A stretch of DNA of 64,000 bases from a virus. Both the position numbers and the translations under genes were made by a program. Location of the stretch: IMG/VR virus record IMGVR_UViG_3300045988_145033, positions 1 through 64,000 of that record, one strand, 5' to 3'. This document shows, in pieces, positions 1 to 64,000 of this stretch. Numbering within the stretch: position 1 is the stretch's first letter; each line of letters opens with the position of its first letter. The notes under the pieces are model-generated. The model was given only the letters and a program-made list of their open reading frames with translations, had not been told where the DNA came from and did not search any database.

Positions 1-238
1 TAGTTTTTACATTAGTTTCAACTCTAGGTTCAACTCTAGGTTCAACTCTAGGTTCTTCTACAACTTCTCTAGTTTCAACTATTTCAGTAGAACCTTCATC
101 GAAAGTTTCAGTTTTAACTTCTTCCACTTTCTTACCTAAAGCACCTGCTACTAAATCACCAACAGTTCCTGTTTCAGCGTTTCCGCTAGTAACTACCTTT
201 TCCTCGTCGTTTGTTTTGATTGTTCCGAATTTTGCCAT
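1..238 (-). CDS. hypothetical protein, N-terminal 79 codons (gene continues past window start); contains (EPRV)x3 repeat
   Basis: ATG at 238 preceded by TAAGGAGGAATTAAAA RBS; open frame to position 2; translation MAKFGTIKTNDEEKVV...EPRVEPRVEPRV. Confidence 0.5.
   Translation of the reverse strand, partial: MAKFGTIKTNDEEKVVTSGNAETGTVGDLVAGALGKKVEEVKTETFDEGSTEIVETREVVEEPRVEPRVEPRVETNVKT
17..52. repeat. perfect tandem repeat 3 x 12 nt (ttcaactctagg), in-frame inside partial CDS
   Basis: three exact adjacent copies read directly from sequence. Confidence 0.9.
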
Positions 239-245
239 TTTTAAT

Positions 246-295
246 TCCTCCTTAAAATTTTATTTTACCTCTCGGCTACTTATATAATATATAGA
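246..295 (-). promoter_or_regulatory. early-type promoter box (minus-strand TATATATTATATAAGTAG) + conserved leader GCCGAGAGGTAAAATAAAATTTTAAGGAGG (family A)
   Basis: near-identical element recurs at 10796-10848, 39236-39285 and in variant form at 12883-12897, 14895-14908, 35742-35756, 5370-5388. Confidence 0.5.
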
Positions 296-302
296 CAAAA
301 TA

Positions 303-1529
303 TTAAACACGTACAATTTTTAATATATCTTTATCGTATAACATTTCATCGTTATATTCTATTGGTACTATCTTTTCTATAGTTTCCATATCAATTTTTA
401 AATATGGAACGTATGTCGCCTCAGGAAGCAAAGCTTCTGAGCACATACGTAAACTATGCTGTTGTTCGATAATTTGTAAGTCTTTTAAAACCTTCATTTC
501 TGTTATAAGTATTATCTCATATACAGGCTCAAGTATTTCAAACTCACCTGACGATAAATATAAAACTCTTGGAAGTCTATACTCAAGCTCATCTATTTCC
601 TGCATATCTTTTATTATAGTTGCAGGAGATTCCTTTCTTTGAGATATAAGGTTATAACTTTCAGCTATAGATTTTAAGAAAGGTTCTATCATCTTTATAC
701 AAATCTTATGTAGAGTATCTTCTTCCTTTATATCTGTCAAAATATCTCTTATAGCCATAATACATTTTATTTGATTTACCTTATCTAAATCGACCATAGT
801 GAAATCTATACTATCGTAAGCAAGTTTAAGCATTTCCTCTTTCGACATAGCCATATCATACAAAGGGTTATAATCATCATCTTCTTCGTCCTCCTTAATA
901 TCTTCTGGTAATTCGTCTACTGCATTTATTGCATCCCCTATAAGATATATCATCTTTTTAAAATCGGGCTCTCTATCCTTTAAACAAGAGGAACATAGAT
1001 TTTCAATAATATATGAGTAGTTCTTATTTGTTATTATAGTTCTCATAAACATAGAGGAATACTCAACTGATGCGTTTTCTATTATCTCCATAAGTTTATC
1101 ACAAAATGTCATTATATTTGTAGAAGTTATAATATAAGGTACAGTTTCAAAACCTTGTGAACGCATATGCTGAATAGCTATATCGCAAAGCTCTACTATA
1201 TCATCTCTATATTCATCAGCTGTTTCTACATTCATATTATGAACTATAGCCTCTACTGTTTCCATAAGTCCAGAGTATACTTTAAACTCGTCCTTTAGCT
1301 CCATTATAATATACTCTCTTTTAATTTGAGGAGCGTCCTTAAATGTGGCTGGATACTTCTTAGCTAAATTATAAAGTATTACTGCGTTATCTTCCCAAGT
1401 ATAAATATCTGATGCTCTAAAGTTTTCATACATCTCATCAACTATAGCTGGTGATTTAGTTACAAGATATGTATTTGATAGCTGTTCGTATCTTGCAACC
1501 TCACTATTTCCTAGAAATCCTTTTTCCAT
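303..1529 (-). CDS. hypothetical protein (408 aa)
   Basis: long ORF in minus-strand gene array; no recognisable motif. Confidence 0.7.
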   Translation of the reverse strand: MEKGFLGNSEVARYEQLSNTYLVTKSPAIVDEMYENFRASDIYTWEDNAVILYNLAKKYPATFKDAPQIKREYIIMELKDEFKVYSGLMETVEAIVHNMNVETADEYRDDIVELCDIAIQHMRSQGFETVPYIITSTNIMTFCDKLMEIIENASVEYSSMFMRTIITNKNYSYIIENLCSSCLKDREPDFKKMIYLIGDAINAVDELPEDIKEDEEDDDYNPLYDMAMSKEEMLKLAYDSIDFTMVDLDKVNQIKCIMAIRDILTDIKEEDTLHKICIKMIEPFLKSIAESYNLISQRKESPATIIKDMQEIDELEYRLPRVLYLSSGEFEILEPVYEIILITEMKVLKDLQIIEQQHSLRMCSEALLPEATYVPYLKIDMETIEKIVPIEYNDEMLYDKDILKIVRV

Positions 1530-2001
1530 TATCCTTTCCTACCTCCATAACATATTTCTCAATAAGTGGAATACTATCATATAATCCTTTATCACTATAA
1601 AGTATCGAAAGACGAATAGGTATCTTATCGCCATTTGATAATTTAAGAATATAATACTCGTCCATTCTATATAGCATTCCATAAGTTTCATTTTCTTCTC
1701 TCTTTTTAAATTCAACCTCTATTATCTTATTTCCTACAAGTTTTTTCATCTCTTTTATTATATCTTTATATCCATAAGCATCACTCGTTCCCGTGCATGA
1801 TAGTATTATATAATCTGTACACTCTCTTGGTTTTATAAGTGATACCTTTCCTTTTTTATGATATATAACGAAGTTTGTCGTAGACGTATCAATAAGCTTC
1901 TCTTTCATATCTTCAGTATTGTAACCAAATATTCTTCTACCCTTTATAGGCTTATAAATCTTTACAGCTTCTATTGTACGTCCTATAAGTTTTGTAAGCA
2001 T
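1504..2001 (-). CDS. hypothetical protein (165 aa)
   Basis: ORF, 26-nt overlap with downstream gene typical of phage operons. Confidence 0.65.
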   Translation of the reverse strand: MLTKLIGRTIEAVKIYKPIKGRRIFGYNTEDMKEKLIDTSTTNFVIYHKKGKVSLIKPRECTDYIILSCTGTSDAYGYKDIIKEMKKLVGNKIIEVEFKKREENETYGMLYRMDEYYILKLSNGDKIPIRLSILYSDKGLYDSIPLIEKYVMEVGKDNGKRISRK

Positions 2002-2011
2002 ATTGTCCTCC

Positions 2012-2413
2012 CTAAATATTTCTTAGATTATTAAAAGCGTATATCATAGCACCTATTGATTTAGATGTAGGTAAGTTTATTATTTTCTCAGGTTTAAATT
2101 CATAACTTCTTTTACAACCATTTGCAATACATAGTATAAACCATAAATCTACAGATTTATATAAATCAAATGATAATGTCTTAGGAGATGAAGTGTACTT
2201 ATTAATCTCCGTTTCAGAAAGCTCTACCTGCATAGTTTCTAAATACTGTGGTAGTACATCTGTAATTAGACTATTCTCGACATTTTTAAGTCTAAATGTA
2301 TCTATTCTTATATTGTCATTCTGAGACTCTATATAATCACTAAGTGATATAAAACGGGTATTCTTATTAAGCATTATTGTCTCCTTCCACGTATACACAA
2401 AGCTCATTATCAA
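2012..2413 (-). CDS. hypothetical protein (133 aa)
   Basis: ORF in same operon. Confidence 0.6.
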   Translation of the reverse strand: MIMSFVYTWKETIMLNKNTRFISLSDYIESQNDNIRIDTFRLKNVENSLITDVLPQYLETMQVELSETEINKYTSSPKTLSFDLYKSVDLWFILCIANGCKRSYEFKPEKIINLPTSKSIGAMIYAFNNLRNI

Positions 2414-2726
2414 GATTAGAAGTTAGTAGCGTTACTACAACTTCATTATTGAAATTCATGTATATACATTTATAATCGTATCTTATCTTTTCTGATACTG
2501 TAAGTTTAGTTATAACCTTTCTTCTAAGTTTTCGCACAAACTCATCTAAGCCACCATCTATACTTGACGGATACTTAGTTTTAAAGTGAACTACCATATT
2601 ATCATCAAGCTCTAGTGAGAATAAGTCATCGTCGTGTAATCTTCTCTTATTATATTTATTAGGTGATTTATGTATCTTATATATCTTGTACATAGTAATA
2701 CAAGACAAGTCTTCTATCTTAATCAT
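2367..2726 (-). CDS. hypothetical protein (119 aa)
   Basis: ORF in same operon. Confidence 0.55.
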   Translation of the reverse strand: MIKIEDLSCITMYKIYKIHKSPNKYNKRRLHDDDLFSLELDDNMVVHFKTKYPSSIDGGLDEFVRKLRRKVITKLTVSEKIRYDYKCIYMNFNNEVVVTLLTSNLDNELCVYVEGDNNA

Positions 2727-3225
2727 ATACTACCTCACCCCCAATAGGGACTTTATGAGGTATATGCCAAATAACTAGATTTCTTGTATCTCCGTCTAAG
2801 AATATTCCCAAAAGTAAATCCCCAACATTTACAGCTACATCATTTAGATTATAGTAATGTACTTTACGAAGATTAGATTGTCCTATGTGTTTATGAAAGT
2901 GTCCTCCTGATTTTATTATAGGTCCGGGTGGAATAGATGAATACATTTCTTCAATCCACCAATCTTCTGCCGCTTCTGCATCTATATCTCCGTCGTGATA
3001 TATTCTATAATCTGTACCATTTTTAGCCTTTATTTCCATTACGGCTACACCGTCTTTTGTATCGGTGTCTAGTCCCAAAACTGGAACTTTTACATAAAAA
3101 TAGGGGTCTGTGATTTTACCAGCTTTAGTGGCAAAACACGATACCCCTCCTAAAGGTATATTAGTATCCATTTTGTAAATCCCCTGCCTTCTATTAATAT
3201 TTCCTAGTAAAATGTTCCAAAACAC
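2719..3225 (-). CDS. hypothetical protein with H-x-G-D ... G-G-H-F-H-K-H motifs (possible M23/LytM-like or other HxH metalloenzyme)
   Basis: YHDGDID and SGGHFHKH resemble the HxGxD / HxH zinc motifs of M23 peptidases, spacing imperfect. Confidence 0.3.
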   Translation of the reverse strand: MFWNILLGNINRRQGIYKMDTNIPLGGVSCFATKAGKITDPYFYVKVPVLGLDTDTKDGVAVMEIKAKNGTDYRIYHDGDIDAEAAEDWWIEEMYSSIPPGPIIKSGGHFHKHIGQSNLRKVHYYNLNDVAVNVGDLLLGIFLDGDTRNLVIWHIPHKVPIGGEVVYD

Positions 3226-3239
3226 GTCAAAACTTGTGT

Positions 3240-3251
3240 AACAGCCTCATA
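3240..3251 (+). promoter_or_regulatory. AACA-N6-TA late-type promoter motif 23 nt upstream of gene start
   Basis: AACAgcctcaTA; same motif class upstream of six other operon-initial genes. Confidence 0.35.
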
Positions 3252-3273
3252 AATTAATACTATTATGAGGTGA

Positions 3274-4410
3274 TTGAAATTGGATAAAATTACGATAGAT
3301 TTAAAAAAGAAAAGAGTACACTCTATAGGAATATCTCAAGCTGTAAATGTTAGAAAACTTATAGAAGATTATATAAATGAAAACTTTCAAGGACAAGTAA
3401 ATGTATGTAAAATGTATGTAGGATACGATAATGAATATTTTAAAACTTTAGGATTTGATATTAGATTTACAGATGTATTTAAAGGAGAGCTTATATCTCC
3501 AATAAATCTTCGTTATATGCTAAAGGGTGAGATACCAAGCTGTGATATATTATTTGTACTTATAGATACGGTAGTTGATAGAGACTTAACTGATGATATA
3601 CTTGCAAATATTCCTCTAACTACTCATCTTGTATATCTGTATGATAACTTACTTACAGATTTCTCAGATGGTGAGTTTTATAAAAGATTTATTAAATGTG
3701 ACTCGGATATACAGACTTATACAAGAAGAACTGATGTAGTTCCAGCTATTAATATGATACTTAATAAATTAAAGAAATATCAAGTTAAATATCTTGTAGA
3801 CCCTATATTTATGTCACAAGATTTTATAGTAACTCACGAAGCTATAAAAGATGAAGAGATACTTGATTATGATAAAATAATACTTATAAATGGAGAAAAT
3901 ATAGGAGAGTATAATATAAGAATAAGAGAAGCCTTGTCTCGTCCTTTCTCTCCAGTTACAAGAGATAAGATGATATGCTATACTCCAGTAGTTGCTAAAG
4001 TTCTACACCCTGATTATAGTATAACTACTTATGATGTACCGATATATTCGGATTTAGTAATAGTAGATAAAGTACAAGATTCTGATATGTTTAACGCTCC
4101 TATCTATAGAGTAAAACACACACTACCTTCAGGAGAAGATATAGAATTTGAAATTCCTATAAATCTTAACTTTATAGATTTACTAAATGAAGGTGCAGTT
4201 TCAAAAGATGTAGAGTTCACACCAGATACAGGATATAAGTTATATTTCTCATATGCTATTCCATTATATGCTGCTCAGAAAAGATACAATAAAACGCTTC
4301 TTATAGCTGGAGATGATTCTATCATAAATAAGTCAGTTATATATACAGCTATAAGATATGCAAGAAATACGTTTAAGTTAATACACGGTAATAATGTATT
4401 CTTGGAATAA
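3274..4410 (+). CDS. hypothetical protein (378 aa); TTG start (3274 or 3280) after GAGGTGA RBS
   Basis: long ORF; only non-ATG start available downstream of RBS. Confidence 0.65.
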   Translation: MKLDKITIDLKKKRVHSIGISQAVNVRKLIEDYINENFQGQVNVCKMYVGYDNEYFKTLGFDIRFTDVFKGELISPINLRYMLKGEIPSCDILFVLIDTVVDRDLTDDILANIPLTTHLVYLYDNLLTDFSDGEFYKRFIKCDSDIQTYTRRTDVVPAINMILNKLKKYQVKYLVDPIFMSQDFIVTHEAIKDEEILDYDKIILINGENIGEYNIRIREALSRPFSPVTRDKMICYTPVVAKVLHPDYSITTYDVPIYSDLVIVDKVQDSDMFNAPIYRVKHTLPSGEDIEFEIPINLNFIDLLNEGAVSKDVEFTPDTGYKLYFSYAIPLYAAQKRYNKTLLIAGDDSIINKSVIYTAIRYARNTFKLIHGNNVFLE

Positions 4411-4417
4411 AAAAATA

Positions 4418-4508
4418 GAAACAAGTAGAATAGAATAATCTATTAGTATTAGGAATTATAATATGTCAGAGAATGGGAACTCCCGAGTATAATTCTATTC
4501 TACTTGTC
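4418..4508. repeat. long inverted repeat (about 18-bp arms gaaacaagtagaatagaat / attctattctacttgtct) enclosing a 50-nt loop with internal gggaactccc hairpin
   Basis: arms are exact reverse complements; lies between convergent genes. Confidence 0.6.
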
Positions 4509-4534
4509 TAATATTATTGTATTTAATTGAAAAA

Positions 4535-4563
4535 GATAATGGTGGCGTAATGCCACCATTAAT
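4535..4563. terminator. bidirectional intrinsic terminator hairpin aatggtggcGTAAtgccaccatt between convergent genes
   Basis: 9-bp GC-containing stem flanked by A/T runs on both sides; near-identical copy at 46484-46510. Confidence 0.7.
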
Positions 4564-4565
4564 AT

Positions 4566-5333
4566 TTAATCTTTCTTATCGAAGTTCCCTCTTTTATTAA
4601 ATTTACCATATTTAGATAAAGACTTATCTACAAAACCTTTAGAACCTTCTTTCTTTTCAAATGGTTTCTTGAAAGGTTTTTTAACTTCATTTTCATATTG
4701 TACATTATCTCTTTTAGAGATTTTATGTCTTACACCTTTCTTATCAATAGTTGCGTAATCAAAAGTAATACCTGTGAATTTAGTATTAGCTTTAAATTCT
4801 TTACCGTCTATCTTTTCAGGTTTCATAAGTTCTTTATATACTTCTTTCTTTAGTTCTTCATCTTTCACAAGTTCTATTTCTTCCCAGTGTTTGAAATACT
4901 TTAAATTCTTCATATCTTTACCTAATCCGTATACAAGATTAGATAACCCTACAAATCTTTTAAATCCTACTACTATATTATTATAGCAAGGAATAGCAAG
5001 TTTACCGTCTTTATACAAGTATATTGGTAAATAAACTTCAGGCACTTCAGTTTCACTATCTTTAACTCTACCTTTTACTTTAAGTAAGTTCCACCCGTTT
5101 ACTATATCTCCAGCAAGTGTTTTAAATACATATTTAGCTATAGATTTAGCATTTCTTAGTCTATCAGCATATTCGTCTAAAGTTAAGAATTTCCAGTTAT
5201 TAGAATCTTTATATTCTCTTTCTATATCAGACATTCTAAAGAAGTATGCTAAATTACCAAGTATAGCTCTTTCATCTTTCTCCTTTTTTGTAAACTCTCT
5301 TTTTTCATAAGTTTTAAATTCTTTCTTTTCCAT
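4566..5333 (-). CDS. lysine-rich basic protein (about 255 aa; probable start at 5333 MEKKEFK after AAAGGAGA RBS)
   Basis: ORF 4566..5369; internal ATG at 5333 has the proper RBS. Confidence 0.65.
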   Translation of the reverse strand: MEKKEFKTYEKREFTKKEKDERAILGNLAYFFRMSDIEREYKDSNNWKFLTLDEYADRLRNAKSIAKYVFKTLAGDIVNGWNLLKVKGRVKDSETEVPEVYLPIYLYKDGKLAIPCYNNIVVGFKRFVGLSNLVYGLGKDMKNLKYFKHWEEIELVKDEELKKEVYKELMKPEKIDGKEFKANTKFTGITFDYATIDKKGVRHKISKRDNVQYENEVKKPFKKPFEKKEGSKGFVDKSLSKYGKFNKRGNFDKKD

Positions 5334-5388
5334 TTTTAATCTCCTTTTATTTAAGTATTTGGACTCCATAATCCTATATATAAGTTAT

Positions 5389-5424
5389 GTAAAAATAAAT
5401 AAATATGCAGGGTTTCCCCTGCAT
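5389..5424 (-). terminator. intrinsic terminator (atgcagggTTTCccctgcat + T-run on minus strand) after structural gene pair, followed by early-type box at 5370-5388
   Basis: hairpin plus TTTATTTATTTTT on transcribed strand. Confidence 0.65.
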
Positions 5425-5429
5425 AAGTA

Positions 5430-6254
5430 TTATATAGCTGGTTGATTTGCTGGTATTTCAAGTTTATTCTTTTCGTGATAAGCATGTCCAGTAAGTCTTT
5501 GAGCATGTCCTCTTTGACCGTTTAACTTATCAAGATAAGCTTGAGCAGCGTTAAATACGTTTTTGTCTAAGTCTATTGGCATACCTGTGAATTGCAAAGG
5601 AATTTCAGCGTGTTGATATTCCCCTTTAGTAGTGTCAAAGATAGACATTTGTGAGTTCTTAGGTAGCATATTAGTTATATATGCTGAATACACAACGTAT
5701 CTTTCAGTAGGGTCCATTGTAAAGTACATTCCTTCCATACTCATATTAGCCGCTGTAGGAGCTCCTTGGAAGCCATACATATTTGTAACACCGTCACGAA
5801 TAGACAAGCACCCTTCTAGCCAGTGAGCCATATAGAATGTATAGAACGCACCGTCAAGTTCTGCAACCATATTGATTGTGAACTCTCTTGTTAGTCCTGA
5901 TGTTTTTGATATGTAGTCTTGTTGTTGTCCTTCAATACCCGGGTCTTTAGTTCCTATTTCAGCAGTTCTATCTTGAGCGAAGTCAAGTTTATTTGCTCCA
6001 ACCATTATCATTTGCTTAAAGAATTTAGTTTCTTTAGGAAATGCAAATTCCATAAATGCACACATTTTAGTAGGAATAAATATACCACGTCCAGTAGTAT
6101 AGTGATGAAGAGCGTTTAGTGTTCTTCTTGATATAATACCGGGTTTAAGATAATGGAAATCATCTTGTGATATTGTATTCATATGATGTGGTTTTAGGTT
6201 ATTACCGTCAGCTGTAGACGCTGTTATTTTATTTCCAAAATAATCAAAAGCCAT
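5430..6254 (-). CDS. putative virion structural protein (274 aa; tail tube-like by position)
   Basis: immediately downstream of 676-aa gene in same transcription unit; no motif recognised. Confidence 0.35.
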   Translation of the reverse strand: MAFDYFGNKITASTADGNNLKPHHMNTISQDDFHYLKPGIISRRTLNALHHYTTGRGIFIPTKMCAFMEFAFPKETKFFKQMIMVGANKLDFAQDRTAEIGTKDPGIEGQQQDYISKTSGLTREFTINMVAELDGAFYTFYMAHWLEGCLSIRDGVTNMYGFQGAPTAANMSMEGMYFTMDPTERYVVYSAYITNMLPKNSQMSIFDTTKGEYQHAEIPLQFTGMPIDLDKNVFNAAQAYLDKLNGQRGHAQRLTGHAYHEKNKLEIPANQPAI

Positions 6255-6271
6255 TAGTTATCACTCCTTTC

Positions 6272-8302
6272 TTATGCTGATTCCCCAACGTAGTATCTAT
6301 AAACGTTAAGGTCAATGTGGTGAGATTTATTTGAACCGAATAGAGTTAAATCTATACCGTGTGATAATATTCCTTCAACTTGGTCAAATTTATCTTTATA
6401 GTAAGCAGTATATGCTACATTTCCACATTTACTTCTGAATTCTTCTAAGTCCTTATTTACAACTTCTTGAATCTTTGCAACATTTGCATCAGTTTGTAAG
6501 AAGTGTTTATTTCTATTTAATGTATCTGTAATCTTCTTCATAATTCTTCCTATTAAGAAAGCATTGTGATATTCTTGTAGAACTGATACTTTATAAGGGT
6601 TAGTAGAAGCCATCTTTTGTCCGTCTAAGAAATATCCCATTTTAGATGAAGTTACATAGTTCCATCCATTCATAACAAGATAAGTCTTATCTTCGATATC
6701 AGTTAAGATATTGATAACTGGGGTTATAGTTCCAGCTATAGGACCACCTACTATTCTATTTGCAAGAATAGGGTCTGACCAACCGTCGTTTACGAACTCT
6801 ACTTGAGCATTAATCATTAAATATGTCATAGGCACAGTTAATGTCTTTTGTTCATCGGTATCGTAGTAATCACACCAGTTTACTTCTTTTAAGCACATAT
6901 AGTTATTTAGTTTAAATCCTTCATCGAAAGACTTAAGTTCAGCTATAGATGCAATTTTACTTGGACAAATAGTAGCTATAACGTCTCTTCTTTTTGGAAT
7001 AGATGTATAGTTTCCTATCATTTCTTTAACTGGAACTGGATATCCGATATCATATATAACGTCTACTGGAGTTTCGTTAAAGTCAAGTATAGTAGGGTCT
7101 ATCTTTCCTTCATAGAAGTTTTTACACAATTCTTCGTATATCTTTATTTGTCCTAAAGTAGGGTGAGTAACTTTTAAGTTCCAATCGAATTTACCTTTTA
7201 AGATTTCTCCGTTTGTACCTTTATCAAGTCTTACTCTATCAAGATATGTCGCTTTATCTTCAACTAATGAAGAGAAGAAACTAAATCTTGTATTATCTCC
7301 AAATAAAGTACATAAAGCTGTAACTGGTACATCATCTTCTTCTAAAGCTTGCTTAACAACTTTAACTTTTTCAAGCTCACCTTTCATAGCAGTTTCTGCT
7401 ATATTGTGAGAAGATAGCGTTCCTATACAAGTTTCTAAATCTTCTTCAAGTTTTCCTAATGCTCCTACAACTAACTCTTGTAATTTCAAGTGGTTAGCTT
7501 CAGACGAGTGTGCATTTAATTGATAAGATTGTCCCTTTAATACTTGCTTAATATTTAAAGGTACAGTGTCATATCTTGAATCTTCAACAGCATTTATCTT
7601 ATATCTTTCTCTTTGAGTTTCAGATATAGTTACATCCATTTGATAAATATTGTCTTCATTATTAGATACAGTTCTCATCTTTTGGAAGATTACCTCAGTT
7701 TTATTTCCTAGTATTCCAGCACCAGTTCTCATAAGAACATAAACTGGAACTTTGTTAGCGTTACCTACATTAGAAGGAGCTAAAAGTTCAGCATCTTCTT
7801 TTCTTTTTAAGTTTTCGTGATTTTCAGCCACATATGATACTGTAGGTGTCTTAGTTAAAGTAAGTTCAACGTAGTCGACATTTACAACACCTGTAGCTGG
7901 TTGTGTATCTTGCCAAGCAGAAGTCTTTAATACAAAGTATTTCTTTTTAGGACTTGCTGTATCAGCAGGAGTTACAACGGCATTTAGTGATACGTTAGCA
8001 TTCTTAGATTTTTCATCTGTAAGTCTTCTAACATATGACCAACCACCAGCTCTTAAGTTCTTTATTATAGCTTTTCCCATAAGCCCATGTCTTTTGTAAG
8101 TTTGCTTACCAAATAACTCAGTAAACGAAGCTTCCATAGTACATACCATAGTTCTATCGTCAGGTCCCATATCTGCAAATACTCCAGATAATTGTCTACA
8201 AGTATTGTCAAGAGGAAGTGATGGTAGAGTAACTTCACTATAATCGTGAATTTCTAGGTAAGTATGTGGGAACATTTGCTTTGAATAGTAAAATATTGCC
8301 AT
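6272..8302 (-). CDS. putative major virion structural protein (676 aa; sheath- or capsid-sized)
   Basis: large ORF with strong RBS (ATAGGAGGTATAAATAT-ATG), AACA-N6-TA motif 45 nt upstream; function by size/context only. Confidence 0.4.
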   Translation of the reverse strand: MAIFYYSKQMFPHTYLEIHDYSEVTLPSLPLDNTCRQLSGVFADMGPDDRTMVCTMEASFTELFGKQTYKRHGLMGKAIIKNLRAGGWSYVRRLTDEKSKNANVSLNAVVTPADTASPKKKYFVLKTSAWQDTQPATGVVNVDYVELTLTKTPTVSYVAENHENLKRKEDAELLAPSNVGNANKVPVYVLMRTGAGILGNKTEVIFQKMRTVSNNEDNIYQMDVTISETQRERYKINAVEDSRYDTVPLNIKQVLKGQSYQLNAHSSEANHLKLQELVVGALGKLEEDLETCIGTLSSHNIAETAMKGELEKVKVVKQALEEDDVPVTALCTLFGDNTRFSFFSSLVEDKATYLDRVRLDKGTNGEILKGKFDWNLKVTHPTLGQIKIYEELCKNFYEGKIDPTILDFNETPVDVIYDIGYPVPVKEMIGNYTSIPKRRDVIATICPSKIASIAELKSFDEGFKLNNYMCLKEVNWCDYYDTDEQKTLTVPMTYLMINAQVEFVNDGWSDPILANRIVGGPIAGTITPVINILTDIEDKTYLVMNGWNYVTSSKMGYFLDGQKMASTNPYKVSVLQEYHNAFLIGRIMKKITDTLNRNKHFLQTDANVAKIQEVVNKDLEEFRSKCGNVAYTAYYKDKFDQVEGILSHGIDLTLFGSNKSHHIDLNVYRYYVGESA

Positions 8303-8347
8303 ATATTTATACCTCCTATTTTTAATTAATTAATTATCATTTTTCTC

Positions 8348-8361
8348 TAAACAGCTGTTTT
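8348..8361. promoter_or_regulatory. palindromic AAACAGCTGTTT giving AACA-N6-T(A/T) on both strands in divergent intergenic region
   Basis: reads AACAgctgttTA toward 8302 gene and AACAgctgttTT toward 8598 gene. Confidence 0.35.
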
Positions 8362-8438
8362 ATTTGGGTTTTCGATGTAAATAACATATTCTTGGAATAC
8401 TGATTGTCAATAACCTTTTATAGAGGTTTTCATATAAA

Positions 8439-8473
8439 GGGATATGAGTTCTACTTCTTTCATCTCATATCCC
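8439..8473. promoter_or_regulatory. perfect 10-bp inverted repeat gggatatgag / ctcatatccc with 15-nt spacer (hairpin or operator) in divergent control region
   Basis: exact reverse complement arms in an otherwise AT-rich 295-bp intergenic region. Confidence 0.45.
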
Positions 8474-8559
8474 GCTAATTGACAAAATAATTTTTTGCTT
8501 TTTCCTTAAAAGAATTTTTACCTACCCAAAGAGAGTGAGTGCCCGAAAGGGTGCTCACA

Positions 8560-8571
8560 AACATTTTTGTG
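8560..8571 (+). promoter_or_regulatory. AACA-N6-TG late-type promoter motif (AACAtttttgTG) 27 nt upstream of start
   Basis: shares extended similarity AACAnTTTTTGnTA with sites at 39745, 43962, 45274. Confidence 0.4.
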
Positions 8572-8597
8572 TATTAATTACAAAGGAGGTTTTTAAT

Positions 8598-9101
8598 ATG
8601 GCAGAAGAAGTAAAGTTTCAAATGAATGGTGCGTCTGATACATTCAAGAAAAGAATTAAAGGATTACACCCTAAATTACAATTATGGCTTGGGTATATGC
8701 TTGCTACTTGTCCTGTAGATATATTTGTATCTGAAGGAGTAAGAACTCTTGCAAGACAACAAGAAATATTTGCACAAGGAAGAACTAAACCCGGAATAGT
8801 AGTTTCTTGGACAGATGGTGTAAAAAATAAATCTATGCACCAAATTCAAAGAGATGGGTACGGACATGCTGTTGATATATACTACGTTGGTTGGAAGAAC
8901 ACAGATTCACCAGCTGACCCTAGATGGCAAACTATATATGAACACGCAAAACTTTGTGCTAAAATGTTAGGAATTAACTTGGTACACGGAAGAGACTGGA
9001 AAAGAGTTGACTCTCCTCATCATCAACTTGAGGAATTCGACCCAGTTGAAGTTGCTGAATTTCAAAATATGCAAGCAAAAGGTATTGTACAAAGAGGATA
9101 G
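8598..9101 (+). CDS. peptidase M15-family zinc peptidoglycan hydrolase (L-alanyl-D-glutamate peptidase/VanY-like), probable endolysin
   Basis: SEGVRTLARQQEIF, GYGHAVDIY and DSPHH zinc-ligand motifs; start at 8598 behind AAAGGAGG RBS (ORF track start 8535 lacks RBS). Confidence 0.7.
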   Translation: MAEEVKFQMNGASDTFKKRIKGLHPKLQLWLGYMLATCPVDIFVSEGVRTLARQQEIFAQGRTKPGIVVSWTDGVKNKSMHQIQRDGYGHAVDIYYVGWKNTDSPADPRWQTIYEHAKLCAKMLGINLVHGRDWKRVDSPHHQLEEFDPVEVAEFQNMQAKGIVQRG

Positions 9102-9116
9102 TGAATGTATGGAGCA

Positions 9117-9668
9117 TTACGCTCCATACTCACTTTTTATTTCAGTTATTTCTTTATATTTATCTAAGTCTATATTGTGATACTTATCAAGCATAGCATG
9201 ATGCGTAATATTAACCTTAGTATGCTTATCGTATTTTATAACTACTTCATAAGGACAATACTGTTCTTTATAATCTAAAGATATTCTAAATCTAAATGAA
9301 TCTTCTTTATATTTTTTAAGATACTCTTCAATCTTAGTTCTTGCTATAGTTTCAAAATGACATATATATGCAAGTCTTGACCTTACGTTTTCTATTGAAA
9401 TATTATTATCTGAAAATACGATATCGTGAGACATAGCTTGACTTAATATTTCGCCCGAAGGTCCTTCAGCCTCTATTTTGCTTGCACTTACCACATGACA
9501 TTCTGTAAGATTGCGTTCTAAAATATTTGCTATTTCAACTAAAGTTAAATTATAATTACTAACCTTATCTTTCACATGTGCTGGTATGCTATCTTCATTT
9601 TTAATTCTTGTGTATCTGTTCATACCGGATTCTTCTTCTAATGTTCTAAATTTAAAACTGAGTTGCAT
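9117..9668 (-). CDS. hypothetical protein (183 aa)
   Basis: ORF, minus-strand early-type array. Confidence 0.6.
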   Translation of the reverse strand: MQLSFKFRTLEEESGMNRYTRIKNEDSIPAHVKDKVSNYNLTLVEIANILERNLTECHVVSASKIEAEGPSGEILSQAMSHDIVFSDNNISIENVRSRLAYICHFETIARTKIEEYLKKYKEDSFRFRISLDYKEQYCPYEVVIKYDKHTKVNITHHAMLDKYHNIDLDKYKEITEIKSEYGA

Positions 9669-9949
9669 TATTTTTCATCTCCTTTGTATTTTAAGTCGGG
9701 CAAATATAACGTTTCAAGCATAAGTCCTATATCATCAACTTCTGCTTCATATCTATTACCCCACACTTTAGATAGCGATAATGTAGCTAAATATACATAA
9801 TCGTACAATTTATCTATCTTATCATCTGGAATAATAAAGTTTTCTTCTATTATAGTAACAGCGATATTCATTTCATCTCTATTGTCAGCTTCCAGCGAGT
9901 ATAGTCCCTTAGTACGACATTTCTGTATAAGTATTTCTTTTAATCTCAT
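9668..9949 (-). CDS. hypothetical protein (93 aa)
   Basis: ORF coupled (ATGA-type overlap region) to downstream gene. Confidence 0.55.
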   Translation of the reverse strand: MRLKEILIQKCRTKGLYSLEADNRDEMNIAVTIIEENFIIPDDKIDKLYDYVYLATLSLSKVWGNRYEAEVDDIGLMLETLYLPDLKYKGDEK

Positions 9950-10002
9950 TTACTTCATCTCCTTTTATCTTATTAAGCTATCAAGAAGTTAGATAAAATT
10001 AC

Positions 10003-10033
10003 AAAAAAAAAAATGGTGAGGATAAACCCCACC
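10003..10033 (-). terminator. intrinsic terminator ggtggggTTTATcctcacc + U-run (minus strand); same hairpin reused at 35781-35812 and 38449-38479
   Basis: stem has a G.U wobble only when read on the minus strand, supporting orientation. Confidence 0.7.
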
Positions 10034-10040
10034 ACTTATT

Positions 10041-10790
10041 TTACTCCTCTTTCTTATCTTCATAAACTTCAAAGATATTTTCTATCTTATCATCTAGGAT
10101 ATTAGAACCTAGTTCTTTATGAACATCTTTAATTATATCTATAAGAAGTTCTTTAGGTCCATTACTTACAAGAATTGCTAGTTGTCTGTCTATAATTTCT
10201 TCGTCATCTGCTATATAGTTATAAACTTGTCTTGTTAGTTCTCTTATAAGTTTCTTTCTCATATAAGGTTCACCGTAGTTATCTACAATCTTATAATCTA
10301 AGAAATCTAAATCATTACGAAGTTTAAATTCGTCATCAAATAAGGCTTCGTTATCCACACGGTTTCCAAGTATATTTATACCGAACATATCACACATTTC
10401 CATATAAGCTACGTCACCTTGCTTATAGATATATGTATTGTAAACAGCTTTAATTTCCTCTACAGTCTTTTCATCTGTATGCTCATTGGTTTGTACTATA
10501 ATCACTGGGTTATTAAAATAATATCCTATTTCTCCACACATAGCAGCATATAAAGAAGCATCACGAAGTGTATCATATTCACTTTCGACATCGTCACTTC
10601 CAACCATAGTAATTGTATTTAGAATTATTACCGATAAATCCAAGAAATCAAAATCCATTGTATTATTTGGTTCATTCGCATATAGATTTTTATGGTCGTA
10701 ATAATATGATGCTATAACGTTTAATCCTTTCACCCCCTTTAATTCTGCTAATACATTTTCAAATCTTTCCTTTTTAGTTAGATTTTTCAT
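10041..10790 (-). CDS. hypothetical protein (249 aa)
   Basis: ORF with own family-A promoter and terminator. Confidence 0.65.
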   Translation of the reverse strand: MKNLTKKERFENVLAELKGVKGLNVIASYYYDHKNLYANEPNNTMDFDFLDLSVIILNTITMVGSDDVESEYDTLRDASLYAAMCGEIGYYFNNPVIIVQTNEHTDEKTVEEIKAVYNTYIYKQGDVAYMEMCDMFGINILGNRVDNEALFDDEFKLRNDLDFLDYKIVDNYGEPYMRKKLIRELTRQVYNYIADDEEIIDRQLAILVSNGPKELLIDIIKDVHKELGSNILDDKIENIFEVYEDKKEE

Positions 10791-10795
10791 TTTTG

Positions 10796-10848
10796 TTCCT
10801 CCTTAAAATTTTTTATTTTACCTTTCGGCTACTTATATTATATATACT
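10796..10848 (-). promoter_or_regulatory. early-type promoter box + family A leader/RBS
   Basis: TATATATAATATAAGTAGCCGAAAGGTAAAATAAAAAATTTTAAGGAGG on minus strand. Confidence 0.5.
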
Positions 10849-10865
10849 TATATTTTCTCGAATAA

Positions 10866-10901
10866 TAAAAAAAAAAAAATAAAGGCTAGGAAAACCTAGC
10901 C
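10866..10901 (-). terminator. intrinsic terminator ggctaggTTTTcctagcc + 14-nt U-run; identical hairpin at 36591-36623
   Basis: perfect 7-bp stem, long T-run on transcribed strand. Confidence 0.75.
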
Positions 10902-10909
10902 AATATCTT

Positions 10910-11608
10910 TTATCCTATATATGGACCAATAAACGTTGTACTGAATGTGTCTTTCGCTATCTTTCTATCTAGCTCATATTCATGATGATAGAAACCATAT
11001 TTTTCTAAAAGAACTTCAATCTTATCTATTTCATCTCCATATGGTAATTCGTCGTATCTACCATTATGGTGGTTTAAATCCCAAGTATGACACATATAGA
11101 TTTTATCATAGAACTTATCTTCTAACTTTTTCTTATTGAATTCGTCTATAGCATAGATTAAACTGTCATAAGTTTTAGAAGATATTTTAGATTTAATGTC
11201 AGCCAAATCTGCTTCAGTTATTTCCAGTTTTTCTATATCATGAAATAGTCTAGTATAGTTATTTGTAATAACTCTTTTAAGACAATCTTCGTTACTTTCA
11301 AATACTGGTTTTTTGGCATCTTCAGAATAACCACTTTCATAGTATTCTAACTTTCTTCTGTAGTCACTATTCTTAGATTCTAATTCGTATGCTAAACTAT
11401 AAACTGGCGAATAATATCCGCAATATTTAATATCGACTAAATCTTGATATTCTTCTTTATATTGCTCTTTAAGATATCTTTCAAGTCTTTCAGCTTTAGC
11501 CTTAAGTTCGGGATTATCTTCTAAAAATCTTTCAATAAAATTTCCGTAAGCCTTTTGTCTTTCTTTCTTTTCACACATCATTCTTCTTTCAATTTTTTCA
11601 TCTCTCAT
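10910..11608 (-). CDS. hypothetical protein (232 aa)
   Basis: ORF with family-B leader upstream. Confidence 0.65.
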   Translation of the reverse strand: MRDEKIERRMMCEKKERQKAYGNFIERFLEDNPELKAKAERLERYLKEQYKEEYQDLVDIKYCGYYSPVYSLAYELESKNSDYRRKLEYYESGYSEDAKKPVFESNEDCLKRVITNNYTRLFHDIEKLEITEADLADIKSKISSKTYDSLIYAIDEFNKKKLEDKFYDKIYMCHTWDLNHHNGRYDELPYGDEIDKIEVLLEKYGFYHHEYELDRKIAKDTFSTTFIGPYIG

Positions 11609-11614
11609 TTTCGA

Positions 11615-11690
11615 TTCCTCCTAAATGTTTTTAAAATTAAATTTTGGCTTCTCCCCATTGGATTGCCTTTATCTTAGTATATAATATATG
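11615..11690 (-). promoter_or_regulatory. early-type box + family B conserved leader (AAGGCAATCCAATGGGGAGAAGCCAAAATTTAATTTTAAAAACATTTAGGAGG)
   Basis: about 75-nt element repeated at 36492-36563 and 37205-37280 with only 4-5 substitutions. Confidence 0.55.
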
Positions 11691-11721
11691 TATTAAATTA
11701 TAAATGATGTAAGGATAGTAG

Positions 11722-11751
11722 AAAAAAAAAAATGTGGGAGTTATCCCACAT
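11722..11751 (-). terminator. intrinsic terminator atgtgggaTAACtcccacat + 11-nt U-run
   Basis: hairpin overlaps stop codon of gene 11751..11987. Confidence 0.7.
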
Positions 11752-11987
11752 TAATCTTCATCATCTTCTTCGTCGAGTATCTCGTATATTCTATCATGAA
11801 ATAAGTATACGTTATCGTTAGACATATATTCATGATACGCTCTTTCTAAAAGCTCTTCATCATCACAGCATCTTTCATAACTAAATAAAGCCTTTATAAA
11901 CGTTTTATAATTCGGTCCGTCTGCAAGTCTTGCTATTTCATGTTTCATTTCTTCTACGGTATATTTTGGTTCTGTTGCTTTCTTCAT
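11751..11987 (-). CDS. small acidic protein (78 aa)
   Basis: ORF; C-terminal EEDDED tail. Confidence 0.55.
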   Translation of the reverse strand: MKKATEPKYTVEEMKHEIARLADGPNYKTFIKALFSYERCCDDEELLERAYHEYMSNDNVYLFHDRIYEILDEEDDED

Positions 11988-12007
11988 ATTAATCTCCTTT
12001 CAAACTT

Positions 12008-12036
12008 AAAAAAGAAAGGCGAGGAAACCCCGCCAA
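12008..12036 (-). terminator. intrinsic terminator ggcggggTTTcctcgcc + U-rich tract
   Basis: hairpin with G.U wobble on minus strand. Confidence 0.6.
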
Positions 12037-12070
12037 TCCTTTCCAATATATTTCAAATTTTAAGTAAGGA

Positions 12071-12826
12071 CTACTTTTTACCAAATCCTAATCCTATTCC
12101 ACCTCTTTGTCCGAAGCTTCCTAATACACTTTCAGGGTAGTTACCTCTTACATACGGATGGTCTCCACATCTGTAAGCTTCAGATAAGATAACTGGACCT
12201 TGTAATACACTCTCAACAACCATTTCTGCCTTTTGTTGTTTTATGAATTTCAAGATTTGATACATATTCCAATAGCACACTTTGTTATGTGCAACTCCTC
12301 TTAAGAAATCTTGACATCCAGCAATTTGTCTTAAGAATGAGTTATATATGAAATAGAAGTTATTAACTACATGCTTTTGAATTATTCCTTGTTCGCAAGC
12401 GAGTGCTAAGAATGATTCATAATCATCATAAACTATTACATGCTCAGCAGCGTTATTTTCTTTAACGACTCCTGTAACACCAGTTGATATAGCTGATATA
12501 AATTTCACATCAGCGTAATCATTTATTTCTCCAATCTTTTCTTTAAGTTCTCCCATTTCTTTATCTATTATAGGAAGACCTTGTACTATCTTGTCTTTAG
12601 GTACTCCTATAATGATTGTATCAAAATGATTGAAATTATGACAGTCAGCAAAGCTATAAGCTTCTATAGCTCTTCTTACTGGGTCAACTTCAATTTCCCA
12701 AGATAGGTCAGTGTTGACCAATACTAATAATAATCTCTTATTACTTTCTTTACAGTTCTTTTGTAAAGCATAGTAACCTCTTTCTTCAAAAATTCCCTTT
12801 ACTGTGTTGATTGTTTGTTTGTTCAT
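12071..12826 (-). CDS. hypothetical protein (251 aa)
   Basis: ORF; own promoter box at 12883-12897. Confidence 0.65.
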   Translation of the reverse strand: MNKQTINTVKGIFEERGYYALQKNCKESNKRLLLVLVNTDLSWEIEVDPVRRAIEAYSFADCHNFNHFDTIIIGVPKDKIVQGLPIIDKEMGELKEKIGEINDYADVKFISAISTGVTGVVKENNAAEHVIVYDDYESFLALACEQGIIQKHVVNNFYFIYNSFLRQIAGCQDFLRGVAHNKVCYWNMYQILKFIKQQKAEMVVESVLQGPVILSEAYRCGDHPYVRGNYPESVLGSFGQRGGIGLGFGKK

Positions 12827-12918
12827 AATATGAACCTCCTTTAAATTTTTATTTGACTTCGGGTTATTTCCCTTGTCTTACTCTTATAATATATGTATCA
12901 AAATATGAATGCTGCAAG

Positions 12919-13641
12919 TTATTCAGTTATATCCTTTATAGCCTTTTCTATAGCCGCAAGATACATAACTGACTTAATACTTAAAGCCTTTATGACGTTA
13001 TCTATTTTAACTGTGTAGTTATTAATATATCCACTATTCATTAAACTAATCTTCACGTCAGTTACATTCTTATCTATTAGTGCCTTTATATCTTCTAAAC
13101 CATTTAAGAACTCTTCTTTATTAAAGCTTTCTATAGGTTCAGTAGCTTTCTTTCTGTATATATTTATTCTACCTTGTAAGCTTACTAGATATTGATTCAT
13201 ATGAGCTCTTTGGTCTTCCATATAACTAAGCTCTTCTGGCGAAACATTCTTGACTTTATCGCTAGTTAAGAAAGCATCCAGTTTATCATATTTTATTTGT
13301 AATTCCTTTTCTTCAAGCATTGCTCTTCTTATATAGTCTGGACACTCAAATCCTATATAAACCATCGGCAGTTCTTCAGGTTTAAATAGCTTTTCAAATC
13401 TATCTAAATAGATATTAAATTGCTCATCTCCATCACCGGTACTTTGAATAAGTATTTCATTTACTATAGTTACAAGTTGTGATGCTTTAATTGGGTCTCC
13501 TATATACCAATTATTCTTATAAAGAATATCAGATATAAGGTTGTAGAATTCTGTCATCTTATTTAGTGGTATAACTCTAGTTTCTCCATACTTTTCTTTA
13601 ACCTCTTTAATTACTAATTCTCTTAATTCATGATTTGTCAT
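12919..13641 (-). CDS. hypothetical protein (240 aa)
   Basis: ORF. Confidence 0.65.
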   Translation of the reverse strand: MTNHELRELVIKEVKEKYGETRVIPLNKMTEFYNLISDILYKNNWYIGDPIKASQLVTIVNEILIQSTGDGDEQFNIYLDRFEKLFKPEELPMVYIGFECPDYIRRAMLEEKELQIKYDKLDAFLTSDKVKNVSPEELSYMEDQRAHMNQYLVSLQGRINIYRKKATEPIESFNKEEFLNGLEDIKALIDKNVTDVKISLMNSGYINNYTVKIDNVIKALSIKSVMYLAAIEKAIKDITE

Positions 13642-13643
13642 TT

Positions 13644-14261
13644 TTAATCCTCCTTATTTTCTATATATTCTGTAAGTTTAAAATACATTACAGTTATTAC
13701 TTTAAATTTACTCGCTTCAGCTATAGACATAGTATCAGTTGATATAAATTCTATATCAAATTTATACTCTGATAATGTCTTATCATTTAATATTTTATTC
13801 ACTTCTTTAGTAATATCATTAAACCATTCCCAATCATAACGTGCTGGATATGTTGGATATTCAAAAACTCCACTTTGAACAACTCTTGATATTATCTTTG
13901 AAACTTTATTAAAAGTTTTAGGTTTATCTTCTTTAATTTCATCTATTATTTCTTTATGATTTTTGTCTATAAATTTAAGAACGTCTATAAGTTTACTATA
14001 ATAATTATCAAAATCATCACACATCTTATTTATATTATATTTAGTTTCTACAACCTCTAGTGTACCTGTAACCATAGTGGTATTTTTAGCAACTATATCT
14101 TCTAAGCTCTTTTCTACCAATGGCGGTATTTTGTGGATTCCATCGTCCTTAAATCTTTCCTTTATAGACTTCATGAGTATATTCACAAACCCTTGCATTT
14201 CAGCATTATCCGTTTCTGAATAAAATCGTAACTTAAATTTTAAATCCTCTTTATTATACAT
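13644..14261 (-). CDS. hypothetical protein (205 aa)
   Basis: ORF. Confidence 0.65.
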   Translation of the reverse strand: MYNKEDLKFKLRFYSETDNAEMQGFVNILMKSIKERFKDDGIHKIPPLVEKSLEDIVAKNTTMVTGTLEVVETKYNINKMCDDFDNYYSKLIDVLKFIDKNHKEIIDEIKEDKPKTFNKVSKIISRVVQSGVFEYPTYPARYDWEWFNDITKEVNKILNDKTLSEYKFDIEFISTDTMSIAEASKFKVITVMYFKLTEYIENKED

Positions 14262-14273
14262 ATAATCACTCCT

Positions 14274-14855
14274 TTACATTTTTAAATCTTGTTTCATAAA
14301 TTCATCAAGAGAACCGTATAGTTTTTCTATTCCATATTTTTCACAACCTACTATAGATATAAGCGATTCGTGATACAAAGCATAATATAAAGGCTTTACG
14401 AACTTATCTTTAGTTAGGCTCATAGAAATTTCAGTGAAAAACTCATCAGGTGTATCTATCATCTTTTGATGAACGAATGGGAAATCTTTCGATGATAAGA
14501 AATGAGAACCGTTTAAGACATACCAATATATCTCATTTTCTTTATCCGATTTAAGATAAGTAGTTTCAATATTTCTAATCTTATCAAGAATATCCTTATC
14601 CTTTATCTTTTCAGATTTATAAATAAGTATATAGTTCTGATTGTTAATTTTAGAAATATACTTAATCACAATCATCATAGATACAAACTTTCTGTATTCT
14701 ATAGTATGGTCCTCAAAGGAAGCTTTATCATAAAATACGATATTAAGCCTTCCTTTTCCATTTGAGCTTTCTAAAAAGTTAAGTATTGGCGGAATCGTTT
14801 CATCTTCCGTCCTTAAGTTTAAATACTCCTCTTTAAATTTTTGAAAATCGTTCAT
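14274..14855 (-). CDS. hypothetical protein (193 aa)
   Basis: ORF; promoter box 14895-14908. Confidence 0.65.
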   Translation of the reverse strand: MNDFQKFKEEYLNLRTEDETIPPILNFLESSNGKGRLNIVFYDKASFEDHTIEYRKFVSMMIVIKYISKINNQNYILIYKSEKIKDKDILDKIRNIETTYLKSDKENEIYWYVLNGSHFLSSKDFPFVHQKMIDTPDEFFTEISMSLTKDKFVKPLYYALYHESLISIVGCEKYGIEKLYGSLDEFMKQDLKM

Positions 14856-14915
14856 TTTAATTCCTCCTTAAAATTTTATTATTGTGCCGCTTCATTTATA
14901 ATATATAGCTGAGTA

Positions 14916-15335
14916 TTATAAAGGTGAATCTCTTTGTGGTTCTATATCTATAACTTCATCTAAATCACATTCAGGTTCACATTCATCAAATAACACACTC
15001 TCAGGTTCATCAAAAGCTAATTCGTGACAAAGCTTCGTAAAATCTATAGTGTCTATCTTTCTTGAAAGTTCGCAAGCTTCAAGCTCGTCCATTAGAAGTT
15101 CTAAAGCGTCCTTTTTGATAGGTTCTTTCTTTTGAAAATAGAGATTAAGTCCTGCCTTAAATCCCTTATTATATCCTTCGTTATACCCTTTGTCATATCT
15201 ATCAGTAACTGCTTTTTTACCAGAATAATAACCATCATCATAACCTCTACTGTAGTTACTAGAACCTACTTCCGATACAGTGCCATAATAATATTCGGCA
15301 TCGTCATCTTTCCAGCTATTAAAGAACATTCCCAT
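14916..15335 (-). CDS. hypothetical protein with GY-x-x-GY repeats (139 aa)
   Basis: ORF; YDDGYYSGKK / YDKGYNEGYNKGFKAG repeats. Confidence 0.55.
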   Translation of the reverse strand: MGMFFNSWKDDDAEYYYGTVSEVGSSNYSRGYDDGYYSGKKAVTDRYDKGYNEGYNKGFKAGLNLYFQKKEPIKKDALELLMDELEACELSRKIDTIDFTKLCHELAFDEPESVLFDECEPECDLDEVIDIEPQRDSPL

Positions 15336-15374
15336 TTATATCACTCTCCTTTATTATATTGCTTTTCGGATTGT

Positions 15375-15407
15375 AAAAAAAAAAAAGAAAATGGAGATTA
15401 AATCTCC
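15375..15407 (-). terminator. intrinsic terminator atggagatTTAatctccat + 15-nt U-run
   Basis: hairpin + T-run on minus strand. Confidence 0.7.
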
Positions 15408-15748
15408 ATAAGTTCCTTTTTATTAGAAGTATATGCTGTGAACCCACGGTTTAGCATAACTTCTATTGATTGAAAATTGTCGAGAGACTTAAATACATAA
15501 GACCCTCTTTCCATTTTTTCTTTATCAATTTTCCACGCTGAAAAACTATTTAGATTAAAATCCTTTTTGTAATATAGAAGTTCTATCATTCTAATCAGTT
15601 TCTCATCCTGACTAGATTTGTAATACTCTATAGCTTTTCTCATAAGCTTTTCTTTTTCAGATTTAGTCAATTCAACTAAACCTTTTGTAGAAAGAATTTC
15701 ATAAAAGTTTTCAATCTTCTTTCTAGTATTTTTTAATTCTTGTAGCAT
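15398..15748 (-). CDS. hypothetical protein (116 aa)
   Basis: ORF; promoter box 15796-15810. Confidence 0.6.
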   Translation of the reverse strand: MLQELKNTRKKIENFYEILSTKGLVELTKSEKEKLMRKAIEYYKSSQDEKLIRMIELLYYKKDFNLNSFSAWKIDKEKMERGSYVFKSLDNFQSIEVMLNRGFTAYTSNKKELMEI

Positions 15749-15838
15749 GGTTATTCCTCCTTAGTATTCTTAAGTTTACCTTTGTCTTCTTCTATTACAA
15801 TATATAATCAAAAAAAAAAACTAGCAGGAACATTCAAA

Positions 15839-15850
15839 AACACCCCTTTA
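15839..15850 (+). promoter_or_regulatory. AACA-N6-TA late-type promoter motif (AACAccccttTA) 25 nt upstream of first gene of plus-strand operon
   Basis: position relative to operon start. Confidence 0.4.
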
Positions 15851-15874
15851 GAATAATTTTAAGGAGGTTTTAAA

Positions 15875-16495
15875 ATGAACACATTGAAACGTAACCTTGA
15901 CCTTGCACCTCATAATGAGAAAGGAAACCCTCATAGACTTGGGAAAGCTTGGGAACAAATAGCTCAACTTCAATTCCTTTTAGGTTCGGTTCTTGGTGTA
16001 GATGTAGGTTCTAATGACGGAACTGTACTACATATTCAAGACAGTGGTAATAAGGAAAAAGGTAGATTATATATTGATAAAAACAATGGAAAGCTTTATA
16101 TGTGCCTTAAAAATACAACAAGACTTTCTAATATAGAAACTGAATTTGAAGAATTTACTTTAAATTCAACTTATAAATCTGATGTAGTTGATAGAGGTTC
16201 AGTATACTTCTTAAATGGTACAAGCGAATATTCAAATATTATACCAGCTGGTACTAGAATAGAAGTTGTAAACTTATCTGACTTGGTAGGAGTTTTAAAT
16301 CTATCTATAAAGGCTAAAAGCAAAGATAATGAAGATGTACTAACTTATAAGCTTTTCATAGAAGATAGAGAATCTCGTGCATATACTTTCGCTCAACCTA
16401 CTTTAAAGAAAAGAATAGGAGAGAAGGTATATGTTATATTTGATAAAGATGTTAAGAAGAATAGTTGCAGAGTTGACTATTACTTATATAGGTAA
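15875..16495 (+). CDS. putative virion structural protein (206 aa)
   Basis: first gene of 5-gene plus operon with GGAGG RBSs. Confidence 0.5.
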   Translation: MNTLKRNLDLAPHNEKGNPHRLGKAWEQIAQLQFLLGSVLGVDVGSNDGTVLHIQDSGNKEKGRLYIDKNNGKLYMCLKNTTRLSNIETEFEEFTLNSTYKSDVVDRGSVYFLNGTSEYSNIIPAGTRIEVVNLSDLVGVLNLSIKAKSKDNEDVLTYKLFIEDRESRAYTFAQPTLKKRIGEKVYVIFDKDVKKNSCRVDYYLYR

Positions 16496-16504
16496 GGTGA
16501 TAAT

Positions 16505-18682
16505 ATGAGTATATTTGGGAGAGGATATCCTTGGACAGAATCTAATAAACAGGGTTTACTAGACACAAATGATATACCTTCTAATTTAAAATTGAAAAAT
16601 ATATTAGAATATAAAAATGTGCTCTCAAGAGCACATTTACAAACGATACTTCAAGATACAAGTTCTGAACTTGCTCTTATCTTGTCAGCTATAATAGGAA
16701 TAGATATATCTGGTATAGTTCTTTTTAGTGAAGACCAAAACTTGATAAGATACACGAATGGTGAAGCTGTGGCGGAAGAAGGAGGCTTAAGAATATTTAT
16801 AAATATACAAGATTTAAGAATGTATTTGTCTTTAGGAAAAGATACATTTTTATATCCATTCTCTTTAGCTACAGAAGCTGTAAACCATTTAAGAAAATCA
16901 GAAAGAGAATCTGTATTTTACTGTAAATTCGATGAAACTCCAATAACTTCAGCATCACCTATACGTAAAAGAGGAACTAAAGGGATTTACGAGATATTAA
17001 AAGATAATGGTTGGGTTGAAGCATATTTAAGAATGTGCTTAAATAGAGGCTTAGATAATAGTCTGAATATGGCAGAATATAACAATTTCCCAATACTTGA
17101 CATATTCTATAACTCTAAAGACTTACTAGGTAGGACTTCTCTAGCTAATGAGTTTTACATTAAGCAATTTGCAAATCCTCAACTTGGAAGGGGTACAATA
17201 TGTAATAACGAAGACGGTGTGAGTATACCGAATGTTAGAGTTAATGAATGGAGAATTCCTATATATACAAATCAATTTATGAATTCTCAAATGTATATAG
17301 AAAATTTAGATGTACAAATAGATTTTATAACAAATCCATTTAAGCATTTAGATGAATCTAATATAGACATAATGGAAGGTCCTAAAGATAATAGTATTTC
17401 TGGTAAGCCTTATGTTAGACATAAACATACTCTAAGTCGTATGTGGGCTACTCAATTTTCGGCGAATACAACAAAATGGGCAGTAGGACATTACCATACG
17501 TCAGCTCCACTGTATCCTTCAACTTGGAGTCCGGAATATTCAAATACAAACTATGAATCTAATAGTATACAAACTATAAGCTTTAATAAAAGACCTGATA
17601 GACATATGAGATATAGAGTTTCTGCGGCTACTTGCTTTAGAACGAATGATGAACAAGTAAGACTCGCTGATTATTTGGAAGTGAATAAGATTTATGATAG
17701 TGAAGCTGACATTCCTATGTCATCTGGTATGACATACCATACAGCTGGAAACCAGCAAAATATGACATCAATCACTACTATGCCTAGAGCTGAAGGAATA
17801 CACCCTGACCCAGAAGATTTAACTAATCCTATGGATTTATCTATAGATTTTGAATTTAGAAAATGTGAAAGTGAAGAAAATATTTATAGCGGTGGCGGAC
17901 TTAGTGCGATATACCCTAGACATAATAGAATAATAAATAATAAAGCTTGTACGCTTTTAGGTTTCCTAGTAATAAGAGGATACTCAGGACTTGTCGGTTC
18001 GACTCTTCTTAATGGTAGCTTTAAATCGACAGATTTAAAACCTGATAATTCTAATCAGAATGCTAAGACATCATATTCTAATGCTACTCGTCCACACGAT
18101 ACGCTTTTTAAAGTAACTATAAGAACTTTAAAGGGTATAACACAAGCTGGGGGAAATTATGAAGAGCCTGATAAAAAGATAAGTGCGGGTGGAACACCTT
18201 GGGACGAAAGAGTTAAACCGTATTATTCTAAAGCTGTAACAGTATCAGCTGATATATTCTCTATACCTACAGCACTTGTAACAAGTCCTTTTGATGATAC
18301 TGGACTTGAGGGTATAACTGGTGGAATATACCCAGATTTAGATAATGGTGGTAAAGTAGGAGCTTCTGTATATCCTTATGATTATTCAGACGGTAAAAAC
18401 TATCACGTGTCTCCAGATTTACAATGGGGAACTACTGATTTTTATAGATATAGAATAAAGGATAAAGGTGGATTTTTGAGAATGCCTATTAAAGATTATA
18501 TTTGGATGTATTATGGTTGGACACATAAAAACTTATTAAGTATTATGGATAAGAAACTAACTTTCAGCGGATATGTACACCCATTAACATCTATGCTTGA
18601 CTGGTATTATTATCCTACTAAAGACGGTAAAAATATAGGCGGAATATATATGGGTAAAACCACAAATAAATTTTATCAGTGA
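16505..18682 (+). CDS. putative virion structural protein (725 aa)
   Basis: large ORF, Gly/Tyr/Asn-rich C-terminal half typical of fibre/baseplate proteins. Confidence 0.5.
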   Translation: MSIFGRGYPWTESNKQGLLDTNDIPSNLKLKNILEYKNVLSRAHLQTILQDTSSELALILSAIIGIDISGIVLFSEDQNLIRYTNGEAVAEEGGLRIFINIQDLRMYLSLGKDTFLYPFSLATEAVNHLRKSERESVFYCKFDETPITSASPIRKRGTKGIYEILKDNGWVEAYLRMCLNRGLDNSLNMAEYNNFPILDIFYNSKDLLGRTSLANEFYIKQFANPQLGRGTICNNEDGVSIPNVRVNEWRIPIYTNQFMNSQMYIENLDVQIDFITNPFKHLDESNIDIMEGPKDNSISGKPYVRHKHTLSRMWATQFSANTTKWAVGHYHTSAPLYPSTWSPEYSNTNYESNSIQTISFNKRPDRHMRYRVSAATCFRTNDEQVRLADYLEVNKIYDSEADIPMSSGMTYHTAGNQQNMTSITTMPRAEGIHPDPEDLTNPMDLSIDFEFRKCESEENIYSGGGLSAIYPRHNRIINNKACTLLGFLVIRGYSGLVGSTLLNGSFKSTDLKPDNSNQNAKTSYSNATRPHDTLFKVTIRTLKGITQAGGNYEEPDKKISAGGTPWDERVKPYYSKAVTVSADIFSIPTALVTSPFDDTGLEGITGGIYPDLDNGGKVGASVYPYDYSDGKNYHVSPDLQWGTTDFYRYRIKDKGGFLRMPIKDYIWMYYGWTHKNLLSIMDKKLTFSGYVHPLTSMLDWYYYPTKDGKNIGGIYMGKTTNKFYQ

Positions 18683-18695
18683 GGTGATATGAGTA

Positions 18696-20015
18696 ATGGA
18701 AGATTTTGAAAATAAAATTATAAAAAATATTAATACAAAAATGGAAGTTGGTACATATGCTCATCCTATATTACATTCGATGATAGGTGAGCATATGGTA
18801 AATCACGGTAAAGATATAATTAAAAAATATAGTGAAAGTAATGCTATATTTAAGACAGCACCATTTAAGATAGATGCAAATAATGCTTATACTGGTGAAA
18901 CTGGTATAATGATACGTTATATAAAACCGAATAAAGAATCAACTGATGCTAATTTGGTAAAAGTGCCTGTATCTGTTGTAAAAACTGCACAAGAATATGG
19001 ATATGTAGCAAATAGTGAATATAAGTTTAAATTGCACGCGGATATAGCACCTATACAAGTAATGCAGATAGAAAGCTATTTATGTGTAAATGAATTTAGA
19101 ATACCTTTATATGTAGAGTCAAATAACGATATATCTATTAGTAATGCAAGAAAGGTTTCTATAAATGGTATAGATTTAAGAATAGATAATACATTTGCTG
19201 ATAACTTCTATAATGATTCACTACATAAGGCTGAGAAATATTTAGATTTCATAGAAGATACCGCCGATAGTAAATATGCTAATATAAAAGATACGTCAGT
19301 TATAAATAAATGTACGGGAAGACATTTAAGATATTTAGTATCGTGCTTTATCGAAAATGGTAGAAAGATAAACTACTCTTCAATGATATGGGATACGCTG
19401 TGTTTATCTAATAGAAATTTATCAAGACATTTAACTTGGAATGAATGGAATGATATGAGAAGATGTATATCGCCGTTTTATCCTCTACCTATTCAAGTGG
19501 ATTTTGAGTATGAACGTGTAGAACCTGTAAGGAATGAGATTTTAAAAGGAATGAATTATAAACCTGTAGTAAATATGGTTATAAGAACATTTAGAGGTTC
19601 TAGTTTCTTTCAAAGACCGGGATATGATAACTCTGGTATACAAAGTCCTATTCAAACAGCAATATCAGTTCACGATATGCAAAATGATGACTATTTAAGA
19701 GCATTTTATTTGACAGTAAGTATACCAAGAAACTTACCGTCTATAATAATTACCGATGGTAGTGGCGTCACTAAAAAGTATGAGCTTAAACTTGCTCCTA
19801 CTAAATGGAAAAGTGGCGATATAAAACTTTCGTTGGCTGAAAATAGTATCGACATATATCCTAAAACTGACGGTGTTTCTTGTACATCTATGAAGATAAA
19901 AGAAACTGATAGAGAAAAAGGAATAACGAACTATATGAAAAATATTGATATGAATGCGTTTTTATTACCTTCTGAACGTTCTGTAATGGAATGGCATGAA
20001 GACGATTTAATGTAG
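18696..20015 (+). CDS. hypothetical (structural?) protein (439 aa)
   Basis: ORF in same operon. Confidence 0.55.
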   Translation: MEDFENKIIKNINTKMEVGTYAHPILHSMIGEHMVNHGKDIIKKYSESNAIFKTAPFKIDANNAYTGETGIMIRYIKPNKESTDANLVKVPVSVVKTAQEYGYVANSEYKFKLHADIAPIQVMQIESYLCVNEFRIPLYVESNNDISISNARKVSINGIDLRIDNTFADNFYNDSLHKAEKYLDFIEDTADSKYANIKDTSVINKCTGRHLRYLVSCFIENGRKINYSSMIWDTLCLSNRNLSRHLTWNEWNDMRRCISPFYPLPIQVDFEYERVEPVRNEILKGMNYKPVVNMVIRTFRGSSFFQRPGYDNSGIQSPIQTAISVHDMQNDDYLRAFYLTVSIPRNLPSIIITDGSGVTKKYELKLAPTKWKSGDIKLSLAENSIDIYPKTDGVSCTSMKIKETDREKGITNYMKNIDMNAFLLPSERSVMEWHEDDLM

Positions 20016-20028
20016 GAGGTGAATGTAA

Positions 20029-21774
20029 ATGAATGATGAAAGATATAAAAAGTCTTTCGATGTATTCTTAAGAAAAGTATCGGACAATTCTACATATAAT
20101 ATAGTGTCCAATATGATTGGACTAAATTTAGGAATTGGTAAGTTTATAGATGATACGTACAAAGATAATGATTATTATAAGTTTAGAAGTTATGATAATA
20201 CGGAGCTACAAAATGAAATGATTGACAGAGTTGGTGAAGCTAAATACTTTGACGGCTCAATTATGTATACAAATAAAATTTTAGAAAAATCATATAAGAC
20301 AAAGATATCAATGCTTGAAAATTTCAAGGTATCACAAACTATAGAGAATGATGAATATACATTCTTCTGTGAACCTAATTTAGAAGGTTTAAATGATGCT
20401 TTAGATAAAGAAGATACTAGAAAACCCGGATATAATCCTGCTAATATACCTTATAATAAAGTACGCCTTCATAAGTTCTTATTTCCTGTATACAGCAACT
20501 CAAATAATAGTTTTTCTGACTATACTTTAATACGTGATTTTGAAATAGAAATTAATTTCGGGAGAGACAGAATAAAAACATTGGAAGATTTTAAAATTGG
20601 ATATAGCTTTGAGTCTCAAAATCATAGATTTGCGAAATATAAGACACAAAGTGGTTTTGAGTTGTCACCATCTGTTGGTAGAACATTTGATTTCTTTAAA
20701 AGAGAGAATATGTCTTTAGATAAAATGATGAGAGTGAATACTACAATTAACGGTAAGTATAGTGAATGGTCAAGATGTAGAACTTCTAGGGGAAATAGAG
20801 CATATAAATTTAAAGTTACTGGTGGTAGATATGGTGATATGTACAGTTCCAATCAATATGCTGATTCACGAGATGAAAATTTTGATACTATGAGAAATTA
20901 TAAGATGCACACAGATATGATATACGGCTTCGGTAGTGAGTGCGTTCATCCTATGTACGCACCAGATGAGTTCGTCTCTAATTTCTACCTACCAACAACT
21001 GTAGAGTATCCTCTATTTTTTAGTAATGCTTTACTTCCGATGTTTCCTACAGTTTATGTAGATTTTGTCGAAAAACAAAATGCACCTAATCTTAATGATA
21101 AAGTATATGATGATTTAAAACTTGTAGGGTTTATAAGACTTTATATGATATCTTATATGGATATGGAAATAAATTCTGGAGTATTACAAAAATATTATGG
21201 TGATAATAAAGTAGAAATGAAGCATGTCGATTACAATAAGAATAGAATAACTGAGCCATATAATGGGTGGAATTCTTTTAGCTCTGAGCTATCTAATTCA
21301 GAGGGATTTACTGTGAAATTTATTTTTCCTAAAAGACGTCCACTCTTGCAGTATGTAAGAAACGAATATACTGGAAGTTCAATATATATGCTACCACCTA
21401 GTGTATTTACTTCTTATATGAATAAAGACTCTGATATTGATATAGCTAGTAATGTTACTAAAAATAAAGGAGTTCTGTATAACTATGTCGATTTTGATTC
21501 TTATTGGCAAGGAACAGATTACGCTAAACTAGCATTTGGTGGTAGAGTTCTATTTAGTCTTTTAGGAGGATGGCTTTTTCCACCATTGCGTACAAGTATG
21601 ATATCTATGACAACTAATATAGCATACAAAGATTATATATCGAATTCATTTTTTCAAAATAATGGAAATCTTGCAAGTCGTGTTAGAGTCAATGACCCGT
21701 TTTTCTCTGGTCAAATACGTAGAGACAAAGAAGCTATATTCTCAAAAATAGGATACTGGTATCAATTAATGTAA
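20029..21774 (+). CDS. hypothetical (structural?) protein (581 aa)
   Basis: ORF in same operon. Confidence 0.55.
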   Translation: MNDERYKKSFDVFLRKVSDNSTYNIVSNMIGLNLGIGKFIDDTYKDNDYYKFRSYDNTELQNEMIDRVGEAKYFDGSIMYTNKILEKSYKTKISMLENFKVSQTIENDEYTFFCEPNLEGLNDALDKEDTRKPGYNPANIPYNKVRLHKFLFPVYSNSNNSFSDYTLIRDFEIEINFGRDRIKTLEDFKIGYSFESQNHRFAKYKTQSGFELSPSVGRTFDFFKRENMSLDKMMRVNTTINGKYSEWSRCRTSRGNRAYKFKVTGGRYGDMYSSNQYADSRDENFDTMRNYKMHTDMIYGFGSECVHPMYAPDEFVSNFYLPTTVEYPLFFSNALLPMFPTVYVDFVEKQNAPNLNDKVYDDLKLVGFIRLYMISYMDMEINSGVLQKYYGDNKVEMKHVDYNKNRITEPYNGWNSFSSELSNSEGFTVKFIFPKRRPLLQYVRNEYTGSSIYMLPPSVFTSYMNKDSDIDIASNVTKNKGVLYNYVDFDSYWQGTDYAKLAFGGRVLFSLLGGWLFPPLRTSMISMTTNIAYKDYISNSFFQNNGNLASRVRVNDPFFSGQIRRDKEAIFSKIGYWYQLM

Positions 21775-21786
21775 TAGGAGGCATAT

Positions 21787-22428
21787 ATGGATTTTAAAGA
21801 ATACATAAAATTTAATGACAAAGATGATAACTGGTACGTTGTAAAACCTTTTCTTTTTCATACTCCTAAAAGATGTCTTGTAGACCCTTACACAAATCCA
21901 ATAGTCATGCTATTTGGAAAGATATATGCAGGGTCTGATACATTTGACATTATACAATGTATATCTTCTAAAACTAAATTTACAAGATTTAGGGAAGAAG
22001 ATGACAGATATATAATAGAATATAATCCCGGAGATTTATTCTGTTCTAATAATATGACATCATCTATATCAAATCAGGAAATGATGAATACACTATTTAC
22101 ACAAGGACAAATACTTGAAGATATAGAATATCAGCACGTTTATGATGCTCTTATGAACGCTTCAAGAAATAATGTTCCTATAAAAGTTCCTGATTACTAT
22201 TATGAGTATACTGTAGCTGCTATGCTTCGTGACCCAAAGGATAAATCTAAAATGGTTAGACTTACAAATCCTGAGCACTTCTTATCTTTGTCTGTAAAGC
22301 AGATAAATATGAGAGCTGATAGTTTCACAGCACTTACTACAAATGATATAGAAACGATGATAGTATCGTCTTTAAATGAAAAGAAAGATGCACCAACAAC
22401 ACCAATTAAAAAGACTTTCTTAATGTAA
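21787..22428 (+). CDS. hypothetical protein (213 aa)
   Basis: last ORF of operon, followed by bidirectional terminator. Confidence 0.55.
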   Translation: MDFKEYIKFNDKDDNWYVVKPFLFHTPKRCLVDPYTNPIVMLFGKIYAGSDTFDIIQCISSKTKFTRFREEDDRYIIEYNPGDLFCSNNMTSSISNQEMMNTLFTQGQILEDIEYQHVYDALMNASRNNVPIKVPDYYYEYTVAAMLRDPKDKSKMVRLTNPEHFLSLSVKQINMRADSFTALTTNDIETMIVSSLNEKKDAPTTPIKKTFLM

Positions 22429-22434
22429 GAATAT

Positions 22435-22453
22435 AACGGGCGTAATGCCCGTT
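22435..22453. terminator. bidirectional terminator aacgggcGTAATgcccgtt between convergent genes
   Basis: GC-rich 7-bp stem, A/T runs both sides. Confidence 0.65.
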
Positions 22454-22457
22454 ATAT

Positions 22458-22958
22458 TTAATTTCTATTATTCCAATCGAACTTTTCATCAAGTTCTATT
22501 ACTTTTACTTTAAATGCTTTATCAAAATCTTTGTTTAGTTTTTGATGAGATTCATTCATCATATAGAACGCATCATTTACAATACATATAGTAGTTCCAA
22601 ATACATCTTTAGTAAGTTTCTTTTCCTTTTCAAGTTTTGACATAGTCCAAGCGTTTGATATACACATAGTAAAATATTCAAGTGACTTAATATTAGCTAG
22701 TTCATCAAAATTGTATTCTGAATCACTTAATATAAGTGTAACTTCTTCTCCTTTGAGAAATGCTTTAAACTCATACTGCTTTCCTGTTACATTACGCTTT
22801 ACTTTATATGGTGATACCATATCACATTCATAAAACTCTGATATATCTTTCATTTGTTTTTCGTATTGCTCTTTTAAGAAATCAGTTATATCTATTGTAA
22901 CTTCTTTAGGCGTCGTTAGTTTATTGTATTTTTCTATCAAATCTTCTATCTCTTTCAT
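22458..22958 (-). CDS. hypothetical protein (166 aa), paralog of 23853..24296
   Basis: shared blocks GEEVTLILSDSEYNFD / KSLEYFTMCISNAWTMSKLEKEKKL. Confidence 0.6.
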   Translation of the reverse strand: MKEIEDLIEKYNKLTTPKEVTIDITDFLKEQYEKQMKDISEFYECDMVSPYKVKRNVTGKQYEFKAFLKGEEVTLILSDSEYNFDELANIKSLEYFTMCISNAWTMSKLEKEKKLTKDVFGTTICIVNDAFYMMNESHQKLNKDFDKAFKVKVIELDEKFDWNNRN

Positions 22959-22959
22959 T

Positions 22960-23253
22960 TTAATTCTCCTTAGTTAATCTATTATAAAAATCTATAATAT
23001 CTTCTATTGAACTCTTTACAGGTTCTGTAGATTTAAAGTTGTAATTCTTTTCAAATTCATCTAAGAACTTGAACATCATATGAAGTCCTTTTTGGTTCTT
23101 CTTTTTATACTCCTTCGACAGTTTATTATATAGCTTATCTATTCTATCCTTTTTCTTTTGATAATCTTTAAGCTTGAGTCCCTTCGTATAACCTACACCT
23201 TGTATCTGTCCTATATATTTTAGTATCTCTTTCTCTATATACTCATCACTCAT
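22960..23253 (-). CDS. hypothetical protein (97 aa)
   Basis: ORF. Confidence 0.55.
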   Translation of the reverse strand: MSDEYIEKEILKYIGQIQGVGYTKGLKLKDYQKKKDRIDKLYNKLSKEYKKKNQKGLHMMFKFLDEFEKNYNFKSTEPVKSSIEDIIDFYNRLTKEN

Positions 23254-23263
23254 AATATACTCC

Positions 23264-23851
23264 TTAAAATCTCAACTCTTCTTCTAATATAGAATGATAT
23301 TTCCATTTCCAATTATTTGCATAAAATGTATCATATGGTGATTTAGCTACATCTTTTATTTCTTCTACTATAATATTTAAGTCTTTCCTATTTCTTTCAT
23401 ATATTATCTTATCATCAGTTCTTACAAGTACATTAACTTCATCAAAGAACCATCTGTCAAAAAATATACGAGATAAGTATAAACCTGAATTCATATTATT
23501 ACATTTTACGAATATATTTTCTACGTCTAAATTCGCTCTAAGAATATTAAGTTTATACTCTACACCTTTACATATATCTCTTATAACGGGATTTTCACTA
23601 TTAGTTAATTTCTTAAATATTATAAAGCATTTTTCTAAATATCTGAATACACTGTAGTCTACTACATCTTTATTATCATATGTCATTATTCCAAACATAG
23701 CATCTAAATATTCAGTAAGCCTTTTATATACGTCCCTTTGATATATTTTATTTAATAAGAATATAGCTCTTGAAATAGCTCTTTCTCCAAAGAAATCATA
23801 ACCGCAATAATCTTCTACTTTCTTTTCTCTTATTTTTACTTTTCTTGACAT
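23264..23851 (-). CDS. hypothetical protein (195 aa)
   Basis: ORF. Confidence 0.6.
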   Translation of the reverse strand: MSRKVKIREKKVEDYCGYDFFGERAISRAIFLLNKIYQRDVYKRLTEYLDAMFGIMTYDNKDVVDYSVFRYLEKCFIIFKKLTNSENPVIRDICKGVEYKLNILRANLDVENIFVKCNNMNSGLYLSRIFFDRWFFDEVNVLVRTDDKIIYERNRKDLNIIVEEIKDVAKSPYDTFYANNWKWKYHSILEEELRF

Positions 23852-23852
23852 A

Positions 23853-24296
23853 TTATTGACCTCTCTTTATGAACTTAAGGAAGCTATCATTTAGTGGCTT
23901 TAATAAATCTTTATGCGTATCATTCATATCTTCAAATGCGTTTTTGAATATTTCACATTTTTCTTTAGTTTCTAAACCACTAAGTTTATTATCTTCCATA
24001 AGTTTTATTGACGCCCACGCACACATAATACAAGTTGAATAGTTTTCTAAAGATTTATCGTCGTCCAGTAAATCTCCAGAATCAAAATTATCAGCAGGTA
24101 ATACAAGTGTAGCTTCTTGTCCGTTTATAAATGTATTTACTCCATATCTTAATATTCTTCCTTTATCTGCTACAATATGTATCGAAAATAAATCCGGTAT
24201 ATAAATACCAAAGAATTCTGATATTTCTTTTACTTTCTTTCTATTTAGTTCTACACATTCACTTTCTTCTCTTTTTCTTTTTTCTCCTCTTTCCAT
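23853..24296 (-). CDS. hypothetical protein (147 aa), paralog of 22458..22958
   Basis: GQEATLVLPADNFD / KSLENYSTCIMCAWASIKLMEDNKL. Confidence 0.6.
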   Translation of the reverse strand: MERGEKRKREESECVELNRKKVKEISEFFGIYIPDLFSIHIVADKGRILRYGVNTFINGQEATLVLPADNFDSGDLLDDDKSLENYSTCIMCAWASIKLMEDNKLSGLETKEKCEIFKNAFEDMNDTHKDLLKPLNDSFLKFIKRGQ

Positions 24297-24425
24297 TATC
24301 TTTCACCTTATCCTTATCATCTGTAGATATTGTATTTCTTTCCCTTTGTAAACTCTCTCTTATACTTTTAAGCCTTCTACGTATATCTTCATGAAAGTCC
24401 ATATATCTCCTTTATATAAGTAATT

Positions 24426-24442
24426 AAAGGGCATAAAGCCCT
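24426..24442 (-). terminator. terminator hairpin aagggcTTTATgccctt after 585-aa gene
   Basis: stem-loop immediately downstream of stop. Confidence 0.5.
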
Positions 24443-24446
24443 TCAA

Positions 24447-26204
24447 TTAATATTCTTCTGATTTATCTTGAGGAACTATTACTGTATTCTCTGTAACTTG
24501 TACAGCGTTGCCTTTATCTAGTTCTTCTGAAGGATTACATTTACCTGAAACTACGTCAATTCCTGTAAGTTTAAAGTTACCTTTGCTGTCTTCATATCCT
24601 CTTGGAGCTAAGTTTAAATCTCCACTTTCTAAACCTTTTTCTATTTCTTTTAGATTATTCGGAATAGTTTTAGTTATAGCTTCCTTTACTTCTTCTGTAG
24701 AATAATCTTTTATTTTGATATTTGCAAGTTTTTCATATTCTTCTACTATAGCTTCGTCTACATTAAAGTCTATAGCATTTATAACTTCGTCTAATTTCTT
24801 AGCAAATGCTTCCCAAGTAACAGACGTTATTTCTAAAAATCCACTAAATATAACTTCTATTCCTCTTAAGAAATCAGGGATGTGTAAAAGTCTATCTATG
24901 AATAATAAAGTTATAATAGAAGCTATGCACATTTTAGTATTAAGTTTAACTTTAGATACTTTCTTTATTTCTTCTTCTCCTTTATCGTTATAAACCTTTT
25001 CTTCCATTTCTACTTTGTCTCCATAGTTACATACAATTCTATCGTGTAGCTCTTTTATAGACGGTACAGCAATTTTAATATATGTATCTAAGTATCCATC
25101 AAATGTATCAGCGATAGGAGTTACTAAATCTATACCGTCCTTTTCAACTGGTACATTTCTATTGAATTTCTTAAATCTTCTTAAGATAGGAGTAAGAGTT
25201 TCTTTTCTCAAATCATTTACTATATACTTTTGAGCTGTGTCTAAAAGTTTAAGTAAAGTATCAGCATCTTTTATAGATTGTATATTTGTATCTACTCCTT
25301 CGACATTGAAGTTTTCTTTTGATAAATCAAGAATTTTTATTTGTCCCTCTAGTATAGCGTGAGCTATATCTACAGTATTTGCAAGGTCATATCCGTTCCA
25401 TATAAATATGAATTGAGATGCAAGACCTTCTATTCCTGATTGTATATCTTCTAAAGCAATAAGTTTTTCTCTTACTAAGTATAGAGCTAAATTAATTAGT
25501 TTACTTATTTCTAGTGTAGTTTTAAAATGTCCATTTTCGTCCATATATATGTCAAATGGTTCATCAGCATACTCTTTATTTAAAAGCTCAAGATGATGCT
25601 GAACGTCAGGAGCATCATATATAGCTTTCTTTTCTTCATCTGTCTTACCTTCAGTTATAGTAAGTCCTGTGAATACTTTAGCTTCTATGATTCTATATAC
25701 GTCAGCCATAGTTAGAGCTACTTCATTTTTATCACATTCAGTTTGATTTCCTAAATAGAACAACACTTCTACAAGTTTCCTCATTTTTGGAATTATTGAA
25801 TTTTCATGTTCTTTTTGTATAGATTTAATAGCTTTATAGTTTGAATATAAAGTCTTAAGTCCAGAGTTATCCATTTCTGCTGGAGTTTCAAACTCAGAAG
25901 TTGCAAGTCTTATTAAATCTACGAATACATAGTTTGCCTTTCTTTTAGCAAGTTTTCTATCGTATTCTAAAGAGCTTTTACTCATAGCAAGAATAGCGTT
26001 AGTGTCTACTATACATAGTTTTCTTTCTACGTCTATTTTTACATCGTATGCTTCTTTTTCTTTTTTCTCTGCTGTAAGTTTATTTATCTTATCATTCGCA
26101 TTATCTATAGTAGTTGCCCACATAAGTGGTCCTATTCCAACCTTCTTTCTCCATTCAATCATTTTTTGTTTATCAAAGTTCTTTGTGTCAATTTTCTTAC
26201 TCAT
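24447..26204 (-). CDS. hypothetical protein (585 aa); N-terminal KLCIVDTNAILA segment faintly PIN/FEN-like
   Basis: long ORF; motif resemblance weak. Confidence 0.6.
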   Translation of the reverse strand: MSKKIDTKNFDKQKMIEWRKKVGIGPLMWATTIDNANDKINKLTAEKKEKEAYDVKIDVERKLCIVDTNAILAMSKSSLEYDRKLAKRKANYVFVDLIRLATSEFETPAEMDNSGLKTLYSNYKAIKSIQKEHENSIIPKMRKLVEVLFYLGNQTECDKNEVALTMADVYRIIEAKVFTGLTITEGKTDEEKKAIYDAPDVQHHLELLNKEYADEPFDIYMDENGHFKTTLEISKLINLALYLVREKLIALEDIQSGIEGLASQFIFIWNGYDLANTVDIAHAILEGQIKILDLSKENFNVEGVDTNIQSIKDADTLLKLLDTAQKYIVNDLRKETLTPILRRFKKFNRNVPVEKDGIDLVTPIADTFDGYLDTYIKIAVPSIKELHDRIVCNYGDKVEMEEKVYNDKGEEEIKKVSKVKLNTKMCIASIITLLFIDRLLHIPDFLRGIEVIFSGFLEITSVTWEAFAKKLDEVINAIDFNVDEAIVEEYEKLANIKIKDYSTEEVKEAITKTIPNNLKEIEKGLESGDLNLAPRGYEDSKGNFKLTGIDVVSGKCNPSEELDKGNAVQVTENTVIVPQDKSEEY

Positions 26205-26216
26205 TTTTAATCCTCC

Positions 26217-26891
26217 TTATTTATTCTTCTCTTGTTGTATTTTAAGTCTCATATTAATTATATGAGATTTTATGTAACTTATAATAGTTTCATTTTCTGT
26301 AAATTCTTCTATCTCATGTGGCGTATTATAGAAAAAACTTTCAAAAAAGTTTTGTCTTGGTGTTTCGAAAAATACATTATCATGAAACCCTCTACATTTA
26401 TCTAAGTACCAATCATCAAAAGCTTCTTCTAAGTTTATATTATCTTTTATCTTAGAAAGCAAATCTTTTGCTAAATCTTCAGCTTTTATCTTAGGCTTAT
26501 TAATCTCATCAAATGTGAACTTCTCACTCATATAATGAATAAGAACTCTTGCTATAGTATCGTATCTTCTTATAACGTATAGCTCGTATACTCTCCATAG
26601 CTCATATATATCATCAGGTCTTAATTCAATGAAAAAATAATCGGATATTAATTCATTTAGAGAAGCTAAGAAATCTTGACAAAACCCTTGTCTTGTCAAG
26701 AAGTCTTCCTGCTTCATATAATCTAAGAACTGAATGATATTGCCTGTTGCGTATCCATTTAATGTATTCTTAAAAGCTCTATAGTTAGCTATTTCTATAT
26801 TGTCAGTTGCGGACCTAACACTATCGAAACTTTGCTTAACTTCTTCCATGAATCCATCTTTTAACTCATCAAACTCCATCAAGTCGTCCAT
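26217..26891 (-). CDS. hypothetical protein (224 aa)
   Basis: ORF. Confidence 0.6.
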   Translation of the reverse strand: MDDLMEFDELKDGFMEEVKQSFDSVRSATDNIEIANYRAFKNTLNGYATGNIIQFLDYMKQEDFLTRQGFCQDFLASLNELISDYFFIELRPDDIYELWRVYELYVIRRYDTIARVLIHYMSEKFTFDEINKPKIKAEDLAKDLLSKIKDNINLEEAFDDWYLDKCRGFHDNVFFETPRQNFFESFFYNTPHEIEEFTENETIISYIKSHIINMRLKIQQEKNK

Positions 26892-26916
26892 TAGTTCAAA
26901 CCCCCTTTAAATCGTT

Positions 26917-28455
26917 CTAAAGTGGTGTTTTTGGGATTTCTCTTATAATCTTACATCTTCTCTTGCTATAAGGCTTTAAAGCAACCTTTAGTTCCTTTAT
27001 TATATTTATGATATAGCCATCTATATCTTTAAGATTTAGGTTTATTTCTTTAACTTCAGCCTTTAGTATTTTTCTTTCTTCTTTTATAGAATCACCCTTA
27101 TTTACAAGAGATACAAGTTTAGTATCTAAGATAGCTGCGGCTTGCTTCTCATCTATCTTGTATTTCTTTACAAGAGCTTCTATTGAAGATTCTTTATCTT
27201 TAGACTTTCTTATTATACTTATTACGCCATCGTAATTAGTAATTGCTAATTCAAGTCCATCTAATATATGTATTCTTTCTTCCTTTTTCCCTCTTAAAGC
27301 TTCTAAGTGTCTTTCAGACGAGGCTCTATTGGCTTTATGGAATCTTTTCATCATTTCCATAATTCCTATTTTCATAGGTCTACCTTCGTCTATTACTCTC
27401 ATAGATATAGTGAAACTATCGTAGCAAAATCTTGCGGCTATTAGTGCTTCGATAGCATCTTCTACTTTAATATCTTTCTTTATAACTACAACTATTCTTA
27501 TACCTTCTTTAGACGATTCATCTGCGATATCAGCGACCATTTGAGATAGCGGATTTCTCTGGTCACGACACTTATCAACTAAAGAACGTATATCGTTATC
27601 TTTATATCTATTTGGTAATACCGAAGTAAATACTATCTTCTTTTTACCTCTGGTATCGTCTTCTATATGATAGTAACTCATACAGTGATACTTTCCCGAA
27701 CCTGTTTTATAAGCTCTATCTATTCCGTCCCTATCTATAACATAGCAAGGAATTACTGGGTCCGGGGCTTTTAAATACTTTCTTATATTGTCATTTTTAA
27801 GCTCACATTTTATATATGCTTCATAAGCGTTTATAACTTCATATGGGTTATGAGTCGGTATATAAGTTGCCATACCTACTGCAATTCCTATAGCTCCATT
27901 TACAAGTAGCATAGGTATTGGTGGTGCAAGACATATAGGCTCTTTCATCGTATCGTCATAATTAGCTTTATATCGTAGTCCTAGTTGATTGTAGGTTCTG
28001 AATATTAGCTCACTTATCTCGTCCTTATCTACTTCTGTATACCTATAAGCTGCAACGGCATCATCAGCGTCTAAAGAGCCATAATTTCCTTGTCCTACCA
28101 TATAAGGAACGTACATTTTAAAAGGCTGTATAAGCCTTACCATAGCGTCATATACACTTTTGTCTCCATGTGCATGATATTTACCTAATACTTCACCTAC
28201 AAGTCTTGCTGACTTTCTTTTATACGATACATCTTTCATAGCATATAGTATTCTTCTTTGTACTGGCTTTAGTCCGTCTTGAAGTTTTGGTATTGCTCTA
28301 TCAAGTATCACTGACATAGAGTAATCTAGTACGTTATCTTTAAGCTCATCTTCTATTGCTCTTATTCTTATATTCTCTTTTATTTCGGTGTGCTTTACTG
28401 GGTATTTCTCCCTAAGCTTAGCACGGGTTTCTTTACTTAATATCACACGTTTCAT
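26917..28455 (-). CDS. type II DNA topoisomerase, A (breakage-reunion) subunit, phage gp52/GyrA-N-terminal-like
   Basis: GLKPVQRRILYAM, YHAHGD, catalytic AAYRYTE motifs. Confidence 0.8.
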   Translation of the reverse strand: MKRVILSKETRAKLREKYPVKHTEIKENIRIRAIEDELKDNVLDYSMSVILDRAIPKLQDGLKPVQRRILYAMKDVSYKRKSARLVGEVLGKYHAHGDKSVYDAMVRLIQPFKMYVPYMVGQGNYGSLDADDAVAAYRYTEVDKDEISELIFRTYNQLGLRYKANYDDTMKEPICLAPPIPMLLVNGAIGIAVGMATYIPTHNPYEVINAYEAYIKCELKNDNIRKYLKAPDPVIPCYVIDRDGIDRAYKTGSGKYHCMSYYHIEDDTRGKKKIVFTSVLPNRYKDNDIRSLVDKCRDQRNPLSQMVADIADESSKEGIRIVVVIKKDIKVEDAIEALIAARFCYDSFTISMRVIDEGRPMKIGIMEMMKRFHKANRASSERHLEALRGKKEERIHILDGLELAITNYDGVISIIRKSKDKESSIEALVKKYKIDEKQAAAILDTKLVSLVNKGDSIKEERKILKAEVKEINLNLKDIDGYIINIIKELKVALKPYSKRRCKIIREIPKTPL

Positions 28456-28498
28456 TATGATTTCCTCCTAGTTTCTTAATCATCTCGTGTGTTAAATG

Positions 28499-28519
28499 AA
28501 ATGGGGGAATAACCCCCAT
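28499..28519 (-). promoter_or_regulatory. GC hairpin aatgggggTTATTcccccatt 40 nt upstream of topoisomerase RBS (terminator/attenuator)
   Basis: 8-bp G/C stem, weak U-run. Confidence 0.4.
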
Positions 28520-28522
28520 TTC

Positions 28523-29056
28523 TTATATTAGTTTTATTCCTGTTATTTTCATAAACGTTCTAAATGTATTATCTGACATAGTATCAAATATTACATCTTT
28601 GTGGTCTATATATAAAGCTATATTATCGCTATTTACTTCAATAGCATCAGCTTCATCGTTCATGTAAGCTATAGTGAAGTTATATAGTTCTCTGAATGCT
28701 TTTTCTATAACATCATCTAAACGCTTTATATGGAATATCTCTTCAAGTAAGAAATTAGTAGCTTTTCTATAGTTTTCCACCATAAGAGTATTTAAGATTA
28801 TAAGCGTTCTTTTATTTAACTCATTTTTCTTTTCAAGGTTTTCAAGTTCCTTTCTTATGAACAGAAACATCATGTTTATGTCATCTGAGTCAATACATTT
28901 AGCAGAGATATAACTACGCATATGGTCTATCTCTTCTTTAGTCATTGGAGTTTCTAAAGACTTTGCCTTTTCTTCAGAATCGTCCTCTAAATCAAATATA
29001 GCATTATAAGTTTCCTTTAAAGCTTTCTTATGAATATAATCTAATACACCTTTCAT
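28523..29056 (-). CDS. hypothetical protein (177 aa), paralog of 29058..29648
   Basis: KKALKETYNAIFDLEDD..TKEE vs KKILKHTFYDICDLEDE..TKEE. Confidence 0.6.
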   Translation of the reverse strand: MKGVLDYIHKKALKETYNAIFDLEDDSEEKAKSLETPMTKEEIDHMRSYISAKCIDSDDINMMFLFIRKELENLEKKNELNKRTLIILNTLMVENYRKATNFLLEEIFHIKRLDDVIEKAFRELYNFTIAYMNDEADAIEVNSDNIALYIDHKDVIFDTMSDNTFRTFMKITGIKLI

Positions 29057-29057
29057 A

Positions 29058-29648
29058 TTATTTTTCCTCCTTTTTAGATTTATTAAAACCTATTATTCTT
29101 TTAAGAATTATTGCATTTTTATTAGAAAGTACAGATGCTATATCTTTTATGAACATAGCTGTTTTGTCTCTCACTTCCGGATTTAAAGTTTCTCCATACT
29201 TTATAGCGTCTTCATCTGTAAGCTTATAATGTTCTATAAAGTCATGTAGTATTCTAAATCCATTATAATACACATCATATGTGTATCTAGCTTGTAGCAT
29301 TTCTTGTAATATGTAGTTTGCTAGATATTCATAGGACATAATTTTACATTCGTGCAAAAGTATCAAATCCTTATCAGTTAGAGAATTTTCTTCTTTAAGT
29401 TTAGCACCTTCACTTATAAGCATATAAGATACAGCTTCTTCAGTCATATCCTCTTTAACCATCGGATATCTTTCTAAAAGATTATTAAAATATTCATTCA
29501 CTTCTTCCTTTGTAACAGTTATACCAGCTTTTGTCATACGCTCTTTATTCTCATCTTCTAAGTCACAAATGTCGTAGAAAGTATGCTTTAAAATCTTTTT
29601 GTTCAAAAATGGTAAAGTTCCTCTTAGTATCAAATTCTTATTTATCAT
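29058..29648 (-). CDS. hypothetical protein (196 aa), paralog of 28523..29056
   Basis: see paralog alignment. Confidence 0.6.
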   Translation of the reverse strand: MINKNLILRGTLPFLNKKILKHTFYDICDLEDENKERMTKAGITVTKEEVNEYFNNLLERYPMVKEDMTEEAVSYMLISEGAKLKEENSLTDKDLILLHECKIMSYEYLANYILQEMLQARYTYDVYYNGFRILHDFIEHYKLTDEDAIKYGETLNPEVRDKTAMFIKDIASVLSNKNAIILKRIIGFNKSKKEEK

Positions 29649-29660
29649 ATTTATTCCTCC

Positions 29661-31514
29661 TTATTCTTCTTCTCTAAACTCATCTAAACCATCATCATCA
29701 ATTTCTTCAGCGTGTTCATTATCATAAATTGAGTTTACCCATTCTGTAGCTGATTCTATGAAGTCTTCGCTGTACATATCATTTTCTGGTTTATTTGGAT
29801 TAGTAACTATATTAATTAGTATATCATATATTAGTTGTCCTTCTTCCTCATCGCTTACTGAGTTTTCGTCCATTTTAGACACTTCCCCATTTCCCACAAA
29901 TAGTATATCAGGATTTACAAGAACGAACGCTTCATAGTTATTATCATATGTAGGTTTACCATATTTCTTTATAAATGGTATTAATTTCTTATTTGCTCTA
30001 TCAATATACCATAGATTTTCTATATCTTCTTTTACAATTTCTTCTTCTCCATCAACCTTAGTAAAATCTACTACATTTGGTGCAGTTTCTACTTTCGGTT
30101 CTCCAGCTGATGTATTGAATACTCTCATTATTTCATCACCGAATGGAGTTCCTAACTTTTCTCCAGTTGCTGTATTGTGAGTATACGCTTCTTTAGGGAA
30201 GATTGTATCATTTATTCTTTTCATATCATCAGCTTTCATAGGTTCAGCATACATCTTGCCGTCTTCCCCTTTAACCATTCTAACGCTTCCGCCTCTTAGG
30301 TTATGTGCATCTTTTGCTACATCATTTAGAGCAAACATTGCAGGTATTCCTTCTATTGGTGAAGGTGTATCAGCTGACGCTGTAAGTGTAGCTTTAGAGA
30401 AATCTGGCTTCTTATTTAGAACTCCTTTATCTCCAGCTTTCTTTAAAGTTACTGTAGGCTTTCCATTCTTACCAAATGTACTAACTGGTTTTTCTTCTTT
30501 CTTTTCCTCTTTAAGTTTTGCACCTTCTGGTATAAGAGAAGACTCAGGTGATTTAGCAAATTCAGCTACTTGTCTTTTCATTTCAGTAATAGCTGGGTCT
30601 TCCCCTTCTTTATTCTCAGCTTCTATTTCTTCCTTAGTAGGAGCATTTACTATCTTGACTTCAACTTCCTTACCGTCTATGAAAGTTTTAGTTTTACCAT
30701 CAGTTTGAATAATACCAGCAAGTCTTTCTAATTCTTCATCTGACATAGCATTTACTTCTTCAGCTGTATATTTCTTAGATTTAATTAAAGTCTTTTTCTT
30801 TTCTAGTTCCTCAGCTGATTTCATAGCACGAGCTACTACATCATCTGCAAGAAGTGCACCGTTTTCATCTTCTTCATAATCCCCACCAAGTTTAGCTATA
30901 TCACTTTCGTTTATAGTATATGGTCTTCCATTAACTCTAACGTCTGAGTTCTCGCCTTCTTTTGTAGGGTGGAACATGGAAGCTACTTTTTCTAAATCTG
31001 CTTTTGTATTAGCTTCGTTATTTAGTTCTATTACAACTTTTCTTAATGAGCTTATAAACTCGTCTAATCTCTTTATAAGATTGTATAAATCTACACCCCA
31101 AGTTCTACCACATTCTAATTCGCTCTTTTCATCAAATGTGTCACAAGCTAGCATATAATTTAGTAGGTTTATGCTACCATTATATAGAGAAGTCTCTACT
31201 GAATTTTCATTCATTGTATCCATATCTATTACTTTGTATTCATCATCGCTACAAGTTATCTTAAATTTACCTGTATCTAAAATACCATTAGGTCCTATTA
31301 TTAATAGATTAGATTTTTTAATTCTTTTCTTTTCATCTTCTTGTATCGCCAAGAAACTGCTTCCGTTACTCTTTATAAATCTATCACAAGCTATATCTGT
31401 AATAAAAGATACAACTGTGTGAAGATGCTCATTTATCTTATTTCTTTTCACAAGTTTTTCTTTACTGCTTTCTAAAAAGTTCATATATTCATTTACATTA
31501 TTTATTAAGTTCAT
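29661..31514 (-). CDS. hypothetical protein (about 617 aa; ATG 31514 behind AAAGGAGG RBS)
   Basis: long ORF; no GHKL/Toprim motifs. Confidence 0.6.
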   Translation of the reverse strand: MNLINNVNEYMNFLESSKEKLVKRNKINEHLHTVVSFITDIACDRFIKSNGSSFLAIQEDEKKRIKKSNLLIIGPNGILDTGKFKITCSDDEYKVIDMDTMNENSVETSLYNGSINLLNYMLACDTFDEKSELECGRTWGVDLYNLIKRLDEFISSLRKVVIELNNEANTKADLEKVASMFHPTKEGENSDVRVNGRPYTINESDIAKLGGDYEEDENGALLADDVVARAMKSAEELEKKKTLIKSKKYTAEEVNAMSDEELERLAGIIQTDGKTKTFIDGKEVEVKIVNAPTKEEIEAENKEGEDPAITEMKRQVAEFAKSPESSLIPEGAKLKEEKKEEKPVSTFGKNGKPTVTLKKAGDKGVLNKKPDFSKATLTASADTPSPIEGIPAMFALNDVAKDAHNLRGGSVRMVKGEDGKMYAEPMKADDMKRINDTIFPKEAYTHNTATGEKLGTPFGDEIMRVFNTSAGEPKVETAPNVVDFTKVDGEEEIVKEDIENLWYIDRANKKLIPFIKKYGKPTYDNNYEAFVLVNPDILFVGNGEVSKMDENSVSDEEEGQLIYDILINIVTNPNKPENDMYSEDFIESATEWVNSIYDNEHAEEIDDDGLDEFREEE

Positions 31515-32046
31515 TTTCAAATGCCTCCTTTATAATAGTTACTCCAAAAATATTAAGATTATGTATTCTTTCTTGTAAGTCAAACAATTCTTCTCCGAAC
31601 AATAACCCATTTTTCATACCATTTTTACCTATACTCGTTTTATACACATAATCGCAGAAAGCTATTGCACCTTTATGCTCAAGCTCATCTTGATGTGCTA
31701 AACCACCACTTAAATATAAAACTGTATATAATCCAGTCTTATCGACTTTAATATGTTTATTCATAAATACATCTTTAGGTCCTAGCAGTACAAGAGTTAT
31801 ATTACTATTCTTTTCATCGTCACGAATATTTATAATACTATTTCCACCACTTTCTAAATGCTTCTTAGCTAGTATATTTGTAAGAATATTCTGTATAGCT
31901 CTCATTCTAAATCCTAGAGTATCTTCCTTTACATACTTGTCTCTATTCCTTTCTACATCTTCAACTTTCTCTCTCAAGTTCTCAATAGTGTGTCCTTTTA
32001 TTAAAGATTCACCGTTATTAACTTTTCTTTTTGCTTTTCTACCCAT
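31498..32046 (-). CDS. hypothetical protein (182 aa)
   Basis: ORF; 17-nt overlap with downstream gene. Confidence 0.6.
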   Translation of the reverse strand: MGRKAKRKVNNGESLIKGHTIENLREKVEDVERNRDKYVKEDTLGFRMRAIQNILTNILAKKHLESGGNSIINIRDDEKNSNITLVLLGPKDVFMNKHIKVDKTGLYTVLYLSGGLAHQDELEHKGAIAFCDYVYKTSIGKNGMKNGLLFGEELFDLQERIHNLNIFGVTIIKEAFENELNK

Positions 32047-32118
32047 TTTCTTCCTCCTTAAAATTTTAAATATATTGGGTAGGTTTCCCTACCCAATTCT
32101 TAGTTTATAATATATAAG
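32047..32118 (-). promoter_or_regulatory. promoter-like box TTATATATTATAAAC followed by leader hairpin ttgggtaggGAAAcctacccaa and extended RBS
   Basis: unusual order box-hairpin-RBS (elsewhere hairpin precedes box). Confidence 0.35.
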
Positions 32119-32760
32119 TTATTTTTTATCCTTTGCTTCAGCCTTTTCTTTAGGTGGTTCTATCTTTTCAATTAAAGACTTAATTTCAGCTTCGATAGTC
32201 TTTACATTAGGAAGATTTTCTTTAAATAGACTTTGTAAAATTCTTGCATAAATCTTCATTTCTTTTAGTTTTCTTACTAAGTCTTTCTTATCATCTTCTG
32301 ATAAGTCTTTTAATGATTTGTCTGATTGTAAACTATCAGAAACTTCAGTTATGAGTTTGATATTAAGAGATGCTCCTTGTAGTTCAGATAAGTAGTAATC
32401 TATCTTACCAAACTCAGATGCAACTTTAGGTTCTTCAGGAATAACTCCTTTTAAACCATTCTTTAAACCTTCAATCATAGAAATAATTTTATCTCCTCTT
32501 CTTTTAGATAAAACCTTTTCTTTAACCGGACCTATTAAATATTGAGAAACATAGTCAGCAAGTATTTTCGCTGTTTTCTTTTCTTCAATATCATTAAGCA
32601 TCTCCATAACTGCTTCAGGTTCATGTTTTAATACATCTTCCTTTTTACCTTCTTTTGAAAGTAACTTATCTAGCATTAGTTTTGCAAACATTACTAAACC
32701 TACTTTCATATTCACTTCTCTTGGTGTTAATTCCTTCTTTTCTTTTAATTCTTTAGACAT
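32119..32760 (-). CDS. hypothetical lysine/glutamate-rich protein (213 aa)
   Basis: ORF. Confidence 0.6.
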   Translation of the reverse strand: MSKELKEKKELTPREVNMKVGLVMFAKLMLDKLLSKEGKKEDVLKHEPEAVMEMLNDIEEKKTAKILADYVSQYLIGPVKEKVLSKRRGDKIISMIEGLKNGLKGVIPEEPKVASEFGKIDYYLSELQGASLNIKLITEVSDSLQSDKSLKDLSEDDKKDLVRKLKEMKIYARILQSLFKENLPNVKTIEAEIKSLIEKIEPPKEKAEAKDKK

Positions 32761-32790
32761 TTTTAATTCCTCCTTATTTATTTTATAATC

Positions 32791-33060
32791 TTATCTGTCT
32801 TTATATCTTTTTAGAAATCTCGTAAGCTTTTCTTCGTAAGCGTCAAGAATAGAATCTTTAGTCTCATCAGAAAGCTTCTCAAATCTCAATCTACTTTTTA
32901 GTTTACTAAAATCTTCGATTAAGTATTCTAAATCTTCCACAAATGGTGTTTTAGGTTTAGAAACTAATATACTTCCTACTGGAAGTTTATTATCGGTTTC
33001 ATCAACTACTTTAAGTCCATATCTGTCTCCAATGTTTAAAAATGTAGCGTTTTCTTTCAT
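32791..33060 (-). CDS. hypothetical protein (89 aa)
   Basis: ORF. Confidence 0.5.
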   Translation of the reverse strand: MKENATFLNIGDRYGLKVVDETDNKLPVGSILVSKPKTPFVEDLEYLIEDFSKLKSRLRFEKLSDETKDSILDAYEEKLTRFLKRYKDR

Positions 33061-33200
33061 TTTTGTTCCTCCTTTTTATTCTTATCTATTAAAACCATAG
33101 TTAAAAACTTTGCCATTTCCTTTATAGGAATTTTATCTTTACCTTCCCTTGCTGCTTCTCCTGTATAGGTATTTAGTCTTGGAATTCTGTGTAGGTTCAT
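33057..33200 (-). CDS. small ORF (47 aa), ATGA-coupled to downstream gene
   Basis: AAGAGGTGATATTCT-ATG RBS; below ORF-track cutoff. Confidence 0.35.
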   Translation of the reverse strand: MNLHRIPRLNTYTGEAAREGKDKIPIKEMAKFLTMVLIDKNKKEEQK

Positions 33201-33538
33201 AGAATATCACCTCTTATTGATTGTGTATAATATTCTCTTAATATTTCTGAATCGCTTTTACCATCGTCCTTTCTACCTTGCTTAAGTTCTTCTATTAAAT
33301 CTTTATGAATAACTCTTACTATATCATCTTCTATTGTAGGTGGTCTAAATACCACCTCATCTTTCTTGGGTTCTTTATACCCAATATATTCCTTTACAGC
33401 TTCCCCTTGTTCTATCCATTTTTGAGCAAGTTCACCTTCAGGGTGTGTTATGAATTCCATTATATTTTCTTCATTTTCTACCATAAATTTATTTATCAAA
33501 CTCATTACTAATTTATTACTCATTTCTGTTACCTCCAT
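33197..33538 (-). CDS. hypothetical protein (113 aa)
   Basis: ORF. Confidence 0.55.
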   Translation of the reverse strand: MEVTEMSNKLVMSLINKFMVENEENIMEFITHPEGELAQKWIEQGEAVKEYIGYKEPKKDEVVFRPPTIEDDIVRVIHKDLIEELKQGRKDDGKSDSEILREYYTQSIRGDIL

Positions 33539-35444
33539 TTTTCTTATTATCTTCTTCTATTTCCTTTTTGTATTTTTCTTCATAAGCTTTCTTGTATGCT
33601 TCATGGTTACTTCTATCGGCATATAATACATCATAGTTCATATGTGATACAGGTTTAAAGTTATCAGGAGATGTCATAACCTCATCAAAGTATCCATAAC
33701 ATAACTTATTTACTATTCCTGTATTATTAACTATACCCTTTTTGTATCCTACAAATGTATAAGACTCATCATCTCTTAAATCTCTTGACCAATCAGGCTT
33801 ATACATTTCTTTGTCTTTATTAGTCACAAATAGACAGTTCTTTAATACAGTTTCTCCAACTATGTATGGAGATTTTAAAAGCTTATTAAGTTCAGCTACT
33901 GGGTCTTTAAACTTAGCTGGATTTTCAAATATAGCCTTTATTTCATTGTATACTTTAGACTTTCTTTTGTTCTTATATACAACGTGCAAGAAGTTATCAT
34001 CTCTTAGCTCAAGTACACCGTCAGTTTCTACAGGGTACACCATTCCATTTACTTCTACGTCAAATCCGTTATAGCATACTCTTTGACTGTCTTTTCTTGG
34101 GTCATCTATTCTATACTTTTCATTTATCACAATAGTACCATTACAGTATATAATATCTGTGTGCTTAACTTGGACATCGATAGTATTATCGTGTCTAAAT
34201 ATTATATTTTCTATAATAGTTATCATATTGTGCTTAGATGATAGATAGTTTTGACCCTCTGGTGCAATGTACTGCTTTACAAACTGAACTCCTAAATTCA
34301 TATTAGCACCAAGTGGTCCTTTTACATTATCAAAATATGTATGCTCTCCTGTACAGTATCTACATATACCTTCTTTAGAATTACAAGTAAAAGGACTTCT
34401 AACCTTAATAGTTTTCCCAATTAAGTCAGTTCTATCTTTAGTTATAAGCTCGATATCTCTTGGGTGATTACTGTCGTGTATCATATATCTATCATTTAGC
34501 TTATCAAGAACTTCTTGTGATTCTACAAAGTATTCTACATATGCTTTTGAATCACACATATAATCTGGATTAGGATTTAAGTAGTTTGGATTGTTAAGAT
34601 ATGATATAGTCTTTTGAAATGCACCCGGGTCTTTTATCTCAAGTTTAGTTATTATAGTTGCACATCTTGAGATATATGATTCATAATAGAAGCTCTCAGG
34701 TGTTGATATTCCACGAAGCCAAGACTCTTTCTCTATATTAGGTATAACTTCATCTTGGTCGGGACGAGAACCTATCATAAACAGACAGTCAACAAACTGT
34801 GCAAGACGAAGTCCAGTTCCTGCTTTTACAAGAGAACGCAAAGGTTGTATATCTTTTTCTTCGACTACTTTTGATATGTAATCAAGTGTGTGCTTTTTAA
34901 GTTCTTCCACTTCAAATAAACTCATATCGTCTCTTTTAACTGGACCGTTTATAATCCAGTCTTTAAGGGTTTCATCAGCATCACAAAGTTCAAATATATC
35001 AAGCATTGATATATCTATCATCTTTTTATTATCGACTACCCAAGCAAACTGAACAAACGCTTCTTTTATTTCACCTACGATAGATGCTACGTCAAAGAAC
35101 TTCATATTCATTCTATTAAAGCACTCATCTTTCACCATTTCCACATATTCATTTTGACTATCAACATTACCAGAACCCGTGAATATAAAATCCTCAAGTC
35201 TTTGCTCTTGTCCGTCGAGTATATGGTGCTTATCAAGAGTTGTAAATAAAAGCCAGTTCATAATAGCTTTAGCAAACTTCATTTTAGCTATCTTCTCACC
35301 TTTATAAGTTACAGTAACTCTAGTTTCAAGCTTTCCTATATCCCAGTAATCATCAACAAACAACTTTGGTGAAAACTCTGCAATAAGTGGTAAACCTAGT
35401 TCATTTACCTTACTCCAGACATCTGCCATTACTTCATTCTTCAT
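33516..35444 (-). CDS. multisubunit RNA polymerase beta'-like subunit, C-terminal fragment (bridge-helix and trigger-loop region) - split phage RNAP subunit
   Basis: KVRSPFTCNSKEGICRYCTG matches RpoC VRSVVSCDTDFGVCAHCYG; TPESFYYESYISR aligns with bridge-helix TALKTANSGYLTR; no NADFDGD motif, so N-terminal half is elsewhere. Confidence 0.55.
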   Translation of the reverse strand: MKNEVMADVWSKVNELGLPLIAEFSPKLFVDDYWDIGKLETRVTVTYKGEKIAKMKFAKAIMNWLLFTTLDKHHILDGQEQRLEDFIFTGSGNVDSQNEYVEMVKDECFNRMNMKFFDVASIVGEIKEAFVQFAWVVDNKKMIDISMLDIFELCDADETLKDWIINGPVKRDDMSLFEVEELKKHTLDYISKVVEEKDIQPLRSLVKAGTGLRLAQFVDCLFMIGSRPDQDEVIPNIEKESWLRGISTPESFYYESYISRCATIITKLEIKDPGAFQKTISYLNNPNYLNPNPDYMCDSKAYVEYFVESQEVLDKLNDRYMIHDSNHPRDIELITKDRTDLIGKTIKVRSPFTCNSKEGICRYCTGEHTYFDNVKGPLGANMNLGVQFVKQYIAPEGQNYLSSKHNMITIIENIIFRHDNTIDVQVKHTDIIYCNGTIVINEKYRIDDPRKDSQRVCYNGFDVEVNGMVYPVETDGVLELRDDNFLHVVYKNKRKSKVYNEIKAIFENPAKFKDPVAELNKLLKSPYIVGETVLKNCLFVTNKDKEMYKPDWSRDLRDDESYTFVGYKKGIVNNTGIVNKLCYGYFDEVMTSPDNFKPVSHMNYDVLYADRSNHEAYKKAYEEKYKKEIEEDNKKNGGNRNE

Positions 35445-35697
35445 TTGAATCCTCCCAATTATTAAATATTACTCTTTTTATAATCTTACTAAGCTTTTGA
35501 TTAAAAGCCTTTTTAACAAGATTATTCTCCGATAGAAGCTCTTTTCTATACTTTACAAAAGCTTCTCTTTCATATTCAGACTCCTCAGCCTGAATATCCT
35601 TCCAATCTTTCATAAACTCATCATAATCCTTTTCAATATCAAGGTTCATAATTCTCTCATTGAATTTCCTTACAATTTCTTTAGTTACTTTCTTCAT
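35434..35697 (-). CDS. hypothetical protein (87 aa)
   Basis: first ORF of early-type unit, promoter box 35742-35756. Confidence 0.5.
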   Translation of the reverse strand: MKKVTKEIVRKFNERIMNLDIEKDYDEFMKDWKDIQAEESEYEREAFVKYRKELLSENNLVKKAFNQKLSKIIKRVIFNNWEDSNEE

Positions 35698-35780
35698 TTT
35701 AATTCCTCCTTAAAATTTGTATTATTTAATCGTTTGCTACATTTATAATATATATGTCAAATATTGTTATTTTGGAACAT

Positions 35781-35812
35781 AAAAAAAAATAAAGGTGAGG
35801 ATAAACCCCACC
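35781..35812 (-). terminator. intrinsic terminator ggtggggTTTATcctcacc + U-run (copy 2)
   Basis: identical to 10015-10033. Confidence 0.7.
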
Positions 35813-35819
35813 AATATCT

Positions 35820-36479
35820 TTATTCTTCTTCAATATCATCTTCATCATCACAACCAAAGAAATCATCAAAGAAGTATTGAGGCTCTATATATTCATACCC
35901 TCTTTTGATTTCTCTAGTCAGTCTATGACTATCTTTGATTGTGAACCAGTACACATTGCCCACATCAAATACTTGTCCATTTGAAAGGACTATAAGTTCG
36001 TCCCATTCTCCAGAACCATATCTGATTTTCTTATGTCCATTAGGCATGTAGAAATAATGTTCAGTACCATCACTGAAAGTGTACTTTTCCCACTTCTTTG
36101 AATTGTGTGGGTTGTACAAACCTCTTATAGTTTTCCAGATGTACTTACTATTAATAATACAATAGTCATCTGGATGATTTGTATATTTCAACTTTTCTGC
36201 ACCACTTAATATCTTGCCATAGTCTCCAATCCATAGATACGGACTTAATACTGTGATTGCAGAAATATTGAATTTTTCACATTCCTTTATTATTAAAGAA
36301 ACGTACTTCATATTTCTGCTGTGATATTTCTTTAGAGAAGCTCTGTACTTTCTATCTCTGTCTGATATAACTTCTCCAAAGTAACTTACATCGAATCCAG
36401 CAATCTTTGCGATTTTTCTGAATTCTTTAACTAATTTTTCATCTTCCCATTTTTCTTTTAAGTTTGCAAATTTGTTCAT
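35820..36479 (-). CDS. hypothetical protein (219 aa)
   Basis: ORF with family-B leader. Confidence 0.6.
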   Translation of the reverse strand: MNKFANLKEKWEDEKLVKEFRKIAKIAGFDVSYFGEVISDRDRKYRASLKKYHSRNMKYVSLIIKECEKFNISAITVLSPYLWIGDYGKILSGAEKLKYTNHPDDYCIINSKYIWKTIRGLYNPHNSKKWEKYTFSDGTEHYFYMPNGHKKIRYGSGEWDELIVLSNGQVFDVGNVYWFTIKDSHRLTREIKRGYEYIEPQYFFDDFFGCDDEDDIEEE

Positions 36480-36491
36480 AATTAAAACCTC

Positions 36492-36563
36492 CTAAGTTTT
36501 ATTAAAATTAAATTATGGCTTCTCCCCGTTGGATTGCCTTATCTACGAATATAATATATAAAC
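36492..36563 (-). promoter_or_regulatory. early-type box + family B leader (copy 2)
   Basis: see 11615-11690. Confidence 0.55.
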
Positions 36564-36590
36564 AAAAAAAAAATAACGTGAATAGGATAA

Positions 36591-36623
36591 TAAAAAAAAA
36601 ATAAAGGCTAGGAAAACCTAGCC
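36591..36623 (-). terminator. intrinsic terminator ggctaggTTTTcctagcc + U-run (copy 2)
   Basis: identical to 10884-10901. Confidence 0.75.
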
Positions 36624-36630
36624 AATATCT

Positions 36631-37197
36631 TTACTTATTTGGTATTAGATTGCTGTGTCTCTTTTTGTGTCTAAGAGACTTATAAAGAATAAGAAAGCTT
36701 GATAACTTAACTTTAACCTTCTTATTCTTTTTAAAGCAAATTTTAGCACTATTTAAGCCTTGAGGGATTTTTGTAAGAATATACCCCTTTCCAGCTTTAT
36801 ATTCTAAAGTTTCCCAGTCAGGAACAGCCTTTTCAACTTTGTTCCCGATTTTAAAAGTTTCTGTGAAGTTAGTAGCAACTCCACGTTTCAAATCTACAGA
36901 ATAGTAACCACCGTGTTGCCATAGTGATACTATGTCGGCAGTTTTTAATTCTTTCTCAAAATATTTTATATCACGAATGTACCCGTCCCAAACCATTTGA
37001 AATGGTCCTTCGTAGTAGATACAATCGTAGTCTTGATAACAAGTTTCAGGCTTGCCTCTGTATATACAAGACTTTTTGCTGTGTCTTATACTTCTTTTAC
37101 CGAAGTATAAATCGAATGTAGGCTCAACCCTTGTAGCCTCATCGAACATGATTTTCCCTAACTTTCTCATTTTTGCAACCAATTTAATATTTCTCAT
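36631..37197 (-). CDS. hypothetical protein (188 aa)
   Basis: ORF with family-B leader. Confidence 0.6.
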   Translation of the reverse strand: MRNIKLVAKMRKLGKIMFDEATRVEPTFDLYFGKRSIRHSKKSCIYRGKPETCYQDYDCIYYEGPFQMVWDGYIRDIKYFEKELKTADIVSLWQHGGYYSVDLKRGVATNFTETFKIGNKVEKAVPDWETLEYKAGKGYILTKIPQGLNSAKICFKKNKKVKVKLSSFLILYKSLRHKKRHSNLIPNK

Positions 37198-37204
37198 TTC
37201 TAAA

Positions 37205-37280
37205 ACCTCCTAAAGTTTTTAAATTAAATTATGGCTTCTCCCCATTGGATTGCCTTTGTCTTAGTATATAATATATAAAC
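37205..37280 (-). promoter_or_regulatory. early-type box + family B leader (copy 3)
   Basis: see 11615-11690. Confidence 0.55.
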
Positions 37281-37309
37281 AAAAAAAAAAATACTGTAAG
37301 AATAATAAA

Positions 37310-37349
37310 TAAAAAAAAAAAATAAGAGGACGGGCGTAGCAAACCCGTC
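37310..37349 (-). terminator. intrinsic terminator gacgggTTTGCTACGcccgtc + 15-nt U-run
   Basis: hairpin + T-run on minus strand. Confidence 0.7.
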
Positions 37350-37359
37350 GTTATTTATA

Positions 37360-38112
37360 TTAGAAGATTTCGAAACCACCTTTCCAGTAGTTTCTAGTCC
37401 CTATCTTAAGAGTAGGAAACTCTTCCTTTATCGCTTGTGCGATATGAGTAACATCGTCCATTTCGGGCACGGGGAAATCACACCCTTGGACTTTATTATA
37501 CTTTCTAAGCGTCCAGAATACATTATCGAACTTAGATATGACACTTGCGATTTCTCTAAGTTCGTCAAGGCTTGTGTCTCCGAATACTGGAGTTCTTATA
37601 TCAACTAAAACTCCATTTTCTTGACACAATTTAATAATTCTTTCTTGGTCCATAACTGGTTTGGCAACTCCAGTTATTTTAACCAATCTGTCACTATAGA
37701 ATGCCTTGAAATCTATAGCAACATAGTCTAGGTATTTTACTAGACTTTTAACTAGCCCATAACTGCTACCATTATGAGCTATTGATATTTTTTGTCCAAA
37801 TTTGTTCATTACATATTGGGCTATATGTAATGATTCAGAAGGATAAGCCGCGGGGTCTCCCCCGCTTAATCTAATCCTTCTTCCTTTAGAAGCTTCAATA
37901 TCTATCAAAGCTTCTAAGTCACTCATTTTAATGTCGTGAGTGTTGATGACGTTGCCAGCATCATCGTAGAATTGACAGTCCCTTTTACAGTAAGGACAAC
38001 TGTAATTACAATCACCAAAAGAAACGATTGCCATTTCTTCTGGTGTTCTATTGAATGCTTGTAGGAAGTAAGCCTTTCTCACTTCCAAATTTTTTCTTTT
38101 AATTAATTTCAT
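37360..38112 (-). CDS. radical SAM activating enzyme, NrdG-like (anaerobic ribonucleotide reductase / glycyl-radical enzyme activase family)
   Basis: CNYSCPYC (CxxxCxxC) cluster and RIRLSGGDPAAYP matching NrdG GISLSGGDPLHP. Confidence 0.6.
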   Translation of the reverse strand: MKLIKRKNLEVRKAYFLQAFNRTPEEMAIVSFGDCNYSCPYCKRDCQFYDDAGNVINTHDIKMSDLEALIDIEASKGRRIRLSGGDPAAYPSESLHIAQYVMNKFGQKISIAHNGSSYGLVKSLVKYLDYVAIDFKAFYSDRLVKITGVAKPVMDQERIIKLCQENGVLVDIRTPVFGDTSLDELREIASVISKFDNVFWTLRKYNKVQGCDFPVPEMDDVTHIAQAIKEEFPTLKIGTRNYWKGGFEIF

Positions 38113-38119
38113 TTTGTTA

Positions 38120-38204
38120 CCTCCTCAGGTATATTAAATTTAGACGGTGAGCTCTTAAGCCTTCTTAAGTTTACTCTTGTCCCTACATTTATTATATATA
38201 ATTG
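38120..38204 (-). promoter_or_regulatory. early-type box + family C conserved leader containing hairpin CUUAAGAAGGCUUAAG
   Basis: homologous about 85-nt element at 51075-51160 with compensatory C/G swap in hairpin closing pair. Confidence 0.55.
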
Positions 38205-38257
38205 AAAAAAAAACGTAGAAATTACAGCTAATGATTAAAGGAACATAGAAAAAATAA

Positions 38258-38305
38258 GAGAAAGTATACTCTTATATCACCTCCTTGAGTATCTTTCTCT
38301 TAAAA
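38258..38305 (-). terminator. intrinsic terminator (14-bp stem agagaaagatactc / gagtatactttctct) + U-run after micropeptide ORF
   Basis: long near-perfect inverted repeat followed by TATTTTTTCT on minus strand. Confidence 0.6.
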
Positions 38306-38307
38306 AG

Positions 38308-38376
38308 TTAAAGCCTAGTAATTGTCCAAATTGCCGCTATGGCGTAAGCCGCCAACATTAATACTAATGCGAACAT
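38308..38376 (-). CDS. 22-aa hydrophobic micropeptide MFALVLMLAAYAIAAIWTITRL with own promoter, RBS and terminator
   Basis: AAAGGAGGTGCCAT-ATG RBS, early-type box 38419-38438, terminator downstream. Confidence 0.45.
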   Translation of the reverse strand: MFALVLMLAAYAIAAIWTITRL

Positions 38377-38448
38377 ATGGCACCTCCTTTAAATTATCCC
38401 GGTGGAACTTTCATTCCGTGGGTTCTACATTTATTATATATAATTAAA

Positions 38449-38479
38449 ATAAAAAATAAAGGTGAGGATAAACCCCACC
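38449..38479 (-). terminator. intrinsic terminator ggtggggTTTATcctcacc + U-run (copy 3)
   Basis: identical to 10015-10033. Confidence 0.7.
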
Positions 38480-38488
38480 AATATTTCT

Positions 38489-39229
38489 TTATTCTATACA
38501 ATACATCTTCGCACAAATATCTAAAATTGTTGCAATCATTTCTATGAAGTAGTCTTCCTTATCTAATAAGTAATCATCTACTAATGTCTCAAGGTCTTCA
38601 CTATCATAACTGTGTCCAAAATAGCTATCAACTACCTTATCTCTTATTTCGTAGATATTTTGCTCTGATATTCTTTCAGTAAATAATCCAAACCATATTC
38701 TTTCAGCTTGAGCTTTAATATCACTATAACCATATTTATCTCTTAAATCTTTATTAGATGTGTAATCACGTTCACAGAATTCTTTATACATCCTCTTAGC
38801 ATTTACTATAAGTGTAGTATCTATATCCCAAGGTTTCTTGTTAAGTTTTGCTACAGTTTGTTTATCTTTCCAAGGTTCGCAGATATTACATACAGTTTGT
38901 AAAAGAGCAAGTCCAACAACAGCAGATGTTGAATATATCTCAGTTTCTCCATTATCAAAATAATTCTTTGAGTATCTCTCTAAATCTGAAGCTTGTAAAT
39001 AATCATCTCTGATTTCATTGTCGATTACTTCATTACATATATAGCTTATAGCATTACTATCTAATCCTCTAAATAAAGAATTCCATAAATAATGTACCTC
39101 ATCTCTAAATTCTTCAAACTCGTGTGCACATTCTACCCAAGCTACTTCATTATTTGGTTTATCCCATACTCCAAATAGATACATTCCTTTTTCAAATAAC
39201 TCCTTCTTTAACACTGCTTTAATTTTCAT
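38489..39229 (-). CDS. hypothetical protein (246 aa)
   Basis: ORF; family-A-like promoter 39236-39285. Confidence 0.6.
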   Translation of the reverse strand: MKIKAVLKKELFEKGMYLFGVWDKPNNEVAWVECAHEFEEFRDEVHYLWNSLFRGLDSNAISYICNEVIDNEIRDDYLQASDLERYSKNYFDNGETEIYSTSAVVGLALLQTVCNICEPWKDKQTVAKLNKKPWDIDTTLIVNAKRMYKEFCERDYTSNKDLRDKYGYSDIKAQAERIWFGLFTERISEQNIYEIRDKVVDSYFGHSYDSEDLETLVDDYLLDKEDYFIEMIATILDICAKMYCIE

Positions 39230-39284
39230 TTCAATTCCTCCTTAAAAATTTTAATATGACTTTCGTCTACTTATATAATATATA

Positions 39285-39316
39285 GAAGAAAAGAATAATG
39301 GTGGCTAAGCCACCAT
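39285..39316 (-). terminator. terminator hairpin atggtggcTAAgccaccat
   Basis: 8-bp stem downstream of 124-aa gene. Confidence 0.55.
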
Positions 39317-39321
39317 CTTAA

Positions 39322-39696
39322 TTATTCTGGATTTTTAAGTTTATTAATAGTTTCTTGAATATTAACTCTTAAGTCTGCGACCTCAGCTCCAAACTTATCT
39401 TTCAGCTTTTGAATTGAGTTTGTGTAAAGCATATAGTATTTAGACGCATCTTTTAAATCATCATCATCTATATCTTTACCTTTAGCAACTGCTACAGCAA
39501 GAGTTGTATCAACCCCGTAATCAAGCGTTTTCTTTACATCTTCCCTAGCTTCTTCCATTATTTGCTTTACTATATTAGATGGTGTATTATATAAGTTACA
39601 TAAAGTTTCTAATTTGTCAAGTGACAAAGGAACACCTGTTTCTCTTTCATCAGCAAGAACTATAGTAGCTACAACAAGAGCATTATTTTGTGCCAT
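39322..39696 (-). CDS. hypothetical protein (124 aa)
   Basis: ORF. Confidence 0.55.
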   Translation of the reverse strand: MAQNNALVVATIVLADERETGVPLSLDKLETLCNLYNTPSNIVKQIMEEAREDVKKTLDYGVDTTLAVAVAKGKDIDDDDLKDASKYYMLYTNSIQKLKDKFGAEVADLRVNIQETINKLKNPE

Positions 39697-39744
39697 ATTA
39701 AAACCTCCTACATTTATATTAAAATCTATAATCGTGTTTTGAAA

Positions 39745-39756
39745 AACACCTTTTTG
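39745..39756 (+). promoter_or_regulatory. AACA-N6-TG late-type promoter motif (AACAccttttTG)
   Basis: 29 nt upstream of ATG 39785. Confidence 0.4.
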
Positions 39757-39784
39757 ATATCTAAATAAGGGGGTTTTGGTAAAA

Positions 39785-42001
39785 ATGGAACTTAAAAATA
39801 CATATACATCTCAGATAGCTGAGATATTTAAAAGTAAAGAAACTTTAAAAGAAAACTGGATAAAATCAATAAAAAATAAGATAAGACTTGATGATATTAA
39901 ATCGCAAGAGTTATCAAGTATTTTTGATAAAGCATTCAAAGAAACTCGTATACAATATACAAACTCAGTACAAGGAAAGACAAGAACTCTAGGTGCACTA
40001 GAGTTTATTTATAATACATATAAAGACGAAAAGATACTTGTAGAAAACGGAGTAATATTTCGTAACTCAAGAGAAGTATTTGCTCCTACTGTGGAGTCTG
40101 AGATATATCTTTTCAAAAGAAGAAAGACAGTTAAGAAATTAGGTAACTATTGGCTTACAGAAGGGAATGACCCAATAGTTGGAGCGATATATGATAACTT
40201 GCAAAAGAATATAAAGATACTTATGAATACGTACTATGGGGTACTCACAAATCCATATTCGAGATTTTACAATAGAGATTTAGGAGATAGTATTACTATG
40301 CGTGGACGTTCATCTATATCAGTATCAGCTCTTTCTATGGAAGGAGCATTTGCTAAGAAGATACCACAAGAAACTGAAGCACTTCTTGCTTATTTTGATA
40401 GATGCTCGAAATCTCAGATAGATAAAGATATAATGTGTGATATGAGTTTTCTATATATGAATATTATGAAAGATAAAGATGAAATAGAAGAACTTTTAAA
40501 AGAGTTTCATTTAGAAAATCATTACGACAGAGAGCTTCTTGTAAGAATACTATGTGAATATACTACTCAAGATAGATGTAAGATATACTTTAAAAATAAC
40601 TTTAAAAGAATATCAGAACTTCACATATTTAAAAAGAATGTAATAGATTTCATGAAAGATAGTATAGAACTTAAGACACCGTTTCTTGACCCTAATGAAA
40701 TACCATTTGATAATGCTAAGGGTTATATAGAAGATTTAAGAAGAATAGTGTCTCAAGGACTTACAGGAATGTATTGGTATGGTGGAGATTATATCCAAGA
40801 AAGAGAGATACTTGTTAAGAACTCACAAGATGTAATACAAAGTATAGATAGAAAGGTTATACCGGTAATAGACACGGACTCTAACTTCTTATCTTATGAA
40901 ACTGAATATAATATATTATATGATATACTTAAAAATTCTATATCTTGTATGCCAGCAAAAGATGATGACAATACTTTCTACACTATATCTAATATATGTG
41001 CTATTGTGATGACAGAGGTTATAGATAGTGCTCTTGCGAGATATAAGACTTATGTAAATATACTTCCTGAGAAGAATGGTTGCTTGAAATTAAAGAATGA
41101 ATTTTTATATTTAAAACTTCTTATAACTTCAAGAAAGAAAAACTATATAGGACTTATATCATTAAAAGAGGGTAAACCTTATCCTAAACCTAAACTAGAT
41201 GTAAAAGGATTGGTATTTAAGAAATCGTCAGTAAACTCAAATATCGGTGAAGAGGTTGAATCTATTGTATCTAAACTTCTAAAAGATGATACTCTTAATA
41301 TAAATGATATACTTGCAAGAACTAGAGCAACTACAAATATGATACTAGATGCTCATAAAAACCAAAAGCTTTTAGATTACTGTGTAGCACTAAAGCTTAA
41401 GACTAAACTTGAAGAAACTGATATATCTGATTATAGATGCAAAATGGTAACTTTATGGAATGCTCTTGCTGAAAACGAAAGAGATATAATTATAACACCT
41501 GCAACTTTTTACTCTATTCCTATAAAGATTACAGATAAGTTTAGAAATAAATACCCAGAAATATATGGAAAAATTAAAGCGTGGCTTGACGAACGAAACA
41601 CAATTTTGATTAAAACTCAGATAAATGAGATACTTTCGGACTCTAAGAATAAGAAGTTTCGATTCCTTTCCTTTATGGACCAAAACTTTGACTTGTCTAC
41701 TATAGACTCAGCAGACTCGTGGGTACAAATGCGAAAAGACGCAATGAAACTTAAAAGAGATAAAGGTATAAAGATGCCTTCCGAAGATGTATCTTACTGG
41801 AGTGAAGACGATATATCAAAGATAGCATACCCTATAACGTCAGAAGTAGTTCCAGAATTTATCTTAGATTTAGTGAACGCCGACAATTCATTAGTTCTTG
41901 TCAATTCCCTTTTAGCACCTGTAATTCAAGAGCTTCATGTTTTATGTCCAAGAAATAGTGATGGTAAAAGACTTGTAACTAATATTGTCGAAAGATACTA
42001 G
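39785..42001 (+). CDS. family B DNA polymerase, C-terminal portion only (motifs B, C and KKRY; motif A and exonuclease domain absent)
   Basis: KILMNTYYGVLTNPYSRFY (KxxxNSxYG), VIPVIDTDSNF (YGDTDS-like), SRKKNYIGL (KKRY); ATG 39785 behind AAGGGGG; ORF track TTG 39776 less likely. Confidence 0.7.
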   Translation: MELKNTYTSQIAEIFKSKETLKENWIKSIKNKIRLDDIKSQELSSIFDKAFKETRIQYTNSVQGKTRTLGALEFIYNTYKDEKILVENGVIFRNSREVFAPTVESEIYLFKRRKTVKKLGNYWLTEGNDPIVGAIYDNLQKNIKILMNTYYGVLTNPYSRFYNRDLGDSITMRGRSSISVSALSMEGAFAKKIPQETEALLAYFDRCSKSQIDKDIMCDMSFLYMNIMKDKDEIEELLKEFHLENHYDRELLVRILCEYTTQDRCKIYFKNNFKRISELHIFKKNVIDFMKDSIELKTPFLDPNEIPFDNAKGYIEDLRRIVSQGLTGMYWYGGDYIQEREILVKNSQDVIQSIDRKVIPVIDTDSNFLSYETEYNILYDILKNSISCMPAKDDDNTFYTISNICAIVMTEVIDSALARYKTYVNILPEKNGCLKLKNEFLYLKLLITSRKKNYIGLISLKEGKPYPKPKLDVKGLVFKKSSVNSNIGEEVESIVSKLLKDDTLNINDILARTRATTNMILDAHKNQKLLDYCVALKLKTKLEETDISDYRCKMVTLWNALAENERDIIITPATFYSIPIKITDKFRNKYPEIYGKIKAWLDERNTILIKTQINEILSDSKNKKFRFLSFMDQNFDLSTIDSADSWVQMRKDAMKLKRDKGIKMPSEDVSYWSEDDISKIAYPITSEVVPEFILDLVNADNSLVLVNSLLAPVIQELHVLCPRNSDGKRLVTNIVERY

Positions 42002-42004
42002 GAG

Positions 42005-42433
42005 GTGATAATTATGACAGGTATGAAAGACTTTATTGTACATACAGTAAAAGAGATTAAGGATATATTCGGAAGCATACTAGCTAAAGTTCTATTCTTC
42101 TACATATCGTATAAAGCGAAGAAGCTTTTATCTCTTATATCGACTGTATATATAGACGGAGTTAAATATCTCATCGAGTCAAGAGACACGATAAATGGTA
42201 AATTAAAGCTTTTCTCTAAAGATAAAGGATATTTAAACTTAGAACAAGATATCCTTTTAAGTGCTATAAAAGGAGCATTAGAAAAGCAAACTAATCCATT
42301 TGTCCTCAATGACAAAGATGTTCAGCTAACGTCCCTTAATATAATAAAAGAAAAAGTATCAAAACCGTTAGCTGATTTTATAAATATAAAGAATAAAAGA
42401 GTTACTCTTGATTTCAAGAGTATAGATAAATAA
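42005..42433 (+). CDS. hypothetical protein (142 aa)
   Basis: ORF. Confidence 0.55.
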   Translation: MIIMTGMKDFIVHTVKEIKDIFGSILAKVLFFYISYKAKKLLSLISTVYIDGVKYLIESRDTINGKLKLFSKDKGYLNLEQDILLSAIKGALEKQTNPFVLNDKDVQLTSLNIIKEKVSKPLADFINIKNKRVTLDFKSIDK

Positions 42434-42445
42434 GGAGGCTTTAAA

Positions 42446-43324
42446 ATGAAAGGTGCAATGAAAGAAAACTTTTTTGGGGATATAATGGAATTTATAAATG
42501 GTTCGAAAGAACCATTTATAAATCTTTCAGATTACAATAAAAAGGATAAACTATTCTTTTTTGATATGTCTTTATATCTTTTTATATCAAATAAACTTAA
42601 TTCATCATTTAAAGAAAAGGGACAAGATAAGATTGAGTTTACAAAAAATAGTCCTGAGAAAGATTGGTTTAAATCAAATAATATAAATTCTTGGATAGAG
42701 TTTGTATTCTTTATGAAAGAATGGAGAGAAAAGAATAATAATACTAAGAGTGTAATAGATATGGAAGAAGTATCTCATATAGGTTTATTTAAAGGATACT
42801 ATGATGAGTTCTTCTTGCTTTACAAGAAGTTCCCTAAGATACTATGGGTTACAGCTCTTAGTAATCATAAGATAGAAAATATAGACGGAACTCAATACTA
42901 CTTCATAGATGAACTAGAAGAAATTACAGTTCTTATAGCTATGAATGCTTGGGTGAGACACTTAATGGATAAACACGATAGATACTTTGCTGAGCTTATA
43001 AATACAGAATCTGAGGGACAAGAAAGATTTATAGAATACATAAAAGACTATGTTAAAAATGGATTACCTGAAAATCACGATAGTATTTTAGATTATATAG
43101 GTTACGCTATCTTTATGTCGGGAGTTCAATATTCTAATAAGTTCTTAAGTGAGAATAAGGATTTAATAGGAATGAAACTAGATAAGTATTCAAATAAGGC
43201 TATATCTAAAAGGCTTATAAACGTATTTAAAGAATATATGTGTAATATGCCTAAAGAAGATAACCCTACAAGACCTCGTGAGCTTATAGATAAAATAAAA
43301 GAAATAGAGCATAATGTAAAGTAA
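42446..43324 (+). CDS. hypothetical protein (292 aa)
   Basis: ORF with AAGGAGG RBS. Confidence 0.6.
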   Translation: MKGAMKENFFGDIMEFINGSKEPFINLSDYNKKDKLFFFDMSLYLFISNKLNSSFKEKGQDKIEFTKNSPEKDWFKSNNINSWIEFVFFMKEWREKNNNTKSVIDMEEVSHIGLFKGYYDEFFLLYKKFPKILWVTALSNHKIENIDGTQYYFIDELEEITVLIAMNAWVRHLMDKHDRYFAELINTESEGQERFIEYIKDYVKNGLPENHDSILDYIGYAIFMSGVQYSNKFLSENKDLIGMKLDKYSNKAISKRLINVFKEYMCNMPKEDNPTRPRELIDKIKEIEHNVK

Positions 43325-43331
43325 AGAGATA

Positions 43332-43349
43332 TGGTAGGCTTTCGCCTAC
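43332..43349. repeat. hairpin ggtaggcTTTCgcctacc, copy 1 of 21-nt exact repeat atggtaggctttcgcctacca (copy 2 at 43631-43651)
   Basis: exact duplicate 300 bp apart, no U-run. Confidence 0.7.
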
Positions 43350-43380
43350 CATAAAACTGATATTTATTGCGATAAATAAA

Positions 43381-43392
43381 GGACGCCTGAAA
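43381..43392. repeat. GC-rich motif GGACGCCTRAAA, copy 1 of 3 (others 43703-43714, 43825-43836)
   Basis: 12-mer thrice in 455 bp of a 29% GC genome. Confidence 0.6.
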
Positions 43393-43448
43393 TATATCCG
43401 AAAGGATTTCTATAGCAAATTAAAAGCAGTACCAAATCTTTGTTGTTA

Positions 43449-43482
43449 GATTATGGCTGGGCTCCATGCCCCAACCATAATC
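43449..43482. ncRNA. stable composite hairpin gattatgg-ct-gggcTCCATgccc-caa-ccataatc (possible structured RNA or protein-binding site)
   Basis: 8-bp outer and 4-bp inner perfect stems. Confidence 0.3.
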
Positions 43483-43961
43483 CGTCCTTACATGATTAAT
43501 GTTATGAAAGTAATATCTCTGAAAAAATAGAATTTTCATGAATATTTCAAAAAATGCAACGGGACACCCAAAATAATGAATAATATTCAAATTAGTTACA
43601 CCATAGTGTTCTGTAAAAATGCAAAGACTTATGGTAGGCTTTCGCCTACCACTTGTCACCTCTTAATTTGTATAAAGATTAATCATACAATAGCTTACAA
43701 TAGGACGCCTAAAATGTATATTACAATCAATACACTTTTGTGTTACGTATTTAATTAAAAATGTGAGTGTAGTTGATGTATCTATAACGATGAACTTAAC
43801 TATCAATATCATTAGTTTGGTAAAGGACGCCTAAAAGCAGTAACCAAAAATATACTTTGCGTAGCGATACTACGCCTATTAGCCATATCTATTTACTGAA
43901 AGGAGAAAATACAATACACACTCACATTCAAGAAAGTGTTGTGTAATTTGTCAATATTTGG

Positions 43962-43973
43962 AACAATTTTTTG
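43962..43973 (+). promoter_or_regulatory. AACA-N6-TG late-type promoter motif (AACAatttttTG)
   Basis: 20 nt upstream of ATG 43993. Confidence 0.4.
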
Positions 43974-43992
43974 ATAAATGGAGGTGAACTTA

Positions 43993-44748
43993 ATGGTTAC
44001 TAATGAAGAATATGAACATAAAGCACATTATAATACTATGGATTTTTATACAAAAGCTGATGCGGCTCATATGGGAGACCATGTAGAGCTTGTAAAGCAA
44101 AGAGCTCTTGATATGTATAATTGGTTAAAGGAAAAGAAAGGAATAGAAGCTGACCTCAAATGTGTAATACTTGCGGCTTCATTTCATGATACAGGTTCTG
44201 CTATACAAAGAGAAGACCATAATGTAATATCTTATAACTTATTTAAAGCTGGTAAATTAACTGACGGTATTGAGCTTACAGATGATGAAAAGATTATTAT
44301 AGCAAATGCTATACTTCAGCATTCGTCTCATTTTAAAGGAAACTATTATTCTATAGAAGCTGAGATAGTAGCATCAGCTGATAGAGATGAACCTGACATA
44401 TATGCGATACTTTCTCGTAGTGTAGACTATGCTAGAAAACATAATCCAGATGATATAATAGATAGTGTAGCTGAATATAATATCAAAAGATATGCTAGTT
44501 TTCCGAGCTCTGACTATAGAGTTCCTGATTGGCACTTCGAGTATTGGAATGATATAATGCCGAATTGTTTTACATATATTAATAAATTTTTCCAAAACGA
44601 AGATATAGTTAAAAAGGTTGTGAATTCTATAGCAGACGATAATACTGAAAGATATGTACGAGAGATGATAGATAGCTATATACACAGTGATACTAAACCA
44701 AATTTATTCTCCGAAAGTGTATTCAGGAGATTTAAAGGAGAGATGTAA
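43993..44748 (+). CDS. HD-domain metal-dependent phosphohydrolase (252 aa)
   Basis: H..HD..H..D pattern (AAHMGDH, ASFHDTGS, LQHSSH, ASADRDE); start 43993 behind GGAGGTG. Confidence 0.55.
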   Translation: MVTNEEYEHKAHYNTMDFYTKADAAHMGDHVELVKQRALDMYNWLKEKKGIEADLKCVILAASFHDTGSAIQREDHNVISYNLFKAGKLTDGIELTDDEKIIIANAILQHSSHFKGNYYSIEAEIVASADRDEPDIYAILSRSVDYARKHNPDDIIDSVAEYNIKRYASFPSSDYRVPDWHFEYWNDIMPNCFTYINKFFQNEDIVKKVVNSIADDNTERYVREMIDSYIHSDTKPNLFSESVFRRFKGEM

Positions 44749-44750
44749 TT

Positions 44751-45260
44751 ATGAAAGAAATTTTAAAAACTGAAGACGGAAGAACTATTGAAAACGATAC
44801 AGTTAAATCTGGTAAACCAGTTTATGAAGCTCATAAGTATAACTGCCTTATGAGAGATAAGCATATGGGAAAACTTATAAGAGATACTAAGATACCTAAG
44901 TGTACTATATCTAAGAAGTTCTATAGAGAGCTTGTATATAATAAGACTGGAGATTGTATGTATGAAAGGCTTGTAGACTGGAAGACAGGAAGAACTTTGC
45001 ATTCAGAAGGTTCTATAACACAAGAACCTATAGGATATAGAGTTAGACTTACCTGTCCTAATAATGATACAAAACTTTCATATCAAGTTAATTATTCTAA
45101 ATGGTGGTCATCAGAAGAATATTATATGGATTTATTCAAGATAGATAAAGTTACAGAAAATCTATACTTTGATGACTTCTACGTATACGATTACTATGGT
45201 AAAGTATGTAAGGTTTTATGTGTAAGAAAAGAGTACGGAAAACAATATTCACGTGGGTAA
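44751..45260 (+). CDS. hypothetical protein (169 aa)
   Basis: ORF. Confidence 0.55.
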   Translation: MKEILKTEDGRTIENDTVKSGKPVYEAHKYNCLMRDKHMGKLIRDTKIPKCTISKKFYRELVYNKTGDCMYERLVDWKTGRTLHSEGSITQEPIGYRVRLTCPNNDTKLSYQVNYSKWWSSEEYYMDLFKIDKVTENLYFDDFYVYDYYGKVCKVLCVRKEYGKQYSRG

Positions 45261-45270
45261 TACCCACGTG
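45250..45270 (+). terminator. hairpin cacgtgggTAATAcccacgtg overlapping stop codon
   Basis: 8-bp stem; U-run only after 10 nt. Confidence 0.4.
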
Positions 45271-45273
45271 AAA

Positions 45274-45285
45274 AACAATTTTTTG
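45274..45285 (+). promoter_or_regulatory. AACA-N6-TG late-type promoter motif (AACAatttttTG)
   Basis: 29 nt upstream of ATG 45315. Confidence 0.4.
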
Positions 45286-45314
45286 GATAATTTAATAATA
45301 AAAGGAGGCAAGTA

Positions 45315-46481
45315 ATGATTAATGATAGCAGAATAATAAGACCTTTTATAACTGATGCTGATGATATGTACTCATTTGATGATTTAGACCAAATGAAATC
45401 AGAGATACAATCTATACTAGGTTTTGATTTAAAAAAGATAATAAGAGTTAATAGATTTTCAAATGCTGATACTAAAGGTAGAATACATTGGAGATACTTA
45501 AGTGATACTCAAGATGATACTTCTGTAGAAGTTAGAGTGAATCTATCAAATGATATAGTACACCCAAATAAAGTTAAAAAATATGCAAATGTTGTAGTAG
45601 GTATACCTTTTATGAATAACGACGGTACAGCACTTCAATATTGGAATGGTTCAGCTTATGAAACTGTGCCTAAGAAACTACAAATAGGAAGACAGTTTGT
45701 AGCATCAGGAGATAACATAGAATGGACTAAAATACCAGTTCTTTTAAAGACAGAAGATGAATTAAAAGCACTCGATAATATAGTATCAGGAGATATATTT
45801 ATAATTCCTAATATGCCAACAGCAACGACAGCTGGTTCTATATCTATGTATTTTGCATCTGTAAAAGAATCAACAGAATTTCCATATAATACAGAGATAG
45901 AAACAGCTACGACTGGTATACACGTTTACAGAATATCATCGTTGGATTTTAGCTACATATCAGACGGTGAAGAAAATAATACTACTGGAAAGCTTACAAT
46001 AGAAGATACAGCAGTTGCAAGCGGTAAAGCTTTAACTTATGTACAAGATAATGTAGTTAATAAGAAAGCTATAATATCTGTAGTATCACAAGCATCGGCT
46101 GATACCGTACATTCATCTGAAGTTACTAAAATGATAGATGATAAGGCAACTCTTGCTTTAAAGAATAGAAGAATAATTTATGATACTGGCAATGGTAAAC
46201 CTAAGAGCTACATATATACAGAAAGAACTTTATACAAAAGACAGCTACAAGCTGGTACTAATACGTTCGTATTTAAAATAGAAGATAGTGCAGAATCGGT
46301 TGCTATACTTGCAGATATATGCTCTTGGACTATAAATAGAGATGTAAGTGCTACATCTAAATATGAATTTACTTTTGATACTACTAAGAAAGAATTAAAG
46401 CTTACTTATGTAAAAGATGCAAGTGATACAAATACTCATATAAAGGTAAATCTATTCCATGGATATAAAGTAGTTGAATAA
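45315..46481 (+). CDS. hypothetical (structural?) protein (388 aa)
   Basis: ORF with AAAGGAGG RBS. Confidence 0.6.
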   Translation: MINDSRIIRPFITDADDMYSFDDLDQMKSEIQSILGFDLKKIIRVNRFSNADTKGRIHWRYLSDTQDDTSVEVRVNLSNDIVHPNKVKKYANVVVGIPFMNNDGTALQYWNGSAYETVPKKLQIGRQFVASGDNIEWTKIPVLLKTEDELKALDNIVSGDIFIIPNMPTATTAGSISMYFASVKESTEFPYNTEIETATTGIHVYRISSLDFSYISDGEENNTTGKLTIEDTAVASGKALTYVQDNVVNKKAIISVVSQASADTVHSSEVTKMIDDKATLALKNRRIIYDTGNGKPKSYIYTERTLYKRQLQAGTNTFVFKIEDSAESVAILADICSWTINRDVSATSKYEFTFDTTKKELKLTYVKDASDTNTHIKVNLFHGYKVVE

Positions 46482-46483
46482 AG

Positions 46484-46510
46484 ATAATGGTGGCACAACG
46501 CCACCATTAT
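46484..46510. terminator. bidirectional terminator ataatggtggcACAAcgccaccattat (second copy of 4538-4560 element)
   Basis: between convergent genes. Confidence 0.7.
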
Positions 46511-46512
46511 CT

Positions 46513-48426
46513 TTATAATTGTCCGTTTTTAAAGCTTTCTACATCGTATTGGTCCGGCATAGTTATTTGGTTAGTACCAAGTAGTGCTATAACTGCTCCA
46601 GTTGCCGCATCAAGTATTTTCTTTTCAGCGTCAATAGAGTTAAGTACCTTAAATGTAGTTATGTCTTTTAAAGTGCAAGTTTCACCTTTATATAACTTAT
46701 CAAGTAACACTCTTAAATCAAATGATTCTCTTATAATAAGTTTAGGGTCTTTATCTTCCATTCTATCAAAGTATTCGTTAAGTTGAGACGTTTCGTGGTT
46801 TTCAGATTCATACACTGCTTCGGTTAGATTAAATCCTACACTTTCAAATAGTATTTCTACTAAGTGAATATAAGCCATATTGATTCTATTAGCTATAGCT
46901 CTTTTTATCTTATCCATTGAATTTCCTGTCATTTTATATTTTAGATATACTTCTAAATAAGTTTTAGGAATTATAGTAGACATACCACCACAAACTCCTG
47001 AAGCTACAGCTGATTTTATAGCTCCTACCGCATCATCAACAGCTCCTAGTTTTCTATCTACTTCCCAAGAGTTATCAGCTCCAACTACTATTTCAGCATA
47101 CTTTCCATTTATTCTTCTTATTCTTGCTTTTATAGCATCAGCTCTTCCTTTATCATCTTTTACAAGAGCTAATTCTTCTTCAAGCTCTTTTACGTGTCCC
47201 TCGGCTCTTACTTTATCAAAACCAAATAAAGTAACTTGAGTTTTACTCATAATAGCATCTACTGGATTTATTGCTCCAACTTTTAATAGATTTTCTACAT
47301 ATGAAGAAACTGTGAAATCTAACTCTTCTTCTGTAAATTCTTCTATATTATCAGGGAATATATCTCTAAGTTTCTTATCAAGTTCATATGCTTGTGGTTG
47401 TCCTATCAAATATTCAAAGTCTTTATGTTCTTCTTGCGATAGTATTGTTCCAGTATAAGCATACTCGAGTATATAGATAGGTAAGAAGTCTACATTATAT
47501 TTAGTCTTATACCAATTTCTAACTTGTAGTATTTCTCTTTCAACTACATCTTTATATTGAAGATTATAAGTTATAAATACAACTGGAGACATATTTTCAA
47601 TACCAACACCGTGACCATTCATAAACTCTATCATATTATAAGCAACTTTAGCATATAGTTTCATAAGAGCTCTTATACTATCAGCCGATGCAATATTATT
47701 ATCAACTATAACTGGTATTATCTTCTTTCTTAAAACTGCTTTAGGAAATCCTAAAGGTCCTTGTTGTATAGTATATCCTTCTTTTACAGAATAGTTAGTT
47801 TTAGCTTGAGTTCCGTCTGCTTTATAAGTTACAGAGATATTAGATAAGTCTTCTCCGTCTCTTGTAATCTCTTTTAAAGCTCCTATTAAAGCATCTTTAA
47901 GTTCTGTATCATTATTTACAGAAGTTTCTATAATACCTATTAAATCACTTAAATCAGCTTGAGCAAACACTTTATGGTCGTCCATTTCTTTTTTGAAAGA
48001 TTCCACTACATCTTTAATTAAATCATTAAAGAATTGTGCTGGTAAGTTACTTTTATCTCTAAGCTCAGCTAAAGACTTATATAAATCAGCTATAAGTATT
48101 GTAGTAGTTGTAGTACCGTCTCCAGCTGTTGATAGAACTCCTAGCATAGATGATAATACAAGTTGCTTTAAAGCTTGTGCTACAGGGTGAAAGTATTTAG
48201 TTTTAGATAAAAGAGTATATCCGTCTTTTGTAATAGATGCAAGCACTGCACCATTATCTCCTGATTTTTGTATCATAAGAGTTGAAGCACCTATTGGACC
48301 ATAACTCTTTTTAACTACATCTGCCATATCATCAAGTATATGAGATATGTGCTCACTATTCATCACTGTGTGATTTGTCTCCAAAAGTATTTTCTTCGGT
48401 TGTTCCACTTTCTCTGTCATGTTCAT
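46513..48426 (-). CDS. GroEL-like chaperonin (phage-encoded, 637 aa)
   Basis: AGDGTTTTTILIADL (GroEL GDGTTTATVLA), DDAVGAIKSAVASGVCGGMS (GroEL DALxATRAAVEEGxVxGGG); RBS AAGGAGGA. Confidence 0.75.
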   Translation of the reverse strand: MNMTEKVEQPKKILLETNHTVMNSEHISHILDDMADVVKKSYGPIGASTLMIQKSGDNGAVLASITKDGYTLLSKTKYFHPVAQALKQLVLSSMLGVLSTAGDGTTTTTILIADLYKSLAELRDKSNLPAQFFNDLIKDVVESFKKEMDDHKVFAQADLSDLIGIIETSVNNDTELKDALIGALKEITRDGEDLSNISVTYKADGTQAKTNYSVKEGYTIQQGPLGFPKAVLRKKIIPVIVDNNIASADSIRALMKLYAKVAYNMIEFMNGHGVGIENMSPVVFITYNLQYKDVVEREILQVRNWYKTKYNVDFLPIYILEYAYTGTILSQEEHKDFEYLIGQPQAYELDKKLRDIFPDNIEEFTEEELDFTVSSYVENLLKVGAINPVDAIMSKTQVTLFGFDKVRAEGHVKELEEELALVKDDKGRADAIKARIRRINGKYAEIVVGADNSWEVDRKLGAVDDAVGAIKSAVASGVCGGMSTIIPKTYLEVYLKYKMTGNSMDKIKRAIANRINMAYIHLVEILFESVGFNLTEAVYESENHETSQLNEYFDRMEDKDPKLIIRESFDLRVLLDKLYKGETCTLKDITTFKVLNSIDAEKKILDAATGAVIALLGTNQITMPDQYDVESFKNGQL

Positions 48427-49102
48427 TTTTAAATTCCTCCTTATTTTTATCTTCTTCTTTAGGTTTATCTAGCACCCAAGTTTCTACAGCAACAACAGCT
48501 TTATCCTTTATCCAAGGAAAGTTAATAGGTGCAAGCATTACAAAGTCATCATGCAAGGCATCTAAAAGTAGTTCATTTGCTGTAAATATAGAAGAACGTT
48601 CTTCTTTGGTACTATATTGTAGTTTCTCTCTTTTTAATCTATTTCCCATTTCTTCATCAGTTATAAGATTAGGTAAAACTCCTAATAAGTTTAGTTTCTT
48701 TAATACTAAAAGCTCTACTGTATTTGTAGGTTGATAAACGCATAAAACTTCGGGTACTCCTATTATAGCCATTATTCCCGAAACTCTTACAGGAATATCT
48801 TCTATATTTGTAAATTTAGAAAGTAACCAGTTTAAAAACTCATCATCTACATTAAGATACGCCCACATAAATCTTGTCATAAAAGCATTAAATAATGAGT
48901 ATCTATCAAGATTACGTTCGTCTTTTAATGTTATCTCAAGTAAAGCCTTACAAACTAAGAAGTTTTCTTTATCTTCTTCAGTTACCATTTTATCAGGGTT
49001 CTCACACCAATCGACATATAGCTTCCCCATAAGCTCAGCTATAACAAGCTGAGTTGAGTAGCATACGTCGTCGAGAATTAAATATTTAGTATTAGATGCC
49101 AT
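48356..49102 (-). CDS. hypothetical protein (248 aa)
   Basis: ORF overlapping chaperonin start by 71 nt. Confidence 0.55.
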   Translation of the reverse strand: MASNTKYLILDDVCYSTQLVIAELMGKLYVDWCENPDKMVTEEDKENFLVCKALLEITLKDERNLDRYSLFNAFMTRFMWAYLNVDDEFLNWLLSKFTNIEDIPVRVSGIMAIIGVPEVLCVYQPTNTVELLVLKKLNLLGVLPNLITDEEMGNRLKREKLQYSTKEERSSIFTANELLLDALHDDFVMLAPINFPWIKDKAVVAVETWVLDKPKEEDKNKEEFKNEHDRESGTTEENTFGDKSHSDE

Positions 49103-49105
49103 ATA

Positions 49106-49339
49106 CTATACCCTCCACATACTCATCATATACATTAAAGCAACAATAGAAAAACCTATTACAAATGCTATTCCTCTTGCTTTTCTTTTATTACCTTTTT
49201 TGATATGCTTTTTGTATCTTTTTATATTAAGTAGTACAGCATATTGTAGCATCACCATAAATATACCTGTCTTCATAATAGACGTGAATATAGTAGCGAT
49301 AACGTATTTTAAATAAGCATCACTCATTATCTTCATCAT
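49106..49339 (-). CDS. small membrane protein, 2 predicted TM helices (77 aa; holin-like?)
   Basis: hydrophobic segments + basic linker. Confidence 0.45.
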   Translation of the reverse strand: MMKIMSDAYLKYVIATIFTSIMKTGIFMVMLQYAVLLNIKRYKKHIKKGNKRKARGIAFVIGFSIVALMYMMSMWRV

Positions 49340-50822
49340 AATTAGAACCTCCTTTTTTATGAGTTATATCTATTTCTTTCCAGTCTTTGAATTCTTCATC
49401 AAAGAACTTATAAAGCTTTCTATAATATCTTTTAGTTTCAGAAAAACTCTTATCCACAGCTTTAATGTATATTCCAGTTTCTCCACCAACCCGTCCGTTT
49501 CTTCCTGTAGCTTGTTTAAATATCGAGCCCCCTGCATAAGTTTCCATATCTATTGTAAGTTTAATCTTAGATATATCAAGTCCTCTACCAATACTGTCAG
49601 TAATTGATATTATAAAAGGTTTTGTAAGAGCATTCGCTCTTTCTCCTTTTGGGAGTTCTGAATGAAACTCAGATACATGCTTTGCTGGGATATTAAACTT
49701 ATCCATTACCCATTCCTTTATAAGCTTACAATTTTCTATCTTACCTGTCATTATAACTATCTTATATCCCTTGTCCATTTCATATATAGGTATAGCGTGA
49801 GTTTTTATTATCTTCTCTAGTATATTAAAATACCCTTCCGATGCTATAGCTACAGCCATATGCTTATCAGGAACAAACTGTCCTTTGAAATTATAACAAG
49901 ATTGTCTTACTTTTTGTAAAGGTTTTGACTCCCAACCATAAACGTAAGCTATTCTATTTGGCTTTTCTGTATAAAACTCTTTACCATATTTTGGTATAGT
50001 TTTAATCATCTTTTGAAAAGCACTATCATCAAACTGTCCATTTTTAAATGTAGTTGCTGATAAATATAAGTTATATCTCACAGAAGTTGTAAAGTCTAGC
50101 TTTAGCATACTGTCTACTTCTGTATCAAACTCATCAAATATCTTAAGTCCTATTTTATTTTTAATACACCATTCAGCAACGAATGGAGAACCTTTTTGCT
50201 CTATTATAGAACGTAGAGTTGCGTGAGTGGTTACAAATACTTTATATCCTAAATCTTCTTCATAGGTAGATAAAAACCATTTAGAACCATTCATAGCACA
50301 CACGTATCTTTGACGAAGCTTTGTATGATTAGCAAATGAACCTTTCTCTCCTGCCCATTGATTTAAAAGAGTATTTGTCTTAACTAGAACCAGTATATTA
50401 CAACCAAGTTCTGATGCTATAGCAGTTGCTGTAAATGTCTTACCTCTTCCTGTAGGCATATCTATTATAACTTGAGTTTCCCCACGTCTAAATTCCTTTA
50501 AAGCTAGAGTTATAACTTTCATTTGCTCAGGAAACGGCTTTTTATTAACATTAAAGAATTTCTTATTATCACAAGGGAATGCAAGTCCTTTATGAATACT
50601 TCCATATACATTCAATTTATTCATAAGAAATGTATCTCCTATACCTCTTGGAACTCTTAAGTTATCAGGAGATAATAGATAACAAAATGGTTCTTTTTCT
50701 TCTGTGATATAGTTTACTGTCGATAAAGAATCCATTAAATCTTGAGCATAAAACATTTCTCTTTTCTTATTATTTTTATCAAATTCTATTTTATAAAAAG
50801 TGGTAAATTTAGTAATCTTCAT
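49320..50822 (-). CDS. SF2 (DEAD/DExH-like) helicase (500 aa)
   Basis: MPTGRGKT (motif I), FDEFD (II), SAT (III), QATGRNGR (VI). Confidence 0.75.
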   Translation of the reverse strand: MKITKFTTFYKIEFDKNNKKREMFYAQDLMDSLSTVNYITEEKEPFCYLLSPDNLRVPRGIGDTFLMNKLNVYGSIHKGLAFPCDNKKFFNVNKKPFPEQMKVITLALKEFRRGETQVIIDMPTGRGKTFTATAIASELGCNILVLVKTNTLLNQWAGEKGSFANHTKLRQRYVCAMNGSKWFLSTYEEDLGYKVFVTTHATLRSIIEQKGSPFVAEWCIKNKIGLKIFDEFDTEVDSMLKLDFTTSVRYNLYLSATTFKNGQFDDSAFQKMIKTIPKYGKEFYTEKPNRIAYVYGWESKPLQKVRQSCYNFKGQFVPDKHMAVAIASEGYFNILEKIIKTHAIPIYEMDKGYKIVIMTGKIENCKLIKEWVMDKFNIPAKHVSEFHSELPKGERANALTKPFIISITDSIGRGLDISKIKLTIDMETYAGGSIFKQATGRNGRVGGETGIYIKAVDKSFSETKRYYRKLYKFFDEEFKDWKEIDITHKKGGSNYDEDNE

Positions 50823-50833
50823 TTATTTCACCT

Positions 50834-50845
50834 CAAAAGGCTGTT
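50834..50845 (-). promoter_or_regulatory. AACA-N6-TG motif (AACAgcctttTG) abutting helicase RBS
   Basis: minus strand; would give near-leaderless transcript. Confidence 0.25.
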
Positions 50846-50879
50846 TTTCACAATTTTAAAACAAAAAAAAAAGAGGAAC

Positions 50880-51068
50880 TTAATCCCCTTTGTGTTTGTT
50901 GAAGTAGTACCATGCGTCTGCCCACATAGTAAGCAGAGCACCACTCCATCTTAGACTAGCTAAGACTTTGATTCCGGCGATTGCTGTCGCCAAAGTTATA
51001 ATACCGAAATATATCACAGTCATTATAGTGGCTGCGATAAGCATAGCAATGATTTGTAGATTTTTCAT
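50880..51068 (-). CDS. small membrane protein, 2 TM (62 aa) with own family-C promoter/leader
   Basis: ORF + leader 51075-51160. Confidence 0.5.
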   Translation of the reverse strand: MKNLQIIAMLIAATIMTVIYFGIITLATAIAGIKVLASLRWSGALLTMWADAWYYFNKHKGD

Positions 51069-51074
51069 ATTGTA

Positions 51075-51160
51075 CCTCCTTAAGGTATTAAATTAAGACT
51101 GTAAGCTCTTAACCCTTGTTAAGTTTACTCTTGTCTTCTACTATTATTATATATAATTGA
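51075..51160 (-). promoter_or_regulatory. early-type box + family C leader (copy 2, hairpin CUUAACAAGGGUUAAG)
   Basis: see 38120-38204. Confidence 0.55.
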
Positions 51161-51202
51161 AATGAAAAATTAAGGAACGTAGATAAAAAAAATAGAATAT
51201 CT

Positions 51203-51463
51203 TTACGGGCAGAAGATATCTATTATATCGTCCAAGCAGTCAAGAATAACCGCAGCTATCTTTCCGATGAACGATTTCTTTTGAAGTTTCTTTATCACCC
51301 TGTCCTTTCTTGCGTCCATTTTGTCTATATAATTGAAGATAAACCTAGCCAATGGACTCCATCTAAGTCTCTTCTTTAAAACCTTGTACGCGTAACTCTT
51401 AACAATGTCGCCCGCAGCATATGTCAGAGCTTTACGTACGAATAAACCGAATAGATACCACAT
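51203..51463 (-). CDS. hypothetical protein (86 aa)
   Basis: ORF with box 51497-51514. Confidence 0.5.
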   Translation of the reverse strand: MWYLFGLFVRKALTYAAGDIVKSYAYKVLKKRLRWSPLARFIFNYIDKMDARKDRVIKKLQKKSFIGKIAAVILDCLDDIIDIFCP

Positions 51464-51517
51464 GATATCACCTCCTTTTAACTCGGCTATTCCTATTATT
51501 ATTATATATAATTGAAA

Positions 51518-51557
51518 GAAAAAATTGCGAATTTTATATACTCCCCGAAGGGAGTAT
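51518..51557 (-). terminator. intrinsic terminator tatactcccTTCGgggagtata + U-rich tract
   Basis: 9-bp stem. Confidence 0.6.
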
Positions 51558-51562
51558 AATAT

Positions 51563-51910
51563 TTAACTTATAGTAACTGTGCCATCTAGCTTAATTTTAA
51601 CTGTTGCTATAACACCAGTTGAACCGTCGAATTTACCCACAAATGTTAAGTGCTCAGAATCTGATAGTTTAAAATCATAAGCGACACCAGCACCAGTATA
51701 TACAGAAGTAGTACCTTTTAAAGTTACAACTTCATATATCGGCATACCGTCCGAATCTGTTCCAGTTCTTCTTCTTTCATTTGTATCAAACGCTGTTCTT
51801 GCACAACCGTTTATTTGTAAAACTGATACCATTTCTACTTTCTTATCTTCGATTGAACCATCAGTTTTCATATTCTTAACCATAGCTTCTCTTAGAACTT
51901 TTATAAGCAT
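51563..51910 (-). CDS. hypothetical beta-rich protein (115 aa; structural?)
   Basis: ORF. Confidence 0.55.
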   Translation of the reverse strand: MLIKVLREAMVKNMKTDGSIEDKKVEMVSVLQINGCARTAFDTNERRRTGTDSDGMPIYEVVTLKGTTSVYTGAGVAYDFKLSDSEHLTFVGKFDGSTGVIATVKIKLDGTVTIS

Positions 51911-52956
51911 TATAAATCACCTTCCCCTGAAGAAGAATACGAAAGTACCGCTTCGCATCTTTTTGAAAATTCTTCTATAGGATACATATCAAAGTCATCA
52001 AGTAAATATCCAAAAGTTATAATACCATAAGTTGCAACTCCTAAGAATGCTTTAGTAGTATCATTAACTTCTTGTCCATCTTTTAAAGACTCAAATACAT
52101 ACTTAGAAACTGAGTTCTTAATTCTGTATACGAAGTTCTTATAAAGTTCTTGTGCATATTTTACTCGAACGGACTCTGCGTAAACTTCTCCGTCGTCTCC
52201 TGCGATTGCTGATTTATCGTCTGGTTCATCTTTTGGGACTTCTTCTCCCTCATTCGTGCTATTATCTTCCGTTTTATTTTCTTCGCCACTATCTTTATTA
52301 TCGTCTTTATTGCCATCTTCACCAGAAACTGTATCGCCATCGCTAGAGCCGCCAGTATCACCGGCATTTTCGTCTCCAGTGTCCGTATCATCATCTTCAT
52401 TGTCATTATAAACTGCATTATCATCATCACCTGTTGCTGTGTTTATAAGGTTAGTTTCATTTTGTTCAATTTTCTCAAGTTGTTCATTTGACTTTTTAAC
52501 CTCTCCTTGAACTTTAGCTGCTATAGCCTTTAATATATTAGGTACAGCGTCTTTATTTAAAATATCAGTTAAATCCTTAGTTGTGTCTTTAACTTCTTCT
52601 TCAGTTTCAGCCTCAGCAATAAGTTTTATATTTTCTTCTTTAACTACCTCTTTTATAGACTCTACTGTCAGAATATCATATAATTCTTGCATATCTGATT
52701 GTCTAGCATTTATAGCGTCAGATAACCTTTTTGAAAACTCATCTTCTCCTACAAATTTAGGTAGTATATCTTTTAAAATATCTAAAACTTTTACATCATC
52801 AAGAAGCACTGTACCGTTTGCGTCTTGTGTTAGCTTAGCTTTGATATTTTGTGGTATCGCTTTCCATACAAGAGTTGCTAGAAATACAGAGTATGATTCA
52901 GCATCAGCATTCTTATAAGCTATCTCTTTTAAATCTTCTAATTTATTTACATCCAC
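51910..52956 (-). CDS. acidic low-complexity protein (348 aa; central D/E/G/N-rich tract)
   Basis: DDDTDTGDENAGDTGGSSDGDTVSGEDGNKDDNKDSGEENKTEDNSTNEGEE. Confidence 0.6.
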   Translation of the reverse strand: MDVNKLEDLKEIAYKNADAESYSVFLATLVWKAIPQNIKAKLTQDANGTVLLDDVKVLDILKDILPKFVGEDEFSKRLSDAINARQSDMQELYDILTVESIKEVVKEENIKLIAEAETEEEVKDTTKDLTDILNKDAVPNILKAIAAKVQGEVKKSNEQLEKIEQNETNLINTATGDDDNAVYNDNEDDDTDTGDENAGDTGGSSDGDTVSGEDGNKDDNKDSGEENKTEDNSTNEGEEVPKDEPDDKSAIAGDDGEVYAESVRVKYAQELYKNFVYRIKNSVSKYVFESLKDGQEVNDTTKAFLGVATYGIITFGYLLDDFDMYPIEEFSKRCEAVLSYSSSGEGDL

Positions 52957-52967
52957 TTTGTAACCTC

Positions 52968-53240
52968 CTATCCATATAATTTTATATTTTTTACTATTGT
53001 TGATAATTGATTTTTAAATACCTCTTCAAAGTATTTACTGTCCTCTATATACTTTATAGTCTCATTATCTTTTATTACTGGTATATTTGCTAGTAATAGT
53101 CCTCTTTTAATAACAGCCTTATTTAAAAGGGATTTGACATTTTTACTCTCAACAGCAGATATCGCATCAGCAGGATTTTCATTTGCAATGAAAGATGCTA
53201 TGTGACACGCTATGAGATGTAATTTATCGTGCTCCATCAT
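52968..53240 (-). CDS. hypothetical protein (90 aa)
   Basis: ORF. Confidence 0.5.
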   Translation of the reverse strand: MMEHDKLHLIACHIASFIANENPADAISAVESKNVKSLLNKAVIKRGLLLANIPVIKDNETIKYIEDSKYFEEVFKNQLSTIVKNIKLYG

Positions 53241-54133
53241 TTAAGCCTCCTTGGTCTTTTCTTAGACATATAGAAATCTCCACGTATCACAGCTTCTCTT
53301 ATAGTGAGAGTATTATCAACTCTTGTCTTAACTGGTTCTTTAAGATAAGCAGTTAAAAGTTTTATATCCTCAGCACTATATAAAGATAATATACTTTCTA
53401 CCTGCTTACCAGTTAAATCACATTTTCCTATATTATCGAAAAATACTTGTGGAAATTTGGCTCTCGATATACCCTTTATATTAAAGATATACTTAGGATA
53501 TATTCTTGCCTTTCTATACGTTGCTAATTTTTTAATATGCTCCATATACGGAGCAAAATATTTACTTTCTTTTGATAGCATAGTATCACTTGGGTAATGC
53601 ACTTCTATAACTATTCTTGGGTCTATAGAATACATTTGTATAGTTTCATTGAATGAGACAAGTCTATCATCTAAAATGACAGCGTATTTCTCATCTTGCA
53701 GAACGTCCCAGTGCACTTTTTCTATGTTATCGTTATCTTTTTGTTTTATAGAGATTGATAACTCGTCTAAAATAGCCTCTCCTATAGCCTTTTTTACTTT
53801 GTTTTCTGGTGTTACAAACGAACGTATTCTCATACCCAAAGGTCTTTCTATAAGAGTAGATTGTAAAAGTTTATCTTGCTCATAAACTGGTTTAAATACT
53901 CTCATAAGAAATGCTTTGTGAGGATTGTAAGTTCCATCTCTTTCCTTTAAATATCTTGGACGACTATCAGCTATAGGCTCTCCATATACAGTTATTACAA
54001 GTCTTTCATCAAAGAATTTAAAAAGCTTCTCATCTTCTGGTACTTTTTCTATATAAGCAGGAGTATATCTCTCTTTTGTGTATTCAACTCTTGCTTTAGC
54101 TTTCGCTCCACTAAATTTAAGCAAACTTATCAT
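53237..54133 (-). CDS. hypothetical protein (298 aa)
   Basis: ORF. Confidence 0.6.
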   Translation of the reverse strand: MISLLKFSGAKAKARVEYTKERYTPAYIEKVPEDEKLFKFFDERLVITVYGEPIADSRPRYLKERDGTYNPHKAFLMRVFKPVYEQDKLLQSTLIERPLGMRIRSFVTPENKVKKAIGEAILDELSISIKQKDNDNIEKVHWDVLQDEKYAVILDDRLVSFNETIQMYSIDPRIVIEVHYPSDTMLSKESKYFAPYMEHIKKLATYRKARIYPKYIFNIKGISRAKFPQVFFDNIGKCDLTGKQVESILSLYSAEDIKLLTAYLKEPVKTRVDNTLTIREAVIRGDFYMSKKRPRRLK

Positions 54134-54137
54134 CTCC

Positions 54138-55886
54138 TTATAGCATATTAACTATGTACGCTTTCATTTGTCCTGCACTATCCATAAATCTACGTCTTAT
54201 CCCAGCCCAGTTTCTTGTAGGTGAAATCATATTCTTAAGTGATGCTAGCACATTAGGACCTGCAAATTTAGTCCAGTCAAGAAGCACAGCATTTGCTCCA
54301 GCAAGTCCACCAAGAATAGACATATATCCTACAGCGTTTAAAGGTGCAAGTCCATTATTGTGATGTGGTAGTGCTACAACTGGTGTCATATCTCTTACAG
54401 TTACAGTAAGTGTCATATCTGTCATAAGTCCCATACCTGTCATAGTCTTAGGGTCTACAGTAGCAGATAAGGAAGTTATCATACCTACGTCCATACTAGG
54501 TAAACCTTTTGAGTACATTCTACATAGAAATGGTGCAGAAAATCCAAAGTTACCCACAGAGTGTATAGGAAGTGCCATAGGTAATATATGAGCTAGAGGC
54601 TTTAATACGTGGAAAGCATAACCTTCGGGAGTCCCTTCAGCTGTTGCGAGTCTAAATTGAAGCTGGTGCTCTCTTGCATTAGATGAAGCATCTTTCCATA
54701 TATCAGGAACTATGGTTTTAATTCCCCATCTTTTTGATTTTAAGAAATTACTCCCTGTCATCTTTTGGTCTTTATTTGATACATCTTCTTCAGCATTTAT
54801 AGTTTCATAAGATTTACCAGTTAAGAATGCTAGTTCTCTTCCTAAATCTCCAAGTCCTCCAAATGTATTAAGTTTTGCTCCAAGTTCAGACTCTCCTGCT
54901 TGGTTATCAACACCTATCGCACTTTGAACAGGACCGTCGTGATAAAATGGTACAAATGATTGGAAACTTATTTGCTCTGTAAGCATAAGTTCAACCTCTG
55001 GGTTTCCTATAGCTCTATATAAAAGCTTACCTAAAGTATCTCCAGCTGACACCTTATCCCAATATATATCAAGAAGTGTAGAACCGGGTTTTCCAGTGTA
55101 AGCTGATGCCACCCTTGATTTATACGACTGAAGTCCCGCAAGAATTATAAGATGTTGCCATATAGCATTTACATATTTCCAATAAGTATTATTAGAGGGT
55201 CTAAATTCATAAAATCTCCCTTCTCCTTTTTCACCTATTTCTCCTTGTAGTTCAGCTGTTTTTTGCTCTGCATCTTCTGCATTATTAACAGCCGCATTTA
55301 AAAACGCATCTGATATCTTAGATGATATTCCGGGTAAAAGCATAGCTATACCGGGAGTAAATGTAACTATTTGTCCATTTGATAAGAAGTTATCAAGATA
55401 GGTTCTACCGAATGAAGCATTTGTATACGGTGGGTCATCAGTTACTGAATATTTAAAAGGTTCAGCCATAAGCCCATGAATACTAAAATTCGTTTCAGTT
55501 GGATTTTGTCCTTTACCTGATAAATCATCTACCGTTGAACGCTTTAAAGCTGTGTATAAATCTCCTCCACCAATTTGTGCTTTAAAAATCTTTGTAAAAT
55601 CACTTTGTGCTATTCCGGATAAGTTTTTAAATCCGTCTGTTGCTGTTGCCATTGCCGCAGTTACATTAGCTACAGCGGCTACGGCTGGACCACCAAGTAA
55701 ACCAGCCGCTTGAAGTCCTCCACTCATAGCTTGTGGTGATATACCACCAGCACTATTTGTATTATTATTTTTTCTTACAGATTTACCTAAAGATGAAGTA
55801 GCCGCTTTAACTCCACCTGCTATAGCACCCATAGGTTTATTTGCTCCGCCAGATTTATTTTTTAAACTAGAACCTTCGTCTAACAT
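54138..55886 (-). CDS. hypothetical virion-associated protein (582 aa), immediately downstream of giant gene
   Basis: Gly/Ala-rich N-terminus; RBS AAAGGAGG. Confidence 0.6.
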   Translation of the reverse strand: MLDEGSSLKNKSGGANKPMGAIAGGVKAATSSLGKSVRKNNNTNSAGGISPQAMSGGLQAAGLLGGPAVAAVANVTAAMATATDGFKNLSGIAQSDFTKIFKAQIGGGDLYTALKRSTVDDLSGKGQNPTETNFSIHGLMAEPFKYSVTDDPPYTNASFGRTYLDNFLSNGQIVTFTPGIAMLLPGISSKISDAFLNAAVNNAEDAEQKTAELQGEIGEKGEGRFYEFRPSNNTYWKYVNAIWQHLIILAGLQSYKSRVASAYTGKPGSTLLDIYWDKVSAGDTLGKLLYRAIGNPEVELMLTEQISFQSFVPFYHDGPVQSAIGVDNQAGESELGAKLNTFGGLGDLGRELAFLTGKSYETINAEEDVSNKDQKMTGSNFLKSKRWGIKTIVPDIWKDASSNAREHQLQFRLATAEGTPEGYAFHVLKPLAHILPMALPIHSVGNFGFSAPFLCRMYSKGLPSMDVGMITSLSATVDPKTMTGMGLMTDMTLTVTVRDMTPVVALPHHNNGLAPLNAVGYMSILGGLAGANAVLLDWTKFAGPNVLASLKNMISPTRNWAGIRRRFMDSAGQMKAYIVNML

Positions 55887-55919
55887 ATTTAAACCTCCTT
55901 TATTTATGTATTAAAATAC

Positions 55920-55939
55920 GGAGTGGGAAACCCCACTCC
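55920..55939 (-). terminator. hairpin ggagtgggGTTTcccactcc after giant gene (terminator/attenuator)
   Basis: 8-bp stem, modest U-run. Confidence 0.45.
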
Positions 55940-55945
55940 AATATA

Positions 55946-58900
55946 TTATATAGATTTTCCTTTACAAATTCTATCAATAAGTTTATAAAAGTCATCATTA
56001 GAATTCATACCAGAACTTCCCATTGTAACTGGAGTAGGGTTACCATTGACCGTAGTCATTACATTGTATCCATTTAGTGCAAGATTTGTCTTCTTACCAG
56101 TTACAGCTTCTATGAATGTAGCAAATAGCTTATTCATATTACGTAACTCTCCTAAAATAGCTTCAAGTAATTTAGTTTCACCATTTTGTTCCATACCTTG
56201 AGAACGATTTATGAATTTTACCAAGTTTTCATTTATTTCATTTAAAATACCAGTCTGAGTTTGACTATGTTTTGCTGATGCTTGTATACCAGCTTTTATC
56301 TTATCTGTAGATAAAGCAATAGAGTTTGATGATTTAGCAACACCATCATCACTACCTTTTCCAGATAAGTTCATAGTCTTTGTATATTGCTCTGCCGCAT
56401 TATATGTCATATCACGAGATACACGTCCATATCCTGCAAGAACTGGCTCAACCACTTTTTCTTTAAATGTACCATAAGCTCCTTTTATGATATCTACCAT
56501 AGAAGCAGTTTTCTTTGCAAGTTTTACAGATGCTTTTTCTTTGTATATCAAAATTGCTTTTGCCATACGAAGACGTTTGTCATTTACTGAAACTTGCTCA
56601 GATGAGTTCTTTTCCGGGTCATTTATATAAATCTTACCATTTACCATCTCTTTACCTATTATGAAATGTGGTGCACCAGTTGATGATACTGTAAGAAGTA
56701 TAGGAGAACGTCCGGCACGTAGTTCACTTACAAATCTTGCAAGTACCTTATCATTAAATATAACAGAACGTATTTTATGCTCAGCTAGTATATTTACGAA
56801 ATACTTCATAGGCGTACCAGCTTTAGGTGATGATTTCATAGCAACAGCTTTACGTACTAAATCTTCCATATTGTATCTTATCTTTAACTTATCAAGAAGC
56901 ATAGCCATAACAGCAGGACCACAACCAGCTTCTCTAAATCTAAGTCCTCCACCCATTCCAAGTTTATTCCACTTTCCTGAGTTTTGTGATACGTGTTTCA
57001 TAGGTCCAAAACCTTCGTTACCAGCTTTTAATCCTTCTTGTTGCTTTGCTGACGTTTTAACTTTTTGAGTTACGCTATATGGGTCAAAGGCATCAACAAC
57101 ATATCCGTCAAACCCCATAAATTGTGCTGCTTCTTTTGTAGACGGATATTTAGATGCTGAGAAATTAGCAACTTCTCTTCCTCTTACGTGTCCATCTCCA
57201 TCTTTGTCCATTCCGTGATTTGCTTTATATTCCGCTGAACCACGCGAATAAACTGGCTTATCTGGATGATATCCTAAAGACTTAGGATAATGTAAGTAAG
57301 AATATAAGTTATATAGGTTAGGAGGATATTTACCCAAGCCTTTTATCCATCTAGGTCCAACTCTTTTTAATTGCTCAAGTGGCGTGAAACTTCCCGGAAG
57401 TTCATTAGGTGCAAACCCCCAACCTTTTCTGTAACTCTTCATTACTTGGAAAAGTCCAGATGCTCCACCGTTACTATTATATGCGTCAGGTTGCCAAGTT
57501 GACTCAGAATAAGATACAGCTAACATATTTCTCGCAACATCTACTCCCCATTGAGAAACAGCATAATCCCACATTTCTTTCATTTGCTTCCTATATTGTG
57601 GGTTCTTAGCTTTTTGCATAAGCCCCATATTCTTAGTGACTCCAGTTATAACATTTCCACCACTAAAATCTCCTGAACTTGAATCTTCTGCTACAACATT
57701 GCCGTTTTCATCTAGGTTAAATCCTAAAGATGTTGCTAAATTTTTCACAGTAGCACCTATATCGAAGTTTTTGATAAATTCATATCTATCTCCAAATTTA
57801 GAAGCATTGTCATCATCTATCATAGCTTGCATATCAGATTTAGCTTTTGTAGCTTCTTGAGTTGTTGTATCAACTTTTGTAAGCTTACCGTCTGGAGTTA
57901 CAGGTCCAAATCCTTGATAAGCTCCATATCCGTCACTATCAGTTTTATATTTATCATACAACTTACTATTCTTTTTAGCTATGTCTTCTTTTTCTTTTTT
58001 ATCTTTCTCTTCTTGTTGCTTTTTAAGTTTTTCTTGATTTTCTTTTCTCTTCTTTGCATCTTCGTCACGTTTCTTCCAATAATCTGGGTCTTTTAAATCA
58101 TAATCGCTATCAGCATCTGGGTCATATCCATAATCAGTCTTATCAACATCACCATTTGCTTCTTCTTCACGCTTAGCTTTATATTCTTCATATTTGCTCT
58201 TACCCCATTCTTTTAATTCTTCTTCTTCTCTCTTCTTAGCTTCTTCTTTATCACTTTCTTCTTTATTAAAAGCTTCTAGTGCTTCTTTTGATTTCCATTC
58301 GGATTCATCAACACCAGATACCCATTCGTAGAACCACACAACCATATCATCTATAGGGATAGCAGCAAGCCACCATACTTTAGATGATGCTAGTCCCCAT
58401 AATAGTTCCACAAAACCTGATGCAAATTTCATACCAGTAGTTATGTAATCAGAACCTACGTTGAAATAATCTCTTGCGTGTCTCCAACCATGAATAAAAT
58501 CATATATTGCAAATATTCCGTCTACTATAGCTCCTACTGGTGGTAATGCGTAAGATGCAGAACGAGTAACATTTTTAGCTGTCTTCTTAGCGGCTTTCTT
58601 TGCAGCCTTTTTACTCATCTTTTTAGCAACAACTTCTATTCCGCCTTTCTTTAAAAGTTTTTCAGCAAATGCTTTAGTAAGCTTATAATTAAGAAGTTTT
58701 CTTAACATCTTTTCTATAAACTCTTTAAACCATTTACCAATAGCGGTTTCTGTTATTTGCTTTACTCCACGTTCAGCCAGATTTTGAGCACCTTTTCTAA
58801 ACGCTTCGTTTTTAAATAAACCATTTTTAGCTATTCTAAGTCCAGTTTGTTGAATATTATGAGTTACAGTTTCTCCAGTTCTTCCAGTAGAGTTTATAAA

Positions 58901-61900
58901 GTTTTCGTATTGTTGTCCATAAGAAGAATTAGCAAACGCAACAAGTGCTCCACCACCAACAAGTGCTCCTATTGCCGGAAGTGCTTTTACTATAGCTCCA
59001 CCCATAATCTTAGAACCAAGTCCTTGCATTCCAAGTTTTGTGAATATATTACCTAAGAATTTAGAACCTCCACCACCAGAACCAAACATAGATGCCGCTG
59101 CTCCAGCTATAGTTCCTAATACACCATTATCTTTCACTTGTTGTACTAAAGTTACCTTACCATCTTTATCCTTTTTCTCCTTATCTTTTTTGTCTTGTCT
59201 TTTATCAATGTCAGCATATTCTGCACCGTCTTTCATCTTAGGTGATTTACCTTTTCTTCTCTTTCCAGACATAGCAGATTTGAAGTCTTCTTTATATCCA
59301 AGCTTATTATACATAGATTCAGCATATTCTAAATCTACTGCACCAACAGCTTTTACAACTTCAACTACTCTTACATTATCTATTATACCGCCTTCAACCC
59401 AAACTTTATTAGTTCTATTCTTTCTACCAAATAGAATATTCCATACACCGGTTACTAAGTCTTTACCTCTTTGATATATCCAGTCAAATACCTTACCAAC
59501 TGAAGTTACAAGCCAAGTAATACCTCTACCTATCTTATCAAGACCTTTATCTATGATAGTTCCTATTCTATCAGCCGCACCCATAACTATAGCAGGAAAA
59601 TTAGATATAAGTTTCCAAGCAAGTCCAAAAGTAGCATTCCATAAAGTTCTACCGAATATCTTAATACCACCCCATATCTTGCCAGCAAACATTCTAAGTC
59701 CTAAAAGCATTTGAGTTCCCCAATACTTAATAGATGAGAATACCCCTTTTACGAACCCACCTATTCTTGAAAGCACTGGTAGTGCCATATGTTTCCATAT
59801 AGATTTAGCTATCCATAAAGGAAACTTAATAAACATAAGCTTCATAGCACCTAATGTTTGCATAGTTGCTGATACGACAGGTCTTACAAGTTTATTATAA
59901 AGTCCAGAAAGTAGAGCTCCCGGTAAAGCCTTAAGTCTTCTCCAACCGTTTTTGAATTTTTGTCCAAGCCAAGAGAAGTGCTTATTCTTTACATTCTTCG
60001 CACCAAAGCCGGGAATAGGTCCATATTTACGAACAAGAATTCTTTTAATATACTCAGCATTATATGCAAGAGATGAGGTTTGAAGATTTATAGTATCACG
60101 AAGTTTTTCAGCTTCTTCTAAATACTTCTTTCTCCAATTCTTTATAAGGATATAAAGTTCGGAACGTTTACCTAAATACTTAGCAAGAGCCGACCTTTGT
60201 GTCATATTCTTGTCAAAGGCTTGTATACCACCTTTTATCTTTTGAGCAACATTTACAACACCATCTCTCATCTTCTTAATCATAGATACCTTTATTGGAT
60301 TTCCATTCTCATCTAAAACTTCAGGTTCGTCTTCATTTGGGTCTTTTTTTCCAAATTTAGATTTAAGCCAACCTTTTATAGCGTTGACATAACCTTTCTT
60401 TCCTTCTTCTACATTTATACCTTCTTTGTGAAGAAATTCTTCAGTAGTTTCACCTTTCTTCAAAGCCTCGGCTTCAGGCATAGTTTTACCTATGACTTCT
60501 CCTATTTTATTTACATATGCTTTCTTTCCTTTTTCTAGCATATCCTTTATATTCTCATCTGTAGTAGATGAAACTACAGCTTCTTTAGGACCTACTTCCT
60601 CAGCTTTAGCCCCAGCTAACATAGTTCCAATAGTTATCTTTTCTTCATTTGTTAATGTCTTCCATTGTTTTTCTTTAAAGAATATCGCTTGCTTTGCGTG
60701 TGCTTCTAAAGTAGCAATATCCACTGTCATATCAGGTTTTCTATCAGGGTCTGCATATTCTACAGTTCCTTGAGAAGATATAAAGTATACCACAATATAA
60801 TGAAGATTATCAGTTTCAAAATCTGATAACTCTACTATTACACAATTTCCAGAAAAAGCACCTTTCATAAATGACATAAATGTACCAGCTTTAGGATTTA
60901 CAACATGGGTTGCATCTATTCCAAATTTTCTAGCGACGCTCATTATATATGAAGCTGGAACTCCATTTGTAGAACCTGTCCAACCAAATGATTTCTTAGT
61001 TAGATATTCAGGTTTTATAGAAAATCCTGTAGCACGAGATAAAGCCGTTGCAAGAGCTGATAGTCCACATAAAGTTCCATCTCCACCAATATTTGGTATG
61101 ACTTTACTTTTTATAGATTTCGCTATATCTTTTGCAACTCCTTTTAGATTAAGTGCTCCACTTCTTCCTTTTATACCCTTTCCTGATTGCCCTTCTTCTT
61201 CTTTAGCTTTGGCTTTTTGAGCTTCATCGACTTTAGCATCCGCTTCAGCTTTCTTCTTAAGATAATCAGCTTGAATTTCTTTACCTCTTTTCTTAAGTCT
61301 AAAAGCTTCGAGTCTTTCATCTAAAGTTTTATCTTTTACTTCTTGTACGTCTTGACCTTCCATACGTTTAGCAATAGCAGCCTTTTTAGCATCTTTTGCT
61401 CTCATCTTAAGTAAAAGCTTTTTATCACTTTCAGAAAACTCTGAAGCTTCTTGTACGTCTTTATCTGTCATACCTTCAGAACGCATATAAAGGTCTTCTT
61501 TACGTCTTGTAGCATTTTCATAAGCTTCAACATTTTTAACACCTTCTGGAGTTTTAGCTGTATGAGAAGCACTAAATGAAGCTCTTCTATCAGCTATATC
61601 GTCAGCGTCCGTTCTTCCAGTTACTAGAGTTCTAAACATTTTAAACGGAGCCGCAATTATTCTACCTATGAATTTAAACATTCCACCGAATATCTTTTTA
61701 AATACTCCAGCAATAGGGTCTATTACCTTTTCTTTCATAGTTTTAAAGAATGGTTTTACAAAGTCATTTGTAAATGAACCCGTAAGTTCTCCTTTTATAC
61801 CAGTTATAGTTTTAAATATACCAGAAGCTGTATTTGACATAAATTCCTTAATAGGAGTAAATGTTTGCGAAAGTGGCTTCCATATATCTTTTCTAAACCA

Positions 61901-63949
61901 TATAGCCATCTTTCTAGGAGCTTCTTTTATAAATCCAGTAAATCCTTTTGTAGCTTTTGTAAGTATTCCTTCTTTACCAGACTCTTTATCTCCTATAAGC
62001 CAAGTCTTTAAGTTTCCTAAGAAAGTTCCTTCTTCAGTTCCAAAAAGCATTTTTCTAAAACCTTTAGATTCCCCAGCTATAGATACAGCAAGTCCAGCAA
62101 GAGCCGCATTAACTGGTCCTATAAAACCAAGAGGTGTTGCAGCCGCAAGTATTCCAGAAAGTCCAGCAATAGCTCCACCTGTAACAAGTGCTCCTTTTGT
62201 AATTCTCATCATCTTAGCACGTGCTTCTTTAGCTTTTTCACTATTTCCAAATAATCTTTCAAATAAGTTAGACTTATAAGCATACACTCCAACTCCTAGA
62301 GCGAGAGCACCTAAAGCTAGAGGAGATGCAAGTCCTGTAAGTCCTATTATTGGACCAAACATTGACTTCTTCAAGAACTTGAAAGCTCCTATACCTGCCG
62401 CACCTATCATTGCGGCTTTTGATGCTTTCCATATAGTATCTTTATTATCTTCGTAAAAGTTCTTAGCTTTATCTTTCATATCTCCCATTTTTTCTTTAAA
62501 AGACTTAGCTGTATTTTCTACTCTTTCTTTCATTCTATCGACAGCTTCTGATTTACCAGATTCTATACCGTCAACAGTTCCATCATCTTTTAATTTAATA
62601 GAAGAAGCAACTGATGATACTGAATTTTTAGCATCTTTCCAAACAGACTTCGCTTTATCTATTTTTCCGTCAACGTTAATATCAGACCTTACTTGAAATC
62701 TATCTTTTAACTCAACTATCTTCTTTTTAAACCAGTTAGACGAATATATTATATCTTTAATTTCTTTTCTTATATCTTCGTCTTTCTTTTCTGGGTCTGT
62801 AAGTATTTCAAGTATTCTATCTTTATCTTTATCAGTCACATCGAATTTATCAAGTTCCATTTTAATAGATTCTATTTCTAAATTTCCGCCTATTATAGCA
62901 TCTATTGTAGCTTGGTGTCCTAGAATAGTATCAATAGAAAATACATCTGTATCCATCATATTTTTAAACCACTCTTTATCTTGAACTCCTATTCTTTCTC
63001 CAAGTTTAGTATTTCCTATATCAACTATAAAGTCCTTTATCTTATTTTTGAACATAGTTCCAGCTCTTCTATTATCTTTATAGAATTCATCTATAGATTT
63101 AATAGCATCTGGAGTTAGAGTTTCTCCTAATATATTTCCAACAAGTCCATCTTTATTCTTAAGAGATACCTTACCTTCATTCTTTAAAAGATATTCATAC
63201 TTAAACCCTAAAGATTCAAGTATCTTTTTCTTATCTTCTTCCGATACATTGCTACCGCCTCCAACTCCACCAGTTAGAAGTTGTTGAAATATAGCTTTAA
63301 GTCCTACGGCAGAACCTTCGTCTATAGAACCTGAGTTATTTAAAAGATGGATAACTCCATTATTTCTTGACTCTAAACTTTGCTCTCTAAAGAAATTATT
63401 AGAATCTCTTATCCAAGTTTCCATAGATTTATCAAGTGATGCGAACTGGTCGGCTCTATTTTTCTCAGCTTTATTCATCAAATCCACGAACTTATAAAAA
63501 TCTGATTTTGAAAGTTCATCAGACGATAAATTAAGATTTGATAGCAGTTGTCCGTAATCGTGTTCCTTGAAGTTAGTTAAAGTGTAACCCTTTTTAGATA
63601 GTTCTTCCATTACGATTTTAGTAAAATCATTAAGTCTTTGCTCATCTAAATTCTTCTTATCACCATCAGACATTTGAGATTTGAGCATTTCAGCTAGTTG
63701 TCTGTATTCGTACTTCATTGTAGGTCTATTATCTTCAAATTCTTTACGAACTGTAGATAATGTCTTAAACTGTCCTTTATTATAATCATACGTAGTTCTC
63801 TCATTTCCAGTTAAAGCTGAAGCAATAGATGATAGATATGTAGGAATTACTGTAACTATAGCTTCTCTTGTTATGCCATCGAAAAATACATGCTTTGATT
63901 TATCATACTTATCTGTACGAAGATTAGATTCAACGTCAGGTTTTATCAT
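55946..63949 (-). CDS. giant virion protein (at least 2667 aa), tape-measure-like, with two C39-like cysteine peptidase domains and a lytic transglycosylase (SLT) domain; frame open to window end so N-terminus may extend beyond 64000
   Basis: glycine-zipper TM segments; GTLCGLSALATAL...HYIVVYF and AGCGPAVMAMLL...PHFIIG (C39-like); SYSESTWQPDAYNSNGGASGLFQVMKSY (SLT). Confidence 0.5.
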   Translation of the reverse strand: MIKPDVESNLRTDKYDKSKHVFFDGITREAIVTVIPTYLSSIASALTGNERTTYDYNKGQFKTLSTVRKEFEDNRPTMKYEYRQLAEMLKSQMSDGDKKNLDEQRLNDFTKIVMEELSKKGYTLTNFKEHDYGQLLSNLNLSSDELSKSDFYKFVDLMNKAEKNRADQFASLDKSMETWIRDSNNFFREQSLESRNNGVIHLLNNSGSIDEGSAVGLKAIFQQLLTGGVGGGSNVSEEDKKKILESLGFKYEYLLKNEGKVSLKNKDGLVGNILGETLTPDAIKSIDEFYKDNRRAGTMFKNKIKDFIVDIGNTKLGERIGVQDKEWFKNMMDTDVFSIDTILGHQATIDAIIGGNLEIESIKMELDKFDVTDKDKDRILEILTDPEKKDEDIRKEIKDIIYSSNWFKKKIVELKDRFQVRSDINVDGKIDKAKSVWKDAKNSVSSVASSIKLKDDGTVDGIESGKSEAVDRMKERVENTAKSFKEKMGDMKDKAKNFYEDNKDTIWKASKAAMIGAAGIGAFKFLKKSMFGPIIGLTGLASPLALGALALGVGVYAYKSNLFERLFGNSEKAKEARAKMMRITKGALVTGGAIAGLSGILAAATPLGFIGPVNAALAGLAVSIAGESKGFRKMLFGTEEGTFLGNLKTWLIGDKESGKEGILTKATKGFTGFIKEAPRKMAIWFRKDIWKPLSQTFTPIKEFMSNTASGIFKTITGIKGELTGSFTNDFVKPFFKTMKEKVIDPIAGVFKKIFGGMFKFIGRIIAAPFKMFRTLVTGRTDADDIADRRASFSASHTAKTPEGVKNVEAYENATRRKEDLYMRSEGMTDKDVQEASEFSESDKKLLLKMRAKDAKKAAIAKRMEGQDVQEVKDKTLDERLEAFRLKKRGKEIQADYLKKKAEADAKVDEAQKAKAKEEEGQSGKGIKGRSGALNLKGVAKDIAKSIKSKVIPNIGGDGTLCGLSALATALSRATGFSIKPEYLTKKSFGWTGSTNGVPASYIMSVARKFGIDATHVVNPKAGTFMSFMKGAFSGNCVIVELSDFETDNLHYIVVYFISSQGTVEYADPDRKPDMTVDIATLEAHAKQAIFFKEKQWKTLTNEEKITIGTMLAGAKAEEVGPKEAVVSSTTDENIKDMLEKGKKAYVNKIGEVIGKTMPEAEALKKGETTEEFLHKEGINVEEGKKGYVNAIKGWLKSKFGKKDPNEDEPEVLDENGNPIKVSMIKKMRDGVVNVAQKIKGGIQAFDKNMTQRSALAKYLGKRSELYILIKNWRKKYLEEAEKLRDTINLQTSSLAYNAEYIKRILVRKYGPIPGFGAKNVKNKHFSWLGQKFKNGWRRLKALPGALLSGLYNKLVRPVVSATMQTLGAMKLMFIKFPLWIAKSIWKHMALPVLSRIGGFVKGVFSSIKYWGTQMLLGLRMFAGKIWGGIKIFGRTLWNATFGLAWKLISNFPAIVMGAADRIGTIIDKGLDKIGRGITWLVTSVGKVFDWIYQRGKDLVTGVWNILFGRKNRTNKVWVEGGIIDNVRVVEVVKAVGAVDLEYAESMYNKLGYKEDFKSAMSGKRRKGKSPKMKDGAEYADIDKRQDKKDKEKKDKDGKVTLVQQVKDNGVLGTIAGAAASMFGSGGGGSKFLGNIFTKLGMQGLGSKIMGGAIVKALPAIGALVGGGALVAFANSSYGQQYENFINSTGRTGETVTHNIQQTGLRIAKNGLFKNEAFRKGAQNLAERGVKQITETAIGKWFKEFIEKMLRKLLNYKLTKAFAEKLLKKGGIEVVAKKMSKKAAKKAAKKTAKNVTRSASYALPPVGAIVDGIFAIYDFIHGWRHARDYFNVGSDYITTGMKFASGFVELLWGLASSKVWWLAAIPIDDMVVWFYEWVSGVDESEWKSKEALEAFNKEESDKEEAKKREEEELKEWGKSKYEEYKAKREEEANGDVDKTDYGYDPDADSDYDLKDPDYWKKRDEDAKKRKENQEKLKKQQEEKDKKEKEDIAKKNSKLYDKYKTDSDGYGAYQGFGPVTPDGKLTKVDTTTQEATKAKSDMQAMIDDDNASKFGDRYEFIKNFDIGATVKNLATSLGFNLDENGNVVAEDSSSGDFSGGNVITGVTKNMGLMQKAKNPQYRKQMKEMWDYAVSQWGVDVARNMLAVSYSESTWQPDAYNSNGGASGLFQVMKSYRKGWGFAPNELPGSFTPLEQLKRVGPRWIKGLGKYPPNLYNLYSYLHYPKSLGYHPDKPVYSRGSAEYKANHGMDKDGDGHVRGREVANFSASKYPSTKEAAQFMGFDGYVVDAFDPYSVTQKVKTSAKQQEGLKAGNEGFGPMKHVSQNSGKWNKLGMGGGLRFREAGCGPAVMAMLLDKLKIRYNMEDLVRKAVAMKSSPKAGTPMKYFVNILAEHKIRSVIFNDKVLARFVSELRAGRSPILLTVSSTGAPHFIIGKEMVNGKIYINDPEKNSSEQVSVNDKRLRMAKAILIYKEKASVKLAKKTASMVDIIKGAYGTFKEKVVEPVLAGYGRVSRDMTYNAAEQYTKTMNLSGKGSDDGVAKSSNSIALSTDKIKAGIQASAKHSQTQTGILNEINENLVKFINRSQGMEQNGETKLLEAILGELRNMNKLFATFIEAVTGKKTNLALNGYNVMTTVNGNPTPVTMGSSGMNSNDDFYKLIDRICKGKSI

Positions 63950-64000
63950 AACAGACCTACCGAAAGTAGATAAAGTTGCATTAGATGATAAAGATGCAGT

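Follow-up and report, generated by a model that had tools for sequence, protein, structure and literature searches.

The regulatory elements described here most likely constitute a reusable cassette, in which a terminator, a promoter, a folded 5' leader and a strong ribosome site are placed together before unrelated early genes. The window (the whole stretch of 64,000 nucleotides that was analysed) comes from a Fusobacterium nucleatum phage of ~180 kb, and it is ~90% identical to the Fusobacterium phages JD-Fnp4, JD-Fnp1, JD-Fnp6 and JD-Fnp7. Its AT-rich boxes are probably (roughly 75%) early promoters read by the phage's own virion RNA polymerase (vRNAP), in cassettes with structured leaders and within a two-polymerase programme of the type of Bacillus phage AR9. 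The folded leaders, which are conserved sense-strand RNA structures, are the less expected part of the result.

Boxes and cassettes of the window

The motif TATATATWATANNNNNAG, allowing at most one mismatch, is found 17 times in the window against 3.0 expected, a number reached by 0/100 shuffles. Fourteen of these matches, together with a two-mismatch copy at 12878-12895, make up the boxes considered here, with the form TATATATWAT-(6N)-AG (n=15). All 15 are intergenic and lie on the minus strand, and each is followed by a co-oriented start codon at a distance of 47-88 nt (box start to ATG), which bears out the sequence-only reading, which had proposed an AT-rich box before at least 14 minus-strand genes. 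In the aligned consensus a T-rich tract at -13..-5 is followed by TATATATWATAWWNGWAG; the invariant stretch comprises 11 nt (TATATATWATA) plus G/T-n-A-G, motif position 16 being A in 15/15 copies and position 17 G in 14/15. The weakest copy, in cassette 4, reads CATATATTAT...AA, that of cassette 6 reads TATATATTGT, and two subtypes, TATATATTATATA.. and TATATATAATAAATGT, follow the division into leader families. A short transcription unit begins at each box and is in most cases ordered as 5' stem-loop, A/U-rich AAUUU(U)AA element and AAGGAGG Shine-Dalgarno (SD) sequence 6-8 nt before the AUG. The cassettes are as follows, with predicted starts (+1) and hairpins:

Cassette 1, 236..293 (-), family A: box 276-293; +1 A277; 5' hairpin 267-276 (CC-GAGA-GG); AAUUUUAA 252-259; SD GGAGG 247-251; ATG 238-236; gene runs past the left window edge; no terminator, the box abutting the stop of gene 303-1529.
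Cassette 2, 10788..10901 (-), family A: terminator hairpin 10884-10901 plus T-run; box 10829-10846; +1 10830; hairpin 10820-10829 (CC-GAAA-GG); AAUUUUAA 10803-10810; SD 10798-10802; ATG 10790; predicted to drive 249-aa ORFan 10041-10790.
Cassette 3, 11606..11752 (-), family B: terminator 11731-11752; box 11673-11690; +1 11674; hairpin 11646-11667; AAAUUUA 11638-11644; SD 11617-11621; ATG 11608; predicted to drive 232-aa ORFan 10910-11608.
Cassette 4, 12824..12895 (-), two-helix leader named 'D': no terminator; box 12878-12895; +1 12879; hairpin 12855-12877 (GAC/GTC plus GGG/CCC); SD 12835-12839; ATG 12826; predicted to drive a 251-aa ORFan.
Cassette 5, 14853..14907 (-): no terminator; box 14890-14907; +1 14891; no predicted hairpin; AAUUUUAA 14868-14875; SD 14863-14867; ATG 14855; predicted to drive a 193-aa ORFan.
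Cassette 6, 15746..15825 (-), truncated family C-like leader: T-run 15807-15825; box 15789-15806; +1 15790; marginal predicted hairpin only, 15772-15782 (-0.3 kcal/mol); SD 15756-15760; ATG 15748; predicted to drive a 116-aa ORFan, an unrelated ORF taking its place in JD-Fnp4.
Cassette 7, 32044..32116 (-): box 32099-32116, abutting the upstream gene's stop; +1 32100; strong 10-bp GAAA-loop hairpin 32074-32097 (-17 kcal/mol, z -4.5); AAUUUUAA 32058-32065; SD 32053-32057; ATG 32046; predicted to drive 31498-32046, and probably 29661-31520 too.
Cassette 8, 35695..35812 (-): terminator 35794-35812; box 35737-35754; +1 35738; leader unstructured; AAUUUUAA 35710-35717; SD 35705-35709; ATG 35697; predicted to drive an 87-aa ORF and the overlapping nvRNAP (non-virion RNA polymerase) beta' C-terminal subunit gene 33516-35444.
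Cassette 9, 36477..36623 (-), family B: terminator 36606-36623; box 36543-36560; +1 36544; hairpin 36517-36538; AAUUUAA 36508-36514; SD 36488-36492; ATG 36479; predicted to drive a 219-aa ORFan.
Cassette 10, 37195..37349 (-), family B: terminator 37329-37349; box 37260-37277; +1 37261; hairpin 37233-37254; AAUUUAA 37224-37230; SD 37206-37210; ATG 37197; predicted to drive a 188-aa ORFan.
Cassette 11, 38110..38301 (-), family C: long terminator hairpin plus T-run 38249-38301; box 38183-38200; +1 38184; three-helix leader hairpin 38142-38182; AAAUUUA 38135-38141; small ACCU..AGGU hairpin over the SD, ~38123-38127; ATG 38112; predicted to drive radical-SAM gene 37360-38112.
Cassette 12, 38308..38479 (-): terminator 38461-38479; box 38425-38442; +1 38426; hairpin 38398-38422; AAUUUAA 38389-38395; SD 38383-38387; predicted to drive the 22-codon hydrophobic mini-ORF 38308-38376 (MFALVLMLAAYAIAAIWTITRL).
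Cassette 13, 39227..39317 (-), family A-like: terminator 39297-39317; box 39267-39284; +1 39268; hairpin 39258-39267 (GAC-GAAA-GUC); AAUUUUUAA 39242-39250; SD 39237-39241; ATG 39229; predicted to drive a 246-aa ORFan.
Cassette 14, 51066..51195 (-), family C: T-run 51182-51195 without clear hairpin; box 51138-51155; +1 51139; three-helix hairpin 51095-51137; AAUUUAA 51088-51094; SD 51075-51079; ATG 51068; predicted to drive a 62-aa membrane-like ORF; entire cassette missing in JD-Fnp4.
Cassette 15, 51461..51558 (-): hairpin 51537-51558 without good T-run; box 51493-51510; +1 51494; short, essentially unstructured leader; SD 51471-51475; ATG 51463; predicted to drive an 86-aa ORF, an unrelated ORF taking its place in JD-Fnp4.

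The extended ribosome site AAATTTTAAGGAGG, with up to two mismatches, gives 13 matches against 1.9 expected, 8/13 of them in cassettes, in agreement with the long conserved Shine-Dalgarno context previously described.

Phage polymerases and promoter classes

Within the window, ORF 33516-35444 matches PHROG 3015 'RNAP beta subunit' (4.6e-27), chain 7S00_D of the solved AR9 nvRNAP (6e-23) and AR9 g154, the nvRNAP beta' C-terminal subunit. JD-Fnp4 carries homologues of both AR9 multisubunit RNA polymerases, virion and non-virion: g5 matches AR9 g189, the vRNAP beta (E 8e-40); g84 matches g145 (4e-42) and g264 (2e-35), annotated in AR9 as the vRNAP beta' N-terminus and a vRNAP C-terminal subunit; and g1, g27 and g124 match the nvRNAP subunits g270, g089 and g154, respectively. 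The vRNAP genes, seen in the ~90% identical JD-Fnp4 only, lie outside the 64 kb window, and that the enzyme is packaged into virions is an assumption made by analogy with AR9 and phiKZ. RNAP subunits of AR9 and of this phage share only about 24-30% identity.

The 10-nt box core TATATATTAT is identical to that of the AR9 vRNAP early promoter, which was mapped experimentally and has the consensus AAATATATATTAT-(6N)-G+1; annotated AR9 promoters hold this same core. It also contains TATATTAT, a motif of Staphylococcus phage MarsHill found upstream of 29 genes. AT-rich motifs can converge, a point against the vRNAP reading. In a whole-genome scan of JD-Fnp4, 32 strong sites (PWM score >=17) were obtained, 31/32 on one strand, the lone opposite-strand site mirroring a palindromic forward box. 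Every strong box is intergenic or confined to the final 9 nt of a gene, and a co-oriented gene starts 51-92 nt downstream, except for one box before the mini-ORF. Broadly, boxes in the window and in JD-Fnp4 stand before nvRNAP subunit genes (in JD-Fnp4, g27 and g123-124) and ORFans; none was found in JD-Fnp4 before the vRNAP genes g5 and g84, nor before the genes for portal, sheath, terminase and protease. Genes without a box carry instead the late consensus of AR9, AACA-(6N)-T(A/G), present in 38/73 box-less upstream regions versus 1.7% of random 90-nt windows; 13/24 of its occurrences in the window are intergenic, a compartment making up 6.8% of the sequence. Core identity with AR9, the distribution of boxes among genes and the late consensus at box-less genes thus make a vRNAP early promoter the most likely identity of the box, and comparative evidence (AR9 RNAP homologues in JD-Fnp4, the shared core and a second, AR9-late-type motif) favours the phage-specific polymerase suggested in the sequence-only reading. 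Both the start site and the temporal class of the boxes we infer from sequence and from analogy with AR9.

The main rival is a sigma-70 host promoter relying on its -10 element. The box would then be an ordinary early promoter of host RNAP with the primary sigma, TATAAT/TATTAT serving as the -10 and the upstream T-rich tract being UP-like, and the phage polymerases would act later only. Sigma-70 -35/-10 type sites are not enriched (31 vs 37 expected; 30 vs 34). The claim that the box does not fit sigma-A calls for two caveats. Box positions 4-9 (TATWAT), followed by 6 nt and the invariant A, form a good -10 hexamer in canonical geometry, at the correct distance from the predicted start. Furthermore, in F. 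nucleatum a pronounced -10 box goes with an only weak -35 box at ~89% of primary TSSs (PMC11005410), so that a missing -35 is no bar to the host enzyme and poor fit to sigma-A is insufficient by itself against it. Host RNAP would also qualify as the enzyme that nvRNAP genes need before nvRNAP exists. On the other hand, the invariant stretch runs 4 nt upstream of the -10 hexamer, where extended -10 sigma-70 prefers TG, and the core is identical to that of AR9-clade vRNAP promoters; full vRNAP beta and beta' homologues, kept in JD-Fnp4 under late-type signals, would be roleless if the host made early RNA; and early transcription in AR9 needs no new protein synthesis, being attributed to the injected virion RNAP. 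Host recognition is unlikely, though the main rival.

A middle promoter, at which a phage sigma-like or activator protein redirects host RNAP (as do T4 MotA/AsiA or SPO1 gp28), is highly improbable. The motif is indeed strongly conserved and specific to the phage, it does not resemble a full sigma-70 promoter, and the two box subtypes could mark sub-classes, but neither annotation nor searches revealed a sigma or MotA-like gene, the third promoter class required to precede the boxes was not found, and the boxes drive nvRNAP subunit genes, the first transcribed class in AR9 and phiKZ systems.

Under the preferred vRNAP reading, built on homology and analogy, a multisubunit vRNAP would be packaged in the virion and injected with the DNA, would recognise TATATATWAT centred near -10, and would start transcription at the invariant A that precedes a G, 6 nt downstream of the box. 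Early products would include nvRNAP subunits, after which the nvRNAP may read the AACA-(6N)-T(A/G) promoters before replication and virion genes.

Folded leaders

The three leader families of the sequence-only reading all recur as repeats in the window. Family A is exact at 262-279 and has one mismatch at 10815-10832, with looser copies at 14852-14916 and 39227-39291 (repeat family D1). Family B (n=3: 11617-11732, 36488-36560, 37204-37319) shows 85% identity over 104 nt in the 11629/37216 pair and 77-91% over 53 nt (D5, D6). The two family C copies (38132-38181, 51086-51135) are 90% identical over 50 nt (D19), and a partial third lies at 15757-15786 (D8).

A stem-loop starting 0-8 nt after the predicted +1 was found in 34/40 box leaders (~85%; mean z -1.86), while late leaders are unstructured (mean z near 0). 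Folding is better on the sense than on the antisense strand in 29/37 (p = 4e-6), and 23/265 predicted pairs are G.U; the 'percent paired' figure of alignment A2 is inflated, because the MFE fold of each individual sequence went into building this alignment. Such a hairpin is not a requirement, since 6/40 leaders lack it, including that before the nvRNAP beta' operon. Family C folds into a hairpin of three helices, whose covariation over 31 copies is strong: 15/19 pairs change on both sides, and compensatory cells number 104 vs 27.5 in shuffles (slid controls 0-10). The family is also kept in a clade with a beta' of only 65% identity, and has no Rfam match.

A role of the leaders as stability or translation elements is plausible, and 5' stem-loop and strong ribosome site together might yield long-lived, efficiently translated early mRNAs. 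For family C, mRNA stability, translation or factor binding may be considered, its invariant unpaired bases suggesting that a specific factor also binds it. It is improbable that the hairpins, instead of stabilising the 5' end or binding a factor, are attenuators or processing sites such as those for RNase III between the early genes of T7. Hairpins with internal loops do lie between short early genes, and a U-rich stretch follows hairpin 32074-32097; against this, most hairpins have no U-run, the units are already separated by terminators, and under an AR9-type start the hairpins begin 0-8 nt from the transcript 5' end. Helices of 3-7 bp broken by loops are, besides, short for RNase III.

Terminators and module duplication

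Terminator-like sites are enriched (16 vs 2.5 expected; 7 vs 1.1), and the terminator hairpins themselves form repeat families (D2, D7, D10). The proposal that each gene is flanked by the T-run hairpin terminator of the previous one holds for part of the set: a clear hairpin plus T-run lies just upstream of 8/15 boxes, where it would insulate the unit from the upstream gene, and a partial one upstream of 3 more, but four boxes (293, 12895, 14907, 32116) directly abut the upstream gene's stop codon.

Duplication of whole regulatory modules is well supported: the largest direct-repeat families of the window are intergenic regulatory modules, genes behind the same leader family show no mutual similarity (blastp, E<=1e-3), and 9/10 downstream genes tested had no Pfam or PHROG match. 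Modules of terminator, promoter and leader would thus have been copied in front of unrelated ORFans. Comparison with JD-Fnp4 reveals ~9 indel/replacement events, 4 of which end at a cassette; between related phages, cassettes coincide with gene-replacement/indel breakpoints, a situation resembling that of the PeSL cassettes of T4-type phages.

Box motif, polymerase genes and late-type motif

The AT-rich box that precedes many minus-strand genes of the window (TATATATWAT-(6N)-AG, with the invariant A as the predicted transcription start) is a true recurrent element, as the sequence-only reading had claimed: TATATATWATANNNNNAG with at most one mismatch is matched 17 times in the window against 3.0 expected, a number not attained by any of 100 shuffles. 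The 15 copies retained are all intergenic and all on the minus strand, 47-88 nt upstream of a minus-strand start codon. Once aligned, they present a T-rich tract at -13 to -5 followed by TATATATWATAWWNGWAG, position 16 of the motif being A in 15/15 and position 17 being G in 14/15, and no -35-like hexamer is found among these 15 sequences. The extended ribosome binding site (RBS) described together with the box was confirmed as well, with 13 matches in the window against 1.9 expected.

The window has a G+C content of 31.5% over its 64 kb, and four Fusobacterium nucleatum myophages with genomes of 175-180 kb (JD-Fnp4, JD-Fnp1, JD-Fnp6, and JD-Fnp7) are ~90% identical to it. A PWM derived from the 15 window boxes was run over the whole JD-Fnp4 genome (cut-off score of at least 17), giving 32 sites, 31 of them on one strand; the one on the opposite strand mirrors a forward box as a palindrome. 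All sites are intergenic, one falling in the final 9 nt of a gene, and they are situated 51-92 nt upstream of a co-oriented gene, except for one before a mini-ORF. Among the JD-Fnp4 genes with a box upstream are g27 and the g123-g124 operon; no box was found upstream of g5, g84, the portal, sheath, terminase and protease genes, or any other recognisable virion gene of this phage.

Neither polymerases nor promoters are mentioned anywhere in the paper describing the JD-Fnp phages, and the polymerases of JD-Fnp-type phages are likewise absent from a 2026 jumbo-phage review. Bacillus phage AR9 possesses two multisubunit RNA polymerases (RNAPs), one of the virion (vRNAP) and one non-virion (nvRNAP), and homologues of subunits of both were found as follows.

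RNA polymerase subunit genes in the window and in JD-Fnp4
Window 33516-35444, minus strand: RNAP subunit gene; PHROG 3015 "RNA polymerase beta subunit", 4.6e-27
JD-Fnp4 3468-7922: g5, 1484 aa; AR9 g189 (vRNAP beta), 8e-40, tblastn
JD-Fnp4 83950-86742: g84, 930 aa; AR9 g145 and g264, 4e-42 and 2e-35, tblastn

The ORF at 33516-35444 has a further match in chain D of the AR9 non-virion RNAP structure (7S00; 6e-23), and by tblastn its only matches are AR9/PBS1-type jumbo phages of Bacillus, Staphylococcus, and Listeria; its AR9 counterpart is g154, the nvRNAP beta' C-terminal subunit, upstream of which an "early promoter" is annotated in the AR9 genome. After retrieval of the complete JD-Fnp4 genome and the annotated AR9 genome, JD-Fnp4 proteins were compared with AR9 by tblastn. 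Virion-type beta and beta' homologues are present in this ~90% identical phage besides the non-virion set, in which g1, g27, and g124 match the AR9 nvRNAP subunits g270, g089, and g154. The AR9 genes g145 and g264, annotated as the vRNAP beta' N-terminus and a vRNAP C-terminal subunit, both correspond to the single ORF g84. JD-Fnp4 thus carries one long ORF each for vRNAP beta and beta' (1484 and 930 aa), whereas in AR9 and phiKZ these subunits are divided into several intron-split or separate pieces. Only the g124 homologue among the JD-Fnp4 RNAP subunit genes falls within the window; PDB sequence searches with the window ORFs 29661-31520 and 24447-26204 yielded no extra subunit, Pfam and PHROG searches with the large window ORFs were mostly empty, and no homologues of the nvRNAP beta N-terminal subunit or of the promoter-specificity subunit (AR9 g226) were detected in JD-Fnp4.

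Genes without a box are frequently preceded by a second motif, AACA-(6N)-T(A/G), which is the late (nvRNAP) consensus of AR9 (PMC5312081). It occurs in 38 of the 73 box-less upstream regions of JD-Fnp4, compared with 1.7% of random 90-nt windows, and among the genes so marked are those for both parts of the DNA polymerase, the portal, the sheath, the terminase, and the prohead protease. Of its 24 occurrences in the window, 13 are intergenic, intergenic sequence amounting to 6.8% of the total; the motif is often longer here (AAAACA..TTTTG).

Intergenic late-type motifs in the window
3240-3251, plus strand
8383-8394, plus strand
15839-15850, plus strand
39745-39756, plus strand
43962-43973, plus strand
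45274-45285, plus strand
50845-50834, minus strand
39738-39727, minus strand
8359-8348, minus strand

The motif stands before the genes 15875(+), 39776(+), 43978(+), and 45315(+), the helicase gene 49320-50822(-) and the sheath gene, and marks the sheath, DNA polymerase, and helicase genes of the window together with further box-less genes. The late consensus is unusually clear in this phage; in Staphylococcus phage MarsHill, a late motif was not found de novo. It also raises the question of whether uracil-containing DNA occurs in this phage too, since AR9 nvRNAP depends on deoxyuridine at positions -11/-10 of its AACA promoter, and uracil-DNA is found in all close RNAP relatives (AR9, PBS1, S6, and MarsHill). 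No evidence of uracil-DNA functions was found, the AR9 Ugi, dCMP deaminase, and deoxyribonucleotidase having no tblastn homologue in the window phage or JD-Fnp4.

Two further observations concern sites of this class. A near-canonical sigma-70-type promoter (TTGACA, 16 nt, TATGTT) is situated at 8383-8410(-), upstream of the tail sheath gene and ~25 nt ahead of the late motif at 8359-8348, and is overlapped by an opposite-strand late motif. Elsewhere in the window, a 653-nt gap without genes at 43325-43977(-), which is kept in JD-Fnp4, contains four tandem late-type motifs (43940, 43744, 43610, and 43444); behind each of them come a TTTTAGGCGTCC-like motif and a strong GC hairpin, with GGTAGGCGAAAGCCTACC occurring twice. 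From this arrangement, the gap looks like a set of four small late-expressed RNAs of ~120-185 nt; it has no tRNA or Rfam match.

The enzyme that would read the box

The early consensus of AR9, AAATATATATTAT-(6N)-G+1, derives from dRNA-seq and primer-extension mapping and has been assigned to the injected vRNAP (PMC5312081), and in MarsHill TATATTAT is found upstream of 29 genes. The box shares with the AR9 early promoters the identical 10-mer core TATATATTAT, which contains the MarsHill motif and is also present in the annotated AR9 early sites, followed after the same 6 nt by a purine start (here the invariant A/G, 6 nt after TATWAT). As in AR9/PBS1-type phages, the motif is intergenic, co-oriented with the downstream gene, and placed before nvRNAP subunit genes (AR9 g154 corresponding to window 33516-35444); both vRNAP and nvRNAP subunit homologues and the second promoter class AACA-(6N)-T(A/G) are likewise common to AR9. 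The strongest argument for assigning the box to the early, vRNAP class is that the two motifs divide the genes as they do in AR9. The differences are that AR9 starts with G and this phage with A-G, that the box lacks the AAA by which the AR9 motif is extended at its 5' end, and that position 7 admits A as well as T. Furthermore, the host phylum is Fusobacteriota, and the genome (~180 kb) lies under the 200 kb "jumbo" line. On this comparison, the box is best filed with the vRNAP early promoters of the AR9 clade, a reading to which we assign a probability of roughly three in four.

The sequence-only reading had held that the box does not fit a sigma-A promoter. A -35 consensus is indeed missing, but TATAAT or TATTAT is found in the box exactly 6 nt before the invariant A, as would be expected if the host RNAP with sigma-70 read it as a -10-reliant promoter. 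Moreover, in F. nucleatum promoters the -10 box is reported to be pronounced and the -35 box only weak (PMC11005410), so the lack of a -35 element is compatible with such a host promoter. We nevertheless regard recognition by the host enzyme as rather improbable: the invariant 11-mer of the box reaches upstream of the -10 hexamer, where sigma-70 prefers TG; the bases at the start site show conservation; the box and the AR9 clade have an identical core; and the vRNAP genes are kept under late-type signals. A sigma-70 scan of the window adds weak evidence in the same direction, as -35/-10 sites are not enriched and a weak 9/12 match is found at only three boxes. The vRNAP assignment is thus preferred, and the earlier suggestion of a phage-specific polymerase gains support from the AR9-clade core and the vRNAP homologues; the finding was correct and its interpretation essentially right.

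Other injected polymerases offer partial parallels. The early promoters of phiKZ-type phages (Chimalliviridae) also consist of an AT-rich motif of ~10 nt near -10 with the start 6 nt downstream, are read by an injected vRNAP and drive nvRNAP genes (PMC7598289, PMC13282480). Their consensus is different, however, and the late promoter here is of AR9 type (AACA...) and not the phiKZ TATG. The virion RNAP of phage N4 is a single-subunit enzyme, and uses a DNA hairpin upstream of the start. Early genes served by an injected polymerase and hairpins at promoters recall that system, but an N4-like DNA-hairpin promoter was rejected: the hairpins described below lie downstream of the start, vary in size, contain G.U pairs and fold better as the sense strand, all of which indicates RNA.

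The AR9 programme of vRNAP, nvRNAP, and early and late promoters would hence extend to F. nucleatum phages of ~180 kb; in the literature compared, an AR9-type system had not been described for this host phylum and genome size. It would also provide a transcription map for phage-therapy candidates, with 15 early promoters predicted for the window and, for JD-Fnp4, 31 and a palindromic mirror site.

Structured leaders and the family C element

Leaders were folded taking the invariant A as the predicted +1 (window and JD-Fnp4, n = 40). In 34 of the 40, a stem-loop begins 0-8 nt from the predicted 5' end, and the box leaders as a whole have a mean z of -1.86 against dinucleotide shuffles (27/40 below -1.5), whereas late-type leaders are short and unstructured (mean z ~0; 1/27 below -1.5). 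Folding favours the sense over the antisense strand in 29 of the 37 distinct leaders (p = 4e-6), and G.U accounts for 23 of the 265 predicted pairs; both features argue that the structure belongs to the transcript. Conserved 5' hairpins of this kind, found in most box leaders, were not seen in 34 AR9 early leaders.

The three leader families proposed earlier do exist, and the largest direct-repeat families of the window are these very modules. Family A has a GNRA loop (GAGA or GAAA) on a 3-bp stem that lies 1-2 nt from +1, family B a bulged hairpin, and family C a three-helix hairpin of 40-45 nt; a further type, "D", has two nested helices. In all of them AAUUU(U)AA comes next, and AAGGAGG stands 6-8 nt upstream of the AUG (two cassettes have 3 and ~10 nt). 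For families B and D, orthologous cassettes of the window and JD-Fnp4 show, by eye, compensatory changes of GGC/GCC to GAC/GUC and of GGG/CCC to GAG/CUC. Known RNA families did not account for these structures: the whole window gave no match in Rfam 15 at the gathering threshold, relaxing to E<=1 over 35650-39350 returned only chance-level matches (E 0.17-0.66, far below gathering scores), and no tRNA or tmRNA genes are found in the window.

A hairpin a few nt from the predicted 5' end together with a very strong Shine-Dalgarno (SD) sequence recalls known mRNA stabilisers, such as ompA/papA-type hairpins, the SP82 polypurine element, or hbs-type stabilisers. RppH requires at least 2-3 unpaired 5' nt (PMC3997798), and ~21 of the 34 stem-loop leaders, i.e., about half of all leaders, have two or fewer, counted from the predicted +1; such a 5' stem-loop would block RppH-type 5'-end conversion and 5'-end-dependent RNases. 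Very strong SD sequences can also stabilise mRNA through bound ribosomes (references in PMC3997798; hbs), and those of the cassettes may contribute to stability in this way. Family B departs from 5'-terminal stem-loop stabilisers in having 6-7 unpaired 5' nt. Structured, covarying leaders on early transcripts are without precedent in the literature compared, and their presence on early and not on late transcripts leads one to ask what stabilises or controls the mRNAs that an injected polymerase makes.

In family C, helices P2 and P3 are separated by an AAA/A internal loop that does not vary; P2 closes with U.G or U-A, and the terminal loop is ARGG. A box-pattern scan of a viral contig collection gave mostly chance AT-rich matches; the loci around beta' homologues were productive instead. 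In a second IMG/VR clade, with a beta' only 65% identical, the box and family C are both kept. An in-register alignment of 31 copies (30 distinct), N-padded and guided by each sequence's own MFE fold, is 100% paired by construction, but the diversity of its pair types, at positions anchored by invariant flanks, does not arise in that way. Fifteen of the 19 pairs change on both sides, and compensatory cells number 104 against 27.5 +/- 4 after shuffling, falling to 0-10 when the 3' partner is slid; covariation extends to all six pairs of P3, where a single position can show as many as six pair types. This alignment replaced plain MAFFT with RNAalifold on nine family C leaders, which recovered P2 and P3 with P1 mis-registered. 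The resulting covariance model, run over both strands of 494 kb (window, JD-Fnp4, and AR9), retrieves box-associated copies only, with no match in AR9. Readings of family C as a K-turn or a pseudoknot were dropped, the sequences fitting them inconsistently by eye.

In family C leaders the SD is additionally covered by a small ACCU..AGGU hairpin (-4 to -5 kcal/mol), the closing pair of which covaries by eye. A generic stabiliser would not need conserved unpaired bases such as the AAA/A internal loop and the ARGG loop; these, together with the SD hairpin, suggest something more specific than a stabiliser. We tentatively propose, as a possibility held with limited confidence, that the hairpin leaders, above all family C, constitute an undescribed class of cis-regulatory RNA that tags transcripts of the injected vRNAP for a dedicated phage or host factor. 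Such a putative factor might selectively handle or protect early mRNA, might shut early mRNAs off in time, or might act as a translational switch through the SD-masking hairpin.

Cassette modularity, gene turnover and other genes

Each of the 15 cassettes of the window places a box, a leader, and a strong SD before a minus-strand start codon. That a terminator precedes each gene was only partly sustained: terminator-like sites are enriched 6-fold in the window, but a clear one stands directly upstream of 8 of the 15 boxes only; four boxes adjoin the preceding stop codon. The largest direct repeats of the window are RBS-leader-box units, terminators, and the box with its upstream tract. Genes behind leaders of the same family have no mutual similarity by all-against-all blastp; gene duplication was therefore rejected as the origin of the repeated leaders, which agrees with the earlier claim that whole regulatory modules were duplicated. 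Box subtype tracks leader family, implying that promoter and leader were copied together. Nine of ten tested driven genes are without Pfam or PHROG match, the tenth being a radical-SAM enzyme.

The comparison of the window with JD-Fnp4, a single genome pair, reveals ~9 indel or replacement events, four of which end at a cassette.

Events ending at a cassette, window versus JD-Fnp4
Box 15806: ORF behind the box replaced
Box 32116: N-terminal region behind the box differs
Box 14907: one gene inserted exactly at the RBS/ATG
Box 51510 to the next late promoter: one JD-Fnp4 ORF versus two unrelated cassettes in the window

PeSL cassettes of T4-type phages, which combine a terminator stem-loop and an early promoter, have been associated with shuffling (PMC2839356, PMC4122927). 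Like them, the modules described here are composite conserved units of ~100 bp with a terminator stem-loop and an early promoter, present in many copies. PeSLs also flank ORFans and coincide with indel or replacement breakpoints between close relatives, and the modules may do likewise (4 of ~9 events in one genome pair); such cassette-linked gene turnover would resemble PeSL-mediated shuffling. An identification with PeSL was nonetheless rejected, as the PeSL promoter is a full sigma-70 promoter (-35 and -10) for the host RNAP and the box has no -35 consensus; the present module further has a structured leader that is transcribed, and its RBS context is conserved. As insulated, portable expression units, the cassettes could be useful for a genetically intractable host.

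Two small loci illustrate the variety of these arrangements. A hydrophobic 22-codon mini-ORF at 38308-38376(-) (MFALVLMLAAYAIAAIWTITRL), conserved but unannotated in JD-Fnp4, is served by a complete cassette (terminator, box, hairpin leader, and SD) and is followed by its own long terminator. At 11985-12034, a strong terminator (12018-12034(-)) is directly followed by the RBS and the 78-aa gene 11751-11987, with neither box nor late motif in between; judging from this layout, the gene could only be expressed by read-through.

Outside the cassettes, the region most divergent from JD-Fnp4 is 16947-21772 (plus-strand genes 16505-21774), 65-68% identical or not alignable between flanks of 84-91%; its large ORFs (725, 439, and 581 aa), for which Pfam and PHROG gave no match, may be host-range or tail-fibre genes. 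The ORF at 55946-63949(-), of 2667 aa, has an upstream region that reaches the right edge of the window. Its counterpart is JD-Fnp4 g101 (2978 aa, "papain-like cysteine protease"). The product, a short stretch of which has a match in the tape-measure gene region of AR9, is probably a tape-measure or tail-lysin protein. Two distant genes encode the exonuclease and catalytic parts of the family-B DNA polymerase (39776-42001(+) and JD-Fnp4 g99), a split also known from AR9 (g132 and g152), with which this phage further has in common a GroEL-like chaperonin (46513-48426) and an SF2 helicase (49320-50822).

Follow-up and report, generated by a model that had tools for sequence, protein, structure and literature searches.

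RNA polymerase genes and promoter-like elements of the phage

The DNA analyzed (a stretch of 64 kb, called the window) derives from a ~180-kb Fusobacterium nucleatum phage, showing ~90% DNA identity to JD-Fnp1, JD-Fnp4, JD-Fnp6 and JD-Fnp7. The complete genome of the related JD-Fnp4 was used alongside the window for motif tests. Near-complete relatives are 175–182 kb in size, many of them being assembled from ordinary metagenomes. The phage has genes for AR9-like multisubunit RNA polymerases, virion and non-virion, both sets being found in JD-Fnp4. The features of the window relevant to the analysis are the following.

33516..35444 (-), encodes the C-terminal half (642 aa) of beta', a split subunit of the non-virion RNA polymerase (nvRNAP), in an operon headed by an AT-rich early box at ~35752
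3205..3216 (-), AACATTTTACTA, candidate promoter of gene 2719-3171(-), back to back with 3240(+)
3240..3251 (+), AACAGCCTCATA, candidate promoter of gene 3280-4410(+), conserved in JD-Fnp4 at 169142
8348..8359 (-), AACAGCTGTTTA, candidate promoter of the tail-sheath-like gene 6272-8302(-)
8383..8394 (+), AACATATTCTTG, in a non-coding region, with a hairpin (8441-8475) and a T-run downstream; JD-Fnp4 copy at 163918
8560..8571 (+), AACATTTTTGTG, candidate promoter directly after a hairpin, 27 nt upstream of ATG 8599 (gene 8599-9101)
15839..15850 (+), AACACCCCTTTA, candidate promoter of the plus-strand operon 15875-22428
26918..26929 (-), AACACCACTTTA, in the last topoisomerase codons, candidate promoter of 26217-26891(-) and downstream genes
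28481..28493 (-), AACACACGAGATG, AACA-N7-TG variant after a terminator hairpin, candidate promoter 26 nt upstream of the topoisomerase II gene 26917-28455(-)
39727..39738 (-), AACACGATTATA, candidate promoter of 39322-39696(-), divergent partner of 39745(+)
39745..39756 (+), AACACCTTTTTG, candidate promoter of the family-B DNA polymerase operon 39785-43324(+)
43433..43444 (-), AACAAAGATTTG, heading unit 4 in an array of small-RNA-like units
43599..43610 (-), AACACTATGGTG, heading array unit 3
43733..43744 (-), AACACAAAAGTG, heading array unit 2
43929..43940 (-), AACACTTTCTTG, heading array unit 1, divergent from 43962(+)
43962..43973 (+), AACAATTTTTTG, candidate promoter of the HD-domain gene operon 43993-45260(+)
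45274..45285 (+), AACAATTTTTTG, candidate promoter of 45315-46481(+), directly after terminator hairpin 45248-45272
50834..50845 (-), AACAGCCTTTTG, candidate promoter of the SF2 helicase operon (49320-50822(-) onward), after terminator 50870-50891

The 642-aa product has a PHROG RNA polymerase match and ~26% identity to the C-terminal half of the AR9/PBS1 non-virion beta' (phmmer E=5e-26 against AR9 127805-129700), the protein to which it is most similar, in line with the split beta' gene called in the sequence-only reading. No N-terminal half of the nvRNAP beta subunit, which in AR9 forms part of the promoter pocket, was identified. Homologues of the AR9 specificity subunit gp226 were not found among all window and JD-Fnp4 proteins by phmmer, by a family HMM built on 18 homologues, or by hhalign.

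Genes fall into two classes. Those encoding nvRNAP beta'N, beta'C and betaC lie behind the early box, which here reads TATATATTAT-N6-AG, is AT-rich and closely resembles the early consensus of AR9. Genes for capsid-like, terminase, portal and sheath proteins lie behind AACA-N6-T(A/G), DNA polymerase and helicase genes behind AACA as well, and AACA-N7-TA precedes both virion polymerase operons in JD-Fnp4. Early box and AACA are never found within 130 nt of each other in the window, where all plus-strand units (6/6) start with AACA.

Placement of AACA-N6-T(A/G) sites

AACA-N6-T(A/G) occurs 24 times in the two strands of the window, versus 109±12 in dinucleotide shuffles; the ~100 chance matches per strand previously assumed are in fact the approximate expectation (~109) for both strands together. 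Twelve of the 24 sites precede a start codon in the same orientation by 12-60 nt, four head the small-RNA-like array, which resides in non-coding DNA, and only eight are clearly intragenic, most of the latter being conserved in JD-Fnp4. The zone 12-70 nt upstream of co-oriented starts, corresponding to 3% of positions, hosts 9/24 sites (p=1.8e-8). The pattern noted in the sequence-only reading holds, and is stronger than claimed there. In JD-Fnp4 the same zone hosts 30/70 sites (p=4.7e-28), and in both DNAs AACA is the most upstream-enriched of all 256 tetramer cores. AACA ranks first also in AR9, used as a positive control in the same test (77/412, p=1e-34). Upon refinement of start codons, 37/70 JD-Fnp4 sites put the predicted transcription start 12-67 nt, mostly 25-35 nt, ahead of a start codon, and 13 further sites are in non-coding DNA. 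Placement is extreme, and specific for both orientation and spacing.

All eight sites cited earlier (3240+, 8348-, 8560+, 15839+, 39745+, 43962+, 45274+, 50834-) are present at the positions given; 8560(+) lies outside the gene that it precedes. The palindrome AAACAGCTGTTT (8349-8360), described as matching on both strands, has a true minus copy, while the plus copy reads AACA-N6-TT or AACA-N7-TA. The extended form AACA-A-TTTTTTG-(G)ATAA, attributed to four sites, is complete at 43962 and 45274; 39745 and 50834 share the TTTTGA part only. Eight more sites had been overlooked (3205-, 26918-, 39727-, 43929-, 43733-, 43599-, 43433-, 8383+). At 3205(-) the refined start codon follows the predicted transcription start by 34 nt, and the JD-Fnp4 orthologue of 2719-3171(-) has its annotated start 32 nt downstream of the same motif. 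Whether 8383(+) heads a small transcript is uncertain, but possible.

The extended consensus is T(-16) n A(-14) n A(-12) AACA (C/G) C n n TTT (A/G)(G/A). The surroundings of AACA sites contain no conserved -35 or TATAAT-like element. Terminator-like hairpins are in excess (20 vs. 5.5±2.5), several of them directly upstream of AACA sites; sigma70-like sites are not (73 vs. 82.8±8).

Avoidance at other positions and conservation across clades

Window totals vary with spacing, being 44-58 for N2-5 and N8-10, 24 at N6 and 27 at N7. Outside the upstream zone, JD-Fnp4 hosts 40 sites at N6, versus 101-184 at other spacings. Synonymous-codon shuffles, which control for codon bias, were used to monitor coding sequences. 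In the window, the sense strand has 10 N6 sites versus 45.0±5.3 expected, and the antisense strand 2 versus 25.7±4.3; in JD-Fnp4, 22 versus 132±9 and 6 versus 74±7, respectively. Against such shuffles the depletion amounts to 6-fold for sense sites and 12-fold for antisense sites, other spacings being only ~2.3-fold low in JD-Fnp4 coding sequences. Spacings 3 and 9, which share the codon phase of spacing 6, exhibit a general ~2-fold depletion only. Depletion is specific to spacing 6, and partly 7, concerns tails made by the dinucleotides TA, TG and TT only, and does not extend to NACA core variants. The short AACA signal appears close to sufficient for initiation, and copies with the exact spacing would for this reason have been removed by selection from both strands of coding DNA.

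Sites are retained across clades. Phages with 65% beta' identity keep both the divergent pair of candidate promoters next to the DNA polymerase gene and the post-topoisomerase site (26918(-) in the window, 16851 in L020, 17315 in L023), with different N6 bases, leaders and flanks. The divergent arrangement seen at 43929(-)/43962(+) is found also in loci L020, L022, L023 and L015, and the predicted start base in L020 is exactly the first base of a tRNA-like gene called by ARAGORN.

The putative reader of the motif and the transcription programme

In AR9 the late consensus AACA-(6N)-TA/G has been mapped by dRNA-seq and primer extension, the last base being the transcription start (PMC5312081, PMC7598289), and the nvRNAP holoenzyme of AR9/PBS1, containing gp226, reads it as template 3'-UUGU-N6-AU/C (PMC5312081, PMC5449584, PMC9209446). 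Core and spacing are identical in the Fusobacterium phage, as is the position before late/structural and continuously needed genes. The AR9 early box AAATATATATTAT-N6-G is near-identical to TATATATTAT-N6-AG, and homologous split nvRNAP and virion polymerase subunits are found in both phages. AACA-N6-T(A/G) is most likely a core promoter of the AR9 late class, presumably read on the template strand by the nvRNAP including the 33516..35444(-) subunit. The central proposal of the sequence-only reading, an AR9-type promoter class within an AR9/PBS1-like transcription programme, here one with two polymerases, has found support in every available computational test.

Differences from AR9 are evident too. 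The host is a Gram-negative anaerobe, the genome (~180 kb) is below the 200-kb jumbo cut-off, and the virion beta', split in AR9, is fused. The consensus is longer, including T-16, A-14, A-12, C at -7/-6 and TTT at -3 to -1, and carries ~13 bits of extra information versus ~5 in AR9 (both before small-sample correction). The spacer is C-rich at -7/-6 with T at -3, whereas it is A/T-rich with A at -3 in AR9, and genome-wide purging, 6- to 12-fold here, is only 10-15% in AR9. Counted against the promoter reading were the polymerase identity to AR9 of only ~26%, the dissimilar spacer preferences, the missing matches to gp226 and to the nvRNAP beta N-terminal half, the result for phage MarsHill given next, and the eight persisting intragenic copies.

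Staphylococcus jumbo phages such as MarsHill and S6, presumed to contain uracil DNA, have AR9-like polymerase sets and a TATATTAT early box, and beta' proteins of the MarsHill/S6 type are among the nearest relatives of the window protein. MEME recovered no late motif in MarsHill, and a 50-kb sample of this phage, whose beta' identity to the window protein is about that of AR9, shows no upstream enrichment of AACA (4/62 sites in the zone). The consensus shared with AR9 could therefore be convergent. The same kind of enzyme and a two-polymerase programme are known in phiKZ, where the late promoter is 5'-T(-3)ATG(+1), the specificity subunit gp68, and no AACA element is found at -11 to -8; TATG is not conserved here, the start context being TTT-A/G. 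The sigma70 -10 and extended -10 elements are likewise short, near -10, and define the start of the transcription bubble, and AR9 gp226 is structurally related to sigma factors; yet TATAAT and -35 elements are lacking here, and AR9 reads the template, not the non-template strand.

A host RNA polymerase equipped with an alternative host sigma or a phage sigma-like factor might also read a short element near -10 preceding late genes, as in phage-sigma systems, and the missing specificity subunit would suit this reading. It is very unlikely, however, because the conserved elements and the excess of matches expected of sigma70-like promoters are not observed, no sigma-factor Pfam family was found in 169/172 JD-Fnp4 ORFs, the two polymerase sets look complete and are of the kind freeing phiKZ and AR9 from the host enzyme, and the motif equals an experimentally determined nvRNAP consensus. 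The closeness to ribosome-binding sites, and the weak enrichment of AR9 5' ends by TEX (PMC5312081), would be in line with a regulator operator near a promoter, or with an element acting at the RNA level (for example a processing site or leader signal). We give very little credit to this explanation, as the distance from the start codon varies (12 to 67 nt), non-coding units are also headed by the motif, divergent genes are served by back-to-back divergent copies, and the antisense avoidance fits spurious initiation rather than a leader element. Finally, the motif may be non-functional, a by-product of composition or codon bias, or the avoided target of a bipartite Type I restriction system (such as AAC-N6-...). 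Type I targets are bipartite words resembling a motif with a 6-nt spacer, and restriction-type words are avoided (GATC, GCGC and GGCC have zero occurrences, CATG is 3-fold low). This is extremely improbable: codon bias is controlled by the shuffles, spacings sharing the codon phase are not comparably depleted, and neither the fact that sites are kept in a single orientation, 12-47 nt ahead of operon-initial genes, nor the conservation across clades, nor the split of gene classes between early box and AACA would be accounted for.

The promoter class may be as proposed, and virion DNA contain deoxyuridine in place of thymidine, template 3'-UUGU-5' being read in methyl-excluding pockets as in AR9. 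The core is identical to the uracil-dependent AR9 promoter, the nearest polymerase relatives outside the Fusobacterium clade include phages with shown or presumed uracil DNA (AR9/PBS1, S6, MarsHill-like), and the dNTP pool could be a target of unclassified HD-domain and MazG-like hydrolases. Neither thymidylate synthase, whose absence the sequence-only reading had proposed to check, nor dUTPase was found by Pfam in 169/172 JD-Fnp4 ORFs. In the same ORFs the dCMP/dCTP deaminase and UDG-related families are also missing, a negative uninformative on a uracil pathway because thymidylate synthase and dUTPase are equally absent. Searches with AR9 Ugi, dCMP deaminase and 5'(3')-deoxyribonucleotidase yielded no homologue. 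Uracil phages required PCR-free libraries or uracil-tolerant polymerases, whereas the standard TruSeq DNA Sample Prep kit was used for JD-Fnp1/4, and many of the near-complete relatives come from ordinary metagenomes. The absence of GATC may suggest that the phage relies on avoidance of a T-containing site rather than on base substitution. Moreover, a single change in AR9 gp226, V206G, leads to acceptance of T at -10, and hence the AACA motif does not imply uracil. On balance the data lean towards thymine, and the uracil DNA suggested earlier finds no support and is unlikely. If DNA is ordinary, the nvRNAP would read thymine-containing double-stranded DNA, as that of phiKZ does.

According to the promoter reading, the virion-packaged RNA polymerase would read TATATATTAT-N6-AG and transcribe early genes, including those for nvRNAP subunits. 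The nvRNAP would then initiate at AACA sites, driving genes for replication (DNA polymerase, helicase, HD hydrolase), genes for the virion (sheath, capsid-like, portal, terminase, virion polymerase subunits) and also a group of small non-coding units. If numbered as in AR9, AACA would correspond to -11 to -8 and the final A/G to the first transcribed base, leaving leaders of ~12-47 nt before the start codon. This kind of late promoter is already known from AR9 by experiment, and the Fusobacterium phage most likely adds a member to it.

Placement and avoidance of AACA-N6-TR sites

The motif AACA-N6-T(A/G) (AACA-N6-TR), a candidate late promoter in which the final A/G is the predicted +1, occurs 24 times on the two strands of the window, versus 109±12 times in dinucleotide-preserving shuffles. 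Nine of the 24 sites fall in the zone 12-70 nt ahead of an ORF start on the same strand, which makes up 3% of positions (p=1.8e-8). The sequence-only reading which proposed the motif had offered positional enrichment, against ~100 chance matches, as its own test, and the result is the opposite of the outcome it held adverse. With each of the 256 possible tetramers put in turn into the frame core-N6-TR, the zone test ranked AACA first in the window, ribosome-binding-site words coming next. Window totals are 44-58 for spacers N2-5 and N8-10, 24 for N6 and 27 for N7. In the complete genome of JD-Fnp4, a related Fusobacterium nucleatum phage, 30 out of 70 sites fall in the zone (p=4.7e-28), and AACA is again first of the 256 cores; outside the zone, 40 sites are found at N6, 70 at N7 and 101-184 at other spacings. 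Upon start refinement, 37 JD-Fnp4 sites have the predicted start base 12-67 nt, mostly 25-35 nt, before a start codon, and 13 further sites reside in non-coding DNA.

To gauge avoidance within coding sequences, the synonymous codons of each gene were shuffled. Relative to these shuffles AACA-Nn-TR is ~2.3-fold low across spacings; in JD-Fnp4 genes the depletion of the N6 form reaches 6-fold for the sense strand (22 vs 132±9) and 12-fold for the antisense strand (6 vs 74±7), the corresponding numbers in the window alone being 10 vs 45 and 2 vs 26. Depleted tails are TA, TG and, more weakly, TT only. No depletion is left once the first A of the core is replaced, but part of it persists with another base in the fourth position. 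Enrichment and avoidance both peak at N6, N7 being in minor use. The pattern has the look of a signal that works largely alone and whose spurious copies are selected against. Explanations based on composition or codon bias were rejected by the 256-core/spacing test, the synonymous shuffles and the depletion of core and tail variants.

The following window genes were assigned a function.

Annotated genes of the window
6272-8302, sheath-like protein
26917-28455, topoisomerase II A subunit
39785-42001, family-B DNA polymerase
43993-44748, HD-domain protein
49320-50822, SF2 helicase
in the window, GroEL-like chaperonin
in the window, RusA-like resolvase

All eight AACA sites cited in the sequence-only reading are present, and its observation is both confirmed and extended. 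RBS-based refinement of start codons leaves 12 gene-proximal sites in the window. Details have to be amended. The palindrome at 8349-8360 had been assigned to both strands: the minus-strand copy fits, but the plus half reads AACA-N6-TT or AACA-N7-TA. The extended form AACA-n-TTTTTTG-(G)ATAA, claimed for four sites, is complete in two only (43962 and 45274). Site 8560 lies outside any gene: 27 nt separate the motif from the real ATG at 8599. Overlooked sites are found at 3205(-), 26918(-), 39727(-) and 8383(+), and at 43929, 43733, 43599 and 43433, all on the minus strand and heading short non-coding units; an N7 variant is located upstream of the topoisomerase gene, at 28481-28493(-). The remaining window sites comprise the four at the head of the non-coding array, one intergenic site (8383) and eight clearly inside genes. 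Six of these eight intragenic matches (455, 12704, 32616, 41597, 53734 and 56179, on the sense strand) are kept in JD-Fnp4, and could be either internal promoters, reported at 13 sites in Bacillus phage AR9, or merely tolerated matches. Predicted leaders, from the motif +1 to the start codon, measure 12-47 nt; these lengths, together with a tRNA-like gene call in a sister phage (L020, below), indirectly favour a start at the final A/G.

Polymerase genes and candidate promoter classes

The window is coding dense, has a G+C content of ~31%, and shows ~90% DNA identity to the F. nucleatum phages JD-Fnp1, JD-Fnp4, JD-Fnp6 and JD-Fnp7 (175-180 kb). The 642-aa product of 33516-35444(-) is 97-98% identical at the amino-acid level to its JD-Fnp counterparts, and matches PHROG "RNA polymerase beta subunit" families. 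Its nearest relatives outside Fusobacterium phages are the C-terminal halves of non-virion beta' in AR9/PBS1 and in Staphylococcus/Listeria jumbo phages (24-29% identity), and the split beta' gene invoked in the sequence-only reading is therefore real, with its C-terminal half at these coordinates. Further subunits were identified by phmmer of AR9 proteins against JD-Fnp4.

RNA polymerase genes, JD-Fnp4 coordinates
1-1449, non-virion beta'N
135667-137595 (window 33516-35444), non-virion beta'C, E=5e-26 to its AR9 counterpart
26487-28370, non-virion betaC
83950-86742 (L002), virion beta', fused
3468-7922 (L001), virion beta

Three genes (beta'N, beta'C and betaC) are thus homologous to the split non-virion polymerase (nvRNAP) of AR9, gp270/gp154/gp105/gp089; no counterpart of the N-terminal half of nvRNAP beta was detected. 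The virion beta' is one 930-aa protein matching both the N- and the C-terminal AR9 virion beta' fragments, and virion beta is one protein of 1484 aa; the virion enzyme is therefore in fewer pieces than its AR9 counterpart, in a genome of <200 kb.

The three nvRNAP genes are all found behind an AT-rich, promoter-like early box, TATATATTAT followed by N6-AG. Capsid-like, terminase, portal and sheath genes are behind AACA-N6-TR, and both virion polymerase operons behind AACA-N7-TA, so that virion genes, presumably late, follow AACA and nvRNAP genes, presumably early, the AT-rich box, the placement of the AR9 type. In the window, the early box precedes 15 minus-strand, early-looking genes and never comes within 130 nt of AACA, and all six plus-strand transcription units start with AACA.

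Early boxes in the window, minus strand (examples)
10844, 11688, 12893, 14905, 32114, 35752, 36558, 37275, 38198, 38440, 39282, 51153, 51508

A variant of the box reads TATATATAATAA-TGTAG. After the early box, a leader 'AAGGCAATCCAAYGGGGAGAAGCCA' precedes three genes of similar size (188-232 aa; 10910-11608, 35820-36479 and 36631-37197, minus strand), and a leader 'GACAAGAGTAAACTTA..GGYTAAGAGCT' the genes 37360-38112 and 50880-51068, also on the minus strand; both conserved leaders may be structured leader RNAs. By analogy with AR9 and phiKZ, the packaged virion polymerase would make nvRNAP, which in turn would make virions, including the packaged polymerase of the next generation.

AR9-type late promoters are 5'-AACA-N6-T-A/G with a fixed 6-nt spacing, transcription starting from the final A/G; the cognate nvRNAP recognizes the template strand, is active on single-stranded DNA and requires uracil at -11 and -10. 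In AR9, 94 consensus late promoters have been mapped by dRNA-seq, and variant spacings occur there too (PMC5312081). When AR9 was run through the same pipeline as a positive control, AACA came first, with 77/412 sites in the zone (p=1e-34), in agreement with the mapped promoters. The consensus of the AR9 late class is shared by the 12 gene-proximal window sites and by 30-37 sites in JD-Fnp4, AACA being top of 256. The early box nearly equals the AR9 early (virion polymerase) consensus, AAATATATATTAT-N6-G (PMC5312081), and thus both promoter classes match AR9. Differences are also evident. Avoidance inside genes is only ~10-15% in AR9 versus 6- to 12-fold in the Fusobacterium phages. The AR9 spacer is A/T-rich with A at -3, whereas that of the Fusobacterium phages is C-rich at -7/-6 with T at -3. 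The logo of the latter features in addition T at -16, A at -14/-12, C/G at -7, C at -6, TTT from -3 to -1 and G/A at +2, and carries ~13 bits beyond the fixed bases vs ~5 in AR9, both before small-sample correction. The consensus is hence richer in information than that of AR9, and the motif is purged from the genome to an unusual degree. Transcription from phiKZ late promoters starts within T(-3)A(-2)T(-1)G(+1), whereas the predicted start here has the context T(-3)T(-2)T(-1)A/G(+1), the +1 base being A in 21/30 sites. No AACA enrichment was seen in a small 50-kb sample, with few operon starts, of Staphylococcus phage MarsHill, so that some relatives of AR9 may lack the class; MEME is reported to have recovered no late motif in the MarsHill genome. 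It is possible that AR9 and the Fusobacterium phages share the consensus by convergence.

Conserved sites, non-coding units and variable genes

Sister phages in IMG/VR, with 65% beta' identity and ~75% DNA identity where alignable, keep the divergent, back-to-back AACA sites that separate the DNA polymerase gene from the adjacent gene, as well as the HD-gene pair and the site after the topoisomerase gene. At these conserved sites the N6 bases vary and the leaders cannot be aligned.

Four short non-coding units are arrayed in the region 43325-43960(-), and AACA-N6-TG stands at the start of every one. Three of the four carry a box, TTT(T/C)AGGCGTCCT, the first G of which is near 43832, 43710 and 43388, and two end in a hairpin, GGTAGGCGAAAGCCTACC. 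The equivalent region of a sister phage (L020, 3042-4010(+)) comprises five units headed by AACA, in which T-arm-like GGTTCRAnTCC and hairpin terminators are seen; ARAGORN calls an odd 93-nt 'tRNA-???' there, and its first base coincides with the predicted start, L020 3457. Known RNAs were found neither in the window by Rfam or ARAGORN, nor in L020 and a second sister locus, L023, by Rfam. Upstream of the AACA candidate promoter at 8560, a hairpin of 10 bp (GGGATATGAG..CTCATATCCC, 8441-8475) and a T-run come after the 8383 site (AACATATTCTTG, in non-coding DNA); a short transcript may arise from the segment 8383-8500(+).

The operon that follows the candidate promoter at 15839, 16505-21774(+), had no match by megablast against the phage collection, nor in Pfam or PHROG. 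It is a fast-evolving block, more diverged than the remaining window, and possibly has a role in host recognition. Comparison of window 29661-32046(-) with JD-Fnp4 139059-140687 reveals an extra 182-aa gene in the window (31498-32046), with its own early box, the neighbour of which has an N-terminus ~100 aa longer than in JD-Fnp4. Homologues of this neighbouring protein are confined to the clade; the N-terminal 40% is variable, the C-terminal part nearly invariant and devoid of a usable AlphaFold model (pLDDT below 50). For the 617-aa early protein (29661-31514) adjoining the beta'C gene, prediction from a 22-sequence alignment was poor (mean pLDDT 52.5, pTM 0.33). PDB sequence searches with the 617-aa protein, the HD protein and the products of 24447-26204 and 45315-46481 gave no match.

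Alternative readings and implications

Were the motif read by host RNA polymerase, sigma70-type promoters (-35 TTGACA and -10 TATAAT, 16-18 bp apart) should be encountered. Yet sigma70-like matches are not in excess (73 vs 82.8±8 expected), no strong one is at an AACA site, and the logo has neither TATAAT nor a -35 element, nothing being conserved upstream of -16. Terminator-like hairpins are in contrast abundant (20 vs 5.5±2.5), several immediately before AACA sites. A leader or operator element does not fit either, as the distance to the start codon is variable, the motif also heads non-coding units, and it is avoided on the antisense strand. Restriction avoidance is real in this genome: GATC (185 expected), GCGC (19) and GGCC (17) are absent from the 64 kb, CATG is 3-fold low (54 vs 163), which is strong avoidance of palindromic sites, and the motif is depleted as well. 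The view that the motif is a Type I-like bipartite target is nevertheless rejected, since the copies left are oriented and placed upstream of genes. Promoters in an AR9-like programme are computationally well supported, and we regard this reading as probable.

Uracil-containing DNA, suggested along with the motif, found no support and is improbable. Searches of JD-Fnp4 by phmmer with AR9 proteins gave no homologue of Ugi, dCMP deaminase, deoxyribonucleotidase or ribonucleotide reductase, none of the AR9 uracil-pathway genes having a homologue; for JD-Fnp1/4 a standard TruSeq kit worked, unlike for uracil phages. Gene content and library preparation lean against uracil. Pfam scans of 169/172 JD-Fnp4 ORFs found no deaminase, dUTPase, thymidylate synthase, ribonucleotide reductase or UDG families, and yielded, with regard to a uracil pathway, only MazG-like, HD and radical-SAM families; NCBIfam gave no finer class. 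These gene searches are taken as uninformative, not as a negative.

In AR9, the sigma-like specificity subunit gp226 (PDB 7S01 chain A) has a 2.1bis helix with V206, I207 and Y210. No match to AR9 gp226 was found by phmmer among window and JD-Fnp4 proteins; neither a family HMM from 18 database homologues (best E 0.018 at 7 bits) nor hhalign with alignments of every window protein >=150 aa and every JD-Fnp4 protein >=200 aa (probabilities <=2%) gave significant hits. As gp226 and phiKZ gp68 are related in structure only, absent sequence similarity does not equal an absent subunit. A single change, V206G, makes gp226 accept thymine at -10, and a natural thymine-reading version is therefore plausible. 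We tentatively propose, at somewhat less than even confidence, that the DNA contains thymine, and that nvRNAP reads an AR9-type -10 element (template 3'-TTGT-5') via a subunit that shares no detectable sequence similarity with gp226; such an enzyme would be the natural equivalent of the engineered, T-tolerant V206G form. The 12-nt signal itself would then be near self-sufficient, and would also drive the small-RNA/tRNA-like array. On this thymine-DNA proposal, purging from both strands would follow from the signal's near self-sufficiency.

Where a phage encodes its own multisubunit RNA polymerases, its late promoters have been considered beyond prediction from sequence (2020 review, PMC7598289); in Fusobacterium phages, an AR9-type signal can be recognized from sequence alone. 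The AR9 class would thus appear to reach a distant lineage, with a Gram-negative host and a genome <200 kb. Fusobacterium phages are under development against a bacterium linked to colorectal cancer, and only ~16% of their genes have a known function; the AACA signal gives a near-complete operon map for this poorly annotated group. The same phages provide a clean test of the need of the AACA element for uracil DNA, and spacing-specific purging a sequence-only readout of polymerase specificity.

Follow-up and report, generated by a model that had tools for sequence, protein, structure and literature searches.

Phage-encoded multisubunit RNA polymerases (RNAPs) lack α and ω subunits, and in jumbo phages the β′ subunit is split at the site that also separates cyanobacterial γ from β′ (RpoC1/RpoC2) (PMC7598289). 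The closest described system is that of phage AR9. The C-terminal part of β′ (β′C) of its non-virion enzyme is gp154 (chain D of 7S00, 7S01, 7UM0 and 7UM1), in which the bridge helix is described as split mid-way and an insertion domain within the trigger loop occupies residues 400–508 (PMC9209446). A paralogous β′C module, gp264, belongs to the virion RNAP. The early promoter class of AR9 is active without protein synthesis and has been attributed to the virion RNAP, while the late promoters of phiKZ are of the TATG type (PMC5312081), in contrast to the AR9-type AACA-N6-TR motif found in the phage described here.

The window, that is, the whole stretch of 64,000 nucleotides analysed, comes from a JD-Fnp4-like phage (JD-Fnp1/4 lineage) of Fusobacterium nucleatum, from the human mouth. 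The phage differs from AR9 in its host, a Gram-negative anaerobe belonging to the Fusobacteriota, and its genome of ~175–180 kb lies below the 200 kb at which a phage is called “jumbo.” The window contains an open reading frame (ORF) with an ATG start, whose end coordinate takes in the stop codon (Table 1) and whose product is almost certainly the β′C subunit of a phage-encoded non-virion multisubunit RNAP. The orthologues of this ORF are gp154 of AR9 and gp74 of phiKZ, and it is an unremarkable member of the AR9/phiKZ family, which has been studied in depth. Since crystal and cryo-EM structures of split β′ subunits exist, and the JD-Fnp4 homologue (97.7% identical) is already labelled β′ in GenBank, the gene call in itself adds little.

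Table 1. Position of the β′C gene, its transcription unit and the predicted elements of its product in the window.
Feature	Position	Strand	Basis or remark
Gene for the very probable β′ C-terminal subunit (642 aa) of a non-virion multisubunit RNA polymerase	33516..35444	minus	ORF, PHROG, PDB, phmmer, Foldseek
Bridge helix (residues 249–283)	34596..34700	minus	HMMER alignment to bacterial β′, model helices
Zinc-site region (C297 and VRS..C..C..C signature)	34347..34556	minus	Invariant cysteines, shuffles, bacterial alignment
First trigger-loop helix (residues 384–405, ...APEGQNYLSSKH)	34230..34295	minus	Invariant residues, model helix, AR9 alignment
β-rich trigger-loop insertion domain (~residues 408–492)	33969..34223	minus	Model
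Second trigger-loop helix (residues 495–507)	33924-33962	minus	Model
Early-type promoter box TATATATTATAAATGTAG	35737-35754	minus	Starts the unit with the β′C gene; AR9 core
87-aa ORF, first gene of the unit	35434..35697	minus	Stop overlaps β′C start by 11 nt
Terminator hairpin GGTGGGGTTTATCCTCACC with T-run, ending the upstream unit just before the box	35794..35812	minus	Terminator scan
Downstream small ORFs (113/108, 47, 89 and 213 aa)	32119..33538	minus	Same strand as β′C

The original prediction of a β′-like C-terminal fragment is borne out by phage profiles, PDB sequences and structure. The protein matches PHROG 3015 (“RNA polymerase beta subunit”) at 4.6e-27 and the AR9 non-virion β′C chain 7S00_D at 6.2e-23 over residues 144–452 (HMMER). 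The AR9 protein is of similar length (631 aa, against 642 here) and is split at the same point, after the double-psi β-barrel, but the two share only ~26% identity over ~58% of the length. A profile of the family is matched by 2551 cluster representatives (E ≤ 1e-3), the best 150 of which are mostly stand-alone proteins of ~600–790 aa. By contrast, the search for RNA_pol_Rpb1/RpoC domains proposed with the original prediction came back empty: Pfam-A returned no family, even at E ≤ 10, and no Rpb1/RpoC domain above the gathering threshold. The protein is therefore very diverged from cellular β′, and its kinship to the latter is detectable only through phage profiles, phmmer against the PDB, and structure. 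Because these three agree, the Pfam result reflects divergence and does not refute the assignment.

The structure prediction points to the same family. The AlphaFold model is of moderate confidence (pLDDT 75, pTM 0.50), being poor at residues 260–271, within the bridge helix, and at 577–614. Foldseek places AR9 7S01_D at the top (8.8e-20, ~660 aligned columns), with TM-scores of 0.46–0.47 between the model and AR9 gp154. The phiKZ non-virion β′C, likewise a stand-alone protein (8QUE/9RJS chain D), forms the second-best structural group (8QUE_D, 2e-10) and is more distant, giving no phmmer match at E ≤ 10; bacterial (Thermus) β′ follows. The model has helices at the bridge-helix and trigger-loop positions. 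In bacterial RpoC the bridge helix, the zinc site (the VRS..C..C..C signature and an upstream cysteine) and the first trigger-loop helix align with the protein over approximately residues 760–940, but E-values against bacterial chains are 0.2–1.4, and a Pfam domain match is lacking.

The conserved residues of the active centre were taken from an alignment of 19 homologues with identities down to 20%. The β′ signature VRS-x3-C-x4-G-x-C-x2-C-x-G, from which the gene had first been recognized, is present as KVRSPFTCNSKEGICRYCTG at residues 347–366 (nt 34347-34406). The pattern [VIL]RS-x3-C-x4-G-x-C-x2-C-x-G arises in 0/5000 shuffles of the protein, and HMMER pairs the signature with the corresponding motif of bacterial β′ (9N9P_D “VEVRSPLTCEAAQGICAKCYG” and 8X6F_D “IRSAFTCNARHGVCEKCYG”). 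R349, S350, P351, C354, C361, C364 and G366 are invariant, as is C297, the fourth cysteine upstream. A bridge helix is also present, folded in the model as two helices (249–269 and 273–283) with a kink between them, and R260, G274 and F276 within it are invariant. HMMER sets a 22-residue segment of bacterial β′ in this region, pairing R260 with the GARKG arginine where the bacterial bridge helix begins. The T-x8-Y-x2-R segment originally proposed as bridge-helix-like is in the wrong register: the match, TPESFYYESYISR (residues 248–260), arises in 5.9% of shuffles, and the bacterial T..Y..R aligns to T265..F276..K278. The divergent trigger-loop motif APEGQ..H is present at residues 394–405 (APEGQNYLSSKH), where Q398, L401, S402, K404 and H405 are invariant (QxxLSxKH) and where the first trigger-loop helix aligns with AR9 “TDPLTQRLLSAKH” (HMMER). 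Between the two trigger-loop helices the model places an insertion domain with strands at 424–489 (pLDDT 85–93). The HMMER alignment with 7S00_D enters the AR9 insertion domain, reaching query residue 452, and N492 is invariant. Bridge helix, four-cysteine site and trigger-loop histidine are common to this protein and AR9 gp154; the predicted trigger-loop insertion, which may be equivalent to that of AR9, spans ~85 residues here against 109 in AR9.

Through this arrangement, β′C would supply half of the active-centre cleft, namely the portion following the double-psi β-barrel, and contribute the bridge helix, a four-cysteine zinc site, a trigger loop with its putative catalytic histidine, and a phage-specific insertion domain. 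Residues 1–230 may form the secondary-channel helices, judged solely by their position before the bridge helix, and the C-terminal part may provide clamp and jaw elements, likewise judged by position.

The 87-aa ORF comes first in the unit and the β′C gene second. This small ORF has no significant family, showing just a weak RNase_E_G match below the Pfam cut-off, and a clade with 65% identity has an equally long ORF at this position (contig L020, 2724-2987; 23% identity, pairwise E=3e-5). The hairpin that ends the upstream unit occurs again at 38461-38479, and the scan detects 18 terminator-like sites in all against 3.4 expected. Downstream of β′C the terminator scan predicts nothing stronger than weak 6-pair hairpins until the next early box at 32099-32116; the small ORFs in between, of which those of 113 and 213 aa match no Pfam family, are probably co-transcribed with β′C. 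Rfam and tRNA scans of the window were empty.

The AT-rich early-type box that the original prediction placed in front of the gene is real and carries the AR9 early core, but it lies 311 nt upstream of the β′C start codon, ahead of the 87-aa ORF, and not directly before the gene. Five close relatives keep the box at -311; the clade with 65% identity has its closest early box ~1.3 kb upstream of β′C instead of 311 nt. With ≤3 mismatches allowed, 10 matches are found where 0.96 would be expected, every one of them on the minus strand, and a weight-matrix scan gives ~15 boxes, again all on the minus strand, 14 of which lie 49–88 nt upstream of a ribosome-binding site (RBS) and start codon. The 10-nt core of the box is the core of the mapped AR9 early (virion-RNAP) promoter, AAATATATATTAT-(6N)-G, and of the annotated AR9 boxes. 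In AR9, too, the β′C gene stands behind an early box with the TATATATTAT core, the annotated early promoter lying 55 nt upstream of g154, where here the 87-aa ORF intervenes.

The same box could be read as an extended -10-type promoter for the sigma-70 RNAP of the Fusobacterium host, in which case the identity of β′C would be right and its “early” expression host-dependent. The box does hold TATAAT-like hexamers, the host genome is AT-rich, and the box at 35754 directly adjoins a TTGACA. However, this TTGACA is only ~7 nt from the -10-like hexamer, which is too close, and what is conserved among the boxes is 10–13 nt with a (T/A)AG at fixed spacing, with no conserved -35 at 16–18 nt. Nor is there any enrichment of generic sigma-70-type sites, which number 41 where 52.7 would be expected. 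Given also that the core does not differ from the AR9 early consensus, which has been ascribed to the virion RNAP (PMC5312081), and that the genome holds a second RNAP set, of virion type, recognition by the host enzyme is improbable, and a phage early promoter is the preferred reading.

This second set consists, in JD-Fnp4, of gp5 and gp84, and the two β′C paralogues are clearly told apart by phmmer. AR9 gp154, the non-virion subunit, matches β′C at 1.1e-25 and nothing else among the ORFs, while AR9 gp264, the virion subunit, picks JD-Fnp4 gp84 at 3.3e-39 and β′C at only 1.7e-5. The virion module (PHROG 2962) shares the VRS..C motif region with β′C, which matches this PHROG at 2.9e-7 over residues 296–370, not its best match. 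The virion copy of JD-Fnp4 forms a single 930-aa protein together with the catalytic-loop region, to which it is fused and which has DGDLDGD at residue 472. Assignment of β′C to a virion-packaged RNAP that is injected and transcribes the early genes could draw on these weak likenesses to gp264 and PHROG 2962, but was rejected as very improbable, because gp264 is far closer to gp84. The predicted trigger-loop insertion of β′C, moreover, is at a position equal to that in AR9 gp154, and early boxes precede the β′C gene and the β C and β′N genes of the non-virion enzyme. No such box stands before the virion-RNAP genes, and the operons of gp5 and gp84 have an AACA-N7-TA motif instead. The non-virion RNAP named in the original prediction is very probably the enzyme to which β′C belongs, and it would be absent from virions.

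The split of β′ that had been deduced from the lack of a catalytic NADFDGD motif is also confirmed. The β′C ORF contains no D-x-D-G-D or D-x-D-x-D pattern, and the catalytic loop, RGDFDGD, is found in a separate β′N protein of 482/485 aa (JD-Fnp4 gp1; related contig L025, 2992-4449) that matches AR9 β′N (7S00_d) at 1e-5. β′C alone cannot catalyse, since this Mg-binding loop is encoded separately. The β′N partner gene is located outside the 64-kb window and was seen in related genomes; in a 178,873-bp IMG/VR contig it lies ~44 kb from a β′C gene 98% identical to that of the window. β′ is therefore split into at least two polypeptides. Regular expressions for NADFDGD-like and GDK..RHGNKG-like motifs gave nothing relevant in the window, the other subunit genes lying outside it.

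Among the remaining subunits, the β C subunit of the AR9 non-virion enzyme (7S00_C) has a match in JD-Fnp4 gp27, at 6e-27. The AR9 partners gp105 (β N) and gp226 (the fifth subunit, for promoter specificity, of the gp226/gp68 type), by contrast, have no detectable homologue in the Fusobacterium phage: none was found by phmmer against all window and JD-Fnp4 ORFs, by PHROGs on ~30 large ORFs, or with HMMs built from 39 gp105 and 11 gp226 homologues and run against the window and JD-Fnp4. The N-terminal 1050 residues of the virion β (phmmer and jackhmmer) and a fork-loop motif search likewise gave no non-virion β N subunit, and a 585-aa ORF (24447-26204) shows no β N or gp226-like identity in PDB and Pfam searches. 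As gp105 and gp226 homologues were not found, the genes identified do not amount to a complete AR9-type five-subunit set, and the full subunit composition is something that we infer. Decay or exaptation of the ORF, leaving an RNAP fragment without a transcription function, as the absent Pfam matches and the two missing partners might suggest, has a negligible probability, given that the zinc cysteines, the bridge-helix Arg and the trigger-loop His are invariant in homologues down to ~20% identity, that every lineage has the protein at full length, and that the β′N partner retains DFDGD.

With these genes, JD-Fnp1, JD-Fnp4, JD-Fnp6 and JD-Fnp7, together with many human-oral metagenome contigs (155–179 kb), join the group of phages that have two multisubunit RNAPs. 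The paper on the JD-Fnp phages makes no mention of RNA polymerase and reported no relatives of these phages, and a literature search found no paper linking Fusobacterium phages to multisubunit phage RNAPs. F. nucleatum is a species associated with colorectal cancer, and for phage development against it the two enzymes imply gene expression that is independent of the host RNAP. Phages of the JD-Fnp type also offer a system with a smaller genome in which to study multisubunit phage RNAPs.

By analogy with AR9 and phiKZ, we infer the timing of expression and the pairing of each enzyme with a motif as follows. A virion-packaged RNAP (the homologues of JD-Fnp4 gp5 and gp84) would enter the cell with the DNA and fire from the AT-rich boxes, TATATATTAT-N5-(T/A)AG, the box at 35754 driving the unit that leads from the 87-aa ORF to β′C. 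The assembled non-virion enzyme would then transcribe later genes, including structural ones, from AACA-N6-T(A/G) promoters, and the virion-RNAP genes may be among these later genes, through the N7 variant of the late motif.

The late motif is strongly enriched upstream of genes in both sequences. Within ~75 nt upstream of an RBS lie 36 of the 70 AACA-N6-T(A/G) sites in JD-Fnp4 and 9 of the 24 in the window, where this zone makes up 4.6–4.9% of the sequence and permuted motif controls give 4–5%. The enrichment is limited to spacer 6, and AR9, used as a positive control, likewise gives a spacer-6-specific signal. Virion-protein genes of JD-Fnp4 that have such a site ahead of them include those for portal, prohead protease and tail sheath. 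Both AR9 promoter classes seem to be kept across the gap between Bacillus and Fusobacterium hosts.

It is a larger claim, and a rather doubtful one, that the whole AR9-type transcription programme, including the late promoter AACA-N6-T(A/G), is conserved in this sub-200-kb lineage of oral-anaerobe phages. In AR9 the late motif is recognized in the template strand, as 3′-UUGU-5′, for which deoxyuridine is needed, and the β N subunit forms the uracil pocket. Both gp226 and this pocket-forming subunit are undetected in the Fusobacterium phage. If the whole programme is conserved, the Fusobacterium phages may have uracil-DNA, or the late motif may be read by a diverged or different recognition module. 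Uracil-DNA, if true, would be without precedent both in the Fusobacteriota and in the oral virome of humans. Searches with AR9 UGI, dCMP deaminase and HAD nucleotidase gave no matches at E ≤ 1e-4. An HD-domain protein and a MazG-like protein are encoded as well, and are uninformative on this point. The late motif is also depleted four- to five-fold across the genome, and there is no such depletion in AR9.

The product of the 642-codon ORF is a C-terminal fragment of the RNA polymerase (RNAP) β′ chain (β′C), in agreement with the original prediction. The evidence supports that interpretation on every main point, with two details to be corrected: how the bridge-helix motif is registered and where the promoter box lies. 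The protein matches PHROG 3015 (“RNA polymerase beta subunit”) at 4.6e-27, and its top PDB sequence match, at 6.2e-23, is 7S00 chain D, the non-virion β′C subunit gp154 of the Bacillus jumbo phage AR9. The search for RpoC/Rpb1 domains that had been proposed as a check gave nothing, Pfam-A being without a match even at E ≤ 10. The family is large and established: of 1.84 billion cluster representatives searched with its profile, 2551 are related at E ≤ 1e-3 and 455 at E ≤ 1e-30, and among the best 150 of the 2551 most are stand-alone proteins of ~600-790 aa.

The zinc signature KVRSPFTCNSKEGICRYCTG (residues 347-366) corresponds to the predicted VRS..C..C..C element of β′; it arises in 0 of 5000 shuffles of the protein and is aligned by HMMER with the equivalent motif in bacterial β′ chains. 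The anticipated trigger-loop segment, APEGQNYLSSKH, lies at residues 394-405. Across 19 public-metagenome homologues of 82% to 20% identity, the invariant columns include the zinc cysteines C297, C354, C361, and C364, together with R349, S350, P351, the bridge-helix residues R260, G274, and F276, and the trigger-loop residues Q398, L401, S402, K404, and H405. With this alignment as input, AlphaFold2 gives a model (mean pLDDT 75, pTM 0.50) that displays a kinked bridge helix (249-283), the first and second trigger-loop helices (384-405 and 495-507), and a confident β-rich domain at ~408-492. The trigger-loop insertion domain of AR9 gp154 spans residues 400-508 (PMC9209446), and the sequence alignment of the two proteins extends into it. 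In Foldseek searches of the PDB, the model retrieves AR9 non-virion β′C chains first (8.8e-20, ~660 aligned columns), followed by phiKZ non-virion β′C (2e-10) and then by Thermus and other bacterial β′ subunits. The protein thus has a bridge helix, yet the T-x8-Y-x2-R motif by which it was flagged is partly coincidental: its match, TPESFYYESYISR (residues 248-260), is out of register and weak (seen in 5.9% of shuffles). The bacterial T..Y..R segment aligns instead to T265..F276..K278, and R260 is the counterpart of the arginine in GARKG, where the bridge helix begins.

As predicted, the ORF lacks the catalytic NADFDGD-type loop, a pattern search finding no D-x-D-G-D within it, and β′ is split into at least two polypeptides. 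The closely related Fusobacterium nucleatum phage JD-Fnp4 (ON464764) encodes five RNAP-like proteins: gp1, gp27, gp124, gp5, and gp84. The first (482 aa; 485 aa in full context) is the non-virion β′N, which bears both a zinc ribbon and the RGDFDGD catalytic loop (1e-5 against AR9 β′N, 7S00_d); gp27 (627 aa) is the non-virion βC (6e-27 against 7S00_C), and gp124 (642 aa) is the homologue of the ORF under study. On IMG/VR contig 3300008150_000010 (178,873 bp), a 98%-identical β′C occupies 1021-2946 and a 98%-identical β′N lies at ~46.5 kb; the β′ halves are encoded apart, by separate and dispersed genes of a single genome. At the level of sequence, the predicted assignment to the non-virion enzyme is settled when the two AR9 paralogues are compared: non-virion gp154 matches the protein at 1.1e-25, whereas virion gp264 prefers gp84 (3.3e-39) and reaches only 1.7e-5 here. 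In gp84 the catalytic loop DGDLDGD (residue 472) and the β′C module (PHROG 2962, residues 554-920) share one polypeptide, so that the split site described as shared by jumbo-phage RNAPs is not used in this chain.

The minus-strand gaps upstream of the β′C gene are all alike, running from a GC-rich hairpin with a T-run through an AT-rich early box, TATATA(T/A)(T/A)AT-N5-(T/A)AG, to an RBS and ATG 49-88 nt beyond. The 18-mer TATATATTATAAATGTAG, with up to three mismatches, occurs 10 times in the window against 0.96 expected, always on the minus strand; a weight-matrix scan finds ~15 boxes, all on that strand and 14 of them upstream of a start codon. Terminator-like hairpins are likewise enriched (18 against 3.4 expected), and sigma-70-type sites show no enrichment (41 against 52.7). 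The experimentally mapped early promoter of AR9, attributed to its virion RNAP, is AAATATATATTAT-(6N)-G (PMC5312081), and side by side the boxes of this phage and those annotated in the AR9 record have the 10-nt core TATATATTAT in common. The early-type box predicted for the β′C gene is real, but does not adjoin it, lying 311 nt upstream of its start codon, before an 87-aa ORF. The early promoter annotated for AR9 g154 itself lies 55 nt ahead of that gene. The position of the box ahead of both genes is kept in five close relatives. More distant relatives (65% identity) have an early-type box on the same strand, ~1.3 kb upstream, with an 87-aa ORF again directly preceding β′C. The βC (gp27) and β′N genes of JD-Fnp4 and its relatives likewise have early boxes upstream, and none is found at the two virion-RNAP operons. 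The 87-aa ORF overlaps the β′C start by 11 nt, through which the two are translationally coupled, and its position and length are kept in the more distant clade (23% identity, E = 3e-5); it shows no significant match to a family and could encode an RNAP-associated factor.

The late promoter consensus of AR9, used by its non-virion RNAP, is AACA-(6N)-T(A/G). This motif was counted on both strands alongside permuted controls (ACAA, CAAA, AAAC), the upstream zone being the ~75 nt before an RBS and start. The window contains 24 sites (controls 105-114), nine of them in an upstream zone that makes up 4.9% of the sequence; the complete JD-Fnp4 genome contains 70 (controls 311-373), with 36 in a zone of 4.6%. 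Only 4-5% of control sites fall there. The motif is depleted four- to five-fold genome-wide against the permuted controls. In JD-Fnp4 the spacer preference is sharp (36 upstream sites at N6, 4-13 at other spacings). AR9, as positive control (100 kb), shows the same N6-specific upstream enrichment (12-13 sites per 50 kb; controls 2-4), but without the depletion. In JD-Fnp4, a site stands ahead of the portal, prohead protease, and tail sheath genes, of genes for several virion proteins, of the terminase operon, and of a DNA polymerase and a helicase gene. The virion-RNAP operons carry an AACA-N7-TA variant, and the transcription unit of β′C has no site.

Judging from these patterns, both motifs are probably used as promoters in this phage. 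If the regulatory circuit runs as in AR9 and phiKZ, the virion RNAP would produce the non-virion RNAP, which in turn would produce the late proteins, among them the virion RNAP of the next generation. In AR9, AACA is read on the template strand as 3′-UUGU-5′, at the interface between gp226, the promoter-specificity subunit, and the βN subunit gp105, and the reading needs deoxyuridine (PMC9209446). Searches with phmmer, PHROGs, and family HMMs detect no homologue of gp105 or gp226 in the window or in five JD-Fnp4 loci (L001-L005), unlike the easily found β′N, β′C, and βC; nor were homologues of the AR9 UGI, dCMP deaminase, and nucleotidase detected. Possibly the recognition module has diverged too far for detection, or has been replaced by something different, or the motif is read in another way than in AR9.

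DNA of the region is 88-92% identical to the F. nucleatum phages JD-Fnp4, JD-Fnp1, JD-Fnp6, and JD-Fnp7 (174-180 kb). The protein shares 97.7% identity with JDFnp4_124, whose annotation is “DNA-directed RNA polymerase subunit beta'”; a 98%-identical nr entry is likewise named β′, and a human oral metagenome contig of 178,673 bp encodes an identical protein. The gene is a newly found member of a known, structurally characterised family, for which a near-identical GenBank record already says β′. Beyond this lineage, the closest annotated relatives belong to AR9, PBS1, and Staphylococcus and Listeria jumbo phages (24-29% identity). The paper describing JD-Fnp1-5 does not mention RNA polymerase and says that related phages were not found, and our literature search found no paper tying Fusobacterium phages to multisubunit phage RNAPs. 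The better leads concern the phage lineage rather than the β′C gene: AR9-type early and late motifs in a sub-200-kb Fusobacterium phage, a virion β′ not split at the usual site, and the gp105 and gp226 homologues that were not found.

The intergenic regions are assembled from reused cassettes, namely the early box, terminator hairpins that are nearly identical to each other, and two conserved 5′ leader families without an Rfam match. The DNA polymerase gene lies ~4 kb from β′C, echoing the g152-g154 adjacency in AR9. The N-terminal domains of the 619-aa and 182-aa proteins appear similar by eye, and the two may be paralogues. The giant ORF has as its homologue in JD-Fnp4 the 2978-aa gp101, which carries the annotation papain-like cysteine protease and has an AACA-N6-TG site upstream.

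Coordinates of features in the window and, where a locus is named, in JD-Fnp4
Feature	Position	Strand	Remarks
β′C ORF	33516-35444	-	ATG start; stop included in end coordinate
87-aa ORF	35434-35697	-	first after early box
Early box serving β′C	35737-35754	-	
Terminator hairpin	35794-35812	-	ahead of box 35737-35754
Near-identical terminator hairpins	35794-35812, 38461-38479, ~10010-10030		reused cassette
Reused intergenic cassette sequence	36606-36623, ~10885-10902		
Conserved 5′ leader, three copies	11617-11732, 36488-36540, 37204-37319		between early box and RBS
Conserved 5′ leader, three copies	15757-15786, 38132-38181, 51086-51135		between early box and RBS
Late-motif sites, AACA-N6-T(A/G)	3240, 8560, 15839, 39745, 43962, 45274	+	
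Late-motif sites, AACA-N6-T(A/G)	50845, 39738, 8359, 3216, 26929	-	
Hydrophobic mini-ORF MFALVLMLAAYAIAAIWTITRL	38308-38376	-	22 codons, own RBS; own early box 38425-38442; hairpin and T-run ahead of next box 38183-38200
Radical-SAM activase-like protein	37360-38112	-	behind early box
Family-B DNA polymerase catalytic subunit	39776-42001	+	common to AR9 (gp152)
HD-domain hydrolase	43978-44748	+	behind late-type motif
GroEL-like chaperonin	46513-48426	-	common to AR9 (gp228)
619-aa protein	29661-31520	-	acidic, low-complexity; no Pfam or PHROG match
182-aa protein	31498-32046	-	upstream of 619-aa protein; no Pfam match
Giant ORF (>2667 aa)	55946-63949	-	open to window edge
gp5, virion-type β	L002:3468-7922	-	single 1484-aa protein
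gp84, virion-type β′	L003:33950-36742	-	930 aa
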